A stretch of DNA of 64,000 nucleotides, from NCBI GenBank assembly GCA_049860595.1, contig CP187551.1. One strand, written 5' to 3'. Shown piece by piece: positions 1 through 64,000 of the stretch; the stretch's first letter is position 1, and each line of letters begins with the position of its first letter. The notes beneath the pieces were generated by a model. It saw only the letters and a program-made list of their open reading frames with translations. It ran no database searches and had not been told where the DNA came from. Made by a program: the position numbers and the translations under genes. Origin of the DNA: Methanocaldococcus sp. 16A. GTDB taxonomy: Archaea; AGJL01; Methanococci; Methanococcales; Methanocaldococcaceae.

Positions 1-162
1 CTTCTCTTTATCAAATACGGCATTAGATAAACTTCTAATTGGCATTGTTATCTTTGGTCTTTTCCCCTTCATTAAATCATCATACATCTTTTTAGCCAGT
101 TCAATAATTTTTTGTTTAGCAATTTCCCTTGGTTTTTTTGATATAGCAGGAAGTTTAACCAT
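1..162 (-). CDS. top6A: DNA topoisomerase VI subunit A, N-terminal part (runs off the window)
   Basis: Manual translation MVKLPAISKKPREIAKQKIIELAKKMYDDLMKGKRPKITMPIRSLSNAVFDKEK; GGTGA RBS upstream; divergent from ftsZ. Confidence 0.8.
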   Translation of the reverse strand, partial: MVKLPAISKKPREIAKQKIIELAKKMYDDLMKGKRPKITMPIRSLSNAVFDKEK

Positions 163-417
163 AATACTCACCAAATAACTTTTTAATGCTCAATGATTTC
201 AACCTAAATTATTTTATTATGAAAAGTCATAACCAATAGATTTTTATATCAAATTTTAAAATTGTAATAATAATATGCCACATCAATGATTCCAGATGAA
301 CATCCACGTAGGAGAGTAGTATATAAAATATTCATATATAATCATTTAGGTTATAATAAAAATCCACTAATATTTATTAAGTTATTAAAAATAAAATAAT
401 TTTATGGAGGTCATAAC

Positions 418-1512
418 GTGAAATTTCTAAAAAATGTTTTAGAAGAAGGAAATAAATTAGAGGAGTTCAACGAATTAGAATTATCCCCAGAAGATAAAGA
501 ATTATTGGAATATTTGCAACAAACTAAAGCAAAGATTACAGTAGTAGGTTGTGGTGGAGCGGGAAACAACACCATTACAAGATTAACATTGGAGGGTATA
601 GAAGGAGCTAAAACAGTCGCTCTTAATACAGATGCTCAACAATTAATAAGAACAAAAGCAGATAAAAAGATTTTAATTGGTAAAAAATTAACAAGAGGTC
701 TTGGAGCTGGAGGTAATCCAAAGATTGGTGAAGAAGCAGCAAAAGAAAGTGCTGAAGAGATTAAAGCAGCAATTCAAGATTCAGATATGGTATTTATCAC
801 CTGTGGATTAGGAGGAGGTACAGGAACAGGTTCAGCCCCCATTGTAGCTGAAATATCTAAAAAAATAGGAGCTTTAACTGTTGCTGTAGTTACTCTACCA
901 TTTGCTATGGAAGGAAAAGTTAGAATGAAAAATGCAATGGAAGGTTTGGAAAAACTAAAGCAACATACTGACACATTAGTTGTTATTCCTAATGAAAAAT
1001 TATTTGAAATAGTTCCAAATATGCCATTAAAATTGGCATTTAAAGTAGCTGATGAGGTTTTAATCAACTCTGTAAAAGGATTAGTAGAGTTAATAACTAA
1101 AGATGGATTAATTAACGTTGACTTTGCCGATGTTAAAGCTGTTATGAGCAATGGAGGCTTAGCAATGATTGGTATTGGCGAGAGTGATAGTGAGAAGAGG
1201 GCTAAAGAAGCTGTTAACATGGCATTAAACTCTCCACTATTAGATGTTGATATAGATGGTGCTACTGGGGCTTTAATACATATAATGGGTCCTGAAGATT
1301 TAACATTAGATGAAGCTAAAGATGTTGTAGCTACAGTTTCCACAAGATTAGACCCTAACGCTACAATAATATGGGGAGCTACAATAGATGAAAACTTAGA
1401 AAATACTGTGAGAGTTTTATTGGTTGTTACTGGAGTTCAATCAAGAGTTGAATTTGGAGAAACTGGACTTAAAAGGAAAAAAACTGATTTACTAAATATT
1501 CCAAAAATTTAA
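418..1512 (+). CDS. ftsZ: Cell division protein FtsZ
   Basis: GCGGAGNN and tubulin signature GGGTGTG; INVDFAD. Confidence 0.98.
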
Positions 1513-1521
1513 GGGGATACG

Positions 1522-1746
1522 ATGGAATCAAATTTTAATCAAAAAATGGAACAGCTTAAAGAGTTCCTTGAAGAATGTAAGAGAGTTTGGTTAGTTTTGA
1601 AAAAGCCCACAAAAGATGAATATCTAGCTGTTGCTAAAGTTACTGCCTTAGGGATATCTTTATTAGGAATTATTGGCTATATAATCCACGTCCCAGCAAC
1701 ATACATTAAAGGTTTATTAAAACCTCCTGCTACTCCAAAAGTATAA
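1522..1746 (+). CDS. secE: Protein translocase subunit SecE/Sec61-gamma
   Basis: RVWLVLKKPTKDEY followed by one TM helix; ftsZ-secE-spt5 gene order. Confidence 0.95.
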   Translation: MESNFNQKMEQLKEFLEECKRVWLVLKKPTKDEYLAVAKVTALGISLLGIIGYIIHVPATYIKGLLKPPATPKV

Positions 1747-1835
1747 CTCAATTAAACAATAAATTTAGAAACTTTTTTATACAGAATTTTAACGTATTTT
1801 TTATTTTATTTTTTTAAAATTTATTAGGTGAGACT

Positions 1836-2279
1836 ATGATTTTTGCAGTTAGAACTATGGTTGGTCAGGAAAAGAATATAGCTGGATTGATGGCTAGTAG
1901 AGTTGAAAAGGAACAATTAGATGTTTACTCAATATTAGCCTCAGAGTCCTTGAAAGGATATGTTTTAGTTGAGGCGGAGACAAAAGGAGATGTCGAGGAA
2001 TTAATAAAAGGGATGCCAAGAGTTAGGGGAATCGTTCCTGGAACAGTGGCTATTGAAGAAATAGAGCCATTATTAACTCCAAAGAAAATTATTGAGAACA
2101 TTGAGAAAGGAGATGTTGTTGAAATTATTGCCGGACCGTTTAAAGGAGAGAGAGCAAAGGTTATTAGAGTTGATAAAAATAAAGAAGAGGTTACTTTGGA
2201 ACTTGAAAACGCTACAGTTCCAATACCAATAACCTTATCTGTCGAAGGTGTTAAAATAGTTTCAAAGCATAAAGATTAA
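1836..2279 (+). CDS. spt5: Transcription elongation factor Spt5/NusG
   Basis: NGN domain (GQEK, KGYVLVE) and KOW motif (GDVVEIIAGPFKG). Confidence 0.97.
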   Translation: MIFAVRTMVGQEKNIAGLMASRVEKEQLDVYSILASESLKGYVLVEAETKGDVEELIKGMPRVRGIVPGTVAIEEIEPLLTPKKIIENIEKGDVVEIIAGPFKGERAKVIRVDKNKEEVTLELENATVPIPITLSVEGVKIVSKHKD

Positions 2280-2376
2280 ATAGGACTTCCGCAGTTTATA
2301 TGTCAATTAAGGCAATTATGATGCCTATAAGACATCAATAATCATTATAAAATTTTATTCCCGCTAAAGTTCTATT
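2279..2376. repeat. Family A nested palindromic element
   Basis: AATAGGACTTCCGCAG...CCCGCTAAAGTTCTATT; inner GATGCC/GACATC hairpin. Confidence 0.8.
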
Positions 2377-2450
2377 AAATTTATATGGAAGGCATAACTT
2401 TATATACTTAATGCATTAATTTTATCTACACATTAATTCTTTTAATGAAC

Positions 2451-2547
2451 ATAGAACTTTCGTAAGAATAAATCTTTATAAGAAAAAATGATGCCTTTAG
2501 GTATCCAACTACCTTAATTAAAATAAACAAAACGCGGAAGGCCTATT
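2451..2547. repeat. Family A element, degenerate, opposite orientation
   Basis: ATAGAACTTTCG...GATGCCTTTAGGTATC...CGCGGAAGGCCTATT. Confidence 0.7.
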
Positions 2548-2571
2548 CCAATATACTTTGAGGTGAATATT

Positions 2572-3057
2572 ATGGCTAAAGAGGTTGTTGAGGTATTAGT
2601 TACTGGAGGTAGAGCAACAGCAGGACCACCATTAGGACCAGCAATTGGGCCTTTAGGAGTTAACGTCATGCAGGTTGTTAAAGAGATTAATGAAAAAACA
2701 AAAGACTATGAAGGAATGCAAGTCCCAGTTAAAGTTATAGTTGATACAGAAACAAGAAAGTTTGAAATTGAAGTAGGAATTCCTCCAACAACTGCTTTAA
2801 TTAAAAAAGAGTTAGGAATTGAAACAGCCGCTCACGAACCAAGACACGAAGTTGTTGGAAACTTAACATTAGAGCAAGTTATTAAAATAGCCAAGATGAA
2901 AATGGATTCAATGCTCTCCTATACTTTAAAAAACGCTGTAAAAGAAGTTTTAGGAACCTGTGGTTCAATGGGAGTAACAGTTGAAGGAAAAGACCCTAAA
3001 GAAGTACAAAAAGAAATTGATGCCGGAGTTTATGATGAATACTTCAAAGAAGAATAA
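2572..3057 (+). CDS. rpl11: 50S ribosomal protein L11
   Basis: [18 protein letters not shown] motif; start placed at the ATG after GAGGTGA. Confidence 0.97.
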
Positions 3058-3096
3058 ATTATTTCTTTTTTTATATTTTTTAACGATATAATTTTC

Positions 3097-3218
3097 AATA
3101 AGACTTTTGCAGGAATATTATTAAATATATAAAGTACAAAAGTCCTATTTTAAGTATTTTTTACATTTATTCATTAATTAATGTGCATTATTATATTTAT
3201 TCCTGAGAAAGTCTTATT
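3097..3218. repeat. Family A element with internal deletion (3097-3149) plus a lone arm (3196-3218)
   Basis: AATAAGACTTTTGCAGGAAT...TACAAAAGTCCTATT; TTTATTCCTGAGAAAGTCTTATT. Confidence 0.65.
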
Positions 3219-3267
3219 AAATATAAAATAAGATTATTATCTATTTAAATCTTTTTTGAGGGGGAGT

Positions 3268-3978
3268 ATGAGAATTGAATTAGAACTACAAACAGATAAT
3301 TTTACAGTAATTCCTTACAATCATCAGTATTATTTGGCATCCGCCATATATAGCAAAATACACTCTGCAAGTCCAGAATATGCTGAAAGATTACATAGCT
3401 ATCAAAAATTTAAGTTCTTTACCTTCTCTTTATTGCAGATAAAAAAGAGAGTTATTAGAAAGGAAGGGATTGAAACAATAGATGGAAAAGCTTATCTTTA
3501 TATTTCTTCTCCAAAAACTGAATTTATAAAGAATTTTGTTGAAGGGCTTTTAGAAGATGGAAAACTAAGAGTAGGAAATATTGAGTTTTATATAAATAAG
3601 GCTAAAATACTCCCAATACCAAAAAAATTTAATATATTAAAAACACTCTCTCCAATATATTTAAAAACAAAGATTAATGTAGATGGTAAATTAAAAGACT
3701 ATGATTTACTTCCAAATAATTCTAAATTTTATGAAAATTTAAAAAACAATCTAAAAAAGAAATATGAAGCATTTTATAATGAGAAATGTGATATGGACTT
3801 TGAATTCGAAATTTTAAAATATAAACCTAAGAGGATGAGAATAAAGAATATTTACTGTAGATGTTCTGAAATGGTGTTTAAGGTTTGGGGTGATTACGAA
3901 CTAATAAAATTTGGTTATGAGTGTGGCTTTGGAGAGAAGAATAGTATGGGTTTTGGAATGGTTATGAATATTGATTAA
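3268..3978 (+). CDS. cas6: CRISPR-associated endoribonuclease Cas6
   Basis: C-terminal G-rich loop GFGEKNSMGFG; FKFFTFS; ATG after GAGGGG. Confidence 0.95.
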   Translation: MRIELELQTDNFTVIPYNHQYYLASAIYSKIHSASPEYAERLHSYQKFKFFTFSLLQIKKRVIRKEGIETIDGKAYLYISSPKTEFIKNFVEGLLEDGKLRVGNIEFYINKAKILPIPKKFNILKTLSPIYLKTKINVDGKLKDYDLLPNNSKFYENLKNNLKKKYEAFYNEKCDMDFEFEILKYKPKRMRIKNIYCRCSEMVFKVWGDYELIKFGYECGFGEKNSMGFGMVMNID

Positions 3979-4100
3979 ATTTCTATTTTTTAATTTTTAA
4001 ATTACTTTACTTTTTTAAATTAAAATTTTATCGATAAATTTATATATGAATTTAGAAGAGGGTACATTATTGTAGCTATTAGATTTTTACTGGTGAAGGT

Positions 4101-5675
4101 ATGCCAGATATGACACTTGATAAATTCATAAACCAAAGTAATGTAGAAAATAAAAGTTATAAAAAATCTAAAAATTTTATATTTAAAATTCCAATTTACC
4201 ATGATGTGTGGATGGATAACGCATTAGAAAACTTTTATCGAATTTTAAAAAAGATAGATATTGAAGACTTTAATGTCACACTAACCGGTGATAAACTAAT
4301 CTTTGAATTTGATGATTTTGAAGAGTTTAAAAATGCATTAATTCAGCAAATAAAGCATAAATATAAAAATATGATTGTAATGGGGGTAGATAAAAAAACA
4401 GGAGTTACAAAAGAGATTAAAAAGGACTTTATTTTACTCCAAGAAGGTAAAAAAGAGGGAGGTACTGTAAAATTAAAAGAAGAGATATTTGACTGGAATA
4501 AACTGCCTAAAATACTGAACGAACTTAATGAAAACAAAAAAGGAAACAAAATCTGTATAATGTGCGGAGGCAGATACAAAAAAAGCTATACATTAAAACA
4601 GGCAATTTATCCATTTGTAACGAAGAATAAAAGCTTAAGTGGAATTAGAACAATTAAATCACTTCCAGATTATCACAAAAATCTATGTTTAATGTGCTAT
4701 TTGTTGGGGGTTTTGGAATGGACTGACGAGGGACTTTTATATTATACATTAGGAAATGAAAAAACATTTTTATTCCTTCCAATATTTGATGACTTAATTA
4801 AACTTAACACATTCAAAGAAGATACATTGCATGCTGGAATCTTAAATTCTTCGGGAGAGTCAGCAAGATATGGAAACTTAGCTAAAAATCCAAATTCTGA
4901 TGAAATTGAAAAAACTTCTGGAGAATATAGCACTTTATTGGCATTTTATGAAAAGTTTATTGTGAATGTGAAAGAGAGTGAGGTATTATGCAATAAGTGG
5001 GGAGTGTTGCATATTCCAATAAAAAGCAAAGTCAAAAATGTCAAGTTTGAGACAATAAATGTTGATAAGGGAATGTTGGAGGTGATAGGGAAGTTAGTAG
5101 AGGAAAATTACTTAATTTATGATGAATTTGTTAAAGGAATATTTTTTAAAAAGTATAATAACAAAAAATTCACAACTGATTGGGAATTTACTCATGAAAT
5201 TAGAGAGAATTTATCAAAATCTCTATTGATAAATGATTTTAGAACTTTCTCAAAGCAGTTAATGCCAAGAAAAGGAGGTTTAGTTATCTTATCATCAGAT
5301 GCTTATCAAATTTTGGATGAACTCATCTATCTCTGGAGGTTGGTAAATATGGGAATTCCTAAGGAGAAATTGGATATAATAAAAAGTGTTGGTAATATTA
5401 TTGCAAAAATATCCATTGGAAATTCCTCTTTATTGTACAAACTTGATAAAGTTAGAACTATTGAAGAGTTTTGGAGTGTTTTAAGGGAAATATCAAGAAA
5501 AATGGCTGGAATGGAAAAAGAAGAACTTAGAGAGATAAAGCCAACTGCAATAGATGAACTTGTAATTATGGTCAAAGAACATGAAAAAATCTGGAAGGAG
5601 ATTAGGGATTTGTTAGTTATCTACTCATCCATGTATCTTGCCATTAAAAAATTAAAAAAGGAAGGGGGGAATTAA
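4101..5675 (+). CDS. cas8b: Type I-B large subunit Cas8 (Cas8b/Cst1-like)
   Basis: Located between cas6 and cas7; two CxxC pairs (CIMC, CLMC); helical C-terminal domain. Confidence 0.8.
   Translation: MPDMTLDKFINQSNVENKSYKKSKNFIFKIPIYHDVWMDNALENFYRILKKIDIEDFNVTLTGDKLIFEFDDFEEFKNALIQQIKHKYKNMIVMGVDKKTGVTKEIKKDFILLQEGKKEGGTVKLKEEIFDWNKLPKILNELNENKKGNKICIMCGGRYKKSYTLKQAIYPFVTKNKSLSGIRTIKSLPDYHKNLCLMCYLLGVLEWTDEGLLYYTLGNEKTFLFLPIFDDLIKLNTFKEDTLHAGILNSSGESARYGNLAKNPNSDEIEKTSGEYSTLLAFYEKFIVNVKESEVLCNKWGVLHIPIKSKVKNVKFETINVDKGMLEVIGKLVEENYLIYDEFVKGIFFKKYNNKKFTTDWEFTHEIRENLSKSLLINDFRTFSKQLMPRKGGLVILSSDAYQILDELIYLWRLVNMGIPKEKLDIIKSVGNIIAKISIGNSSLLYKLDKVRTIEEFWSVLREISRKMAGMEKEELREIKPTAIDELVIMVKEHEKIWKEIRDLLVIYSSMYLAIKKLKKEGGN
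5349..5675 (+). CDS. cas11: Putative internally translated small subunit Cas11 (108 aa)
   Basis: In-frame ATG at 5349 preceded by GGAGGT; covers the helical C-terminal domain of Cas8. Confidence 0.65.
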   Translation: MGIPKEKLDIIKSVGNIIAKISIGNSSLLYKLDKVRTIEEFWSVLREISRKMAGMEKEELREIKPTAIDELVIMVKEHEKIWKEIRDLLVIYSSMYLAIKKLKKEGGN

Positions 5676-6581
5676 ATGAAGGGCATAGAGATAGTTTGGT
5701 TATCAAAAACTGATTTAACAAACCTAAACTCTGGTGAAGGGGAGAGTAATTTTATTGATATTAAGAAATTTAAAAAAAATGGAATTGAATATCCTTATGT
5801 TTCAGGGCAGGCAATGAGGTATTATATAAAAGAGGCGATTAGAAGGAATTTAGATGAGAATGAATTTATGTGCGTCCCAGATGATAAAGGAGAGACGTGT
5901 GGAAATATAGAAAACTGTATTGGATGTGACCTCTTTGGATTCATGAAGCCAGAAAAAGATGTTGGAGCAAGAACAAGAGTCTCACCAGTAAAGGTATCAC
6001 CAGCAATAGGGTTATTACCGTTTGATGAGAACTCAACAGTTGATTTTTTAACAAGAAGATATAGAGGGGGAGAAAAATCAGAGGGAGATATAGTAAATGT
6101 TGAGATTGGTGTCAATATCTACAAGGTAGGGGTAGCAATTGATGTTAAAAGAGTTGGAGGAGAGGAAAAGATTGAAGATGGAACAGTTAAGATTGATTAC
6201 CTCATAGATGATAAAGAACGTAAAAATAGGATTTCAAAGGTTATAGAATCTTTAAGATACTTGTCAGATTACTCAAAGCAGGCGAGATTATTAACTGATT
6301 TCACACCAGACTTTATAATAATTGCTTTCCAAGATATATATTCCCACAGATTGCAAAAGGCAATAGATTTGAAAGATAATGTAATAAATGTTGAGTTATT
6401 AAAGGTAATCCTTAGAGATGTTTCAGAATATTCACCAAAAATATTTGTTGGGCTTGTTCCAAACTTCTTTGAGAATGAAGAAGAAATTAAAAGGCTATTT
6501 GAGGAAATGGACATAGAAGTTAAAGCACCTCATGAGGCAATAAAAGATGCATTGAGTTACTTAGAAGAAATTAACTTATAA
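5676..6581 (+). CDS. cas7: Cas7 (Cst2/DevR family)
   Basis: [24 protein letters not shown] and [10 protein letters not shown] motifs. Confidence 0.92.
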
Positions 6582-6593
6582 ATTGGTGTTTCT

Positions 6594-7370
6594 ATGTGGG
6601 GGTTGAAGTTTAGAGTTGAAGGAATTTACTTTGTAAGTTTTAGGAAGCCAGTTACAACATCTTTATCTTTAACTTATAAACTACCTCCTTTTACGGCAAT
6701 TAGAGGGATAATAGGAAATGCCTTAGGATTGCCAAGGGATTCATTTGAGATTCAAAATTGGTTTAAGATTGGAATGAGGGTTGATGATAAAATAGAGATT
6801 GGTAGAGAAATGGCTAAATTCTTAAAGATGATTTCAAGAAAATCGTGTTATAGATGTGAGAGTTGTGGATTTGAGAAAATATCTGACTCAAAGCCAAAAA
6901 AATGTCCAAACTGTGGAAAAGAGAATATTGTAAAAGTGGAGAAGGTGATTTATGAAAGAACCTTTCCATCTTCACCAATGCATAGAGAATTTTTAATAAT
7001 GCCAAAATATTGGATTTATCTTGTGGGAGAAGAGAAGAAAATAAAAAAGATTTATAATGCCTTAAATAATCCAGAGAGACCTTTATATCTTGGAACTTCT
7101 GATGATTTGGTAGATGTTGAGATATTTGAGCCAGTTAGAGTAAAAGAAGTTGAAGAAAATGAGATAAATAGTATCTTAGACGGAATTTATGAAAATTGCA
7201 TCCTTGAAAAACTACCATACAAGTTTATCCCAATAAAAGACAAGAAAGGTAACTTAAAAGAGGTTTATTCTGAATATAAACTAGTTTCTATTCCAACGAA
7301 GTTTCCATATTTGTCTGAAAAATCTTTAAAAGTTTGGGACTTTGGAGATGAATTTATCAGGGTGTTTTAA
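6594..7370 (+). CDS. cas5: Cas5 with an inserted C4 zinc ribbon
   Basis: SFRKP...TYKLPPFTAIRGIIGNALG; LYLGTSDD; insert CESC-x14-CPNC. Confidence 0.9.
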   Translation: MWGLKFRVEGIYFVSFRKPVTTSLSLTYKLPPFTAIRGIIGNALGLPRDSFEIQNWFKIGMRVDDKIEIGREMAKFLKMISRKSCYRCESCGFEKISDSKPKKCPNCGKENIVKVEKVIYERTFPSSPMHREFLIMPKYWIYLVGEEKKIKKIYNALNNPERPLYLGTSDDLVDVEIFEPVRVKEVEENEINSILDGIYENCILEKLPYKFIPIKDKKGNLKEVYSEYKLVSIPTKFPYLSEKSLKVWDFGDEFIRVF

Positions 7371-9745
7371 TGATTATTGCCAAAAGGGAGGGTGAGGCAT
7401 TTCAGACATTGAAAGGGCATACCTACGATGCATTAAAAATCTATAAAGAATATTTGGAAAGAAATTTTCATGTAGTTGATGATTTCTGCAATAGATGGGA
7501 AATTCCAACTGAAAAATTTATAAAAAATACTTTTTTCACCATTTATTTGCATGATATTGGTAAAATAACAAAAGAATTCCAAAATAATATACAAAACGGA
7601 AAAAGAAGCAATAAACATCCTCATCCACTTTATGCCCTTCCAATTATCAACAGTATTGAGTTTGATTATCTTCTCGATATCCCAATTGAGATTTTTGCTA
7701 TTTTATCCCACCATACACAACTATATGATAACTTATATGCTGATTATCAACAATATAAAAAAGGGACTTTTTTAATAGAAGAAATCAAAGATTTTATAAA
7801 AAATTCCAAAGATGCTTATAAATCTCTTGGATTTTCAGAGTTTTTTGAATTTGGAGATTTATTCAAAGATTTAGAAAAATTCAATATCCCAGAAGAAGTT
7901 AAACCTTTAGAATTGCACAAATTGAGAAGACCTCTTTGGAAAAATACAAAAAAATATATTGATTCACTAAGTTTCAACGAAAAGATTAAAATAAAATCAA
8001 TATTCTCATTCATGTTTTCTATCCTTCAATTGTGTGATGATTTTGCAAGTTTAAACTTTCGTGAATATGCGAAGGATAAGGAAGGAACTTTTGATGATGT
8101 TTTGGAAAATCCAGAAGTTTATATCCCAACAGTAAATATTGAGAATCCAATATCATTTATATTAAAAGATTATGAGCCATACAAATTCCAAAAAGAACTT
8201 TACCATTCAAAAAATAAGTTTGTGATGTTGTTTGCTCCTTGTGGGAGAGGTAAGACAGAAGGAGCATTACTTTGGGCTTTGAATGCATTAAAAAACTTCA
8301 AAAGAAATAAAATTATTTTTGCGATGCCTACGCAAGTAACAAGTAATGCAATGTACGATAGATTAACAAAAATTTTTGGAGAAGAAAATGTTGGTTTATT
8401 TCATGGAAAGAGCTTTATAAAATTGAAGGATTCAAAAGAGATAGATGATGAAGAGAATTTAGAAGAAATTAAAGATGAGAATTTTAAAGGAAATGTATTT
8501 TTTAAGCCAATTACGATAACTACTATTGACCATGTTATATATTCTTTTGTTCATGGCTTTTCTCAGGCAGATTTTGCATTGGGGAATATTCAAAATTCAG
8601 TTATAGTTTTTGATGAAGTTCATTACTACGAAAAATATACCTTAGAGCATCTACTGACACTTTTTGATATTTTAAAGAGAATGGATATCCCACATTTACT
8701 TATGAGTGGGACACTACCAAGCTTTTTAATTAACTGTCTTGAAGGTTATGAGATTGTAGTTGATGAAGAAGGATTAGATTACAAACCTTTTAAACTTGAA
8801 TGTTCAGAAAATCATTTAATTTGGAAAGAAAATGGTGAATGGAAATTTAATGAAGACATAATCAATGAAATAATAGAGAATTATAAAAAAGGTCTATCTC
8901 AGGCGATTATCTTAAATACTGTTGAAAGAGCGAAGGAATTTTATAAGGCAATAAGGGACAAAGTTCCAGCAATTCTTTATCATTCTCAATTTACCTATAA
9001 AGATAGAGTTAAAAAGGAAGATGAGATTTTTAATTTGGAAGAGATGAGAAAAAGTCTAAATAAACCTTATGTTGTTGTTGCTACTCAAGTAATTGAAATC
9101 TCTCTCGATATGTCTGTTGATGTTATGTATTCTGAGTTATCTCCACCAGATGCACTTGGACAGAGGGCTGGAAGACTTCATAGAAAAGGAAAGGATTGGA
9201 AAGAGAATGGAAAAGAATTTAAACTAAAAATATTCTTGCCATATAAACACTTGCCATATAGCAAAGAACTAATAGAAAGAACAATTGACTATATAAAATT
9301 TTATGAAAAACCTCTAAATTATAGAGATATCAAAGATTTTGTTGATAATGTTTATAAAGATTATAATTTAACCATTCCTAGTAATTTAAAGACATTTTTT
9401 GATGAGGCAATATTATTTGGACGGCATTGGACAGATATAGCAACGATAGATGAAGAAGGAAAATTCTTTAAAGTTAGAGATGATAAGTTTATGAAGATTG
9501 AAGTAGTTCCAAAAGTTTATTTTGATGAATTGGGAGAAGATGCATTGAGAGCAGAGTATATGGCAAAAATTCCAGCCTATTTAATTTTAAATGAAATAAA
9601 AAATGAGGATGGATTGATACACTTTTACCATTATGAAAAAAGAGTTGGTAGAAGAACCAGAAGATATTTAATTTGTTCATTTAAATATACCTATGAAATA
9701 GGATTTGACTACAAAGAGGAAGAGGAGTTTGAAGACATCTTATAG
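7370..9745 (+). CDS. cas3: Cas3 HD nuclease-helicase
   Basis: LHDIGK, HH, APCGRGKT, DEVH, QRAGRLHR. Confidence 0.96.
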   Translation: MIIAKREGEAFQTLKGHTYDALKIYKEYLERNFHVVDDFCNRWEIPTEKFIKNTFFTIYLHDIGKITKEFQNNIQNGKRSNKHPHPLYALPIINSIEFDYLLDIPIEIFAILSHHTQLYDNLYADYQQYKKGTFLIEEIKDFIKNSKDAYKSLGFSEFFEFGDLFKDLEKFNIPEEVKPLELHKLRRPLWKNTKKYIDSLSFNEKIKIKSIFSFMFSILQLCDDFASLNFREYAKDKEGTFDDVLENPEVYIPTVNIENPISFILKDYEPYKFQKELYHSKNKFVMLFAPCGRGKTEGALLWALNALKNFKRNKIIFAMPTQVTSNAMYDRLTKIFGEENVGLFHGKSFIKLKDSKEIDDEENLEEIKDENFKGNVFFKPITITTIDHVIYSFVHGFSQADFALGNIQNSVIVFDEVHYYEKYTLEHLLTLFDILKRMDIPHLLMSGTLPSFLINCLEGYEIVVDEEGLDYKPFKLECSENHLIWKENGEWKFNEDIINEIIENYKKGLSQAIILNTVERAKEFYKAIRDKVPAILYHSQFTYKDRVKKEDEIFNLEEMRKSLNKPYVVVATQVIEISLDMSVDVMYSELSPPDALGQRAGRLHRKGKDWKENGKEFKLKIFLPYKHLPYSKELIERTIDYIKFYEKPLNYRDIKDFVDNVYKDYNLTIPSNLKTFFDEAILFGRHWTDIATIDEEGKFFKVRDDKFMKIEVVPKVYFDELGEDALRAEYMAKIPAYLILNEIKNEDGLIHFYHYEKRVGRRTRRYLICSFKYTYEIGFDYKEEEEFEDIL

Positions 9746-11246
<1,501 letters not shown>

Positions 11247-11251
11247 AAATT

Positions 11252-11348
11252 AATAGAGCTTTCACAGTTTATATGTTAAATTTGGAACTTTGACACCTTT
11301 AGGTATTTATATTTCAATTAAAAAATTTATTCTCGTGAAAGTCCTATT
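11252..11348. repeat. Family A element between convergent cas1 and cas2
   Basis: AATAGAGCTTTCACAG...GACACCTTTAGGT...CGTGAAAGTCCTATT. Confidence 0.8.
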
Positions 11349-11610
11349 AAATAATATCATCAATTGGATTTTTCTCTACACCAAAAATCTCTCTTTTAGG
11401 CATAAAATCTAATGGAAATTGATAAATAATTACTGAATCCTCATTTTCATCAATAATTCTTAAAAGCCCATCTTTTATCCTTTCAAGCTCAGCTTTTGTA
11501 ACCTCCCCCTCAAAAACACTATTTTGAACCCAGTTTAAATGCTTCCTTAAAAAGCTTTTTACTTTATTTACTCTTGCAACATTCACATCATAGACAATAA
11601 TAACATACAT
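11347..11610 (-). CDS. cas2: Cas2
   Basis: YVIIVYDV, WVQNSVFEG, DSVIIY. Confidence 0.95.
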   Translation of the reverse strand: MYVIIVYDVNVARVNKVKSFLRKHLNWVQNSVFEGEVTKAELERIKDGLLRIIDENEDSVIIYQFPLDFMPKREIFGVEKNPIDDII

Positions 11611-11640
11611 ATTATCATCATTATGGATTATTTTTAATAT

Positions 11641-11660
11641 TAAACTGCAAAAATCCTATT
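11641..11660. repeat. Lone arm of a family A element
   Basis: TAAACTGCAAAAATCCTATT vs consensus TAAACTGCGAAAGTCCTATT. Confidence 0.5.
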
Positions 11661-11709
11661 TAAAAAAGTTTCCATCTCATAAAGATGGAAAAATTAAAAA
11701 ATCGATAAG

Positions 11710-14700
11710 ATTTCCATACCGAAACGGTCTGATTTTAATTAACACACAAACATTCTTCACCATTGCGGCATTAGTATTTCCATACCGTATCGGTCTGATT
11801 TTAATAATTAAATATTGCCATCAAATATATTGTTATGACCATAAACAGGTTTCCATACCGTATCGGTCTGATTTTAATTGATTAATAGATTACAAAAACA
11901 GTATTTTAAGAATGTTTCCATACCGTATCGGTCTGATTTTAATGAAAATTCTGCAGAATTATAATTCTCTAAAAAAGCTTTTATGTTTCCATACCGTATC
12001 GGTCTGATTTTAATAAAGTAAATATTCCCATTTTTTATTCCCACTATCTTGTTTCCATACCGTATCGGTCTGATTTTAATTGACTGGGATAGTATATATA
12101 AATTACTCACTGAAAAGTTTCCATACCGTATCGGTCTGATTTTAATTTTATATTCCAGCTAAAAAAGCTGTATTCTATGCAGTGTTTCCATACCGTATCG
12201 GTCTGATTTTAATGAACTAAAATTATATTTATTTTTGAAACATTGTAGGTTTCCATACCGTATCGGTCTGATTTTAATCTTTTAGCAAAAAAATATGGCT
12301 TAATTTAAGATGGGTTTCCATACCGTATCGGTCTGATTTTAATCTTTTAGCAAAAAAATATGGCTTAATTTAAGATGGGTTTCCATACCGTATCGGTCTG
12401 ATTTTAATTTGCAAACCATTGCAAATTTAAAAAACAAATAAAATAAGTTTCCATACCGTATCGGTCTGATTTTAATATTCTATCAATACACAAATAGAAT
12501 TCTGCATAACTATTGTTTCCATACCGTATCGGTCTGATTTTAATAGTGTTAAATCCATATTCTCTTTCACAATATTTCCTAAGTTTCCATACCGTATCGG
12601 TCTGATTTTAATATTCTATCAATACACAAATAGAATTCTGCATAACTATTGTTTCCATACCGTATCGGTCTGATTTTAATATTCTATCAATACACAAATA
12701 GAATTCTGCATAACTATTGTTTCCATACCGTATCGGTCTGATTTTAATATTCTATCAATACACAAATAGAATTCTGCATAACTATTGTTTCCATACCGTA
12801 TCGGTCTGATTTTAATTTCGGATATTCTTGAAGCGTTGGGAGCTTGCGTTATAGTTTCCATACCGTATCGGTCTGATTTTAATTTATGTTATACATGGTC
12901 AATGCAGCTAAAGAAGCAGCGTTTCCATACCGTATCGGTCTGATTTTAATATAAACGACACGAACGTTACATTAATCTACGCATTGTTTCCATACCGTAT
13001 CGGTCTGATTTTAATTGTACAATTCTGTGTTTTTCTTACACAATGAGATAACGTTTCCATACCGTATCGGTCTGATTTTAATAATTACTAAATAGATTAA
13101 AAATGAAATGTTTATTAGTGTTTCCATACCGTATCGGTCTGATTTTAATAATATGTTGAGAGATATCTATAGATATTGTGAGATAAGTTTCCATACCGTA
13201 TCGGTCTGATTTTAATTCCAATAGACGACAACGACAAGAAAAACCAAGTATAGTTTCCATACCGTATCGGTCTGATTTTAATATAGAAAATTATTCAATT
13301 GCTGACCAAAAAGCAACCATCGTTTCCATACCGTATCGGTCTGATTTTAATCAAAAAGTTTTGATGAGTTAAAAAAATCATTTGAACGTTTCCATACCGT
13401 ATCGGTCTGATTTTAATGATGAAAAAGGAAATTTCTTAAAAACTTCTGGAAAAATCAGTTTCCATACCGTATCGGTCTGATTTTAATGAGCTAATCCAAT
13501 TATATGCATAATCCCCCCAAAGGTTTCCATACCGTATCGGTCTGATTTTAATTCATATATTTTTATATTTTAAATTACTCATCATATATGTTTCCATACC
13601 GTATCGGTCTGATTTTAATTAAAAAGTGTAGGTGTCCCTAATACAGCTGCAGAAGTTATAGGGTTTCCATACCGTATCGGTCTGATTTTAATCTATAGAT
13701 TCGTAGATGAAGGACCAGTAGGATATATAGAAGTTTCCATACCGTATCGGTCTGATTTTAATTGAAAAGAAGATGGAGAGAAATTTATGGTGATTAATTA
13801 GTTTCCATACCGTATCGGTCTGATTTTAATGAAATCTCCAATGCCCATAGATAGAAAATCTATGTTTCCATACCGTATCGGTCTGATTTTAATTAAAGGA
13901 GCTAATGGCAAAAAGTGGCTAATATACAAAAATGAGTTTCCATACCGTATCGGTCTGATTTTAATGGACATAGAGGGTAATGACATCATCATCAAGTGTA
14001 GTGTTTCCATACCGTATCGGTCTGATTTTAATTGGTTGCTGTATTACGATTCACAATGCTTTGAGATTTTGTTTCCATACCGTATCGGTCTGATTTTAAT
14101 AATAGCGCCCAATTCTCCCGCCCAATCCATCCCAAAATCGTTTCCATACCGTATCGGTCTGATTTTAATTAATTTTTATAGGACCGTAGCAATGATTCTT
14201 TTTTTGTGGTTTCCATACCGTATCGGTCTGATTTTAATTCTTGATAATATACTTATTATGCTCATCTTCAAACTCATAGTTTCCATACCGTATCGGTCTG
14301 ATTTTAATATTTTGAAATTCAGGTATTACAGTGTAAAGTATGTAGTTTCCATACCGTATCGGTCTGATTTTAATTTAAGAATAGCATTTTCAATCTTCTT
14401 TTTTTCTTCGTTTCCATACCGTATCGGTCTGATTTTAATATTCTTAGAAGAGTTTAAAAGAGATGGAGTAAAATATGTTGTTTCCATACCGTATCGGTCT
14501 GATTTTAATAATATTATCAGGGCATGGATGGGTATGTAATAGAATGTGTTTCCATACCGTATCGGTCTGATTTTAATCCTTACAGCATTTCCAGAGATAA
14601 TTGGAACATCTACGTTTCCATACCGTATCGGTCTGATTTTAATTGTGATTTTTACAGCAGAATGTAAAATGCAATTTCAGTTTCCATACCGTATCGGTCT

Positions 14701-14770
14701 GATTTTAATTAATTATCTTAAATAGCAATGTCAATAAATAGTTTCCATACCGTATCGGTCTGATTTTAAT
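11710..14770 (-). CRISPR. CRISPR array, 46 repeats and 45 spacers by manual count; 30-nt repeat ATTAAAATCAGACCGATACGGTATGGAAAC (minus strand)
   Basis: Exact repeats separated by 31-43 nt spacers; degenerate repeats at 11710 and 11776 mark the trailer; repeat ends in GAAAC on the minus strand. Confidence 0.98.
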
Positions 14771-15200
14771 AGGTAGCATTTTTTGAATTAATTGAAATTA
14801 AGCATTATAAAATCTTTATTTTATAGGCGATATATTACAACCCTCTAATTACTTGGTTCTTTTATATATCTAAACTAATATATAAATTTTTTGGTTTAAT
14901 AAAAATCAATCCAACAAAAGATTTTTAACTAAAAAATCAAATTATTTATTGGAGAAATTTTAATCTAAAAGTAATTATCTAAAATCTATTAAAAATCTTA
15001 ATAATTTAATGTATCCAAATAAATAAAATATTCAAAATAAGCTACTCCTAAAAACTATATAAAAACACTTAAATCCGAAAAATAAGTTTTTAAAAAGATT
15101 TAAATTAAAAATAAAAAACTTTCAGCGTGATAAATATCACTTAAATATTTAAGTTATTAAATTGAATATCATCAAACTATAAAAATCATAATGGTAAAAC
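14771..15200 (-). promoter_or_regulatory. CRISPR leader with BRE/TATA (AACCAAAAAATTTATATA on the minus strand, ~14880-14897)
   Basis: AT-rich non-coding region next to the last perfect repeat; motif resembles the tRNA promoters in this window; distal boundary approximate. Confidence 0.75.
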
Positions 15201-15208
15201 TGAAAACT

Positions 15209-15321
15209 TATAGTTGTGAGCAAAAGTATATAAGTTGAATAAGGAACTAAAGAATACCTTCCAAAAGGAAGGTATTCATATTTTCCTTTTTAAAGTTTAT
15301 TTTATTTTGCTCACAACTATA
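15209..15321. repeat. Family B nested palindromic element
   Basis: Perfect 17-bp arms TATAGTTGTGAGCAAAA/TTTTGCTCACAACTATA; inner hairpin GAATACCTTCC-AAAA-GGAAGGTATTC. Confidence 0.9.
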
Positions 15322-15341
15322 ATAACAATCATGGTGAAAAA

Positions 15342-16688
15342 ATGGCAGTACATCCAATTGATTATAGATATGGAACTCCAGAAATGAGAAGAGTTTGGGA
15401 AGAAGAAAACAAATTAGAAAAAATGTTAAAAGTTGAAGCAGCATTAGCTAAAGCTCAGGCAGAACTCGGTTTAATCCCAAAAGAAGCTGCTGAAGAAATA
15501 AATAGAAAAGCATCAACCAAATATGTAAAATTAGAAAGAGTTAAAGAAATTGAAAAACAGACAAGGCATGATATTGTTGCAATGATTAGGGCTTTAGCTG
15601 AGGTTTGTGAAGGAAATGCTGGGGAATATATACATTTTGGAGCTACATCAAACGATATTGTTGATACAGCCAATTCTTTACTATTAAAAGAATCAATTGA
15701 AATTATAGAAAAAAAATTAAAGCAGTTGAGAGATATTTTATTAGATAAAGCAGAAGAACATAAATACACTGTCTGCGTTGGTAGAACTCATGGACAGCAT
15801 GCAATTCCTACAACTTATGGAATGAGATTTGCTTTATGGGCTGCTGAGATTGACAGACACTTAGAGAGGTTAAAAGAAGCTAAAAAAAGAATATGCGTTT
15901 CTATGATTACTGGAGCTGTTGGAACTATGGCTGCTATGGGAGAGAAAGGTTTAGAAGTGCATAAAAGAGTCGCTGAAATTTTAGGCTTAGAGCCAGTTTT
16001 AATCTCAAATCAGGTTATTCAAAGAGATAGACATGCTGAATTTGTATTTCTATTAGCTTTAATTGCTCAGACATTAAATAAAATTGGAGTTACTGTTAGA
16101 AACATGCAGAGAACAGAGATTGGAGAGTTAGAAGAAGAGTTCGACCCAACAAAGCAGACAGGTTCATCAACAATGCCTCATAAGAGAAACCCAATAACAT
16201 TTGAACAAATTTGTGGTTTATCAAGGGTTATAAAATCTTTATGCATTGCTGAGATGGACAATATTCCTTTATGGGAAGAGAGAGATTTAACAAACTCATC
16301 TGCTGAAAGATGTATATTTGCTGAAGTTTGCGTTTTAACAGACCATATTTTAACTTTAGCAATTAAAGGAATTAAAAAATTAAGAGTTAATATTGAAAAT
16401 GTTGAAAGAAACTTAGAATTAACAAAAGGTCTTATAATGGCTGAGAGAATAATGATTGAGTTAGCTAAAAGAGGTATGGGTAGGCAAACAGCCCATGAAA
16501 TAGTAAGAAGATGTGCAATGAAAGCTTATGAAGAAAAGAGGCATTTAAAAGATGTTTTATTAGAGGATGAGGAAGTAATGAAGTATTTAACAAAAGAAGA
16601 GTTGGATGAGTTGATGAATCCAAAAACATATATTGGCTTAGCACCAAAAATCGTAGATAATGTTATAAAAACTTTAAAAAATAAATAA
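15342..16688 (+). CDS. purB: Adenylosuccinate lyase
   Basis: HFGATSND, GRTHGQHA, GSSTMPHKRNP. Confidence 0.97.
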   Translation: MAVHPIDYRYGTPEMRRVWEEENKLEKMLKVEAALAKAQAELGLIPKEAAEEINRKASTKYVKLERVKEIEKQTRHDIVAMIRALAEVCEGNAGEYIHFGATSNDIVDTANSLLLKESIEIIEKKLKQLRDILLDKAEEHKYTVCVGRTHGQHAIPTTYGMRFALWAAEIDRHLERLKEAKKRICVSMITGAVGTMAAMGEKGLEVHKRVAEILGLEPVLISNQVIQRDRHAEFVFLLALIAQTLNKIGVTVRNMQRTEIGELEEEFDPTKQTGSSTMPHKRNPITFEQICGLSRVIKSLCIAEMDNIPLWEERDLTNSSAERCIFAEVCVLTDHILTLAIKGIKKLRVNIENVERNLELTKGLIMAERIMIELAKRGMGRQTAHEIVRRCAMKAYEEKRHLKDVLLEDEEVMKYLTKEELDELMNPKTYIGLAPKIVDNVIKTLKNK

Positions 16689-16712
16689 TAAAATCAAAGC
16701 AAGCATTAATTT

Positions 16713-16772
16713 ACACCTCTGAGCATAAGCGAAGAGGTGTTATCTTTGATGAACCTTTATTAAAGGTTCATC
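16713..16772. repeat. Double hairpin element (possible third family)
   Basis: ACACCTC-n14-GAGGTGT and GATGAACCTTT-ATT-AAAGGTTCATC. Confidence 0.6.
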
Positions 16773-16846
16773 CAAAGACATATATTGGTTTAGCTCCAGA
16801 ATTTGTGGATGAGGTTATAAAAACATTAAGAAATAAGAATTACTAA
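16772..16846 (+). pseudogene. Orphan diverged duplicate of the purB 3' end
   Basis: Translates PKTYIGLAPEFVDEVIKTLRNKNY* vs the purB end PKTYIGLAPKIVDNVIKTLKNK*. Confidence 0.85.
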
Positions 16847-16910
16847 AAGATTAATGAATTATTCTATTTTTCTATTTTTAATTTCTATATTTTTAATTTT
16901 GGTGATTTTT

Positions 16911-17552
16911 ATGGATTTTATGGGAGCAATATCAAAAGATGGGCTAGATATAGCAAATAAATCAAGGGAAATTGTTAGAAATAAAATAAAAGAAGTTTTA
17001 GGAGATAAAATAAATGAATTCAGTGGAAAAGAACTGGGGATTATTGAAAGAGTAGTTCATGCTACTGCTGATGAAGAATATGCCAAACTTTTAGTATTTA
17101 AAAATAACCCAATAGAAAATGGGATTGAAGCAATAAAAGATAGAAAACCTATAATTGTTGATGTAAATATGATTAAAGCAGGAATTAGATATGATAAAAT
17201 TCATTGTTTTATAAATCATCCTAATGTTTATGAAATTGCTAAAAAAGAAGGGATAACAAGGGCTGTAGCTTCGATGAGATTAGCTAAGGATTTAATAGAT
17301 GATGGAGTTGTAGTTATTGGAAACTCTCCAACTGCATTATTTGAGGTTATAAGATTAGTTAAAGAAGAAGGAATAAAACCAAAATTAGTTGTTGGTGTTC
17401 CAGTAGGATTTGTTCAGGCATCAGAATCAAAAGAAGCTCTTAGAGAGTTAAATATTCCAAATATATCAACTATAGGACCTAAAGGGGGAACGCCTGTAGC
17501 TGTTGCTATAATTAATGGAATCATTGCCTATGCAAAAGATGAAAGAGCTTAA
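16911..17552 (+). CDS. cbiC: Cobalt-precorrin-8 methylmutase CbiC/CobH
   Basis: RVVHATAD, GITRA, IGNSPTAL, GVPVGFV, KGGTPVA; start after GGTGA. Confidence 0.93.
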   Translation: MDFMGAISKDGLDIANKSREIVRNKIKEVLGDKINEFSGKELGIIERVVHATADEEYAKLLVFKNNPIENGIEAIKDRKPIIVDVNMIKAGIRYDKIHCFINHPNVYEIAKKEGITRAVASMRLAKDLIDDGVVVIGNSPTALFEVIRLVKEEGIKPKLVVGVPVGFVQASESKEALRELNIPNISTIGPKGGTPVAVAIINGIIAYAKDERA

Positions 17553-17561
17553 GGTGAAATT

Positions 17562-18683
17562 ATGGAAATATTAGTTAGATATGGAGAAATTGGTTTAAAA
17601 TCAGACCCAATTAGAAAAAACTTAGAAGAAATCTTAAGAAAAAATATTATAAAATTGCTTAGAAAGTATGAAATTGACTGTGATGTCAAAATTTTACATA
17701 GAAGATTGTTAGTTAAAGTAAATACAAAAGATAAAGAGGAATTAGCACTAAAATTATTAAAAAAAGTTGCTGGGATTGTTTCTTATAGTCCAGTTTATGA
17801 ATGTCTATTGGATATCAACGAAATTGTACGTTTTGCAGTTCAGATAATAAAAAAGAAGATAAAAACTCTAAATAAAGAAAATGTAACCTTTGCAGTTAAA
17901 ACAAAAAGAAGTTATAAAAAATTCCCATTTACATCAGTTGAAGTAAATAAAAAAGTTGGTGAGGCAATAGTAGAAAAACTTGGATTAGAGGTTGATTTGG
18001 AAAATCCAGATATTGTTTTAGGAATAGAGATTCTAAATGATAGAGCCTACATATTTACAGAAAAATATGATGGCATTGGAGGACTACCAGCAGGTAGCCA
18101 AGGAAAAGTTCTTTGCTTAATATCTGATGGAATAGACAGCCCTGTAGCGGCATATATGATGATTAGAAGGGGTTGTAGAGCTGTTTTGTTACACTTAAAG
18201 ATGAGTGAAGAGGCGTTAAATAAAGTTAGAAAAATAGTAGAGGTTTTAAGTGATTACGATACTGAGTTAGAATTTGTTGTCTATGATTACTCAAAAGATA
18301 TAGAGGATATTGTAGAAAAACTTAAGAGCATTAAAAGAGAGAATTATACCTGCATATTCTGTAAGAGAAAAATGCTAAAAATAGCTGAAAAGTATGCAAA
18401 ATATTTAGATTGTGATGCTATTGTTACTGGAGATAATTTAGGACAAGTAGCCTCTCAAACATTAAAGAACTTGAGAGTTATAAGCGAGGATATAAAATAT
18501 CCAATCCTAAGACCTTTAATTGGTTTGGATAAAAATGATATTATAAATATAGCTAAAGAAATTGGAACTTATGAAATATCTACTGAAAAAGAAATAAAGT
18601 GCCCATATCTTCCAAAATATCCAAAAACTATCGCTAAACCAGAAGATATCAAAAAAATAAAGGAAAAAGTTAAACTTGCATAG
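17562..18683 (+). CDS. thiI: tRNA 4-thiouridine synthase ThiI
   Basis: RYGEIGLK, THUMP domain, PP-loop SDGIDS, GDNLGQVASQT, CxxC. Confidence 0.93.
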   Translation: MEILVRYGEIGLKSDPIRKNLEEILRKNIIKLLRKYEIDCDVKILHRRLLVKVNTKDKEELALKLLKKVAGIVSYSPVYECLLDINEIVRFAVQIIKKKIKTLNKENVTFAVKTKRSYKKFPFTSVEVNKKVGEAIVEKLGLEVDLENPDIVLGIEILNDRAYIFTEKYDGIGGLPAGSQGKVLCLISDGIDSPVAAYMMIRRGCRAVLLHLKMSEEALNKVRKIVEVLSDYDTELEFVVYDYSKDIEDIVEKLKSIKRENYTCIFCKRKMLKIAEKYAKYLDCDAIVTGDNLGQVASQTLKNLRVISEDIKYPILRPLIGLDKNDIINIAKEIGTYEISTEKEIKCPYLPKYPKTIAKPEDIKKIKEKVKLA

Positions 18684-18837
18684 AGGTAGTTGCCCATTAA
18701 ATTTTATAAAAATTTTTATTTTTCACATAAAGTTCTATTCTATTAGTTAAACTATCATAAATCCAAAATCTAAACCGAAAATTTTAAATACCATATATTT
18801 TTAATAAAAATCCTTGTAAAATTTCTGAGGTGGTATT

Positions 18838-19041
18838 ATGGCTGAGCTTCCAGTTGCACCATTTGAAAGAATCTTGAAAAAAGCTGGAGCAGAGAGAGTT
18901 AGCAGAGCAGCTGCAGAATACTTAGCAGAAGCAGTTGAAGAAATCGCATTAGAAATTGCTAAGGAAGCTGTTGAGTTAGCTAAACATGCTAAAAGAAAAA
19001 CTGTAAAAGTTGAAGACATAAAGTTAGCTTTAAAGCAGTAA
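18838..19041 (+). CDS. Archaeal histone (HMf family)
   Basis: [10 protein letters not shown]...RVS...[12 protein letters not shown]; promoter-like ACCGAAAATTTTAAATA upstream. Confidence 0.96.
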
Positions 19042-19161
19042 ATTGCTAAACCTCTAATTTTTTATTCTTTTGTTTATTTTATGCAAAAAAGATTATTTTA
19101 AATTGGTTTTAATTTAGTTTTAGGTTTTTATTGTTATTTTAGATAGATTGCTACAAATATC

Positions 19162-19257
19162 TATAGGACTCTCGCAGAAATAAATTTTTTATTGAACATG
19201 GACACCTTTAAGGTGTCTAAATTCCAAATTAATATGTAAAGCTGTGAAAGTCCTATA
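19162..19257. repeat. Family A element directly upstream of tRNA-Arg
   Basis: TATAGGACTCTCGCAG...GACACCTT-T-AAGGTGTC...CTGTGAAAGTCCTATA. Confidence 0.85.
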
Positions 19258-19262
19258 TATGT

Positions 19263-19337
19263 GCCCCCGTAGCTCAGCCAGGATAGAGCGTTCGGCTTCG
19301 GACCGAAAGGTCGGGGGTTCAAATCCCCCCGGGGGCG
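19263..19337 (+). tRNA. tRNA-Arg(TCG)
   Basis: Cloverleaf; anticodon arm TTCGG-CT TCG GA-CCGAA; GGTTCAAATCC; CCA not encoded. Confidence 0.93.
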
Positions 19338-19362
19338 TCAGAATTAATTAAAAGTTGAGACT

Positions 19363-20064
19363 ATGGAATCTCTAATTAGATTATTTGTTTCTATCTTAGT
19401 TGTATGTATTTTAGCATTAATAATTAAGAAAAGCAAATGTTTAGACAATACTGGGATTGTTGGTTCATCAATTATGGGTTTTATATTGCTTTATTTCTGT
19501 GGATTTAAATATTTGATATTGCTTTTATCTTTTTTTATATTAGGTGTTTTAGTGAGTAGAGTAGGATTAGAAAAAAAGAAGGCTAAAAAGATAGCTGAAA
19601 CCTGTAGAAGTTTAAGAAATGTATTAGCCAATGGTCTAATTCCAGTATTATTTGCTATTTTAACAATATTTGGGTTTAATTGGGCGTTAATTGGATATAT
19701 ATCATCAATAGCTGCTGCCACATCAGATACTTTTTCTTCAGAGTTAGGAATCTTATCAGATGAAAAGCCGAGATTAATAACTACCTTTGAAGTTGTTGAA
19801 AAAGGGACTGATGGGGCAATAACAATATTTGGCACATTAGCTGGAGTTTTGGGAGCGTTTTTAATTGGATTAATTGGGTATATATTATTTGAAGATTTTA
19901 AAATTATCATATGTGGTACTATTGGAGGAATCTTAGGAAACTTAGCAGATAGTTTAGTTGGAGCACTGTTTGAAAGAAGAGGAATTTTAAATAATGAGCA
20001 TGTTAATCTAATAGCTACTATTGTTGGAGGAGTTATTGGAGTATTTATTCACTATATATTATAA
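19363..20064 (+). CDS. DUF92 family membrane protein
   Basis: NVLANG, SDTFSSELG, GTDGAIT, DSLVGA; multiple TM segments. Confidence 0.85.
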   Translation: MESLIRLFVSILVVCILALIIKKSKCLDNTGIVGSSIMGFILLYFCGFKYLILLLSFFILGVLVSRVGLEKKKAKKIAETCRSLRNVLANGLIPVLFAILTIFGFNWALIGYISSIAAATSDTFSSELGILSDEKPRLITTFEVVEKGTDGAITIFGTLAGVLGAFLIGLIGYILFEDFKIIICGTIGGILGNLADSLVGALFERRGILNNEHVNLIATIVGGVIGVFIHYIL

Positions 20065-20101
20065 AACTATCAACATTATCCAAATAAATAAATAGTTGGA
20101 T

Positions 20102-20119
20102 AACCGAAAAGTTTATATA
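20102..20119 (+). promoter_or_regulatory. BRE-TATA promoter of the tRNA operon
   Basis: AACCGAAAAGTTTATATA; similar motifs at ~20425 (+) and ~37172-37188 (-). Confidence 0.8.
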
Positions 20120-20151
20120 TCACTTCCTTTATTTACTAATACTGCAAACGC

Positions 20152-20228
20152 GCCTCGGTGGCTCAGCCTGGTAGAGCGCCTGACTTGTAATCAGGTGGTC
20201 GGGGGTTCAAATCCCCCCCGGGGCTCCA
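20152..20228 (+). tRNA. tRNA-Thr(TGT)
   Basis: CCTGA-CT TGT AA-TCAGG; encoded CCA. Confidence 0.95.
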
Positions 20229-20243
20229 TTCATTCCTTTGAGT

Positions 20244-20321
20244 GGGCCTGTGGGGTAGCCTGGTCTATCCTTTGGGATTTGGGATCCTGAGACCCCAGTT
20301 CAAATCTGGGCAGGCCCACCA
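20244..20321 (+). tRNA. tRNA-Pro(TGG)
   Basis: Anticodon loop TT TGG GA; encoded CCA. Confidence 0.93.
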
Positions 20322-20328
20322 CTTGTGT

Positions 20329-20405
20329 CCGGCGGTAGTTCAGCCTGGTAGAACGGCGGACTGTAGATCCGCATGTCGCTGGTTCAAATCCGGCCCGCCG
20401 GACCA
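20329..20405 (+). tRNA. tRNA-Tyr(GTA)
   Basis: GCGGA-CT GTA GA-TCCGC; C1-G72 pair; encoded CCA. Confidence 0.96.
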
Positions 20406-20485
20406 TCTCCCACTTATCGGGAGAACCGAAAAGTATATATATGAGAAACGCGATATGTTTGAAACGCACACGAGCTAAGGGCTGA

Positions 20486-20562
<77 letters not shown>

Positions 20563-20572
20563 CTATTTCTCT

Positions 20573-20692
20573 TGGTACGGCGGTCATAGCGGGGGGGCCA
20601 CACCCGAACCCATCCCGAACTCGGAAGTTAAGCCCCCCAGCGATGCCCCGAGTACTGCCATCTGGCGGGAAAGGGGCGACGCCGCCGGCCAC
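20573..20692 (+). rRNA. rrf: 5S rRNA
   Basis: GGTCATAGCG...CCCGAACCCATCCCGAACTCGGAAGTTAAG...GAGTACTG; complementary ends. Confidence 0.95.
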
Positions 20693-20736
20693 TTTTTATT
20701 GTTTTAAATTCTCAAGGTTGTCCTTGGCATTACTAT

Positions 20737-20814
20737 GCCCTGGTGGTGTAGCCCGGCCTATCATACGGGACTGTCACTCCCGTGACTCGGGTTCAAATCC
20801 CGGCCAGGGCGCCA
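20737..20814 (+). tRNA. tRNA-Asp(GTC)
   Basis: CGGGA-CT GTC AC-TCCCG; encoded CCA. Confidence 0.95.
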
Positions 20815-20869
20815 ATTTTTATTTTAGAATAATTAATCGATAAATTTAAATATTTTAAAAATATTTTAA

Positions 20870-21490
20870 GTGAGGTTTATGGAAGAAGAATTTTACAAAA
20901 TTTTTAAAGGGGCAGGATTAATAAAAGCATTGATAAGAAGTATTTTTTTAACAAATAGGAATAAGTTTTCAAAACCTTCAAAAACTAAACCCATACAATT
21001 AATTGAATGTATAGGTTGTGGTCTTTGTGTAGATGTATGTCCAACAAATGCGATAAAGATATTTAACTTTAGAGAAATTATATGCTCTACCTGTAGAACT
21101 TGCTTAGAGGTTTGCCCAAACAATGCAATAATAAAGGATAGATTCACCATAGATACTGACAAATGCACAAAATGTGGAATCTGTGTGTTATTTTGTCCAA
21201 TTCCTATAATAAAAAGAGAAATACCTAAACCTAAAACACCTGTTATCTTAAAAGATAGATGCAACAGTTGTGGTTTATGTGAATGCGAAGCTATTGATAT
21301 AATAAATAAAGAAATAAACCCAGAAAAATGCAAGCTCTGCTTAAAATGTATTGAAAAATGCCCACTACAAGCTATTTTAACACCTGATGAATACATAAAC
21401 TCTCTAATTGTTAAAGTAGATATAGATAGTTGTATATTTTGTAGAGAATGTGAAGAAGTCTGTCCTATAAGGGGAAAATATGAGTATTAA
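20870..21490 (+). CDS. Polyferredoxin
   Basis: Multiple CxxCxxCxxxCP motifs. Confidence 0.9.
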   Translation: MRFMEEEFYKIFKGAGLIKALIRSIFLTNRNKFSKPSKTKPIQLIECIGCGLCVDVCPTNAIKIFNFREIICSTCRTCLEVCPNNAIIKDRFTIDTDKCTKCGICVLFCPIPIIKREIPKPKTPVILKDRCNSCGLCECEAIDIINKEINPEKCKLCLKCIEKCPLQAILTPDEYINSLIVKVDIDSCIFCRECEEVCPIRGKYEY

Positions 21491-22106
21491 AATGGCTAAA
21501 GAAGATTTTAAGTATTTGATAAATAGAGGATATAAAAAAGATGTTGCATTAAATTTTGTTGCTAATCATTATAAGTTGAGTAGAGAAGATAGATTAAAAA
21601 TTGTTAGAACAACACACACAGATGAGGAGATAAAATTAACTAAGAGTAAATTAAAAAAGTTAAAAGATATTGAAAGAGAGACATTGTATATAGATGGTTT
21701 TAATGTTCTTATTGGTTTAGAAGCTTTGATTAAAGGACATGAAGTTGTCTTATGTGATGACAATATTTATAGAGATTTTGAAAATGTTTATGGTAAATAC
21801 AAGATAAATGAATACACTGACAAAGTAATTGAGATTTTATTAAAAATCCTTAAGCGTTATAATATAAAAGTTGTTATTTATTTAGATGCACAGGTATCTA
21901 AAAGTGGGATATTAGCTAAAAGGATTAGAGAGAAAATGAAAGCTTTTGATATTGAAGGAGAGGTTTTTTGTGTTAAAAATTGTGATTATGAGTTAAAGCA
22001 TAAGGAGGTTGTTGCAACATCAGACAGTGTAATAATTAAAAGTGAAAATGTAAAGTATGTTGTTGACTTAATAGCTGAAGCAATAGAATATTTAAAGAAA
22101 AAATAA
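21480..22106 (+). CDS. DUF434 family protein (PIN/NYN-like)
   Basis: YLINRGY..FVANHY, IDGFNVLI, VATSDS. Confidence 0.75.
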   Translation: MSIKMAKEDFKYLINRGYKKDVALNFVANHYKLSREDRLKIVRTTHTDEEIKLTKSKLKKLKDIERETLYIDGFNVLIGLEALIKGHEVVLCDDNIYRDFENVYGKYKINEYTDKVIEILLKILKRYNIKVVIYLDAQVSKSGILAKRIREKMKAFDIEGEVFCVKNCDYELKHKEVVATSDSVIIKSENVKYVVDLIAEAIEYLKKK

Positions 22107-22174
22107 TTTTTCTTTCATCAAAAAATTATTATAGAAGGATTTAATAAAAAGTATTATAAATCCATAAATCTCTT

Positions 22175-22687
22175 TTGGGGGAGATTATGAAGATTGGAAT
22201 AATGAGCGATACTCACGACCATTTACCAAATATTAGAAAAGCTATAGAAATTTTTAATGAAGAAGACGTTGAGACAGTTATACACTGTGGAGATTTTGTT
22301 AGTTTATTTGTTATAAAGGAATTTGAAAACTTAAACGCAAATATCATAGCCACCTATGGAAATAACGATGGAGAGAGATGCAAATTAAAAGAATGGTTAA
22401 AAAATATAAATGAAGAGAATATAATCGATGACTTCATATCAATTGAAATTGATGGACTAAGATTTTTTATAACCCATGGTCATCATCAATCTGTTTTAGA
22501 AATGGCTATTAAATCTGGTTTGTATGATGTTGTTGTTTATGGTCATACTCATGAGAGAGTTTTTGAAGAGGTTGATGATGTTTTAGTTATAAACCCAGGA
22601 GAATGTTGTGGTTATCTCACAAATATGCCAACAATAGGTATCTTAGATACTGAAAAGAAAGAGTATAGAGAAATTGTATTAGAATAG
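22175..22687 (+). CDS. Metallophosphoesterase (YfcE/MJ0936 family)
   Basis: SDTHD, HCGD, GNND, THG, GHTH, NPG. Confidence 0.92.
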   Translation: MGEIMKIGIMSDTHDHLPNIRKAIEIFNEEDVETVIHCGDFVSLFVIKEFENLNANIIATYGNNDGERCKLKEWLKNINEENIIDDFISIEIDGLRFFITHGHHQSVLEMAIKSGLYDVVVYGHTHERVFEEVDDVLVINPGECCGYLTNMPTIGILDTEKKEYREIVLE

Positions 22688-22776
22688 GACTTTCGCAGTT
22701 TATATATTAATTAAGGAATTTATGATGATAAAAGCATCATTGTTCTTTAAAAATTTATTCTTGCGAAAGTCCCATT
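22683..22776. repeat. Family A element overlapping the upstream TAG stop
   Basis: AATAGGACTTTCGCAG...TTGCGAAAGTCCCATT. Confidence 0.85.
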
Positions 22777-22847
22777 AGTAAAAGATTTAAATCACTTTTT
22801 ATTTTTTATTATTTACCTTAATCTTTAAAAAATAAAAAGGTGAGGTT

Positions 22848-24185
22848 ATGAAAATCTTATTGATTGGAGGAGGAGCAAGAGAAAGTGCAATAGCTCATGC
22901 TTTAAAAAAGAATGAAGATGTAAAGTTATACACATTGATGAAAAACAGAAACCCAGGAATTGCAAGATTATCAGAAGAGATAAAGTTAGCAAAAGAAACC
23001 GACTTAGAAAAAGTTAAAGAATTTGCTGAAAAAGTTAAACCAGATTTAGCTGTTATAGGCCCAGAAGCTCCTTTAGATGTTGGAGTTGTTGATTTATTAG
23101 AAGATATGGGCATCCCAGCTGTTGGCCCAAAAAAAGCAGCTGCTCAAATAGAAACAAACAAAGAATTCATGAGGAATTTATTCAAAAAATATAATATAAA
23201 AGGTTCTTTAATGTATAAAGCATTTGAAGAGTATGGAGAAGAGTTGGAAAGCTTTATTGATGAATTAACAGAGAAAGGTATAAAAGCAGTTGTTAAACCA
23301 GTTGGATTAACTGGAGGTAAAGGAGTTAAAGTAGTTGGAGAGCAGTTAAAAGATAATGAAGAGGCTAAGAAATATGCTAAAGAGATTTTTGAAACTGGAT
23401 TAGGTGGAGGAAAGGTTTTAATTGAAGAAAAATTGGAGGGAGTTGAATTCACATTACATGGATTTGTTGATATTGACAGCATAAAATTCACCCCGTTTGT
23501 TCAAGACCACCCACATGCATTAGAGGGAGATGAAGGAAGCATAACAGGAGGAATGGGCTCATATTCATGTCCTAATCACAAATTACCTTTTATGACTGAA
23601 GAGGATGTAAAATTAGCAAAAGAAATTATGGAAGAGACTGTTAAAGCATTAAAAAAAGAAGTTGGTGGCTATAAAGGAATCTTATATGGGCAGTTCATGC
23701 TAACAAAAGAAGGGCCTAAAATTATTGAATACAATGCAAGATTTGGAGACCCTGAGGCTATGAACTTATTGGCTATATTAAAAAATGACTTTGTTGATGT
23801 TTGTGAAGCTATAATTAACAAAAAACTTAACAATATAGATGTTGAATTTGAAAACAAAGCTACTGTTTGTAAGTATGTTGTTCCAAAAGGATATCCTGAC
23901 AATCCTGTTAAGGGAGAACCAATAACCGTTGATGAAGAAGCCATTAAAAAAACTGGAGCTATATTGCATTATGCATCAGTTAATGAAGAAGATGGATATT
24001 TATACATGACTGGTTCAAGGGCTGTTGCTGTAGTTGGAGTTGCTGATACAATAGAAGAAGCTGAAAAGATTGCTGAAGAGGCTACCAAGTATATTAAGGG
24101 AGAGGTCTATCATAGAAGTGATATTGGTAAGAAGGAGTTAATTAAGAAGAGAATAGATAAGATGAAACAATTAAGAGGATTTTAA
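22848..24185 (+). CDS. purD: Phosphoribosylamine-glycine ligase
   Basis: [33 protein letters not shown]. Confidence 0.97.
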
Positions 24186-24290
24186 ATAGGACTTTTGCAG
24201 GGGTAAATATTTAAAAGGTATTTTTGATGCCTTTGGCATCAATGTTTTCTTTATTGAATGAATTATATAATGTGCAAAAGTCCTATTTAA
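24182..24290. repeat. Family A element between convergent purD and hsdR
   Basis: Perfect 18-bp arms TTAAATAGGACTTTTGCA/TGCAAAAGTCCTATTTAA; inner TTGATGCC-TTT-GGCATCAA. Confidence 0.9.
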
Positions 24291-24291
24291 T

Positions 24292-26775
24292 TTAATTTTC
24301 TAATTTAATTATTTTTGAATAGATTCTGTTATCATATATCCAATCCTTAATTTTATCCATAAAGTTTGGGATATTCTTTGTTCCTATTTTTTCTTTTAAT
24401 TTATTTAAGGCACCTTTTTTCTTCATATCTTCTGTTAATAATACCTTTGGAGATATGTTCTCTATACCTCCTCTTTTATACTTTTCAAGCATTGAAAGAA
24501 CTATATCTCTAATGTCTTCCCCATATTTACTTATTTTATAAAGATGCTTATTTATGAAGTAATTTACCCTATCATTTCTTGTCAATAATGGGGCATCGAA
24601 TACGAGATGAGCAATAATATCGAAACTATCCGCATCATCCATGTTTTCAAGTTCTTTTATAAACTCTATATCAATATTTTTCTTTTTGAGTTTGTTTAAA
24701 AACTCCTTTCTTTTTTTATCATTTACCCAAACATTTTTTAAGTCTTCTAATGTGTGAATCTCTTTTATAATATTATCTCTTGCATATTTTTTATATTCTG
24801 CAAATGATATATTATTTCCATCAAGTTCAATCTCTATCTCTTCTGCAATTTCAACAGGAATTCCCTTTACTGTTATTTTTCTTGGTTTTCTCTTTACAGG
24901 TTTTATTTCAAATATATAATATTCATCATCATTTTTATTGTTTGGATTTACTTTTCTTTTTAGTGGAGTGTAGTTATCTTTTGAAATAATTAAATTTAAT
25001 AATGGATTTGATGGCAATTCTTTTAATTCAAAGTATCCATATTTATCTGTATATGTTTCTTTTTCAAATCTTCCAATTCTTATTTTTACTCTTGCATCAA
25101 ATACTGGTTCTTTTGTTTCCTTGTCAATTACATAACCCTTTATCACTTTATCATAAGGTTCTTTTGGAATCTCTTCAACCTTCAATTTAGGTGGTTTTGG
25201 AATGTCCCATTCGTCTATTAACCTTGTGGCATTTGTAAAATCAATTATCCTAAAGAATCCTTTATTATTTGATAATCTTGAACCTCTTCCAATAATTTGT
25301 TTAAAAAGAACTCTTGAACTTATATACCTCATAAAAACAATGTTTTTAACATGTGGAATGTCTATTCCAGTTGATAATAAATCTACTGTTGTTGCCACTA
25401 ATGGATACTTCCTTTCACTGTCTCTAAATTTTTCTAAGTCATCTTTATCCTCATAAACTATTTTTGTTGCAAATTCTTCATTGTTCGTGAGTTCATTTAA
25501 AATATCTTTTACCATCTCTGCATGCTCAGTATCTACGCAAAATATTATTGTTTTTGATTCATCTCCAGTTTTTTTAAGAATATCTAATAGTTTTTCACAC
25601 ATCCTTTTTGTCCTATCAGGTAGGCAAATTTTTCTTTCAAATTCAGAAGGTAGGTAAATATCCTTTAAATCTTCTGGTTGTATTTCATCATCATAAATTA
25701 TCTCTTCTGCCTGGGAAATATTTACTCCTTCAATATCCACATTTGTTAAGATTTTGTATATTTTATAGGGAACGAGATAACCGTCTTCTATCGCCTGTGC
25801 CATTGAGTATTCAAATACTGGCTCTCCAAAGTATTCATAAACATCAATATTATCTTCCCTTCTTGGTGTAGCAGTCATTCCCAAATGGTATGCATCTTTA
25901 AAATGCTCTACTATCTCCCCCCATCTTCCATATCTTGACCTGTGGCACTCGTCTATAATGATTAAATCAAAAAAATCATTAGGTATTTGTTTATAAAAAT
26001 CATCGGTGTAGAGGGTTTGATATGTAGCAAAGTAAATTTGTCTATTCTTATTAAAATTTTTGGAAATTATTTTAAATCTTGCACCTTTAAATGGCTCATA
26101 GGCATCATACGCTTGGTCCCTCAAAAATACCCTATCTGTTAAAAATAAAACCCTTGAAATAAATCCGCTTTTTATTAACTTCCAAACAATTTGAAAGGAT
26201 GTGAAGGTTTTTCCAGTTCCTGTTGCCATTGTTAATAAGATTCTTTTTTGTCCTTTTAGCATTGCCTCTATAACTCTTCTTATTGCAGTTTCTTGATAAC
26301 TTCTTAATTTTTTATTTGGGTCTAAATAGTAGGGATATTCTAATGGAGATAAGTTTTTGTTTTCTAAACCTTTCCACTCTTTGTATATTTGGTAGAGTTC
26401 TTCTGGAGATAGAAAGTTATCAACCCTTTCAGTTTTTGGGATTCTTCTATCGTAAATTATTATTTCCCTTCCATTTGTTGCATAGGCAATTGGGACATCT
26501 AATCTTTTTGCATAGTCTATTGCTTGGGAAAGCCCCTTCTCTGCAGGAAGGTCTTCCTTTTTTACTTCTATAACTCCAACTATAACATTATTAACTTTTA
26601 AAACAATGTCTGCAAATTTATTTGGTGATTCTATTATTTCGTATCCCTCCCCCTTTACATAAAATCTGTCGTTTTTTATTTTGTATTCTCTAATTATATT
26701 CTCTTCTTTCCATCCCACCTGTTCTAATTTTGGAACGACTAATTTTTCTCTTGTGTCTGCCTCACTTAATGACAT
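24292..26775 (-). CDS. hsdR: Type I restriction subunit R (EcoEI/EcoAI-like) with an extra beta-sandwich domain
   Basis: SEADTR, ADIVL..IEVKK, MATGTGKT, DECHR, QIIGRGSR; start after GGGGGA. Confidence 0.93.
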   Translation of the reverse strand: MSLSEADTREKLVVPKLEQVGWKEENIIREYKIKNDRFYVKGEGYEIIESPNKFADIVLKVNNVIVGVIEVKKEDLPAEKGLSQAIDYAKRLDVPIAYATNGREIIIYDRRIPKTERVDNFLSPEELYQIYKEWKGLENKNLSPLEYPYYLDPNKKLRSYQETAIRRVIEAMLKGQKRILLTMATGTGKTFTSFQIVWKLIKSGFISRVLFLTDRVFLRDQAYDAYEPFKGARFKIISKNFNKNRQIYFATYQTLYTDDFYKQIPNDFFDLIIIDECHRSRYGRWGEIVEHFKDAYHLGMTATPRREDNIDVYEYFGEPVFEYSMAQAIEDGYLVPYKIYKILTNVDIEGVNISQAEEIIYDDEIQPEDLKDIYLPSEFERKICLPDRTKRMCEKLLDILKKTGDESKTIIFCVDTEHAEMVKDILNELTNNEEFATKIVYEDKDDLEKFRDSERKYPLVATTVDLLSTGIDIPHVKNIVFMRYISSRVLFKQIIGRGSRLSNNKGFFRIIDFTNATRLIDEWDIPKPPKLKVEEIPKEPYDKVIKGYVIDKETKEPVFDARVKIRIGRFEKETYTDKYGYFELKELPSNPLLNLIISKDNYTPLKRKVNPNNKNDDEYYIFEIKPVKRKPRKITVKGIPVEIAEEIEIELDGNNISFAEYKKYARDNIIKEIHTLEDLKNVWVNDKKRKEFLNKLKKKNIDIEFIKELENMDDADSFDIIAHLVFDAPLLTRNDRVNYFINKHLYKISKYGEDIRDIVLSMLEKYKRGGIENISPKVLLTEDMKKKGALNKLKEKIGTKNIPNFMDKIKDWIYDNRIYSKIIKLEN

Positions 26776-26968
26776 ATTATCCCCCATATTTAAGATAAAA
26801 TCCTTTTTATAGCGTTCCAAACTAAATAGCTTTGTGGTTTTAAAGTACCTTCAATTAGATTTAGGAATAAAATATTCTTTTTAACTAAATACATATAAAC
26901 AGGCGTAGGAATTTCTTTTTTTGGGATTTCATATTTATTTTTAAATAACTTTAAAGTATCAATTTTTT

Positions 26969-27316
26969 CTATTCTTCGAGTTCTTTTAAAATTTTCTCGA
27001 ATTCTTTTTTTAAAATAGGTATTTCATATTTTGCAGTTTCCCAAACAATAGCATAATCTACACCAAAGTATTGGTGAATTAATTTATCTCTCATTCCTGC
27101 CAGCTCTTTAAATGGAATATGGGGATATTTCTCCCTTAATTCAAAAGGAAGATTTTTAACAGATTCGCCTATAACCTCTAAACATCTAACTACGGCATAT
27201 TTTATTGCTTTATTATTTAAAAAGTCTTCATAATCCATATCTTTGGTAAAATTTATTATATCGTCCATGTGTTCTAAAATGTCATACAAAAATGCTTTAG
27301 AATCTCTTTTAGACAT
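26969..27316 (-). CDS. HEPN (DUF86/HepT) toxin
   Basis: LEVIGE; Rx4H motif RDKLIH; YFGVD. Confidence 0.92.
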   Translation of the reverse strand: MSKRDSKAFLYDILEHMDDIINFTKDMDYEDFLNNKAIKYAVVRCLEVIGESVKNLPFELREKYPHIPFKELAGMRDKLIHQYFGVDYAIVWETAKYEIPILKKEFEKILKELEE

Positions 27317-27329
27317 TTTAATCCCTAAT

Positions 27330-27626
27330 TTAAATATATATTAAATCTTTCTCAATAGATTTTTTTAAATATGGATTATGTATTGAATTTTTAGTTATTA
27401 CATCAACTTTAATTCCAAATAACTCTGACAAATAATTTTCCAACTCAATTAATTTCAATAAACTTATAGGCTCGTAGTAATCAATTAATATATCAATATC
27501 TGATGTTTCTTTCTGCTCCCCTCTTGCATAACTTCCAAATATGGCAATAGATTTAATTTTATATTTTTCCTTTAGTTCTTTTTTATGTTCTAATAAGATT
27601 TTTTTTATTTCATTTAAAGTTTTCAT
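27330..27626 (-). CDS. Minimal nucleotidyltransferase (MNT) antitoxin
   Basis: FGSYARG..SDIDI..VDV. Confidence 0.92.
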   Translation of the reverse strand: MKTLNEIKKILLEHKKELKEKYKIKSIAIFGSYARGEQKETSDIDILIDYYEPISLLKLIELENYLSELFGIKVDVITKNSIHNPYLKKSIEKDLIYI

Positions 27627-27699
27627 ACTATCCCCTTAGATTTCTCACTATACAATATTATATGTTGCTAAGCATATAAAATTTTAGTTAATATAATTT

Positions 27700-29004
27700 T
27701 TAAACTAATTCTCCCCTAAATACTTTATTTAGAATACTCTCTTTTAATTCTTTGAATAAATTTAATTGTTTTTCTTGTAGTTGTTCTAATTGTTTAATTT
27801 TCTCACTTAAATTGTCTAAATAGTTTGCTATCTGTTTTTGTTTCTCTAAATCTGGTTTATTATCTTTGTATGGGATTGGGATTTTTTCATTACTCAAAAA
27901 CATTTTGTATTTAAAATTTCTTATATTTGTCGATGCTTTTTCATATTTCGAAGTAATTCCGCTTAAATATAAAAATTGCCATTGGTAGTATAGATACTTA
28001 GGATAATAAAGATTTTTATTAAATACTAATTTTCTTACAAAATTACTAAAACCAATCTTTTGATTTTTTGGAACGTTAGGAATTAAACAAATTCTTCCTG
28101 TAGGTTGATTTTTACTACCTCCTGATATTTCAATAATTAAATCATCTTTTTCTAATAATATTTTCTTTGCTTTACTTGATTTTATGTATCTAATTGGTAA
28201 ATCGTCTATTTTATTTTCTTCTATTTTTTTAAAATCCGTTCCTCGAATAATATACATCTTTTCATTAAATTTTTCATCATTTAAATCTTTTCCCCAATCT
28301 CCGCCTATAGTATCTGTAAAAACATCACCCAATATAACCCATTTCCACCCTTCCCCTTCCTCCGCCTCTTTAAAAATCTTATTTAAAACTGAATTAAATA
28401 ACTCTTTTGTTTCATTTATTGCTTTTTGTCTTAATTCTATTGCTTTATCTATTTCATTGAAGATTTTTTCAATCTTTTCAACGATTTGTTTTTGTTTCTC
28501 TAAATCTGGTTTTCCGTCTTTAAATGGAATTGGGATTAAAAGGTTTTTTAGAATTTTGACAGAAACAAGATTTTTTATTGTGCATCCTTTGGAATACTTA
28601 TTTTTTACCCTATCAATAATATGCCCAAATGCAAACATAAAATACCTCTTATTTATTTTGTTCTCATCTATCCTAATTCTTATTAATGCTTGATTTATAA
28701 TTCCAATTGGGGCATACTCTGGAACTTCTTTTATAACCCCCATTGTTCCAGCAGAAGTTAATAAAAAATCTCCTGGTTTTACAACATATTTACTAAACTC
28801 TTTAAATTTCTTCTCTGTTAAGAAATACCTAAAATTTTTAAATTCCCCATTTATAACATTTCCTTGTTCATAAACGGGATACCCTCTATTTACAAAAATT
28901 TCCTTTTTTATTTGACTTCCCCAAGGTCCTCTTTGGATACCTTCGGATTTTAATAACAGGTCTTCCAATCTAACCCATTTCCAGCCCTCTGGCAACTCAT
29001 ACAT
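27700..29004 (-). CDS. hsdS: Type I R-M specificity subunit
   Basis: LPEGWKW; two TRDs, each followed by IPIPxKDxKPDLEKQKQI; terminal FRGEL. Confidence 0.93.
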   Translation of the reverse strand: MYELPEGWKWVRLEDLLLKSEGIQRGPWGSQIKKEIFVNRGYPVYEQGNVINGEFKNFRYFLTEKKFKEFSKYVVKPGDFLLTSAGTMGVIKEVPEYAPIGIINQALIRIRIDENKINKRYFMFAFGHIIDRVKNKYSKGCTIKNLVSVKILKNLLIPIPFKDGKPDLEKQKQIVEKIEKIFNEIDKAIELRQKAINETKELFNSVLNKIFKEAEEGEGWKWVILGDVFTDTIGGDWGKDLNDEKFNEKMYIIRGTDFKKIEENKIDDLPIRYIKSSKAKKILLEKDDLIIEISGGSKNQPTGRICLIPNVPKNQKIGFSNFVRKLVFNKNLYYPKYLYYQWQFLYLSGITSKYEKASTNIRNFKYKMFLSNEKIPIPYKDNKPDLEKQKQIANYLDNLSEKIKQLEQLQEKQLNLFKELKESILNKVFRGELV

Positions 29005-29014
29005 AATAACCCCC

Positions 29015-30521
29015 CTACAACATACTTTTAATTTCCTTTATAATTTCCCCAATCTTTAAATCAACCTCTTCAATTTCCTTTAAAATCTCTTCTGGTTCTC
29101 TATACTCAATCTCTTCTTTTTTATTTGGATTTTTTGGAGTTAAGTCATAATCCCTCTTTTTAATTTCTTCAATGGAGACAATCCAACTATTTTCTGAAAT
29201 TTCTCTATTTTTAAACTTCTTTAAAGCGTCTTCAAAGTGCTTATCTTTAATTCTATTTTTCTTAGTAAATTTACCTTCTAATTCATAATACCAAATCTCT
29301 TTTGTTGGCTGTCCTGTTTTTTCAAAAAACACAATATTAGTTTTAACCCCTGCACCCATTGAACTAAAAACACCCTGCGGTAAAGAAATAATAGCATAAA
29401 CATTAAATTTCTCTAACAACTCCTTTCTAATTTCCTTAAACTTCCCTCCACCAAACATTATTTGCCCTTCTGGTAAAATAACAGCCGCTCTTCCCCCATC
29501 CTTTAATTTTCTCATTATATATTGCAAAGCCAATGCTTCTGTTGCTTGAACTGGATATGGAAAGTTATTTTGAACAATTTTATTTTCCTTTCCTCCAAAT
29601 GGTGGATTTGTCATAATTATATCATATTTTTCATGTTCAGGGACGTTATGAACATCTTCCATTAATGAATTTCTTCTATAGTAGTTTGGTGTTAAAATGC
29701 CGTGCAGTATCATGTTCATAGTTCCCAATAAATAAGGCAGTGGCTTTTTCTCATGCCCATAAAATGTTTCCCTCTGTAAAATCTCTTCCTCTTGAACAGT
29801 AATCTTATCCCCCAACTCATTTTTAATATACTTATATGCCTCAACTAAGAATCCTGCAGAGCCACCAAACGGGTCGAAAATCTTCTCTCCAATTTTTGGC
29901 TTTATAATCTTAACTATGAATCTTATAACAGGTCTTGGTGTATAAAACTCCCCACTCCATCCTGCCTCACTACCCATATTAAAAAGCAACTCTTCATATA
30001 GTTGAGATAAAACTTGAGTATCCTCAAAATTTCTTGGGTCAATCTTATCTATCTTTTCAATAACATCCAGCAAATTATATGGTGATTTCATTTTATTCCC
30101 TGAAATCTCCATAAATATTTGAGCAACCTTCTCCCTCTCTGGTGTTCCACTCAAATTCCTCAAATATGGAAAGAGAATGTTATTTATAATAATGTATTAT
30201 AGCATTTTCTGGTTTATCTATCTTCTTAAATTCTTCATCAACATCATCAACAAACTCCTTTAAACATTCTTTCGGCTTTCCTATCCAATCCTTTCTTGCC
30301 CAATTACTCCACCTGTATTTTTTGTCTATCACTGGGATATACTCCTCCCCGTTCAAAATTGCAATCTCTTCCAACTCCTCCTCAACTCCTTCAAATACCT
30401 TTAAAAATAGAAGCCATGACAACTGCTCTATATAATCAACAGCACCAGAAGTTCCATCATCTCTCCTTAAAATATCACATGCTGATTTTATTTCACTCTT
30501 TATTAAAGATTCTCTCTTCAT
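29015..30521 (-). pseudogene. hsdM: Type I R-M methyltransferase split by a +1 frameshift near 30190
   Basis: ORF 30180-30521 has the HsdM N-terminus (CDILRRDDG, YIEQLSWLLFLK); ORF 29015-30163 has GEFYTPR, DPFGGSAGF, NPPF; removing one base joins them as H[Y/F]INNILFPYLRNLSG. Confidence 0.88.
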
Positions 30522-30574
30522 TTTATCCCCCTAAGAAACTCTGCTTTATGGTGAAGAGCAATATACATCTATAA

Positions 30575-31036
30575 CTACTCATAAAAAAATTTTCTTAGGC
30601 ATATTAAGTTTGTAAATTTCCAACCTCTGGATTTGTAAAATTCAAGTGCTTTTTTGTTATCTTTATCTGCAAGTAAAGACAATCTTAACAAACCATTTTC
30701 TTTACAATATCTTTCTGCCTCAGATAAAAGTTTGCTTCCAATGCCTTTTCCTCTAAACTTCTCATCAACCACCAAATCTTCCAAAATACCCACTTTTCCC
30801 CCTTCAGCTGTAGAAATTAAAGTTTGGATAGAACACATTCCAACTACTTTACCATTATATCTTGCAACAAAAATTACAGAATTTTTGCTGTTTAATAATA
30901 ATTCTAAGCCTTTTCTTTGTTTATCATAATTTGAGATGAAGTCCTTTTCTATTTCAAAAAGTTGCTTTAATAAATTAATCATATCATCAATGTCTTCTTT
31001 TTTTGCAGTGTCTATTGTTATCATTATTTTCACCAA
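30575..31036 (-). CDS. GNAT family N-acetyltransferase
   Basis: LVVDEKFRGKGIGSKL, NKKALEFY..GW. Confidence 0.9.
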   Translation of the reverse strand: MVKIMITIDTAKKEDIDDMINLLKQLFEIEKDFISNYDKQRKGLELLLNSKNSVIFVARYNGKVVGMCSIQTLISTAEGGKVGILEDLVVDEKFRGKGIGSKLLSEAERYCKENGLLRLSLLADKDNKKALEFYKSRGWKFTNLICLRKFFYE

Positions 31037-31120
31037 AAAATTAAATTTATAAAATTTATTATTTAAATTAAAAAAACATCAACTATGAGTATTTATTCTC
31101 AATCTATTTTATTCACTAAA

Positions 31121-31855
31121 TTATGCCATAATAATTTCTTTATACATTAAATAACAAATCAAAACCCCAGAAATCACTGAAGAGCTTAAAATCATCCACA
31201 TAATGATGATTTGTATTTCTGCAGCATATAACGGATTTGCTCCACTCAATAACATCCCTACCATCGCTCCTGGGATAAAGATAACTCCAACAGATTTTGT
31301 TCTATTCATTTGGGGAATTATTGCTGATTTTACTGCATTTTTTATAAATGGTTTTAAAGCTTCTATTTCAGAAGCCCCTAAAGCTAAATATCCCCACAAA
31401 ACATCCCTCTCAGATTTGACTAAATCTATTATTTTATCCAGTGCTAAATGGATAGTGTTCATTGTATTTCCAATAACCATCCCCATTAATGGAATTACAT
31501 AAATTGGTTCAAATTTTATAACCTTTGGAATTATTAATATTGCTAATGAAACTATGGTAGTAGTTAAAAATGTAATAAATAAGCAAATAAAGAGTTTTGT
31601 TTTATTTTCTAAGTTAATTTCTCTCATAATTAAATATGATGCTAAAATAATCATTACAGAAATCATTAAAAATGCTCCAATCATTCCATATGAAAAAATA
31701 TATAGTAGAACAAATCCCAAAATTAAGAGCTGGATTAAAGCTAAAATTGACACATAGAGTATTTTTTTCTCAATGCCCAACCTCTCCTTGTAAGCAATAA
31801 GAACTGCAACAATAACAAATATAAAAGCATAAGTAAGTTCTATCAATAACATCAC
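31121..31855 (-). CDS. UPF0014 (YbbM/FetB-like) ABC permease
   Basis: [35 protein letters not shown]. Confidence 0.85.
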
Positions 31856-31910
31856 CTCATTTTTATAATCAAATTTTATTAAATTTCGTATAATATATAA
31901 AATTATTTAT

Positions 31911-32741
31911 GTGATTCTTATGGAGTGGGAAATAACATTTGAAGGAATAACTTATGAATGCATAAATTGTGCTTACTGTTGTTCATGTGAGAAATGGAGA
32001 ATATATTTGAATTATTTTGATAAATTAAAACTTAAAGATTATGAATATGCCATAGAAACTTGTGAAGGGGAGTTTAAGTATAGATTAAAAATTAATGAAA
32101 AAGGATGTATATTATTAGAGAACAATCTATGCAAAGTTCATTTAGAAAAGGGCTATGAATTTAAACCACTAATGTGCATGATTTTCCCTTTTAGTTGTAT
32201 GGTAAAATGGGATGGAACACCTCTTTTAATAATAAAACATTACTGTAAAGGAATTAAAAAAGGAAATATTGATAAAAAAGTTATTGACGAAACTATAGAA
32301 TTAATAAAAGAACTCTATTTTGATAAATTTGAGGAGATTATAGAATGTGGAATGGAACATAGTAGTAAAACAGAAATATTTGAGAATTTTAGAGTTGATT
32401 GGGAAGAGAGAGAAGAGTTTGGAAGATATATTTTCAGCAGTAAAACATTTGATGAAATGTTTGAAAGATGCAAAGAAATTTTTGGTAGCAATGTAAATAT
32501 CCTAAATCTCAAAAAATTTGATGAAATAAAAAAGAATTTATTAAGATACAACACCAAAGAGAATGAGGAAGAAATTTTAAGATATTTATTAGAGATAAAT
32601 AGGAGGGAACATTTTAGAAAACTTCCTTTCTATATAGAGGTTAATAAACTCTTGGATATAGGAGCTTATCTTACTAAATTCAAAAATGTATTTGAGGGGG
32701 AAGGGGAAGTTGATAAAAAATTATTCCTAAATCAACTATAA
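31911..32741 (+). CDS. YkgJ-family cysteine-cluster protein
   Basis: CINCAYCC...C...CKVH..KPLMCMIFPF. Confidence 0.8.
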   Translation: MILMEWEITFEGITYECINCAYCCSCEKWRIYLNYFDKLKLKDYEYAIETCEGEFKYRLKINEKGCILLENNLCKVHLEKGYEFKPLMCMIFPFSCMVKWDGTPLLIIKHYCKGIKKGNIDKKVIDETIELIKELYFDKFEEIIECGMEHSSKTEIFENFRVDWEEREEFGRYIFSSKTFDEMFERCKEIFGSNVNILNLKKFDEIKKNLLRYNTKENEEEILRYLLEINRREHFRKLPFYIEVNKLLDIGAYLTKFKNVFEGEGEVDKKLFLNQL

Positions 32742-32894
32742 AGTTTTATATTTGTATTCTTAACAATAGCTCTACTAAAATACTAATACATAACATAAAT
32801 TTTAATATATGCCCTAAAATAATTATAATCAACGAATAATTACAATTCATGTATCAAAGATTCTACGTTAATTAATCTTATTTGGTGAAATAAT

Positions 32895-33860
32895 ATGGAA
32901 ACAAAAAACAAAAAAGTAAAAGAAAATATGGAAATCTCCGATATATTATTATCACTAACTTACATAATTAAGTCGTATGAATGCCGGGATAAAGGTAATT
33001 TTTTAGAATCAATATATTATCTCGATAAAGCGTTAGAACTAAACCCTAATTTAAAATTTGCAAACTTTTTAAAAGCAATTTCTTTAGTAATTTTAGGGGA
33101 TATCCAAAAATCCACAAAATACCTTGAGGAGATTACAAAAGATTCTAAAGACCCTATGGCCTATGCTTTATTAGGACAATGTTATGAACTTTTAGGAAAT
33201 TTTGACAAAGCATTAGAATGTTATGAAAAATCATTAGGATTTGAAGAAAAATTTGCTACTGCATTTTTCCTTAAAATTTTATGTTTAGGACTTTCAGGTA
33301 AATATGATGAAGTATTAAAATGTTGTAATAGGTTAATATCCTGCACACCAAACTTTATTCCTGCATATATAATTAAAGCAAACATGTTACGTAAGTTAGG
33401 GAGATATGAAGAAGCTTTAGTTTGTATAAATAAAGTGTTAGAGCTAAAAGAAAATGATAAAAACGCCATATATTTGAAGGCATTAATTTTAAAGAGAACA
33501 GGTAAATATGATGAAGCACTAAAATATTATGAAAAGCTTATTGATGATTTAAATGTAACTTGGATTGAGGTGATTAAAGAAGGGATTTATCTATCATTTC
33601 TATTTAATAAGTTAAATCAGGCTGAGAGATATATTGAAATGGGACTAAAATTAAGACCAGATGACGCAAGTCTATGGTATTTCAAAGGCAGATTGTATGA
33701 AAAGCAAAATAAACCTGAAGAAGCTTTAAAATATTATGACAAAGCAATTCAACTTATACCTCACCATACAAAAGCTTTACTCGCTAAAGCAAGAGTATTA
33801 GAAAAATTAGGAAGAGTAAAAGAATCCTTAGAATACTACAATCAAGCACTTGATAGATAG
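32895..33860 (+). CDS. TPR-repeat protein
   Basis: Repeated LGxYEEALxxxxKALEL motifs. Confidence 0.88.
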   Translation: METKNKKVKENMEISDILLSLTYIIKSYECRDKGNFLESIYYLDKALELNPNLKFANFLKAISLVILGDIQKSTKYLEEITKDSKDPMAYALLGQCYELLGNFDKALECYEKSLGFEEKFATAFFLKILCLGLSGKYDEVLKCCNRLISCTPNFIPAYIIKANMLRKLGRYEEALVCINKVLELKENDKNAIYLKALILKRTGKYDEALKYYEKLIDDLNVTWIEVIKEGIYLSFLFNKLNQAERYIEMGLKLRPDDASLWYFKGRLYEKQNKPEEALKYYDKAIQLIPHHTKALLAKARVLEKLGRVKESLEYYNQALDR

Positions 33861-33890
33861 TGATTTTTTATATATTATAGGTGATATTTT

Positions 33891-34865
33891 ATGAATAATG
33901 ATAGACTGCTACCAAGAGTTAATGCTTTAGAAGCTACAACAAATGTTTTAAAAGCTTATAGAGAATTATTTGAAGGAAACCTATTAAAAGCTTTATATTA
34001 TATTGATAAAGCATTAGAATTAGAACCTGATTTTAGATTAGCTTTATTCTTAAAGGGATTAATATTAACAGCTAAAGGAGAAATAAATGAGGCTATTAAA
34101 ACTTATGAAAAATTAGTATATTTTGGAACAAAAAATCCAATTGTTTGGACGTTTCTTGGACAACTATATGGAACATCTGGCAAATGTGAAGATGCGTTAA
34201 AATGTTACGATAAGGCATTAGGTATTGAAAATAGATTTCCTTCTGCATTTTTATTAAAAACTATTTGTCTGGAATTTTTGGGAGAGTATAGAGAGCTATT
34301 AAAAACTTATGATGAGATACTATCTTATGCCCCAAAATTTGTTCCAATGTGGGTCAAAAAAGCTGAAGTCCTCAGAAAGTTAGGAAGATATGAAGAAGCA
34401 CTACTATGTTTAAATAGAGCCTTAGAACTAAAGCCATACGATAAAAACGCTTTATATTTAAAAGGTGTTTTACTAAAGAGAATGGGCAAACCTAAAGAAG
34501 CTATTGAATGTTTTAAAAAATTAATAGATGAACTAAATGTTAAATGGATAGATGCTATAAGGCATGCAGCTTCTTTAATGTTAGCTCTTGGAGACTTAAA
34601 AGATGCCGAAAGATACATAAATATGGGTTTAGAAATACGAGATGATGATGTGTATTTATTGTATTATAAAGGAGAGCTATATGAGCGATTAGGTGAATTA
34701 GACAAAGCAATAGAATGTTTTAATAAAGTCCTCAACCTATTCCCTCACTATACAAAAGCTTTGTTAAACATAGCTAGAATATATGAAAGACAGGGAGACA
34801 TTAAAAAGGCTATTGAATATTACAATAAAGCTATTGAAAATATACATAAAGACCATGAAGAATAA
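33891..34865 (+). CDS. TPR-repeat protein, tandem paralog of the preceding gene
   Basis: Collinear similarity to 32895-33860 (LRKLGRYEEAL, PHxTKALL). Confidence 0.88.
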   Translation: MNNDRLLPRVNALEATTNVLKAYRELFEGNLLKALYYIDKALELEPDFRLALFLKGLILTAKGEINEAIKTYEKLVYFGTKNPIVWTFLGQLYGTSGKCEDALKCYDKALGIENRFPSAFLLKTICLEFLGEYRELLKTYDEILSYAPKFVPMWVKKAEVLRKLGRYEEALLCLNRALELKPYDKNALYLKGVLLKRMGKPKEAIECFKKLIDELNVKWIDAIRHAASLMLALGDLKDAERYINMGLEIRDDDVYLLYYKGELYERLGELDKAIECFNKVLNLFPHYTKALLNIARIYERQGDIKKAIEYYNKAIENIHKDHEE

Positions 34866-34932
34866 TTAATACAAAGTACGTTTCATCTTTTTTTATTTTT
34901 ATATTCTTTATAATTTTCAAAATCAATTTTAA

Positions 34933-36912
34933 GTGGTTTTTATGGAATTTGAAAGATATATTAAAGAAAAGTTTCCATATCCAAAAATTAGAGGGCCTCA
35001 AAAAAAAATGATGCTAAAAATTTACGAATGTATAAAAAACAGGAGAAATTTAATAGTTGAAGCTCCTACAGGTGTTGGGAAAACTCTTGGCTACCTAATT
35101 CCAACTTTATATTTTGCAGAGAAAGGAAAGAGAGTTTTAATATTAACTGAAACAATAGACCAGCAGGTTAGGATATATGAGGATTTAAGCTCTCTAAAGC
35201 ATAATTTAAAGGTTGCATTTCTTATGGGTAAAAGTAACTTTATTTGCAAGTCAAAAGGAGGGAAGGCTAATAGATTATATTGCCAATTGAATAAAAAATG
35301 CCTATATCGACCAAATAAAAGGCCAATTTGTTATTGTGGAACAAAAAAACAGCAAATAAATTTAGGGGATAGGGTTATTTACTACTGTCCATTTTGTACT
35401 TGTGATTATCAAAAGGCAAAAATTGAGAGTATCTTAGCTGATATTATTGTAATGAACAACAGCATGTTTTACTATGCAAAGGAAGATATTGAGGCAAAAA
35501 GAGATATTGACATAATTATTTGCGACGAGGCTCACAAATTAGAAAATAGTATAAGAAATGCATCAACAATAACCATTAATCCAGATTTAGCAATTAATAG
35601 ATTAAAATATATGGCTATATACTATGCACCAAATATTTTAAAAAAGAGATTGGATATTGAAGATGAGAATTTTTGGAAAATTATTGAGAAGTATTTAACA
35701 AGTAGAGGTATAGATATAGATATTTGCAAAGATACTATTATTTATACTGGAGAAGATTTAAGTTCTTGGAAATATAAAACTGAATTGGCTGTGTTAGGAG
35801 CTATTTTAGATGGTTATTATCAAATAAACAATATAAAGTACAAAATATTAAGATTTAATGAAAATGAAGAAATTAGTAATAAGGAGCTTAAATTTGAAAT
35901 TGATAATAAGGCGTTAATTGCTATAGAGCTTGATTTTATCCATAAAAAGAGATTATCTGATATGTATCTTTTAGAATTTATAGAAAATATCAAAAATTTG
36001 AGATATATTAATGAAAACTATGTAATTTATAGAAGTGGAAATTCCTTATTATGTGAGCCAGTTTTTGTTAGCTCTCATTTAAAAGAGCTTTATGATAATG
36101 CTGTAGTTATTCACTGCTCAGCAACTATTGGAAATCTAAAAATGCATGCTTTGAAGACTGGAGTTGAAAAGCCGGAGTTTTTAATTTTAGAAAGCCCATT
36201 TCCAAAAAATAGGAAGAAAATTATAGCTCTAAAAGATGGCGTTGATATGAAGTATGAAAAAAAAGATAGAGAAAAAGCAAATAAAAATTTGTTAAAAATA
36301 TTGGAAGCAATAAATGGAAATTCATTAGTTCTATTTAAAAGCTTTGAGGATTTAGATAGTTTTTACAAATTCCTAAAAAAAGAAATAACAAAAACAAATA
36401 TTAAAAATAAAAATATTCACGTGTATGAGCAGGGAATGGATGGAAAGGAAGCTAAAGAGCTAAAAGAAAGGTTTGAAAAAATTGGAGGGATTTTATTAGC
36501 AACTGGAAGATTTGCTGAGGGTGTTGATATCCCTGGGGAGGCATTGGTTGGGGTTGTTATAGATGCTTTACCTTTCCCTGTTCCTACACCTTTAATATTA
36601 AGAGAACAAAGAATATTAGAAGAGAAATTTAAAAGTAGAGGTATTAGAGATGCTCATTGGAGAGCTTTTTTAATGACATCATTTGATAGAATGGCTAGGA
36701 CTTTAGTACAAATGATTGGAAGATTAATAAGAACAGAGAATGATTATGGAGTTGTAGTTATACAAGATAAGAGGTTTGCAGATTGGGCTGGGAGAGTTAT
36801 GAAAGAAAAAGGTTATTTAAAAGATAATTATGATGTTATGAGTTTAGATATGGCTATAAAATATATTCCAAAGTTTATGAGCCAGTTTAGAATAGGACTT
36901 TCGCAGGAATGA
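34933..36912 (+). CDS. XPD/DinG family helicase
   Basis: APTGVGKT, Cys-rich segment, DEAH, EGVD, QMIGRLIR. Confidence 0.9.
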   Translation: MVFMEFERYIKEKFPYPKIRGPQKKMMLKIYECIKNRRNLIVEAPTGVGKTLGYLIPTLYFAEKGKRVLILTETIDQQVRIYEDLSSLKHNLKVAFLMGKSNFICKSKGGKANRLYCQLNKKCLYRPNKRPICYCGTKKQQINLGDRVIYYCPFCTCDYQKAKIESILADIIVMNNSMFYYAKEDIEAKRDIDIIICDEAHKLENSIRNASTITINPDLAINRLKYMAIYYAPNILKKRLDIEDENFWKIIEKYLTSRGIDIDICKDTIIYTGEDLSSWKYKTELAVLGAILDGYYQINNIKYKILRFNENEEISNKELKFEIDNKALIAIELDFIHKKRLSDMYLLEFIENIKNLRYINENYVIYRSGNSLLCEPVFVSSHLKELYDNAVVIHCSATIGNLKMHALKTGVEKPEFLILESPFPKNRKKIIALKDGVDMKYEKKDREKANKNLLKILEAINGNSLVLFKSFEDLDSFYKFLKKEITKTNIKNKNIHVYEQGMDGKEAKELKERFEKIGGILLATGRFAEGVDIPGEALVGVVIDALPFPVPTPLILREQRILEEKFKSRGIRDAHWRAFLMTSFDRMARTLVQMIGRLIRTENDYGVVVIQDKRFADWAGRVMKEKGYLKDNYDVMSLDMAIKYIPKFMSQFRIGLSQE

Positions 36913-36984
36913 ATTTTTTATTGAATATAGACACCTAAAGGTGTCAAAGTTCCTTTATTACATATAAACTGCGAAAGTCCTATT
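36891..36984. repeat. Family A element containing the helicase stop codon
   Basis: Perfect AATAGGACTTTCGCAG/CTGCGAAAGTCCTATT; inner GACACC-TAAA-GGTGTC. Confidence 0.92.
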
Positions 36985-37058
36985 GAAATTAAATTTTTAT
37001 TTTTTAACTTTTAATCTGTAAATTTAAATTAATTAATATAATATTCAAAAATAAAAAA

Positions 37059-37136
37059 TGGTAGGGCGGCGGGGATTCGAACCCCGGACCACTCGGTTAT
37101 CAGCCGAGCACTCTAACCAGGCTGAGCCACCGCCCT
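37059..37136 (-). tRNA. tRNA-Ile(GAT)
   Basis: Reverse complement CTCGG-CT GAT AA-CCGAG; encoded CCA. Confidence 0.95.
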
Positions 37137-37207
37137 ACAACTCAAAGCAAAAATTAGATAATAATAACTAATATATATACTTTTCGGTTATTTGTGAATC
37201 TAAATTT

Positions 37208-37846
37208 TTATTGTATTGGTACTACTCTAACATTATCATAATAAGCTCTGCCTCCTCCAATCCCTATACCTCCTTTGAGGATTGGTGTGTTATTATCAGT
37301 ATATTCAATATATTTCTGCCCTCCTGCAAGAAAGATTATTTTATTATTCTTTGCTATAACTGTATATCTATAAAAATCAGTTCCTGCAGGAGCTGCATCA
37401 TATGACTCTGCTAATTTTTCTACTTTAGTCCCATTAAATTTATAAAGTATATAACCTCTATCGTATCCTTCTAATTCTATGTAATAACCTGCTTGTGCAT
37501 TATTTATTAATCTAAAGTATATTTTTGGACAGTCACTATCCTCAAATCGTTTTATATCAACAATAAATTTAAAATTAGTGTAATTTTTGTCAATATAAAT
37601 TATTCCATTGTTTATTGGAACTGCAACGTTATTTATTGTTTTTTTATCCTCACTCATTATACTATCAATCTTAAAACCTCCTTCTTTAACTTTCCATTCT
37701 CCAAATGGTGCTTTTTCTCCTATGGAGTAGGAAGAAAAGTCATCATAAAATTCTTTAGGAACAATTTCAAAGCAGCCACATAATCCAATATATACAATCG
37801 GAATTATTAAAGCTACAGTTAGTTTTTTAAGATTCATTATACTCAC
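37208..37846 (-). CDS. Putative lipoprotein with a ConA/DUF1080-like domain
   Basis: Signal peptide ending LCGC; YDDFS, WKVKEG, GGIG..AYYDNVRV. Confidence 0.65.
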   Translation of the reverse strand: MSIMNLKKLTVALIIPIVYIGLCGCFEIVPKEFYDDFSSYSIGEKAPFGEWKVKEGGFKIDSIMSEDKKTINNVAVPINNGIIYIDKNYTNFKFIVDIKRFEDSDCPKIYFRLINNAQAGYYIELEGYDRGYILYKFNGTKVEKLAESYDAAPAGTDFYRYTVIAKNNKIIFLAGGQKYIEYTDNNTPILKGGIGIGGGRAYYDNVRVVPIQ

Positions 37847-38979
37847 CTAGTATTAGCACATTTATACATTGCTTCTATAACATTCTTTAATGTTGTATTA
37901 GTTTTTATTCCTTTTGGATTGTAATGGGTTACTGTAGCTTCAAATCCCATTTCTTTTAATTGATTTATTATATCCTGCATTGGGGGGACTGAAATCTTTA
38001 ACATTTTTCCTATTTGATGAGTATCATAACAACCAATTTGATTTATATTAGCCTCTCCCTTAATTGCATTTAAAATCTTTAAAACTCTTTCACTACATTT
38101 TCTTTCCTCGGCTATTTTTAAAGCCTCTTCAACAAGAGCTTTATCATATAAATTACCAATATACAATGGCCCAGAGAAACCTTTCTCATAACCTTCTTCA
38201 AATTTTTTAATTATTTTAACTCCATTAACATCCTTAACATAACCAAGCATTTCAAATATTTTATCAGCTCTTTTAGCTCCTCTATCTGTAACTAAATAAA
38301 TTCTAACATAATGGTCGGTTGCGTGGCAAAATATTGGTTTTAAAGCAATTTCATATTTTGTAGCCATTCTCATAACATATCCAACTAAAACTCTCAATGC
38401 AAACTCATGACAGTCCCTACCAAATAATGGATAAGCCAAATATTTCCTTAGACATGATTTTTTAGCTCTTCCACATAAAGCAGCTGTATCTGTTGCTGTT
38501 AAACAGAGCAAACCATTTCTTGTTACTAAAGCTCTAATTGCTTGGTCAATATATGGAGCTGGAGAACCAAACGGGTCTATATCAACAACATTGAAAAATC
38601 TAAAGTGTCTTGATAAAAATGTGTTAGCATCTTCATTAAAAACTTCTATATTTTTAATATCATTTAATTGGGCATTATTCAATATTTTTTCATAAGCTTT
38701 TGGATTTATATCATTTAGGAAAACCTTTAACTCTCCATCAAACTTAAGTTCTTTTGCATATCTAAGCCCTCTAATTCCACTCCCCGCTAAAGCATCACAT
38801 ACATAAAATTTATTCAACTTATGATATAAATTTAGAAATGCTTGAACTATCAATACACTTATATCTCTCCCTGTTTTCATTCTTGGGTTGTAAAAGACCT
38901 CATCCTTTTTTGTAACTGTTAATTTATCTGGAACTTCAAAAACTATATTTCCCTCTTTTAGAATCATATTATCACGCAA
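37843..38979 (-). CDS. trm1: tRNA (guanine-26-N2)-dimethyltransferase
   Basis: VFYNP, DALAGSGIRGLRY, DIDPFGSP, TATD. Confidence 0.95.
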   Translation of the reverse strand: MRDNMILKEGNIVFEVPDKLTVTKKDEVFYNPRMKTGRDISVLIVQAFLNLYHKLNKFYVCDALAGSGIRGLRYAKELKFDGELKVFLNDINPKAYEKILNNAQLNDIKNIEVFNEDANTFLSRHFRFFNVVDIDPFGSPAPYIDQAIRALVTRNGLLCLTATDTAALCGRAKKSCLRKYLAYPLFGRDCHEFALRVLVGYVMRMATKYEIALKPIFCHATDHYVRIYLVTDRGAKRADKIFEMLGYVKDVNGVKIIKKFEEGYEKGFSGPLYIGNLYDKALVEEALKIAEERKCSERVLKILNAIKGEANINQIGCYDTHQIGKMLKISVPPMQDIINQLKEMGFEATVTHYNPKGIKTNTTLKNVIEAMYKCANTR

Positions 38980-39000
38980 AAAATATTTTTTGAAAAATTA

Positions 39001-39096
39001 TATAGGACTTTCGCAGGAATAAATTTTTAAAGGCATTTTTGATGCCTTTGGCATCATTTTTTCATTACTTAATATATATACTGCGAAAATTCTATA
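39001..39096. repeat. Family A element
   Basis: TATAGGACTTTCGCAG...GATGCC-TTT-GGCATC...CTGCGAAAATTCTATA. Confidence 0.88.
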
Positions 39097-39203
39097 GTTT
39101 TGTGCAAAAGTATTTATGAATTATAAGGTATTAATGAACGTCTTCCTTTGGAAGGCGTTTAAATCTTTCATATAAAGTTTGATTTATTTTGCACAAAACT
39201 ATA
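39093..39203. repeat. Family B element abutting the family A element (shared TATA)
   Basis: Perfect TATAGTTTTGTGCAAAA/TTTTGCACAAAACTATA; inner AACGTCTTCC-TTT-GGAAGGCGTT. Confidence 0.9.
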
Positions 39204-39265
39204 AAAAAGCTATAAATGAGAAAATTAATTTTAGTTTAAAAATAAAACTAAAAAATTTTATTATA

Positions 39266-42200
39266 TTATTTGTTTATCCTTTCAATGGTAATTTTAACAT
39301 TGTATTTCTCTCCATTTGGAGTCTTTATCTCCCAATCTTTTTCATAATCTGCTTTTATCTCATCAACAAATTCTCCTCTAACTTCTCTCTCAATAATCTC
39401 CTTAAATTCATTTAAATCGAGACCTTCAACTTTAACCTTAATTTTTTCTTCAATATCTAAATCCATATCTTTTCTCATTGCTTGAATTCTTCTTATAACT
39501 TCTCTCATTAACCCTTCTCTTATTAAATCATCAGTAATTTCAGTATTTATAAAGACAGTTCCCTTTGAAAATTCTACTCCAGCAATATGCTCAGGAATCT
39601 CTAACCTAATTTCAACATACTCTGGCTTAATCTCATATCCATCCAATATTACAGCTCCTTCTTTCAATTTTTCCATTAACTCCTTAGCATCTGCTTTATT
39701 CAATGCTTCAACAACCTTTGGAACTTCACTTCTATATCTCTTACCTAACTCCCTGTAGTTTGGTTTTATTATGTATTTGCTACCTTCAACTTCTCCAAAT
39801 TTGATATTTTTGACATTACCCTGCTCTTTTATTATGTATTCAAATCTCTCTACTGCCTTTTTAACTACTTCCCCACCAGCAATAGTTATTTCTTTTAATG
39901 GATATCTTAAGGTGTATTTTATTTTATCTCTTCCTCTGTAGATTGCATCAACTATATCTCTAACTATTGCCATATCTCTCTCTAACTCTTCATCAATAAA
40001 CTCTTCATCAACTTCTATTTTATTCATAAATATACTTTCTTCCATATCTTCTGTTTTTAAGTTTTGATATATTGCCTCAGCAGTGTGTGGAGCTACTGGA
40101 GCCATTATTATAGATAACTTTAATAAGACATAGTAGAGTGTTTGATATGCCGCTAATTTATCAGCATCATCTTTTTCTTTCCAGGTTCTGTCTCTAATCA
40201 ATCTAATATACCATCTACTTAAGTCATTTAATATGAAATCTTTTAATGTCCATGTGTATGTGTGGAAATATGGAATATCAAGGTTTTCAATTGCTATTTT
40301 GGCAACAGTATTTACTCTACTTAAAATCCATCTATCTTCATCTTTTAAATATTCAAAGTATTTTTCATCTGGTTTAAAGTTATCTAACACCATGTAATTT
40401 ACAGCAAACATGTAAGCATTCCATAGAGTGTTGAATAAGCTTAAAACATCATCCATTTCACTCCATACAAACCTTAAATCCTCCCAAACCTTGTTTGCAC
40501 TTAAAAGATAGAATCTTAACAAATCAGCCCCATATTTTTCAACAACATCATCTGGATTAACTATATTACCCAAACTCTTACTCATCTTGTCTCCATGCTC
40601 ATCCAAAGTAAAGCCATGCATTAAACATTTTTTGTATGGGATGTCATTGAATACAATAGCTGAAAGTGCATGTTGTGAATAAAACCACTTAGTAACTTGG
40701 TCATGTCCTTCTGTTATAAAGTCAGCTTTTTTTAATGTTTTTGAACCAATTGAAGCATAAGGAGCCAATCCAGAATCAAACCAAACATCTAAGACATCTG
40801 GAACTCTTTCCATTATTCCTCCACATTCACATCTCAATTTTATTTTATCAACTGTTGGTTTATGCAAATCTTTAATCTCTCCAACTTCATCTTTATTTAT
40901 CATTCTTTCCTTTAATTCTTCAACACTTCCCACAACTATATATTTTCCACATTTCTCACAAACCCAGACAGGGAGAGGGATTCCCCAATACCTTTGCCTA
41001 CTTATATTCCAGTCCCCAACAAACTTAACTCCATTTATATATCTGGTCTCAACCCAGTGAGGTATCCAACTAACTGTTTTTGCATGCTCTATAATATTAT
41101 CTTTAATCTTTGATATCTCCAAGAACCACTGCTCAGTAGCTCTAAACAAGAGAGGTGTTTTACATCTCCAACAGTGTGGATAACTGTGTTTTATTTTTCC
41201 AGCATAAACTAACAATCCTTTATCTTTTAGAGTCTCTATTATGCTATTATCTGCATCTTTAACAAAAATGCCTTTCCATTTTCCTTCTATGTATTTACCT
41301 TCATCATCTATTGGTGAATATATAGGCAGATTGTATTTTTTACCAACTTCAAAGTCCTCTTCCCCATGTCCAGGAGCTGTGTGAACTAAACCAGTTCCTC
41401 CCTCTAAGGTTACATGTTCCCCTAATACTATAGTATGAGCATTTTCTAATTTTGCAAATTCTTTTTGCTTCTCATTCTCATCCAATAATGGATGAATATA
41501 TTTTATTCCTTCTAATTCTTTTCCTTTAACCTTTTTAATTATTTTGTAGTTTTTGATGTTATTAACTTTCTTAGCTTTGTTTATAACCTCCTCAACCAAC
41601 TTTTCAGCAATAATCCAAACTTCTTTTTTGTCATCAAGTTCAACTTCTACATAAGCATAGTCATAATCAGGATGAACAGCTACAGCTAAGTTAGCTATTA
41701 AAGTCCATGGTGTTGTTGTCCAAATTACAACATAGGTGTTTTCTTCATTTGCTAATTTAAATTTTACATAAACTGAGGGGTCGTAAACTTCTTTATACTC
41801 TCCTCTAACTTCATGTTCAGCTAAAGCTGTTTCACATCTTGGACACCAATAAACGACCCTCAAATCTCTTGTTAATAATCCTTTTTCATGAGCAACTTTT
41901 AATGTCCACCAACCTATTTCCATATACTCCTTAGTTATTGGCATGTATGCATTTTCCCAATCTAACCAAACTCCTAAGTTTTTAAACTGATTTTCCATAA
42001 TTTCTTTGTGTTTTAAGGCGAATTCTTTACATTTTTCAATAAATTGTTCTACACCAATTTTTGTTTCTATCTCTTTCTTGTTTTTTATTCCAAACTCATT
42101 TTCAACTTTAACCTCTATTGGTAATCCATGCATGTCCCATCCAGCTTTATCTAAAACATTATATCCTTGCATTCTCTTAAATCTCAAATAAGTATCTTTA

Positions 42201-42385
42201 ATTATCTTATTCCATGCTGTCCCAAGGTGTATAGCTCCAGAACAGTAAGGAGGACCATCAACAAAATAAAATTCTTTATTTCCTTCATTCTTTTTCTTTA
42301 CTTTTTGATATATATCATTCTCTTCCCAAAACTTTTTTATCTTTTTATCCAACTCTCTAAAATTAACTGGCTCTACCTTTTCCAT
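39266..42385 (-). CDS. ileS: Isoleucyl-tRNA synthetase
   Basis: DGPPY, HLGT (HIGH-like), GWDMHGLP, WTTTPWT, WNISRQR, KMSKS. Confidence 0.97.
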   Translation of the reverse strand: MEKVEPVNFRELDKKIKKFWEENDIYQKVKKKNEGNKEFYFVDGPPYCSGAIHLGTAWNKIIKDTYLRFKRMQGYNVLDKAGWDMHGLPIEVKVENEFGIKNKKEIETKIGVEQFIEKCKEFALKHKEIMENQFKNLGVWLDWENAYMPITKEYMEIGWWTLKVAHEKGLLTRDLRVVYWCPRCETALAEHEVRGEYKEVYDPSVYVKFKLANEENTYVVIWTTTPWTLIANLAVAVHPDYDYAYVEVELDDKKEVWIIAEKLVEEVINKAKKVNNIKNYKIIKKVKGKELEGIKYIHPLLDENEKQKEFAKLENAHTIVLGEHVTLEGGTGLVHTAPGHGEEDFEVGKKYNLPIYSPIDDEGKYIEGKWKGIFVKDADNSIIETLKDKGLLVYAGKIKHSYPHCWRCKTPLLFRATEQWFLEISKIKDNIIEHAKTVSWIPHWVETRYINGVKFVGDWNISRQRYWGIPLPVWVCEKCGKYIVVGSVEELKERMINKDEVGEIKDLHKPTVDKIKLRCECGGIMERVPDVLDVWFDSGLAPYASIGSKTLKKADFITEGHDQVTKWFYSQHALSAIVFNDIPYKKCLMHGFTLDEHGDKMSKSLGNIVNPDDVVEKYGADLLRFYLLSANKVWEDLRFVWSEMDDVLSLFNTLWNAYMFAVNYMVLDNFKPDEKYFEYLKDEDRWILSRVNTVAKIAIENLDIPYFHTYTWTLKDFILNDLSRWYIRLIRDRTWKEKDDADKLAAYQTLYYVLLKLSIIMAPVAPHTAEAIYQNLKTEDMEESIFMNKIEVDEEFIDEELERDMAIVRDIVDAIYRGRDKIKYTLRYPLKEITIAGGEVVKKAVERFEYIIKEQGNVKNIKFGEVEGSKYIIKPNYRELGKRYRSEVPKVVEALNKADAKELMEKLKEGAVILDGYEIKPEYVEIRLEIPEHIAGVEFSKGTVFINTEITDDLIREGLMREVIRRIQAMRKDMDLDIEEKIKVKVEGLDLNEFKEIIEREVRGEFVDEIKADYEKDWEIKTPNGEKYNVKITIERINK

Positions 42386-42420
42386 TTAATCACCTCATGT
42401 TAGATATTATATCTAAGATT

Positions 42421-42514
42421 TATAATTTTGTGCAAAATAAACTCAATTAAGGTATTTATAATGCCTTTAGGTATCAAAATATCTTTAAATTTTTATTTCT
42501 GCAAAAGTCTTATT
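42421..42514. repeat. Chimeric element: family B left arm with family A core and right arm
   Basis: TATAATTTTGTGCAAAA...ATGCCTTTAGGTAT...CTGCAAAAGTCTTATT. Confidence 0.7.
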
Positions 42515-43049
42515 TAAATTCTTTTAATCGCGTAATCCTTGAAATTATCTTATTCAGATATTTATTTTGTAGTTTTAAATCTTCTTTTGTTTCCTTAGAA
42601 TAATCATCTGGTAAATTTTGAATCTTATTCAAAATATTTTTGTCATCAATATTAGCAATTTTATACAACTCCATACTTACGCTTTTTATGCTTAATCCTT
42701 TCTCAACCACAATATTCAACAACTCCTCATATGAAACTTTTTCTTCTATTGTTTTCCAGTAATCTTCAAATATATTGTCTTCTATTATATATTCAAGAAC
42801 TTCCAAGATTTTTATACTTAAATCTAACTTTAGAATTTCAGAGGTTAAAAAACACTCTTTTTCTTCCAATTTAGCAATCTTATCTAAATCATTTGGATTA
42901 TTAGTTCTTAGTTCTTTTAATGTTACTCTAATGTTATTTAATTCTATAAGTTTCTTTTCTCCCTCTTTAATCATTTCCTCTTTTTTATCTTTTATTTCAA
43001 CTAAAGTAGGATATCCAAGAGTATTTTCCATAAAATCACCTAATAACAA
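42510..43049 (-). CDS. Hypothetical coiled-coil protein
   Basis: ORF co-oriented with neighbours; GGTGA RBS precedes an internal Met that may be the true start; no motif recognised. Confidence 0.65.
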   Translation of the reverse strand: MLLGDFMENTLGYPTLVEIKDKKEEMIKEGEKKLIELNNIRVTLKELRTNNPNDLDKIAKLEEKECFLTSEILKLDLSIKILEVLEYIIEDNIFEDYWKTIEEKVSYEELLNIVVEKGLSIKSVSMELYKIANIDDKNILNKIQNLPDDYSKETKEDLKLQNKYLNKIISRITRLKEFK

Positions 43050-43073
43050 TAAAAATTAAATAAGTTAATTAAT

Positions 43074-43460
43074 TTACTTCTTTTTCTTCTTATCTTTTTT
43101 CTTTGATTTATAATAACCCTTTAATACTGGAAGCTTTGGAAAATCATCCAACAGTTTATAATAAATATCCCCGTATCTTTCACTAATCACTACAATATGA
43201 GCTGGAGGATGAATTTTTCTAATTCTATCTATTGCTTTTGGAGCTTTTTCAGCAATTTTTGCCACACATGCAGTTTTACATGGCTTTTTTACTTCTCCCA
43301 ATATAGCTCCTAATATCTCATCAGCCGCTTCTGGAACAATAATTTTTGGCTTACCAATAATTGTTAGCTCTGCATGCCTATCAACATCTGCTAAGGCATT
43401 CTTTAATTTTTCATAACTATCTCCTCTAACCAACAATATTGTCATAACTATCCCTAACAC
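43074..43460 (-). CDS. DUF356 family protein
   Basis: RGDSYEK..NALADVDRHA, RKIHPPAHIVV. Confidence 0.75.
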   Translation of the reverse strand: MLGIVMTILLVRGDSYEKLKNALADVDRHAELTIIGKPKIIVPEAADEILGAILGEVKKPCKTACVAKIAEKAPKAIDRIRKIHPPAHIVVISERYGDIYYKLLDDFPKLPVLKGYYKSKKKDKKKKK

Positions 43461-43509
43461 GTGTTTTTAAATGTTATTAATTATTTCTAAATAATTCAAT
43501 GAAAATATT

Positions 43510-44202
43510 TTATCTCCCATGCCTTTCGTTATGTCTTAAGTATTCTTCAAGCATAAATGGAAAATCAGAGGCATCAACAAACCTCAGCCCCAATCTTTGA
43601 GCCCATTTTTCAATGCCTCCATCACTTGCCACTACTGCAGCATCTAACTCTTTAGCTAAAAGTAAAACATCTAAGTCAGGGGCACTATCTAAAGTTCCTA
43701 CTCTTAAAGCACTTCTATATTTATTTCTAAAGGTATTTATTGTTTTTGATAGGACTTTATTTATAATTTCATTTTTATTCATCTCTGGATGTTTTTTTGA
43801 TAACTCATAAACCATATCTGATGTTCTTATTATATGTTCTTCTCCAATTCTCATCCCTTTATTTATCCTCTCCCTTAAATCTTTAACATATTCATAAAAA
43901 ATTTCTGAAGGAATTTTTATCTCATATCTATTTGGAGTTTTTTTAACAAGCCATGTATCTACTTTAACTATAACATCTTTAGGACAATTCTCATTCTCTA
44001 AAAATCCCATTAATTCATTATATACAGTCGGATAAGGAATGTGACAAGAAATATTTAACTTTATTCTTGCTTCTGCTATCAAATCCATAACTCTATCTGT
44101 TAGTTCAGTAACGGTTTTAACTCCCAATGCTTTCCTAACTGACGGTTCAGTAAAAGCACTAGTGTCTAAGCAAAATCTCTGTTTTTGCATATCTCTCCCC
44201 AA
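43510..44202 (-). CDS. HARP, protein-only RNase P (PIN fold)
   Basis: RFCLDTS, RERINKGMR, YRSALRVGTLDSAPDLDVLLLA, SDGGI. Confidence 0.88.
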   Translation of the reverse strand: MGRDMQKQRFCLDTSAFTEPSVRKALGVKTVTELTDRVMDLIAEARIKLNISCHIPYPTVYNELMGFLENENCPKDVIVKVDTWLVKKTPNRYEIKIPSEIFYEYVKDLRERINKGMRIGEEHIIRTSDMVYELSKKHPEMNKNEIINKVLSKTINTFRNKYRSALRVGTLDSAPDLDVLLLAKELDAAVVASDGGIEKWAQRLGLRFVDASDFPFMLEEYLRHNERHGR

Positions 44203-44237
44203 AATTTAATTTCTTGATTTTAATAAAATTTATTTTT

Positions 44238-44332
44238 AATAGGACTTTCGCAGTTTATATATTAAATTTAGAACTTTGACAATTTTAAGTGTCTATATTC
44301 AATAAAAAATTCATTCCTGCGAAAGTCCTATT
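44238..44332. repeat. Family A element
   Basis: Perfect AATAGGACTTTCGCAG/CTGCGAAAGTCCTATT. Confidence 0.92.
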
Positions 44333-45414
44333 TAATCTTCTTTAATATCATTTCTAACTGCCAATATCTTTATCTTTGCAGGATAGTTATTTATATATTT
44401 TGATAAAATTTCATTAGGAATCCTTGCTTCCAATTTAGATAAAATTCTTTCCTTAAAATGCCTTGAAAATCCATAAGGTAGAGAGTTTTTTATCTCCTCA
44501 GCATTATTAAATGGTCTTCTTCTCTCCAATATTTCAGCTACATTACTTGGTAAATATTCATACAAATCATACTCGTTGGCTGTTTCTAAGATTCTATCCT
44601 CAAACCTTTTTAATATCAATTCACTGAGTTTTCCAGAATCATAGAGTTCTTTTAAAATCTCTAAAGTGGTTTCTGGAAGCATATCCTTAATATCTTCAAA
44701 TTTCCCGCTGAATATTGCCTCTCTAATCTTAGTTCCACTTATTCCCTCTAATCTTTTTACAAAAACAAATTTTGGATGAAAATTTAAACCTTCTTTATTC
44801 AATTTATAAATCATCTGAGACATTGAAGCAATAACATAATTATCAATATTTAATTTTTCTCCTAAAATCTCTCCTGTCTCTATACAGCAAATTTTGTATG
44901 GCTTAACTTGTATATGATAGCCCTTATTTATACAATCTATAACCTTCTCCATGGTTTTTTCTGGAATATAACCCCTTGGTATTACTTCAGCTCCTAAGCT
45001 ATAAAACATCTTTATTAGACATCTCATATACTGCCCAGAACCCATAATTCCCATTGGAGGCCCTTCAACAACAATATCTGCTCCTGCTTTTATAGCCATC
45101 TCTGCCCTTATATATCTATTTAAGAAATAAGGAATGCCCCTCCCACTCCTTTCTAAGGGGCCGGGCAAAACACTAATAAAAATTCCATGTTCCTTTCCTC
45201 TCTCTAATGCATATTTATGCCCCTTATGTAATGGATTGTATTCGGTAAAATCACAGACGATTTTATCTTTATTTTCTCTTTCTTTTATTTCTTCAACTAA
45301 TTTTTTAAAATCTTTGAAAGATTTTTTATCTTTTCTTTCAGCATCTCTAATTATCTCCTCCCTATCCTTCAAAAAATTTTTTAAATTTAAATCCATAATT
45401 TCACCAATGAACAT
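44332..45414 (-). CDS. HIGH-family nucleotidyltransferase (TmcAL/UPF0348-like)
   Basis: EYNPLHKGH, RAEMAIKAGADIVVE, ISGTKIRE. Confidence 0.8.
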   Translation of the reverse strand: MFIGEIMDLNLKNFLKDREEIIRDAERKDKKSFKDFKKLVEEIKERENKDKIVCDFTEYNPLHKGHKYALERGKEHGIFISVLPGPLERSGRGIPYFLNRYIRAEMAIKAGADIVVEGPPMGIMGSGQYMRCLIKMFYSLGAEVIPRGYIPEKTMEKVIDCINKGYHIQVKPYKICCIETGEILGEKLNIDNYVIASMSQMIYKLNKEGLNFHPKFVFVKRLEGISGTKIREAIFSGKFEDIKDMLPETTLEILKELYDSGKLSELILKRFEDRILETANEYDLYEYLPSNVAEILERRRPFNNAEEIKNSLPYGFSRHFKERILSKLEARIPNEILSKYINNYPAKIKILAVRNDIKED

Positions 45415-45454
45415 AAACTTTATATATTAGAAAGTGAATTGTTATTGATGCTGA

Positions 45455-45528
45455 GGGCCCATGGTCTAGCTGGCTATGACGTCGCCCTTACAAGGCGAAG
45501 GTCGCCGGTTCGAATCCGGCTGGGCCCA
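45455..45528 (+). tRNA. tRNA-Val(TAC)
   Basis: TCGCC-CT TAC AA-GGCGA; GGTTCGAATCC. Confidence 0.94.
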
Positions 45529-45608
45529 CTATTTTTTATTTTAGACATATATATTTATTAATTTAAATATTAGAATTGTATTTAGTTTTTGTTAAACAAT
45601 CTAAATTG

Positions 45609-45690
45609 AATAGGAGTTTCGCAGTTTATATATTAAATTGAAATTTAGACACAGTTCAATAAAAATATTTATTCCCGCGAAAGTCCTATT
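45609..45690. repeat. Family A element with a partly deleted inner hairpin
   Basis: AATAGGAGTTTCGCAG...CCGCGAAAGTCCTATT. Confidence 0.85.
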
Positions 45691-45729
45691 GAAATAAAAT
45701 AAAAAAGAAAGCAAACAATTTTTAATTTT

Positions 45730-46149
45730 TTATTGTTTTTTCTCTTGAGCTTGTTGGGCTTTCTGTATTTCTGCCTGTAACTCTTTTCTTAAAGCAGCTA
45801 TTGCTTTAGCTAATTCTTCAGCTTTCTTCATTCCTTCTTTTTCAGCTTTATCTAAATCTTCAATAGATTTTTTCAAATCTTCAATAATTTCACTAAATGA
45901 TTTTTCAACATAAATATCTGACTTAACTCCAATTAAAGCCTTATCATCAACAATTTTTGCCTTTAAAAAAACTCCTGGACCTACTGGAATTAATGTCTCT
46001 TCATCTGCTTTTATATTTTCAATTGTTTTAATTGAGTTCATTATTTCAGATTTTAATGTTCTTATTGATACTAATTCACTTTGAATCATTTGTAATTGTT
46101 GATTGTATATTTCTAAAGCCATAGCTTTTTGTCTTAAATCTTCGCTCAT
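45730..46149 (-). CDS. pfdA: Prefoldin alpha subunit
   Basis: Coiled coils flanking ETLIPVGPGVFLKAKI...YVEK hairpins. Confidence 0.92.
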   Translation of the reverse strand: MSEDLRQKAMALEIYNQQLQMIQSELVSIRTLKSEIMNSIKTIENIKADEETLIPVGPGVFLKAKIVDDKALIGVKSDIYVEKSFSEIIEDLKKSIEDLDKAEKEGMKKAEELAKAIAALRKELQAEIQKAQQAQEKKQ

Positions 46150-46233
46150 ATTTCCACCTCAATAAGCACTATAGCATAACTGATATATATCTAATGCTTT
46201 AATAAATTTATTGATAATGCTTCTATAGAGGTA

Positions 46234-46542
46234 GTGTTTATGAAACTGTTAGGTGTTATAGGCTACTTAGCCGTTTTAATTAAAGCTATATGTGAGTCCT
46301 GGATTGATGTTGTTAAAAGAAGCATAAATGGGGAAATAAAGCCCCAAGTTATAGAAATAGAGTCTATTATCAACAACCCTACTGGTTTAGTTCTGTTATC
46401 ATGGTCTATAACAGCTACTCCAGGAACTTTAGTTATTGATTTAATTCCAGAAGAGAGAAAATTAAAAGTAGCCACAATAAGCCCAAGAAGTAGAGAAGAC
46501 ATTGTTCCATTTGAGCCATACATTAAAAAAATTTTTGATTAA
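46234..46542 (+). CDS. MnhE-like subunit (probably energy-converting hydrogenase associated)
   Basis: [12 protein letters not shown] motif. Confidence 0.8.
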
Positions 46543-46543
46543 A

Positions 46544-47848
46544 TTATTCTTTCTCTAAAACTTTTATATGTCCGTTATCTAATTTAACTTTCATTATACT
46601 TTCATTATTATATATTGTTAAAAATGCTAATATTGCTGCTTTTGTTCCATATCTATTTGAACCAGCTAAAATATAGATGTTATTATTATTGTAAGGGTTT
46701 TTTATTTTTTGTATAACACCTATATTATTTCCAGGATAATTATCAGTTATATTTATCCTTAGTAAAGCTTTATTTTCAAGTTCTTTAACAAATTTATTAA
46801 CTTTAGGACCTCCAATGAGAATTATATCTTTATTGATATTTAATGGGTCAATATCAATTATATCTAATGAGTTAATGTAAATCTTTTCATGATTTTCTAA
46901 CTCTTTTCCTTTATAATAAACATGAACTGTATTGTTTATTTTTATGGCATAAAATCCTTCGCCTAAATATAAAACGGTTTTGTTTTCAATATTAAAAGTT
47001 TTAGTTTCTTTTTTTATTACTTTAAATAAAACATAATCTTTGTAATCTTTTTCAAGTATTATAGTACAATTAAACAAGTGTATTTCATTTCCTAAATCAT
47101 TTATATTTTTATATACAAGCTCTATTCTATCAGCACTGAGATCTTTAACTATAAAATTCTTATCTAAGGGGAAATCCTTATCCTTTTTAATTTCTATTGT
47201 TGAATATACATTAAAGGTAAAATAATAGCTTTTACCTTTTTTTGTGCAATTCTTATATATAATCCCTAACTGTTCTCCTTCTACATAATAAAACTGCCCT
47301 TTATTTAATTTAAAATACTCCATAATAGGCTTTCCATTTTTGTATATATCAACAACTATAGTATTTAAATCAGGAGATAAAAGCTTAACAGCCACTTTAT
47401 ATCTACCATATTCAAATGATTCATTTGTTGTTATTTCCTTTCCATCTTTTTCTTTTAATATTATACAATCTGACGTAATATCTTCAACTATGTAGCTTTT
47501 GTTGAATAAACTTATTTCTTTTCCCTTTTCAAGGTTTAAATATTCAATATACTCAATATCTTTGTATTTTATCCCATTATTATCTCTGATAAATTTTATA
47601 TTGAGTTTTTTACTATTATCCTCAATCTCAAGCTCATCAGTAGCTGGAATATATATAATATCGTCAATAATAACTGTTATATTACTCCCATTAACTTTTA
47701 TTTCTCTTGAAGAATATAAGTTATCCATCAAAACTTTGGCATTTTCATAATCTACTGTGCTTTTATTTACAAAGATTACTGGGTCTATAGGCAAAGCATA
47801 GCTAACACTTATAAATAGTAATATAAATAATAAAAGGAGTTTTTTCAT
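46544..47848 (-). CDS. Secreted S-layer-family protein
   Basis: Signal peptide; ILIGGPKVN and ILAGSNRYGT motifs. Confidence 0.75.
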   Translation of the reverse strand: MKKLLLLFILLFISVSYALPIDPVIFVNKSTVDYENAKVLMDNLYSSREIKVNGSNITVIIDDIIYIPATDELEIEDNSKKLNIKFIRDNNGIKYKDIEYIEYLNLEKGKEISLFNKSYIVEDITSDCIILKEKDGKEITTNESFEYGRYKVAVKLLSPDLNTIVVDIYKNGKPIMEYFKLNKGQFYYVEGEQLGIIYKNCTKKGKSYYFTFNVYSTIEIKKDKDFPLDKNFIVKDLSADRIELVYKNINDLGNEIHLFNCTIILEKDYKDYVLFKVIKKETKTFNIENKTVLYLGEGFYAIKINNTVHVYYKGKELENHEKIYINSLDIIDIDPLNINKDIILIGGPKVNKFVKELENKALLRINITDNYPGNNIGVIQKIKNPYNNNNIYILAGSNRYGTKAAILAFLTIYNNESIMKVKLDNGHIKVLEKE

Positions 47849-47917
47849 TAATTTCCCCTCCTTAAACTTTTATAGAATTGATTAAGTTATGAGTGATTAT
47901 TATAAAATGTCTTTATT

Positions 47918-48015
47918 AATATGACTTTCACAGGAATAAATATTAATAAGGCCTATTTGATGCTATTGGCATCAATGTTCTCCTTACTCAATATATAAAG
48001 TGCGAAAGTCCTATT
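47918..48015. repeat. Family A element in the divergent intergenic region upstream of hisC
   Basis: AATATGACTTTCACAG...GATGCT-ATT-GGCATC...GTGCGAAAGTCCTATT. Confidence 0.82.
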
Positions 48016-48051
48016 AAAATATTTTTGGTTAAAAATTTTAGGTGATATATT

Positions 48052-49161
48052 ATGATAGAAAATAAAGTAAGAGAGGTTGTTAAAAAATTAAAGCCATATG
48101 TTCCAGGAAAATCTAAAGAAGAGATAGCAAGAGCTTATGGAATAAAACCAGAAGATATTATAAAACTTGGTTCTAATGAAAATCCTTGGGGAGCTTCACC
48201 AAAAATAAAAGAAGAGATATTAAAAGAACTTCCAAATATACATCAATATCCAGAGCCAGTAAATCCAGTTTTAATGGAAGAGTTAAGTAAATTTTTGAAT
48301 GTTAGTAAAGAAAATATTATTGTTGGTGGTGATGGAGCTGATGAGGTTATAGATACGATATTTAGAACGTTTGTTGATGATGGTGATGAGGTTATAATCC
48401 CAATCCCAACTTTCACTCAATATAGAGTTTCAGCAACAATTCACAATGCTAAAATAAAATATGCAAAATATGATAAAGAAAAGGATTTTAAATTAGATGT
48501 TGAAAGCGTTCTCAATAACATAACAGATAAAACAAAGGTTATTTTTTTATGCACTCCAAACAATCCAACGGGAAATATAATAGAAAATAAAGATATAGAG
48601 AAGATTATCAATGAGACAGATGCTTTGGTTGTTATAGACCATGCATATATTGAGTATGCCAAAAAAGAATATGACTGGACACAAAAAGCCCCTGAATATG
48701 ATAACGTTATTGTTTTAAGAACATTTTCAAAGGTTTTTGGTTTAGCAGGGATGAGAATTGGTTATGGTGTAGCAAATAAAAAAATCATTGATTACATGAT
48801 GAGAGTTAAGCCAATATTCAGCTTAACAAGATTAAGCCAAGTTTGTGCTATAACAGCCTTAAGAGATAGGGAATTCTTTGAAAGATGTGTTAGAGATGGG
48901 ATTAAAAGTAGAGAGATGCTATATAATGGGCTGAAGAAATTTAAAGACATTAAAGTTTATCCTTCAGAAGCTAATTATGTATTGGTTGAATTAAAAACAA
49001 TGAAAGCTAAGGAGTTTTGTGAAGAGCTATTAAAAAGAGGAGTTATTGTTAGAGATTGCTCATCATTTGATGGTTTAGGAGATAACTATGTAAGAGTATC
49101 AATAGGGACATTTGAGGAAATTGAAAGATTTTTAAAAATTTTAGAGGAAATTATAAATTAA
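48052..49161 (+). CDS. hisC: Histidinol-phosphate aminotransferase
   Basis: [30 protein letters not shown]. Confidence 0.95.
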
Positions 49162-50315
49162 TTCTTTAATAACACTTCTTTAGCTACTTCAACTCCACTC
49201 TCTTTAACTTCAAATCCAAGCTCTTTTAAAGCTAATTCTACACAAGCTAATGTTGCTAAAACTTCTTTCTCTCCACAGATTCCCATGTGTCCAATTCTAA
49301 ATATCTTTCCAGCCAAGTGTTTCTGTCCTCCAGCAACAACTATATTGTATTTATTGCTTAATATTCCTCTAAAGTCACTATCCTTAATTCCTTCTGGATA
49401 TTTTGCTGATGTAACTGTTACTGACCTTGCTCTTTCTTTAGCAAACAATTCTATTCCCATAGCCTCTAAACCAGCTCTTGTTGCTTTAGCCAATCTTTCA
49501 TGTCTTTTAACTCTATTCTCAATACCTTCCTCCAAAACTAAATCTAAGGCAACATTCATTGCATAGGTTAAGTTAATTGAAGGAGTATAAGGTGTTTGTT
49601 TTTTCTCTTCATAGTATTTTTTATAAGCCAATAAATCTAAGTAAAAGCCAACTTTATCCTCATTCTTTTTGATAACTTCCCATGCTTTTTCGCTGACTGT
49701 TATAGCCGCTAATCCTGGTGGAGCTGCTAAACATTTTTGAGAACCAGTAACACAAATATCTATGTGGAATTTATCAACATTTACATAATCTCCTCCTAAT
49801 GATGAGACAGTATCAACAATGTATAAAGCATCATAGTCCTTAACAACCTCTCCAATCTCTTTTATTGGGTTTCTTGCACCTGTTGATGTTTCATTATGCA
49901 CAACTGTAACTGCTTTAATATCATCGTATTTATCTAAAATCTCTTTAACTGCTTCTGGCTCAGCCATATCTCCCCATTCTATATCTAATCTAATTGCCTC
50001 TCCTTTGTATGCTTTAACTATATTTGCAAATCTCTCTCCAAAGTTTCCTGTAACTATGTTTAAAACCTTATCTCCTCTTTTTATTATGTTTGATATTGCC
50101 ATATCCATTGCTGCTGTTCCTGAACCAGTAATTAAGAATGTGTCATTCTCAGTAATAAAGACCTTTTTTAATTTCTCTACAGTATCTTCCAATAAAGCCC
50201 CGTAATCTTTTGTTCTATGCCCAATTACTGGCATTGCCATTGCATTTAAAACCTCTGGTGGAACTATTGTAGGACCTGGAATCATCAACAATTTTTTGGT
50301 TGCTTCCAATTTCAT
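49158..50315 (-). CDS. Class V PLP aminotransferase (serine-pyruvate/phosphoserine type)
   Basis: [36 protein letters not shown]. Confidence 0.9.
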
Positions 50316-50365
50316 AATCTCCCTCCATAAAAATTATTTATTTGAGATGGATTTGTAGTTATCCT

Positions 50366-51022
50366 TTATTTTCTACTTTTTAAATAATTATCCCAGTCTT
50401 TTAAGAATCTTTCCAATCCAATGTCAGTTAATGGGTGGTTGAAGAGCTTATCCATAACTGCTGGAGGAATTGTTGCTATATCAGCCCCTATTTTTGCAGC
50501 TTCTAAAACATGCCATGGATGTCTGACTGAAGCTACTATAACTTCTGTTTTAATATCATAGTTTTTGTATATCTTTACAACATCTTCAATTAATTTCATC
50601 CCTACATGCCCAATATCATCCAATCTTCCAACAAATGGGGAAACATAAGTAGCTCCTGCCTTAGCAGCTAATAAAGCTTGCAATGGTGAGAAAACTAAGG
50701 TTACATTTGTTTTTATTCCTTCAGCTGATAATATTTTAACTGCTTTCATTCCATCTTTTGTCATTGGGATTTTTATAACTATATTATCAGCTATTTTTGC
50801 TAATTCTCTCGCTTCTTTAACCATTCCTTCAGCATCAGTTGAGATAACCTCAGCACTTACAGGGCCGTCAACAATTTCACAGATTTCTTTAACAACTTCA
50901 TAGAAATCTCTTCCCTCCTTAGCAACTAATGTTGGGTTTGTTGTAACTCCATCAACTAAGCCAAGCTCAGCGTATTTTTTAATTTCTTCAACATTTGCTG
51001 TGTCTAAGAAGAATTTCATCAT
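50366..51022 (-). CDS. tal: Transaldolase (Fsa/TalC type)
   Basis: FLDTA, GVTTNP, IKIP, SPFVGR. Confidence 0.95.
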
Positions 51023-51277
51023 TATCCCTCCTATAAAATTTTATTGAGGTTTAGGAAATTATATATAGTTGATGGTTAAAAAGTTATCTCTTATCATACA
51101 TATAAATACATGGAAGTTTTTATAATGGTAAATTTTTATACTACATTCATATTTAGATTATATTCAACCACAACTTAACTTTGAATATAACTCTAACTAT
51201 ATATTTATTCATGCAAAAATCTTATTTTAAATATCAAACCTATTTTTAATTTAAATAAACATAATTTACGTGATACT

Positions 51278-53395
51278 ATGGCAAATTTTGATGAAGAGGT
51301 TTTTAGAGCATATTACGAGCATAAAATAAAGAGTTTTATAAAGGAAGAGCTATCTAACAACTTAATTAAAAATAATATTTTTGAATTTGATATAGAAAAG
51401 TTTTTAATGCATTTCCCTGATGCCTGTGAAGTTAATGATTTAATTATTGAAAGACCAAAAGAAGTTGAAGAAATAATTTTGGATATATTTAAAGAAGCTT
51501 ATGTTGAGTTGTTTGGAGAAGATAAAGAGTTAGAAAAAATACAAATTGCATTTAAAAATCCAAAAGGTTGTGAGAAGTTAATTGAAGATATATCATCATC
51601 AGACATAAATAAATTGACTAAATTTGAAGGGGTTATAGTCAAAGCAGGAAAGGTTTGTGCTTTATTAAAAAGAGCCTGCTATGTATGTCCAAGATGTGGA
51701 AATATAAGATATAAGACAATACACAACTATTTTGAAATTCCTGAAGTTATTTGTAACAATGGGGATTGTAAAGAAAAGATGGTTATTGACTATGAGGAAT
51801 CTACTTACATAAATATTCAAGAATTAGAGATTCAGCAACCAATTGACTTAATGAAAAACCCAGATGACCCGCCAAGAAGTATAAAGGTTTTCTTAGAGAA
51901 CAGTCCTGGGATTTATTCCGGAAGAGTAGATGTCGTAGGAACAGTATTAAAGAAAAAAACAAGACCTAAACTACCCGTATTTGAAATTTTTGTTAAAAGT
52001 AATTATGTTAAAATATCTGAAAGCTATCAAAAAATTGAAGTTAGAGATATTTTAGGGAATGAAGAGCTTATAGAGACCTTAAATGAATTAGGTAGAAAGA
52101 AGAATATTATTGACATCTTATCAAATTATCTAATATCTCAAATAAAGGGCTATGAATTAGTAAAGAAAGCAATATTTTTACAGCAAATTAAAGGAGCTTT
52201 TAAATTCTTACCAGATGGAACACCTTTAAGGAGAGACAGTCATATTTTATTAATTACAGACCCTGGAATTGGAAAAACCACTATGCTTAGAAGAATAGCA
52301 AGATTATTCCCTCAAAATGCTTATGCATCAGTAACTACTGCTACTGGAGGTGGATTAACTGCTAACGTTATTAGGGAGGCTACAGAAATTGGAGATGGAT
52401 GGGTAGTTAAGCCTGGAGTGTTTGTTAGAGCTAATGAAGGAACCGCTTGTATAGATGAGCTAACTGTAGATAAAAATGTAATGAAATACATCTTAGAAGC
52501 TATGGAAAGTCAAACAATACACGTAAATAAAGGAGGAATTAATGTAAAGCTTCCAGCAAGATGTGCAGTTTTAGCGGCATGTAATCCAAAGAGGGGAAGA
52601 TTCGATAGAAATTTAACAGTTATAGAACAGATAGATATTCCCGCTCCATTATTAAGTAGATTTGATTTAATATTTCCATTAATGGACAAACCAAATAGAA
52701 AAGGAGATGATGAGATAGCTGAGCATATATTAAACACCCACATAGAAACAGCAACAAAAGATTACAAAATCTTAGGAGCTATTGATATTGATGGAATTAC
52801 TGTGGATGAGAAGCTTTTAAAATACTATATCATTTACGCAAGGAGCTGTGCATATATAGAAGAAAATCAAGACCTATATTTAGGAGAATTTGATGAAACA
52901 AAGCTAATTATGCCATATTTAACTGATAAAGCAAAGAAGATGATTAAAAAGTATTACTTAGAAATGAGAAAGTTAGGAGAGGGGGATAACCCAATACCTA
53001 TAACTGCAAGACAGTTAGAAGCTATTATAAGAATTGCTGAGATGCATGCAAAGGCAAGACTATCAGATAAGGTTGAAGATGTCGATGCTGAAGTGGCGAT
53101 AAGTATTATTGATGATTGTTTAAAGCAAGTAGCCTATGACCCAGAAACAGGAACTTTAGATTTAGATAAAATAGCAGGAACTCCAAAATCAAGAAGAGAT
53201 AAAATGGATGCTGTCCTAAATATTATTAGAGAGATTGTTAGCTTAAGGGATGATGGCTTAGCACCAGAAGAAGAGATATATGAGAAAGCTGAAAGTATTG
53301 GTTTATCTGAAAAAGATGTTGAAAATGCTTTAGAATATTTAAAAAAAGCAGGGGATATATACAACCCAAGAATTGGATTCTGGGGGTTGTTATAA
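51278..53395 (+). CDS. mcm: MCM replicative helicase
   Basis: Zn finger, DPGIGKT, IDE, LLSRFD, TARQLE. Confidence 0.95.
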   Translation: MANFDEEVFRAYYEHKIKSFIKEELSNNLIKNNIFEFDIEKFLMHFPDACEVNDLIIERPKEVEEIILDIFKEAYVELFGEDKELEKIQIAFKNPKGCEKLIEDISSSDINKLTKFEGVIVKAGKVCALLKRACYVCPRCGNIRYKTIHNYFEIPEVICNNGDCKEKMVIDYEESTYINIQELEIQQPIDLMKNPDDPPRSIKVFLENSPGIYSGRVDVVGTVLKKKTRPKLPVFEIFVKSNYVKISESYQKIEVRDILGNEELIETLNELGRKKNIIDILSNYLISQIKGYELVKKAIFLQQIKGAFKFLPDGTPLRRDSHILLITDPGIGKTTMLRRIARLFPQNAYASVTTATGGGLTANVIREATEIGDGWVVKPGVFVRANEGTACIDELTVDKNVMKYILEAMESQTIHVNKGGINVKLPARCAVLAACNPKRGRFDRNLTVIEQIDIPAPLLSRFDLIFPLMDKPNRKGDDEIAEHILNTHIETATKDYKILGAIDIDGITVDEKLLKYYIIYARSCAYIEENQDLYLGEFDETKLIMPYLTDKAKKMIKKYYLEMRKLGEGDNPIPITARQLEAIIRIAEMHAKARLSDKVEDVDAEVAISIIDDCLKQVAYDPETGTLDLDKIAGTPKSRRDKMDAVLNIIREIVSLRDDGLAPEEEIYEKAESIGLSEKDVENALEYLKKAGDIYNPRIGFWGLL

Positions 53396-53496
53396 GTCCT
53401 TATTTTTGTATTTATTATTTTAATTTTTATTAATTATAAGTTACATAAATCATAAATTTTAATAATTTGGTTTTAAATATTAAATATTGTGAAAAT

Positions 53497-53889
53497 ATGA
53501 AAAAGAAAAAGTTCTTAGAAAAAAAACTAAAGAAGATTGCTTTTGAAAGAATTGACATATTAATGAGCTTAGCTGAAGAAGAGGCAAAAAAAGGAAATTG
53601 GGATAGGGTTAAGAGATATGTTTATTTAGCAAGAAGAATAGCTATGAAGATGAGAATAAGATTTCCTAAAAAATGGAAAAGAAGGATATGTAAAAAATGT
53701 GGAACTTTTTTATTATATGGAAAAAATGCAAGAGTTAGAGTTAAAAGTAAGAGGTATCCTCACGTTGTTATAACATGCTTAGATTGTGGGGCAATATATA
53801 GAATTCCAATGATTAGAGAAAAGAAAGAGAGAAGAAAAAAGAAATTAGAAGAAAAATTAAAGGCAAAAAATAGTATGGTGAAAGAATGA
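53497..53889 (+). CDS. rnp4: RNase P protein component 4 (Rpp21)
   Basis: IAFERIDIL, KRRICKKC, ITCLDCG. Confidence 0.93.
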   Translation: MKKKKFLEKKLKKIAFERIDILMSLAEEEAKKGNWDRVKRYVYLARRIAMKMRIRFPKKWKRRICKKCGTFLLYGKNARVRVKSKRYPHVVITCLDCGAIYRIPMIREKKERRKKKLEEKLKAKNSMVKE

Positions 53890-54611
53890 CAGGCAAAGTT
53901 ATCTTAGTAGGAGCTGGACCAGGAGACCCAGAGCTGATAACAATAAAAGGTTTAAAAGCCATTAAAGAAGCAGATGTTATTGTTTATGATGATTTAATAT
54001 CAAAAGATTTATTAAATTGTGCTAAAAAAGATGCTGAATTGATTTATGTTGGTAAAAGGAAGGGGAAACATTCATTTAAACAGGAAGAGATTAATAAAAT
54101 ATTAGTTGAAAAAGCTAAAGAAGGGAAGTTAGTTGTTAGATTAAAGGGAGGAGACCCATTTGTTTTTGGTAGAGGAGGAGAAGAGATTTTGGAATTAAAG
54201 AAGCACAATATACCTTATGATATCATCCCAGGAATTACATCAGCTATAGCAGTTCCAGAAGTCGCTGGTATTCCAGTTACACATAGAAAGGTCGCTACTT
54301 CATTTACAGTGGTTACTGGGCATGAGGCAGAGGATAAAAAAGAGAAACAGGTTGATTTAAGCAAGTTGAATGCAGATACTATTGTAATCTTAATGGGCAT
54401 AACTAATTTAGAAAATTTAGTTAAAGAGTTGTTGCAAAATCCTAAAAGAAGCAAAGATACTCCAGTAGCAATTATTATGGAGGGGACTACGAAGAATCAA
54501 AAAGTTATTAAAGGGACTTTGGGAGATATTGTTGAAAAAGCAAAGAAAGAACATGCAAGACCTCCAGGAGTTATTGTTGTTGGAGAGGTTGTTAATGTCT
54601 TAGATAAATAA
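53886..54611 (+). CDS. cobA: Uroporphyrinogen-III C-methyltransferase
   Basis: GAGPGDPELIT, RLKGGDPFVFGRGGEE. Confidence 0.95.
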   Translation: MTGKVILVGAGPGDPELITIKGLKAIKEADVIVYDDLISKDLLNCAKKDAELIYVGKRKGKHSFKQEEINKILVEKAKEGKLVVRLKGGDPFVFGRGGEEILELKKHNIPYDIIPGITSAIAVPEVAGIPVTHRKVATSFTVVTGHEAEDKKEKQVDLSKLNADTIVILMGITNLENLVKELLQNPKRSKDTPVAIIMEGTTKNQKVIKGTLGDIVEKAKKEHARPPGVIVVGEVVNVLDK

Positions 54612-54636
54612 AAAATATTATATTTTTGTGATATAA

Positions 54637-55959
54637 ATGATAAAAAATATTGCTGTAATCTATCCAAACAAATTTAAAGCTGGAATTTCTTGCTTAGCTG
54701 TGCATGTATTAGCTAATCATCTAAGTAAGTATAAAGATTTAAATGTAGGGGTGTATTTCTTAGAGAATTATGAAAGGATAAGAAATTTTGATGCAATTTT
54801 TATAACTTTGCAGTATGAAAATGATTACTTTAATGCAATAAAAATAGTTAAAGATTTAAGAAAAACTAATCCAAACGCTGTTTTTGTTGCTGGAGGGCCT
54901 TGTGTAATGGAAAACTTTTATCCTATAGCTGAGTTTTTTGATGCTGTTATAGTTGGAGAGATTGAAGATAGCGATGTGATGCTAAAAGTTATAAATAGAG
55001 AGTTTGATATCGAAGGAGTTTATTCAAAATTTTTAAATAAGGATAAAGTTAAAAGGATATATCCAAAAAAATTAACCATAGAGGATTATCCAATATATCA
55101 ACCAACTTCTGAAGAAGGAGCTTATGGAAAATCATTTTTGTTAGAGCTTGGAAGAGGTTGTCCAAGAAGATGTAGATTTTGCTTAGCAAGAGCTATATAT
55201 TATCCACCAAGGTTTAGAAAGCTTAATGATTTAATGTATTTGGCAGAAGAAGGAGTAAAAGTTAATAAAGTCAATAAAGTGGCATTAATAGCTCCATCAG
55301 TTGGAGATTATAAATATATAGTTGAACTCTGTAATTTTTTGGACGATTTGGGAGTTCAAATATCCCCTTCTTCTTTAAGGGCAGATACTTTAAATGAAGA
55401 ACTAATGAAAATTTTGAAACCAAAAACATTAACAATAGCTCCAGAAGCTGGAAGTGAAAGGCTGAGAGAATTTATAAAAAAAGATATTAAAGAGGAAGAT
55501 ATATTTAACGCGGTTGATTTAGCTAAGAAATTTAATGTTGAGAAAATTAAACTCTATTTTATGGTTGGTATTCCAACAGAATCAGAGGAAGATATTGAAG
55601 AGCTCATAGATTTAACAAAAAAGATAAAAAAAGAGATTAAAAAAGTTGAAGTATCAATTAATCCAATGATACCAAAGCCACACACAGATTTTGAAAAAGA
55701 ACCTTTTGATTCATCATCTAAGAAAAAAATCAAGTATATTGAAAAAAATCTAAGAAAAGAAGGAGTTAAAGTAGAGTATGAATCATTTAATTCAATGATT
55801 TGTCAATGTGTTTTAGCCAGAGGAGATGAAAAATTAAGCAAATACTTAGACACTTCAAAAAATATAGCAAGCTTCATAAGTGCTCTAAAAAAAGATAACT
55901 TATTAAATAAATACTTAGGGAAGATAGATAAAATGCCTTGGAAAAGGATAATTATCTAA
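54637..55959 (+). CDS. B12-binding/radical SAM protein
   Basis: [10 protein letters not shown]; [10 protein letters not shown]. Confidence 0.88.
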
Positions 55960-57370
55960 AATTATTTAAAGCTACTTCAAGATATCTTATAAACTCCTTC
56001 TTATTATTAGGAATATATGCCCCACAGGCAAATTTATGCCCTCCCCCACTACCATCAACTTTTTCAGATGCATATTTTATTGCTTTAGCTAAATTTATAT
56101 CCTCTGCGAAGCATAAAAGCTTAGGACATCTTGCAGAGACCTTATAGCCGTTATCATCTTCAGTTATTGCAAATATTGGCTTCATCCAATCTACTTCTTC
56201 AATAGAATAGCTCATTCCAGCAACAATTCCTACAATATTTGGCATAATTTTATCTGTTTCAAAGTATTGGAAGTTTTCTTTTTTAATTATCTCAACATCA
56301 TTCTTTACATGCTCTAAAGCTTCTCTTAAATTATTCCTATGCTTCCTCAAATTTGAAAGCATTCTACTATAATACTTTCCTCTATCTCCCATTAACACAT
56401 TTAAGGCAGTTTCATAATCTCCATATCTTGAACATGCATTTATACAAGTTGAAAATTCCTCCAAATCTCTCAATGGAGAGCCAAATTCCTCATATCTAAA
56501 TTCATAAACCTCCCCAAATATGACCTTTGGAATATATGGAGTCCAATGATTTGGAACATAGCTTAAGCATTTTATTAAAAGTTCATTACCAATAATTTTT
56601 TTATGTTCAAAAGGAATCTCAGCTATTCTCATAGTAGGGTTTATCTCAATATCATACTTTTTATTTATGTATTGGATGTATTTTATTATTCTTGAATCAT
56701 TGTTTAGTAAATCAGTTCTAATATCTGCCCAATATCTCATAGATACAAATAAAGGTCTTGTCTGCCTACCATACATCTGCAAATCCATAGATTTTTTTAT
56801 GTCTCCAGCATTTATAGCATCCTTTAAGATTTTTTCATTTAAACCTGTTAATTTTCCTTCTATGTTTTGAATATCACCAACAGCTCCTAAAACCGCATAC
56901 TTAGCCAAGTCTATCCATTCATTGTTAATTGTTTTTGCAAATAAGTAAGATACTCCTGCTCCACAAATTTCAGCCCCACTTTTTCCTATTGTTAGAGGGT
57001 TTATATGAACAATAGTTTCAGGAATCTTTATCTCTTCAGGTTGATGGTGGTCTAAAATGATAATTTTATCTTTTTTATCTAATAAGTTAAGCTCTTCTAA
57101 TTTTTCTTTAATCATTTTTAATTGCCCGCTACCTAAGTCAGCAAAAATTATTAAATCATAATCCTTAAATGGAATCTCATTTATTGTTTCTATTGTAATT
57201 TGTTTTAAAAACATAAAATCAGCATCTAAGTTTAATCTCTCAGCTACTTTTTGTAAAATAACTCTTGATGTCAATCCATCTGTATCTATATGCGTAACTA
57301 TTAAAATTTTGTTGTTTTTGTTTTTTTCTAATACCTTAGCACCTTTTTTTAATTCATTCCAATTTTCCAT
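55952..57370 (-). CDS. recJ: RecJ/Cdc45-like DHH nuclease
   Basis: HIDTDG, DLGSG, DHH, GGGH. Confidence 0.88.
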
Positions 57371-57522
57371 AGTTTCACTGAAAATTTTGCGGTTTTTTTC
57401 TCTTATTATTGCAAATTATTGATAAATAAGAGAAATAATTTAATATTTTTAAAATTCAATTTCATAAGCTTTTGATTTATATTAAAATTATATAAAAAGT
57501 TCCTTATTAAAATATTAAATAG

Positions 57523-58761
57523 GTGATTAAAATGGATGATAAATTTGCCTCTAAGTTTGAGATAGATATTTTAAATAAACTACTTAATAAAAATTTCTCT
57601 TATGATTTAGCTATAATTCTAAAAAAAATTGGCGGATTGGATTACAGAAAGAAAGTTTTTATTAATGGAGAGTGCATTGGAATATTAGAATTTGATTTAG
57701 TTGATTTAGATTGGAAATTTCATCCTTATGCACCATATTACTTAATAGAAGAACCAAAAATCAAAATAAAGCCAACAAAAAGAAGATTAAAGGGTAAAAA
57801 AGTCCCAATTGATTTAATTGAAAATCTTGAAGAACTCAATAACATTAATGAGAATGATTATATTGGTGTTGAAGTAGGAAATTATGTTGGTGTAGCAGTT
57901 AAAAAAGGAGATACCATAAAAATCAAAGACCTAACTTTAAAGAAAGAGCTTAGATTTGAAAAAATCGAAGATTATCTAAGAAAAAACCAGAAAAGAATTA
58001 AAAAATTAGAGAAAAAATCCATATCAATAATAAAGAGATATTATGAAAAATGTAAAGATAAAGGTTATGCCATAAACGCCTCTTTTAGTGGTGGAAAAGA
58101 TTCTTCTGTCTCTACTTTATTAGCAAATAAAGTTATAGACGATTTAGAAGTTATATTTATAGATACTGGTTTAGAATTTAAAGATACTATTAAATTTGCT
58201 AAAAAATTTGCTAAAAAATATGATTTAAACTTAGTTGTTTTAAAAGGAAAAGACTTTTGGGAATATTTAGAAAAAGAAGGAGTTCCTACAAAAGATTATA
58301 GGTGGTGCAATAGTGTTTGCAAATTAGAGCCGTTAAAAGAGTATTTAAAGAAATATAAGAGAGTTTATACTATAGATGGCTCAAGGAGATATGAAAGTTT
58401 TACAAGAGAAAAATTAAGTTATGAAAGAAAAAGTGGATTTATTGAGAATCAAATAAACGTTTTTCCAATATTAGATTGGAAAGGTACTGATGTTTGGAGT
58501 TGGATATATGTAAATGATGTTATCTATAATGAGCTTTATGATAAAGGATTTGAAAGAATTGGATGCTATATGTGTCCATCTGCATTAAATTCTGAGTTTT
58601 TGAGAGTTAGAGAGCTTTATCCAGAGTTGTTTAATAAATGGGTTGATGTTTTAAAAAGATTTAGCTATGATGAAGATGAGATTTTGAGAGGCTTTTGGAG
58701 ATGGAAAAAATTCCCTCCAAAAATGAAAGAGCTAAAGAAAATCCTAAAAAATAAAAAATAA
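57523..58761 (+). CDS. PAPS/APS reductase family protein
   Basis: SFSGGKDS, RWCNSVCK, RIGCYMCP. Confidence 0.88.
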   Translation: MIKMDDKFASKFEIDILNKLLNKNFSYDLAIILKKIGGLDYRKKVFINGECIGILEFDLVDLDWKFHPYAPYYLIEEPKIKIKPTKRRLKGKKVPIDLIENLEELNNINENDYIGVEVGNYVGVAVKKGDTIKIKDLTLKKELRFEKIEDYLRKNQKRIKKLEKKSISIIKRYYEKCKDKGYAINASFSGGKDSSVSTLLANKVIDDLEVIFIDTGLEFKDTIKFAKKFAKKYDLNLVVLKGKDFWEYLEKEGVPTKDYRWCNSVCKLEPLKEYLKKYKRVYTIDGSRRYESFTREKLSYERKSGFIENQINVFPILDWKGTDVWSWIYVNDVIYNELYDKGFERIGCYMCPSALNSEFLRVRELYPELFNKWVDVLKRFSYDEDEILRGFWRWKKFPPKMKELKKILKNKK

Positions 58762-59406
58762 TTAATGTATGCTATTATATAATCCAACTATTCCAATAAA
58801 TATTATTTGAACTGAAATTGCCACTAACAACAGCCCCATAATCCTTACAAATGCGTTGATTCCATATATATTAACTCTTCTAATTATAAGGTCAGTTAAT
58901 GACAAGATGATTCCAGAAACAAGCATAGCTGTTAATATAGATAAAACAACTACTCCCTTCTCTATAATAGTATGGGCTTTACTAATAAGAATCATAGTGG
59001 TTGTTATAGCCCCAGGACCTGAAATTAAAGGAATTGATAATGGAACATAAACTATGCTATCAATATCTTCAAGCTCTATTTTTTCATCTGGTTTATGTTT
59101 TGTTTTTGGAATTTCTGCATGAAGCATGTCCCATGCTATTTTAAATAGCAAAATTCCTCCAGCGACTCTAAAGGCATCTATTGTAATCCCAAAATATCCA
59201 AAAATATAATTCCCAAATAAAGCAAATAGCAACAAAACTGTAGTTGATGAGACTATTGCCTTTTTAATAATCTTAACTCTTTGCTCTTTTGGGTAAGGAT
59301 AGGTTAGAGAATGTACTATTGGGATTAAACCAATTGGGTCTATTGTAATAAAGAGAGAGACAAATCCATAGATGTAGAAGTTGATAACATCCATATCATC
59401 CACCAA
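58762..59406 (-). CDS. MarC family membrane protein
   Basis: DPIG, FRVAGGILL, PLSIPLISGPG. Confidence 0.9.
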   Translation of the reverse strand: MVDDMDVINFYIYGFVSLFITIDPIGLIPIVHSLTYPYPKEQRVKIIKKAIVSSTTVLLLFALFGNYIFGYFGITIDAFRVAGGILLFKIAWDMLHAEIPKTKHKPDEKIELEDIDSIVYVPLSIPLISGPGAITTTMILISKAHTIIEKGVVVLSILTAMLVSGIILSLTDLIIRRVNIYGINAFVRIMGLLLVAISVQIIFIGIVGLYNSIH

Positions 59407-59422
59407 ATTTTAGTTAAAGGAT

Positions 59423-60511
59423 TTACCACATAGAATATAAAATACTTCCAAGAATAATCCACCAAACTAAAAGGGTTATTGAGCCCAAAGTTCTTTCATT
59501 TATAAATAACTCTAATATATCTCCAATTTTAGAAATAAATCTATTTTTTCTTTCTTTTAATAATTCTGGGAAAGCATTCCATACGTGAAAGCCGTCTAAA
59601 GGCATAGCTGGGAGTAGGTTAAATAAAGCTAATAGGAAGTTAAACCAGTAAGTCCAGTATATTGTATTTATTAATAGTGCTGTGTTTTCTGTTGGGGAAA
59701 CCATAACCCCAATCTTTCCTTCATCAGAACTAATGATTTTATACGTCAGTATTTTATTATCCCTCAAAACTTTTATTTCATACTCTTTGTTTGGTTCTAT
59801 AGTTTTAGCAAATTCTTTAAAATCTTCTAATGAATTTAGTTTTTTACCATTAATCTCATAAATAACATCTCCTTTTTGCAATAACTCTGATGCAGGTTCT
59901 TTAACATCAACAATTTTTAACTCTGTTGGCAATGTATAACTAAACGATAGTAATGGGATAGATATTAAAAAAATCAATAAATTTGCTAAAGGTCCGGCTG
60001 AAGCAATAGCTCCTCTAATTTTTTTATCTGCATTTTTAAATTCATCTCCCAATTCAACAAAAGCTCCTAATGGAAGCCCCAATAACAATAAAATTCCAGA
60101 GCTCTTAACCTTAATTCCAAATGATTTGGCAAATATACCATGTGCTAATTCATGCACAGAGATTGCTATTAATAGAGCTATAATCCCAGGAATCCATGGA
60201 ATTACATCTCCAAACAAAAACACAACTGGTTTTGCTGCTTCTTTTGGAAGAGTTCCTGATAATAGCTTTATACTCATACTTATTATATTGAAAAGCATAA
60301 TAAATCCAAGTATTACACATAGAGGTATTGATATAATCCCTATTTTCTGCCAAATTTTATACTTCCCTAATTTTTCAATTGTTTTCATCCCAATTTTAGT
60401 CCTTAAAATTCCAAAAATTCCTCCATAAGTTTTTAAGTTTATTGAATCCCTAATAGCATATAGAATCAGCCAAATTATTATTGCCACAATTAAGATGAAT
60501 TTAGATTCCAT
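59423..60511 (-). CDS. Site-2 (M50) membrane metalloprotease with a PDZ-like segment
   Basis: HELAH, AGPLAN, NLLPAMPLDG. Confidence 0.92.
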   Translation of the reverse strand: MESKFILIVAIIIWLILYAIRDSINLKTYGGIFGILRTKIGMKTIEKLGKYKIWQKIGIISIPLCVILGFIMLFNIISMSIKLLSGTLPKEAAKPVVFLFGDVIPWIPGIIALLIAISVHELAHGIFAKSFGIKVKSSGILLLLGLPLGAFVELGDEFKNADKKIRGAIASAGPLANLLIFLISIPLLSFSYTLPTELKIVDVKEPASELLQKGDVIYEINGKKLNSLEDFKEFAKTIEPNKEYEIKVLRDNKILTYKIISSDEGKIGVMVSPTENTALLINTIYWTYWFNFLLALFNLLPAMPLDGFHVWNAFPELLKERKNRFISKIGDILELFINERTLGSITLLVWWIILGSILYSMW

Positions 60512-60618
60512 AAACTACTCCTCCATAATTTGATCTTAATTAAATTCATAAATAAATGAAAAAAATATATATAATAGTTAGTATGAACTCTACCACATAA
60601 AATAATAATGGTGAGGTT

Positions 60619-61056
60619 ATGGAAGCTTTAGTATTGGTAGGGCACGGTAGTAGATTACCATACAGCAAAGAACTTTTAGTAAAATTAGCTGAAAAGGTTA
60701 AAGAAAAAAATATATTTCCAATTGTTGAAATCGGTTTAATGGAATTTAACGAGCCAACAATACCACAAGCAGTTAAAAAAGCTATAGAGCAAGGGGCTAA
60801 AAAAATCATTGTTGTTCCTGTTTTCTTAGCTCATGGTATTCACACAACAAGAGATATTCCAAGATTATTAGGGTTGATTGAAGATAACCATGAACATCAT
60901 CATCACGAGCATGAACATGGGCATCATCACCACCATCACCACCATGAACATGAAAAGTTAGAAATTCCAGAAGATGTTGAAATTATCTATAGAGAACCTA
61001 TTGGAGCAGATGATAGAATTGTTGATATTATAATTGATAGAGCATTTGGAAGATAA
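60619..61056 (+). CDS. cbiX: Sirohydrochlorin Co/Ni chelatase CbiX(S)/CfbA
   Basis: GHGSR, PVFLAHGIHTTRDIP, His-rich loop. Confidence 0.92.
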   Translation: MEALVLVGHGSRLPYSKELLVKLAEKVKEKNIFPIVEIGLMEFNEPTIPQAVKKAIEQGAKKIIVVPVFLAHGIHTTRDIPRLLGLIEDNHEHHHHEHEHGHHHHHHHHEHEKLEIPEDVEIIYREPIGADDRIVDIIIDRAFGR

Positions 61057-61178
61057 ATTTAAGAATTAAAAACTTAAAATTATATATTTTATTTTATTGA
61101 TACTAAAAACACCAAAACTTTTAAACTATTTTTTATCTATTTTTTACAAAATTTTTTGATTTTTATGGAGGTTGTATT

Positions 61179-61991
61179 ATGTTTGCTCCAGGGCATATTA
61201 CAGGATTTTTCTCAATATATAAACATTATGATAAATTAAAAACAGGCTCTACAGGAGTTGGAATTACTGTAGATAAAGGAGTTACTTTGGAATTAAAGGA
61301 AGGTAATGGAAATGTATTTTACAATGGAGAAAAAGTAGAAATTTGTGTAGTTGAAAAAGTTGTAGAATATTATAAAAAATTTGGATATAATGGGAATTAT
61401 GATATAATCTTCTCATCTGATTTTCCTTTAGGTAGTGGTTTAGGAATGTCTGGAGGATGTGCTTTAATATTAGCTAAAAAATTAAATGAAACACTAAATT
61501 TAAATGAAAATTATGTAGAAATAGCTCATATAAGTGAAGTAGAGTGCGGTACTGGATTAGGAGATGTTATAGCCCAATATACAAAAGGATTTGTTATAAG
61601 AAAATCTCCAGGATTTCCTATAAATGTTGAAAAAATTGCTGTTGATGATGATTATTATATCATAATTGAAATTTTTGGAAAAAAAGAGACAAAAGAGATA
61701 ATAACTAATGAAGAATGGATTAAAAAGATAAACGAATATGGAAAAATATGTTTGAATGAACTTCTAAAAAATCCTACTTTGGAAAATTTTGTTAATCTCT
61801 CATACAAATTTGCAGTAAATACTGAACTAATAGACGAAAAAATTTTAGAAATCTGTGAGGACTTAAAATTTACAGTTGGAGCTTCTCAATCAATGTTAGG
61901 AAATACTTTATTTTGCATTTCAAAAAAAGAAACGTTAGATGATGCTCTATCTATTTTAAAAAATCCAATTGTTTGTAAAATATATTATTAA
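61179..61991 (+). CDS. Pantoate kinase (GHMP family)
   Basis: APGHITGFF, PLGSGLGMSG, AHISEV..GTGLGDV. Confidence 0.88.
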   Translation: MFAPGHITGFFSIYKHYDKLKTGSTGVGITVDKGVTLELKEGNGNVFYNGEKVEICVVEKVVEYYKKFGYNGNYDIIFSSDFPLGSGLGMSGGCALILAKKLNETLNLNENYVEIAHISEVECGTGLGDVIAQYTKGFVIRKSPGFPINVEKIAVDDDYYIIIEIFGKKETKEIITNEEWIKKINEYGKICLNELLKNPTLENFVNLSYKFAVNTELIDEKILEICEDLKFTVGASQSMLGNTLFCISKKETLDDALSILKNPIVCKIYY

Positions 61992-62011
61992 AAAAGAATT
62001 GAACTAACTAA

Positions 62012-62641
62012 TTAAATTTCTATCCTAAAAACTACAACTGGAATATTAACAACTTTCTTTTTATGAAATTCATATATTGCAGGAATTCTAAAAAATGCCT
62101 CATATATATGAGTTATATTTCCTCCTTTATCTTCAACATACTTCATAACAAAATCTTTTGTAGGATAGTTATGGATTGTATAAATTACATCCCCAATTTC
62201 CAAAGCTTTATCTAAAAATATTCTATCAGCGTGTTTTTTCTGAGCTCCAAAAGGAGGGTTTTGAATAATAACCTTCTTTAAATTTCTATCCTCTCTAAGC
62301 ACGTTATTTAAAAACTCATCATCAACATCTCTAATATCCATGCAATAAAAATCTACATCAACATTCAGCTTTTTAGCATTTTCTTTCGCTACTTCTATAC
62401 TCTCTCTATCAATATCTACACCAATAACTCTCTTAGCTCCCAAAATTTTACTACCTATAGCTAATCTTCCAGTTCCACAGCCTAAATCAATAACAACATT
62501 ATTGTAAAAATCATTCACAGCAAAAAATAAAATATCACTTGCTAATTTCCCATCTATTGTATATTGTTCTAAATCTACTTTTGGATTTGGATGCCTTTTC
62601 AAAGAATCCAATATCATCTCTAAGTGCTTTTTCTTTATCAT
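62012..62641 (-). CDS. METTL5-like N6-adenine RNA methyltransferase
   Basis: LEQY, DLGCGTG, NPPFG. Confidence 0.88.
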   Translation of the reverse strand: MIKKKHLEMILDSLKRHPNPKVDLEQYTIDGKLASDILFFAVNDFYNNVVIDLGCGTGRLAIGSKILGAKRVIGVDIDRESIEVAKENAKKLNVDVDFYCMDIRDVDDEFLNNVLREDRNLKKVIIQNPPFGAQKKHADRIFLDKALEIGDVIYTIHNYPTKDFVMKYVEDKGGNITHIYEAFFRIPAIYEFHKKKVVNIPVVVFRIEI

Positions 62642-62711
62642 TCCTTCACCTAATTAAATATATAGTTTTATGGATGTTATTTAATATAAAAAAATAAATT
62701 AATATTATTAA

Positions 62712-63155
62712 TTATTCAATATTAATTCCTTTCTTAATTGATGTTTCTGCTTTTGGTAATGTAACTGATAAAACACCATTTTCAAATTTTGCAGATGCAT
62801 TTTCTTCTTTAACAGTTGCAGGAAGTTTTATTGTTCTATAAATCTCTTCTTCTTCAGGAATCTCTGAGTAAATAATTCTTTCACTTTCAGTAATCATCAA
62901 TGGACTTCTTTTAGCCCTAATTTCTAATGTATCTCCAATTGCATTTAAAACTATATCCTCTTTATTAACTCCTGGCAACCATGCAATAACTTTTATGTGC
63001 TTGTCTCCCTCAATGATTGAAATTGGCATAAATCCTTTTCCTGATATTTGAATTCCTGTTGAGCTTTGAATCATTGTAGTGCCGGTCATTGGTGTTGTAA
63101 AGAATTCTTTAAACATTCTTTCAAACAATGTGTCAAATGGGTCTCTTCCAAACAT
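62712..63155 (-). CDS. Small heat shock protein Hsp16.5
   Basis: MFGRDPFD; alpha-crystallin motif [14 protein letters not shown]; C-terminal IxI. Confidence 0.95.
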
Positions 63156-63314
63156 GTCCCCCACCTCTCTTTTTTATTCGTCATATAAATTATGTTTTTG
63201 AAGTTCTATATAAACTTTTCGTTAATCTATAAATTTATATAAACTAATAAAATGTTTATAAATAGGATTAACATAATTAACAAATTAACATAAAATCAGA
63301 TTGAGGGATTACTG

Positions 63315-64000
63315 ATGTTTGGAAAATTAAAAGAAAAGCTTATAAAGACAGCATCAAAAATTACTGAAAAAATATATAATAAAGGGGAAGCTGAAGAAGT
63401 TAGAGAAGAAAAAAAAGAAAAACCAAAAATTTCTCTAACAAATTTATTTAAGAAAGAATCTAAAAAAGAAGAAATAAAAAAAGAAAAAACAGAACCAGAG
63501 ATTAAAAAAACTGAAATTGTAAAAACAGAAATTCCTAAAAAAGTAGAAGAAGTTAAAGAAATTAAAGAAGAAAAAGAAAAAAAAGAGATAAGTTTCTTCG
63601 ATAGATTTACTTTAACAAGGGCTATTAAGAAAGTTCTTAAAAAAGAAGTTGTTATCTTAGAAGAAGACATAGAAGATGTATTAGAAGAGTTAGAGATAGA
63701 GCTCTTAGAGGCTGATGTTGCTTTAGAAGTTGTAGAAAAGTTAATTGAGAATATCAAAAATGAATTAGTTGGAAGAAAGATTTCTCCAGATGATAATGTA
63801 GAAGAGATTACAATAAATGCTGTAAAGAATGCTATAAAAAACATCTTATCCCAAGATAAGATTGATATTGAAGAGATAATCAAAAAGAATAAAGCAGAAG
63901 GAAAACCAACAGTTATTGTATTTGTTGGAATTAATGGAACTGGAAAAACCACTACTATAGCTAAATTAGCATATAAATTAAAGCAAAATGGATATAGTGT
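63315..64000 (+). CDS. ftsY: SRP receptor FtsY, N-terminal part (runs off the window)
   Basis: Manual translation MFGKLKEKL..., K/E-rich region, [24 protein letters not shown]. Confidence 0.95.

Follow-up and report, generated by a model that had tools for sequence, protein, structure and literature searches.

Copies of family A in the window and in the genus

The window analysed here, a 64,000-nucleotide stretch of the genome of Methanocaldococcus sp. 16A (G000), contains a Spt5/NusG-like gene, an L11 gene, cas1, a CRISPR array, a tRNA gene and a helicase-like ORF, and dispersed through it are copies of a palindromic repeat of about 95 bp, termed family A. Using a profile and a covariance model, 11 near-full copies together with short forms were found in the window. 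The arm AATAGGACTTTCGCAG, when up to 3 mismatches were allowed, matched 25 times, against a mean of 0.34 and at most 3 in any of 100 shuffles, indicating that the family proposed in a preliminary description of this DNA is real. The copies and partial copies are as follows.

2279..2376, plus strand: near-full copy of 98 nt with a GATGCC-type centre (profile/covariance model)
2451..2547, minus strand: near-full copy of 97 nt with degenerate arms (profile/covariance model)
3097..3218, unstranded: composite in which a 53-nt short form (3097-3149) overlaps a second partial copy (3134-3218)
11252..11348, plus strand: near-full copy of 97 nt with a GACACC-type centre, directly after cas1
11645..11660, minus strand: lone arm adjoining the end of the CRISPR array
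19162..19257, minus strand: near-full copy of 96 nt with T..A termini
22683..22776, plus strand: near-full copy of 94 nt
24185..24287, minus strand: near-full copy of 103 nt with arms TTTTGCA/TGCAAAA
36891..36984, minus strand: near-full copy of 94 nt with perfect arms
39001..39096, minus strand: near-full copy of 96 nt with T..A termini and a GATGCC-type centre
42444..42514, plus strand: partial copy covering profile positions 26-94
44238..44332, plus strand: near-full copy of 95 nt with perfect arms and a GACA-type centre
45609..45690, plus strand: 82-nt copy without the centre hairpin
47918..48015, minus strand: near-full copy of 98 nt with a GATGC-type centre

The near-full start positions given previously were retained, except that the copy placed at 24182 begins at 24185. 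The copy at 3097, formerly counted as full or near-full, proved to be the overlap of a short form with a partial copy, and the one at 45609 is present but shortened. One lone arm was recovered at 11645-11660, and a 3' partial copy at 42444-42514 was added. Several copies abut genes closely. The copy at 2279 occupies the gap between the Spt5/NusG-like and L11 genes, and the TAA stop codon of the upstream gene overlaps its first base; the copy at 2451 points its TTTATATA end towards the L11 gene; the copy at 19162 leaves 5 nt between its TTTATATA end and the tRNA gene downstream (19263-19337); and the helicase-like ORF extends 19 coding bases into the copy at 36891. The copy at 24185 forms the left edge of a 6.9-kb island that was observed only in G000.

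ATAGG and CCTAT mark the two ends of the element proper. Its 16-nt arms are terminal inverted repeats, in which 90.0% of 1839 cells pair, a value that drops to 32-46% after sliding the partner column by 1-3 positions. As described previously, the flanks inside the arms are asymmetric, with TTTATATA on one side and GGAATAAAT on the other, and the centre occurs in two versions, GACACC/GGTGTC and GATGCC/GGCATC. These versions represent two subfamilies that differ across the whole interior.

Across the complete genome of G000, 304 arm matches were found and 161 loci defined, of which 117 are near-full; every one lies on the main contig. Nearly all loci are intergenic: the midpoints of only 2 of the 117 near-full copies lie inside ORFs of at least 100 aa, which make up 87.6% of the contig. 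The median identity of a small copy to its nearest neighbour in this genome is 84.8%. With a length of 75-119 nt, the copies leave no room for a transposase gene, and no match to a transposase family was obtained with the 41 ORFs of 100 aa or more in window positions 1-50315, in agreement with the preliminary description. Family A is limited to one genus, being present in 11 of the 17 genomes searched and in 0 of 14 genomes of sister genera. The covariance model gave 62-127 matches each in G000, G010, G015 and G001, and the first three of these are the richest, with 79-127 matches each.

Presence, absence and rearrangement at orthologous sites

The comparison of orthologous sites, which had been suggested as a check, was carried out and revealed abundant presence/absence polymorphism. 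Most of the comparable window copies have an empty counterpart site in one or more of five same-genus genomes. The sites of the copies at 2279, 2451, 22683 and 42444 are empty in G015, G010, G001 and G006, and at 22683 the empty site is clean (TTAG^AGTAAAAG). Empty sites were also observed for the copies at 11252 (G015), 36891 (G015, G010, G001 and G011), 44238 (G001 and G006) and 19162 (G006 and G011, the latter with a flank identity of 98.6%). The copy at 39001 is absent in G011, with a shorter gap in G015, and the copy at 45609 is present in G011 and absent in G010 and G006.

G011 shows other outcomes as well. At the site of 2279 it carries the same arms with a different repeat nested within, at 2451 a 43-nt remnant, and at 22683 a copy in reversed orientation. 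At 44238 it has a deletion that also took about 22 nt of the left flank, and G015 carries a copy of the other subfamily at this site. The G011 counterpart of 47918 shares the right-end variant (GTGCG) and has a GACACC-type interior. When 43 loci of G000 were mapped to the retrieved half of the G011 genome, 15 were occupied in the same orientation, 2 were inverted, 17 were empty and 9 were otherwise different. Between two genomes with flanks that are about 95% identical, copies have been lost, inverted in place or had their interior swapped, and one in-place inversion of a copy is demonstrated. Orthologous copies decay in place, arms included, and may diverge beyond their flanks, as in a case with about 14 differences in 97 nt between flanks of 97.8% identity. 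After insertion, copies would decay or be deleted with remnants left behind, recombination between the inverted arms of a copy would flip it, and interiors would be exchanged among copies. G000, in which no transposase was found, and G011, in which one is present, offer a natural pair for following MITE gain, loss, inversion and interior exchange in a hyperthermophile.

An IS701-family insertion sequence with the same ends

The preliminary description interpreted the repeats as MITE-like elements moved by a trans-acting protein, and this part of its interpretation is supported. A candidate for this protein was found in the sister genome G011, the retrieved half of which contains 7 full copies of an insertion sequence (IS) of 1137-1139 bp with a mutual identity of 98.5-100%. 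The IS ends, (A/T)ATAGGACTTT(T/C)GCA, are identical to positions 2-15/16 of the family arm, and they are inverted in all 6 of the copies inspected. The IS encodes a transposase of 332 aa, which scored 289.6 bits against the NCBIfam model NF049921 (IS701 family transposase; cut-off, 250) and also matched the Pfam domains DDE_Tnp_2 and DDE_Tnp_1. The closest named protein, "IS701 family transposase [Methanocaldococcus sp. 28A]", is 99% identical. Close relatives (78-99% identical) comprise only this protein and a few short metagenome contigs, and all remaining matches are at most 40% identical. The IS resembles the IS701 family in passing the equivalog cut-off and in its DDE domain; its ends are inverted, and some copies show apparent 4-nt duplications (CCAA/TTGG and AATT). 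Members of that family usually measure 1.4-1.5 kb, compared with 1.14 kb here.

The transposase and the IS-specific ends were detected in only 2 of the 17 genomes, G011 and G008, the latter containing fragments. Neither was found in G000, G010, G015 or G001, and the only IS remnant in G000 is a 47-nt sequence of 89% identity. Since these four genomes are rich in copies, mobilisation there either belongs to the past or relies on another enzyme. The small elements and the IS have only the terminal 15 nt in common, which indicates that the former are not simple deletion derivatives of the latter. Despite the almost identical IS copies, G011 showed no burst of near-identical small copies, their median nearest-neighbour identity being 81.1% (84.8% in G000).

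Short direct repeats flank part of the copies of both kinds of element. Among 105 copies defined as ATAGG...CCTAT, identical flanking 3-mers were observed in 34 (8.9 expected) and identical 4-mers in 18 (4.3 expected), and no shuffle gave values as high. The first and last bases were complementary in all 34 of the identical 3-mers. An exact repeat of 3 or 4 nt is missing in about half of the copies. Where G011 has a copy and G000 an empty site (13 sites), the surplus in length beyond the core was 3-5 nt in 10 cases. Two polymorphic sites, window 19162 and G011 168106, gave a surplus of 0, and window 22683 one of 2. The outer base complements the other end at 36891 and at G011 40806, contrary to the prediction from the empty site. 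In one IS copy the outer bases (G..T) are not complementary and form the exact ends of a TTGG direct repeat; the other strand of this 4-mer, CCAA, is present once at the corresponding empty site of G000, which confirms a 4-nt repeat for this copy. A second IS copy is flanked by AATT, and 3 of the 6 IS copies with flanks read have direct repeats of 3-4 nt (TTGG, AATT and GAA). The target duplication typical of IS701 elements is reportedly 4 bp (ISfinder), or 4-5 bp, for which our literature search gave no confirmation.

Several points are established, namely the existence and distribution of the repeat family, the polymorphism of its sites, the match between the ends, the family to which the transposase belongs and the flanking direct repeats. 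Together they make it likely that family A is a MITE family, the 15-16-nt arms of which are terminal inverted repeats recognised by the IS701-family DDE transposase of the partner IS. The autonomous partner would be the IS that survives in G011 and, as fragments, in G008. Insertion would occur into short AT-rich targets with complementary outer bases (TNA, ANT, TTAA and ATAT) and would duplicate 3-4 target bases. We infer that the G011-type transposase, rather than another enzyme, mobilises the small elements, and that they move mostly by cut-and-paste. The genome containing the window has lost this transposase, which would make its small copies orphans.

Prokaryotic MITEs paired with an IS include the Sulfolobus SM elements, RUP/IS630-Spn1 and MITEPsy1/ISPsy2. 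Family A is similar in being small, non-coding and multi-copy, with inverted ends identical to those of an IS, polymorphic sites and, at part of the copies, short putative target duplications. It differs in that the partner belongs to the IS701 family and is missing from most genomes bearing the small element, and in having an interior with no relation to the IS and with a hairpin of its own. Family A probably corresponds to the MJRE repeats of Methanocaldococcus jannaschii. A report by Suyama, Lathe and Bork (FEBS Lett 2005; 579:5281) is said to have assigned 141 elements, 14.3 kb in total, to three groups, MJRE1-3, reportedly giving neither a transposase partner nor a target duplication. MJRE1-3 and family A are alike in being palindromic repeats of about 100 nt from the same genus, mostly intergenic, with low mutual identity and few members in coding regions. 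In family A, the palindromic and chiefly intergenic character goes with a median identity of about 85% to the nearest neighbour and 2 of 117 copies in ORFs; a transposase partner and a target duplication are proposals added here. Our literature search gave no mention of a transposase partner of the family. An abundant repeat class of Methanocaldococcus genomes, reportedly described in 2005 without a mobiliser, is probably explained as orphaned MITEs of an IS701-family IS, the partner surviving in few lineages only. The 2005 report appears in the reference lists of PMC2229807 and PMC2996958, and a passage of PMC2229807 gives a general description of prokaryotic MITEs paired with IS through shared terminal inverted repeats.

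Apparent covariation and alternative explanations

Paired base changes were previously taken as compensatory, and the repeats as REPIN-like structured ssDNA or RNA, the fold of which is maintained. Nested DNA hairpins are indeed predicted for five copies (z-scores of -3.9 to -7.6 relative to dinucleotide shuffles). If the copies acted as a structured non-coding RNA, or as an element for RNA processing or stability, with a hairpin kept by compensatory evolution, this would account for the 90.0% pairing of the arms and for the excess of double changes in them (60 cells, compared with 27.4 in shuffles), and RNA-library contigs of a same-genus strain span copies. However, 37 of the 60 double-change cells fall at the outermost pair. 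The coupling at this pair continues into the flanks as a direct repeat, which marks it as the probable duplication of a palindromic target: because the duplicated target has complementary outer bases, the outermost "base pair" of the palindrome seems to covary. The two centre versions are the subfamilies described above, and the arm variants TTTTGCA/TGCAAAA and TTTCAC/GTGAAA are transitions at the single CpG of the arm, where 6 and 4 double changes were observed and about 2.9 and 1.7 are expected from independent single changes (a hand estimate from counts only). Apparent compensatory covariation is therefore mostly non-structural. Mismatches in the arms were G·T and A·C equally often (75 each among 1680 cells), so that neither RNA strand is favoured, and copies occur in both orientations relative to their neighbours. 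Close relatives lack copies at orthologous sites, and copies decay in place. At gathering thresholds, the 55 Rfam matches in the window were tRNAs, 5S rRNA and CRISPR repeats, with 0 at copies. The contigs cannot reveal transcript ends, and the raw-read run gave next to no cover. A structured RNA is thus very improbable. A new structured RNA was set aside as a candidate, the copies most likely being ordinary selfish DNA with ends that match a full-size IS in a sister genome. Duplication of a palindromic target can mimic compensatory covariation, which calls for caution in structure-based repeat screens.

Mobilisation as a REPIN- or REP-like ssDNA hairpin by a Y1 (HUH) enzyme of the RAYT/TnpA type, with selection on the fold itself, has a similarly slim chance. 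Family A resembles REP/REPIN elements with their RAYTs as an abundant, intergenic, hairpin-forming repeat of about 100 nt. Long nested hairpins are predicted for the copies, a centre hairpin occurs in both subfamilies (a perfect stem of at least 6 bp in 43 of 105 copies, compared with 11 of 105 after interior shuffling), and no duplication is seen at some polymorphic sites (22683 and 19162). On the other hand, Pfam Y1_Tnp (PF01797) gave 0 matches in the copy-richest genomes G000, G010 and G015 and matched only in G011, G001 and G014. In addition, the flanking direct repeats of 3-4 nt are far above chance, the arms are not hairpins themselves and are without a GTAG-type head, and identical ends are found on an IS with a DDE transposase.

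A role that could hold alongside the MITE identity is that of a host-used cassette, in which a methanogen TATA box (TTTATATA), set at 16 nt from one end, and a T-run at the opposite end would make some copies portable promoters or terminators; we regard this as unlikely. According to passages of PMC2699501, TWTATATA/TTTATATA is the TATA pattern of M. jannaschii and M. vannielii, and the spacing from box to start is 23 ± 2 nt, which puts the predicted start about 7 nt beyond the element. The 9 bases that precede the box (CTTTCGCAG) are unlike the BRE preference given there, and in the passages searched of a TBP/TFB in-vitro selection study (PMC2602779) no repeat elements are named as selected fragments. 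Of 116 copies, 59 have the TATA end towards a gene start and 57 towards a stop, and for the other end the numbers are 68 starts and 48 stops; orientation is thus unbiased, with no enrichment of the TATA end at starts, and both ends lie at similar distances from start codons. If the cassette role were true, the spread of a selfish MITE would have rewired transcription units in genomes throughout Methanocaldococcus, host use would keep some copies in transposase-free genomes, and insertions like the one that ends 5 nt ahead of the tRNA gene at 19263 would have brought in a promoter or taken the place of one. In the copy concerned (19162-19257), the box stops 22 nt short of the first base of the tRNA gene; positions -1, +1 and +2 are T, G and C, the bases preferred at stable-RNA promoters according to the same passages of PMC2699501.

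Abundance, placement and distribution of family A

Family A, the dispersed repeat of about 95 bp with nested palindromes, is real and is an orphaned MITE, a known kind of element. Its recognition in the preliminary description was borne out, since the window holds 25 matches to the 16-nt terminal arm at up to three mismatches, compared with a mean of 0.34 and a maximum of 3 after shuffling, and the arm matches pair into elements of 82–103 nt with the layout originally read. The window spans positions 672001–736000 of the 1.58-Mb main contig (C1) of the Methanocaldococcus sp. 16A genome (G000), which has a G+C content of approximately 30%. Genome-wide, 304 arm matches were found, every one on the main contig, and a profile made from 71 paired copies detected 161 loci, of which 117 were near-full; a covariance model built from 11 window copies gave the same picture. 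Only 2 of the 117 near-full copies had their midpoint in an ORF of 100 aa or more, even though these ORFs make up 87.6% of the contig. For five copies, the folds of the nested DNA hairpins were far better than those of shuffled sequences (z from -3.9 to -7.6), and no Rfam family matched at any family-A copy.

Neighbouring features of the window (window coordinates)
3256–11243: CRISPR-Cas locus with genes for Cas6, DevR/Csa2 (Cas7-type), Cas5, Cas3, Cas4 and Cas1
11252–11348: family-A copy, with a lone arm at 11645–11660, both between cas1 and the CRISPR array
11710–14770: CRISPR array, its repeats giving 46 matches to Rfam CRISPR-DR13
15208–15322: 115-nt stretch with more than 25 matches in the sister genome G011, at 80–86% identity
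18773–19082: 300-nt stretch with several matches in each relative genome, including a small contig of genome G010
19263–19337: tRNA gene, 5 nt past a family-A copy
20152–20811: six tRNA genes and a 5S rRNA gene, after the preceding tRNA gene
24185–24287: family-A copy forming the left edge of the following island
24185–31120: 6.9-kb island encoding type I restriction-modification (HsdR, HsdS, HsdM), a HepT-like ribonuclease and a GNAT acetyltransferase
39097–39120 and 42420–42443: second palindromic repeat family

The 6.9-kb island of G000 is not at this place in the same-genus genomes G011, G015, G010 and G001, and portions of it are found elsewhere in another, G006. In the second palindromic family, the arms resemble TATAGTGTCTTTCAAAA and TATAGTTTTGTGCAAA, and AAGGCATTAATGAACGTCTTCC occurs in the interior; it can nest within family-A copies, directly past the TTTATA box, and is also represented by G015 locus L091 at the window 45609 site and by G011 locus L098 at the window 2279 site. 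Several lone family-A arms on the G000 main contig outside the window (e.g. C1 positions 927802, 1029651, 1210044 and 1395661) share a motif, GGTCTGAATGCA, about 30 nt further on, which may indicate a chimeric repeat family, or a third one, with one arm in common.

By the covariance model, family A is present in 11 of the 17 genomes from the genus and in none of 14 from the neighbouring family.

Covariance-model hits per same-genus genome (both strands of a copy counted; at most 135 candidates scored per genome)
G000: 127
G011: 108
G010: 82
G015: 79
G001: 62
G008: 19
G007: 12
G006, G016, G014 and G004: 2–5 each
Six remaining genomes: 0

In a collection of species genomes, the matches listed included many in Methanocaldococcus sp. 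28A, one full family-A copy in a Methanococci MAG and scattered single matches in unrelated bacteria. A virus collection was discounted: it gave four single arm matches, the covariance model matched none, and the one inspected was GC-rich. Judging from the names of the matching records and one protein, family A appears to belong to Methanocaldococcus. The palindromic repeats MJRE1–3 of M. jannaschii were reportedly described by Suyama, Lathe and Bork in 2005, and are said to comprise 141 elements in three groups of low identity, with three copies inside genes. Family A likely corresponds to the MJRE repeats. PMC2699501 also cites a 2007 thesis (E. Li) that treats repeats of M. jannaschii. Neither Methanocaldococcus together with IS701, nor MJRE1, MJRE2, MJRE3 or the strain name, was found in the literature searched, which excluded most subscription journals.

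Occupied and empty sites

The window was mapped onto five same-genus genomes (G011, G015, G010, G001 and G006) and each junction was read. Identity of the flanks to the window was approximately 95% in G011, approximately 90% in G015 and 84–87% in G010, G001 and G006, and most of the comparable window copies lay at sites that were empty in at least one relative. At window 22683, the sequence TTAG^AGTAAAAG stands in four genomes at the very position of the 94-nt element of G000. At window 36891, the sequence across the insertion site of G000 is TTTAGAAATT or TTTAAAAATT in G015 and G010; G001 and G011 are also without the element, yet in these two the alignment of the right flank starts only at position 18–21. 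In a comparison spanning 800 kb of G011, 43 G000 loci could be mapped, of which 15 were occupied in the same orientation, 2 were inverted, 17 were empty and 9 were otherwise different. The preliminary description had named a lack of presence/absence polymorphism at orthologous sites as refuting evidence, but such polymorphism was seen. Family A does move: whole copies have been mobile or have, at minimum, been acquired and deleted as single units.

Where G011 held a copy that G000 did not, the sites were clean, with a length surplus over the core of 3–5 nt in 10 of 13 cases, whereas those of the reverse kind, with a copy in G000 and "empty" in G011, were ragged, with surpluses from -46 to +36 and none of 14 in the 3–5 range. 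The latter often retained small remnants in G011, such as AATAT or AATAGATT. This difference fits gains and footprint-leaving excisions in G011, which bears a transposase, and mere retention in G000, where the transposase has been lost; the polarity of gain and loss at these sites is inferred. Identity between nearest neighbours among the copies was low (median 84.8% in G000 and 81.1% in G011), and there is no recent copy-number burst in either genome, a pattern consistent either with movement by cut and paste or with the family being old.

Orthologous copies of G000 and G011 showed four outcomes. The first was simple divergence, at times exceeding that of the flanks: the C1:989097 copy has about 14 differences in 97 nt between flanks that are 97.8% identical, and its arms are decaying as well. 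At C1:1085566, the interior was cleanly inverted while arms and flanks were unchanged, and the window 22683 copy is probably a second case of inversion in place. At C1:407878, 570809 and 1462823 and at window 47918, the interior had been exchanged for that of the other subfamily, with arms and flanks retained. Some copies were truncated by other insertions.

Arm pairing, proposed target duplication and the TATA-like box

The paired base changes in family A had been taken as compensatory covariation. This covariation appears to be largely an effect of target duplication and subfamilies rather than of structure. In an alignment of 116 copies made without reference to structure, the arms paired in 90.0% of cells, and double changes occupied 60 cells compared with 27.4 in shuffles, exceeding every shuffle; 37 of these 60 were at the outermost pair. 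This pair was A-T in 63 copies, T-A in 35 and C-G in 2, and since the two interior subfamilies contain A-T and T-A in similar proportions, these states are not lineages. When the element was taken as ATAGG...CCTAT, the coupling extended into the flanks as a direct repeat, with identical flanking 3-mers in 34 of 105 copies (8.9 expected) and identical 4-mers in a further 18 (4.3 expected). All 34 repeated triplets (AAT, TAA, TTA, AGT, ATT, ACT, TCA and TGA) had complementary outer bases. In one copy of the partner IS, an insertion sequence of G011 encoding a 332-aa transposase, the outer bases were non-complementary, G..T, and were the exact ends of a TTGG direct repeat, the other strand of which, CCAA, occurs once at the empty G000 site. 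Together, the direct repeats, the complementary triplets and the TTGG/CCAA case argue that the outermost "pair" is a duplication of 3–4 bases of a palindromic AT-rich target and not part of a stem.

Transitions at the sole CpG of the arm account for its variants TTTTGCA/TGCAAAA and TTTCAC/GTGAAA. Single changes at this CpG were found in 10–13 of 105 copies per side, and double changes occurred 6 and 4 times, compared with approximately 2.9 and 1.7 if the sides were independent, a purely arithmetic expectation. A one-strand RNA hairpin under selection should show an excess of G·U; among 1680 cells, the arm mismatches G·T and A·C were equally frequent, at 75 each. The two versions of the centre, GATGCC/GGCATC and GACACC/GGTGTC, were both recovered, and they mark two subfamilies that differ along the whole interior. 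Because the two subfamilies were misaligned at the centre in the 116-copy MAFFT alignment, the weak centre-hairpin counts obtained from it were replaced by a per-copy hairpin scan. Both subfamilies keep the hairpin, a perfect stem of at least 6 bp being present in 43 of 105 copies compared with 11 of 105 after interior shuffling. This hairpin is the sole possible sign of a shape constraint, in a contrast of only two subfamilies.

Many family-A copies directly adjoin the stop codon of the gene next to them or overlap it (e.g. window 2277–2279). In some, the TAA or TGA stop is the duplicated TNA target itself, and at about seven copies the gene stops at a TAG within the arm (AATAGG). At window 36891, a helicase-like ORF extends 19 coding bases into the element.

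A promoter or terminator role was also considered. The TTTATATA box of family A has the methanogen TATA pattern, and by comparison with the pattern and box-to-start distance in PMC2699501, its distance from the end would place the predicted start about 7 nt outside the element; at window 19162, the tRNA gene that begins 5 nt further on is positioned as this geometry would predict. The promoter reading is considered unlikely from the orientation of the copies, which showed no bias, the box end facing gene starts in 59 of 116 and the other end in 68 of 116. The matched passages of a paper on in-vitro selection with TBP/TFB (PMC2602779) do not mention repeats. Four RNA runs covered a 20-kb stretch of G010 with four copies; the sole raw-read run had almost no depth, and contigs cannot show transcript starts or ends.

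Candidate mobilizing enzymes

A scan of G000 for inverted arms 160–6000 nt apart revealed only one enclosed gene, which does not encode a transposase. This single-ORF unit (C1:1008371–1009751) was discarded, because it is a housekeeping gene, apparently for histidyl-tRNA synthetase as read from its translation, between two partial copies. The same scan of G011 found six units of 1137–1139 bp with arm-like inverted ends. Seven full copies of this partner IS, mutually 98.5–100% identical, are present in 800 kb of G011, and its protein has nine full-length matches in the whole genome. The ends read (A/T)ATAGGACTTTTGCAAGCATATTTAAATA and, opposite, (A/T)ATAGGACTTTCGCATCCACATTTAAATA, and the family-A arm equals their first 15 bases. 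The 332-aa ORF scored 289.6 bits against the NCBIfam IS701-family equivalog (cut-off 250) and also matched Pfam DDE_Tnp_2 and DDE_Tnp_1. Its closest named protein is "IS701 family transposase [Methanocaldococcus sp. 28A]" (99% identity); three short-contig clusters are 78–82% identical over at least 89% of the query, a fourth is 78% identical across only 37%, and all further relatives are at most 40% identical. Among 17 genomes searched, G011 has the protein and the IS-specific 28-nt ends, G008 has them as fragments, and in the other 15 neither was found. G000 had no match to DDE_Tnp_1 or to the 332-aa protein, and it carries a 47-nt remnant of the IS, 89% identical, at C1:196989–197035. The similarity of the ends points to the IS701-family transposase surviving in the sister species as the likely mobilizer of family A.

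Several observations fit this enzyme poorly. About half of the copies are without an exact flanking repeat; window 19162 and G011 168106 each have a length surplus of 0, and window 22683 has one of 2; at window 36891 and G011 40806, the outer base on one side complements the opposite end instead of matching what the empty site predicts; and four copy-rich genomes are without the transposase. For these reasons, our confidence in this enzyme as the mobilizer stays below our confidence in family A as a MITE. Other enzymes were considered and rejected. Y1/HUH enzymes (RAYT, IS200) are absent from G000, G010 and G015, where the repeats are most abundant. TnpB (PF07282) is present in 12 of 17 genomes, with a distribution that does not track the repeat; one G000 TnpB gene adjoins a family-A copy near C1:452248, which we take as chance. 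The multi-copy IS of G000 has ends unrelated to family A (GAGACTGTCAAGATAAAG). Its 212-aa protein, found in seven ORFs, matches DDE_Tnp_IS240 and is presumably of the IS6 family.

One copy of this multi-copy IS (C1:211659–212297) is inserted inside a family-A arm, with what reads as an 8-nt duplication, GGACTTCT. Besides the 332-aa gene, G011 carries a second, shorter PF01609 (DDE_Tnp_1) group with open frames of 184–234 aa, for example at C1:1013788–1014303 of that genome.
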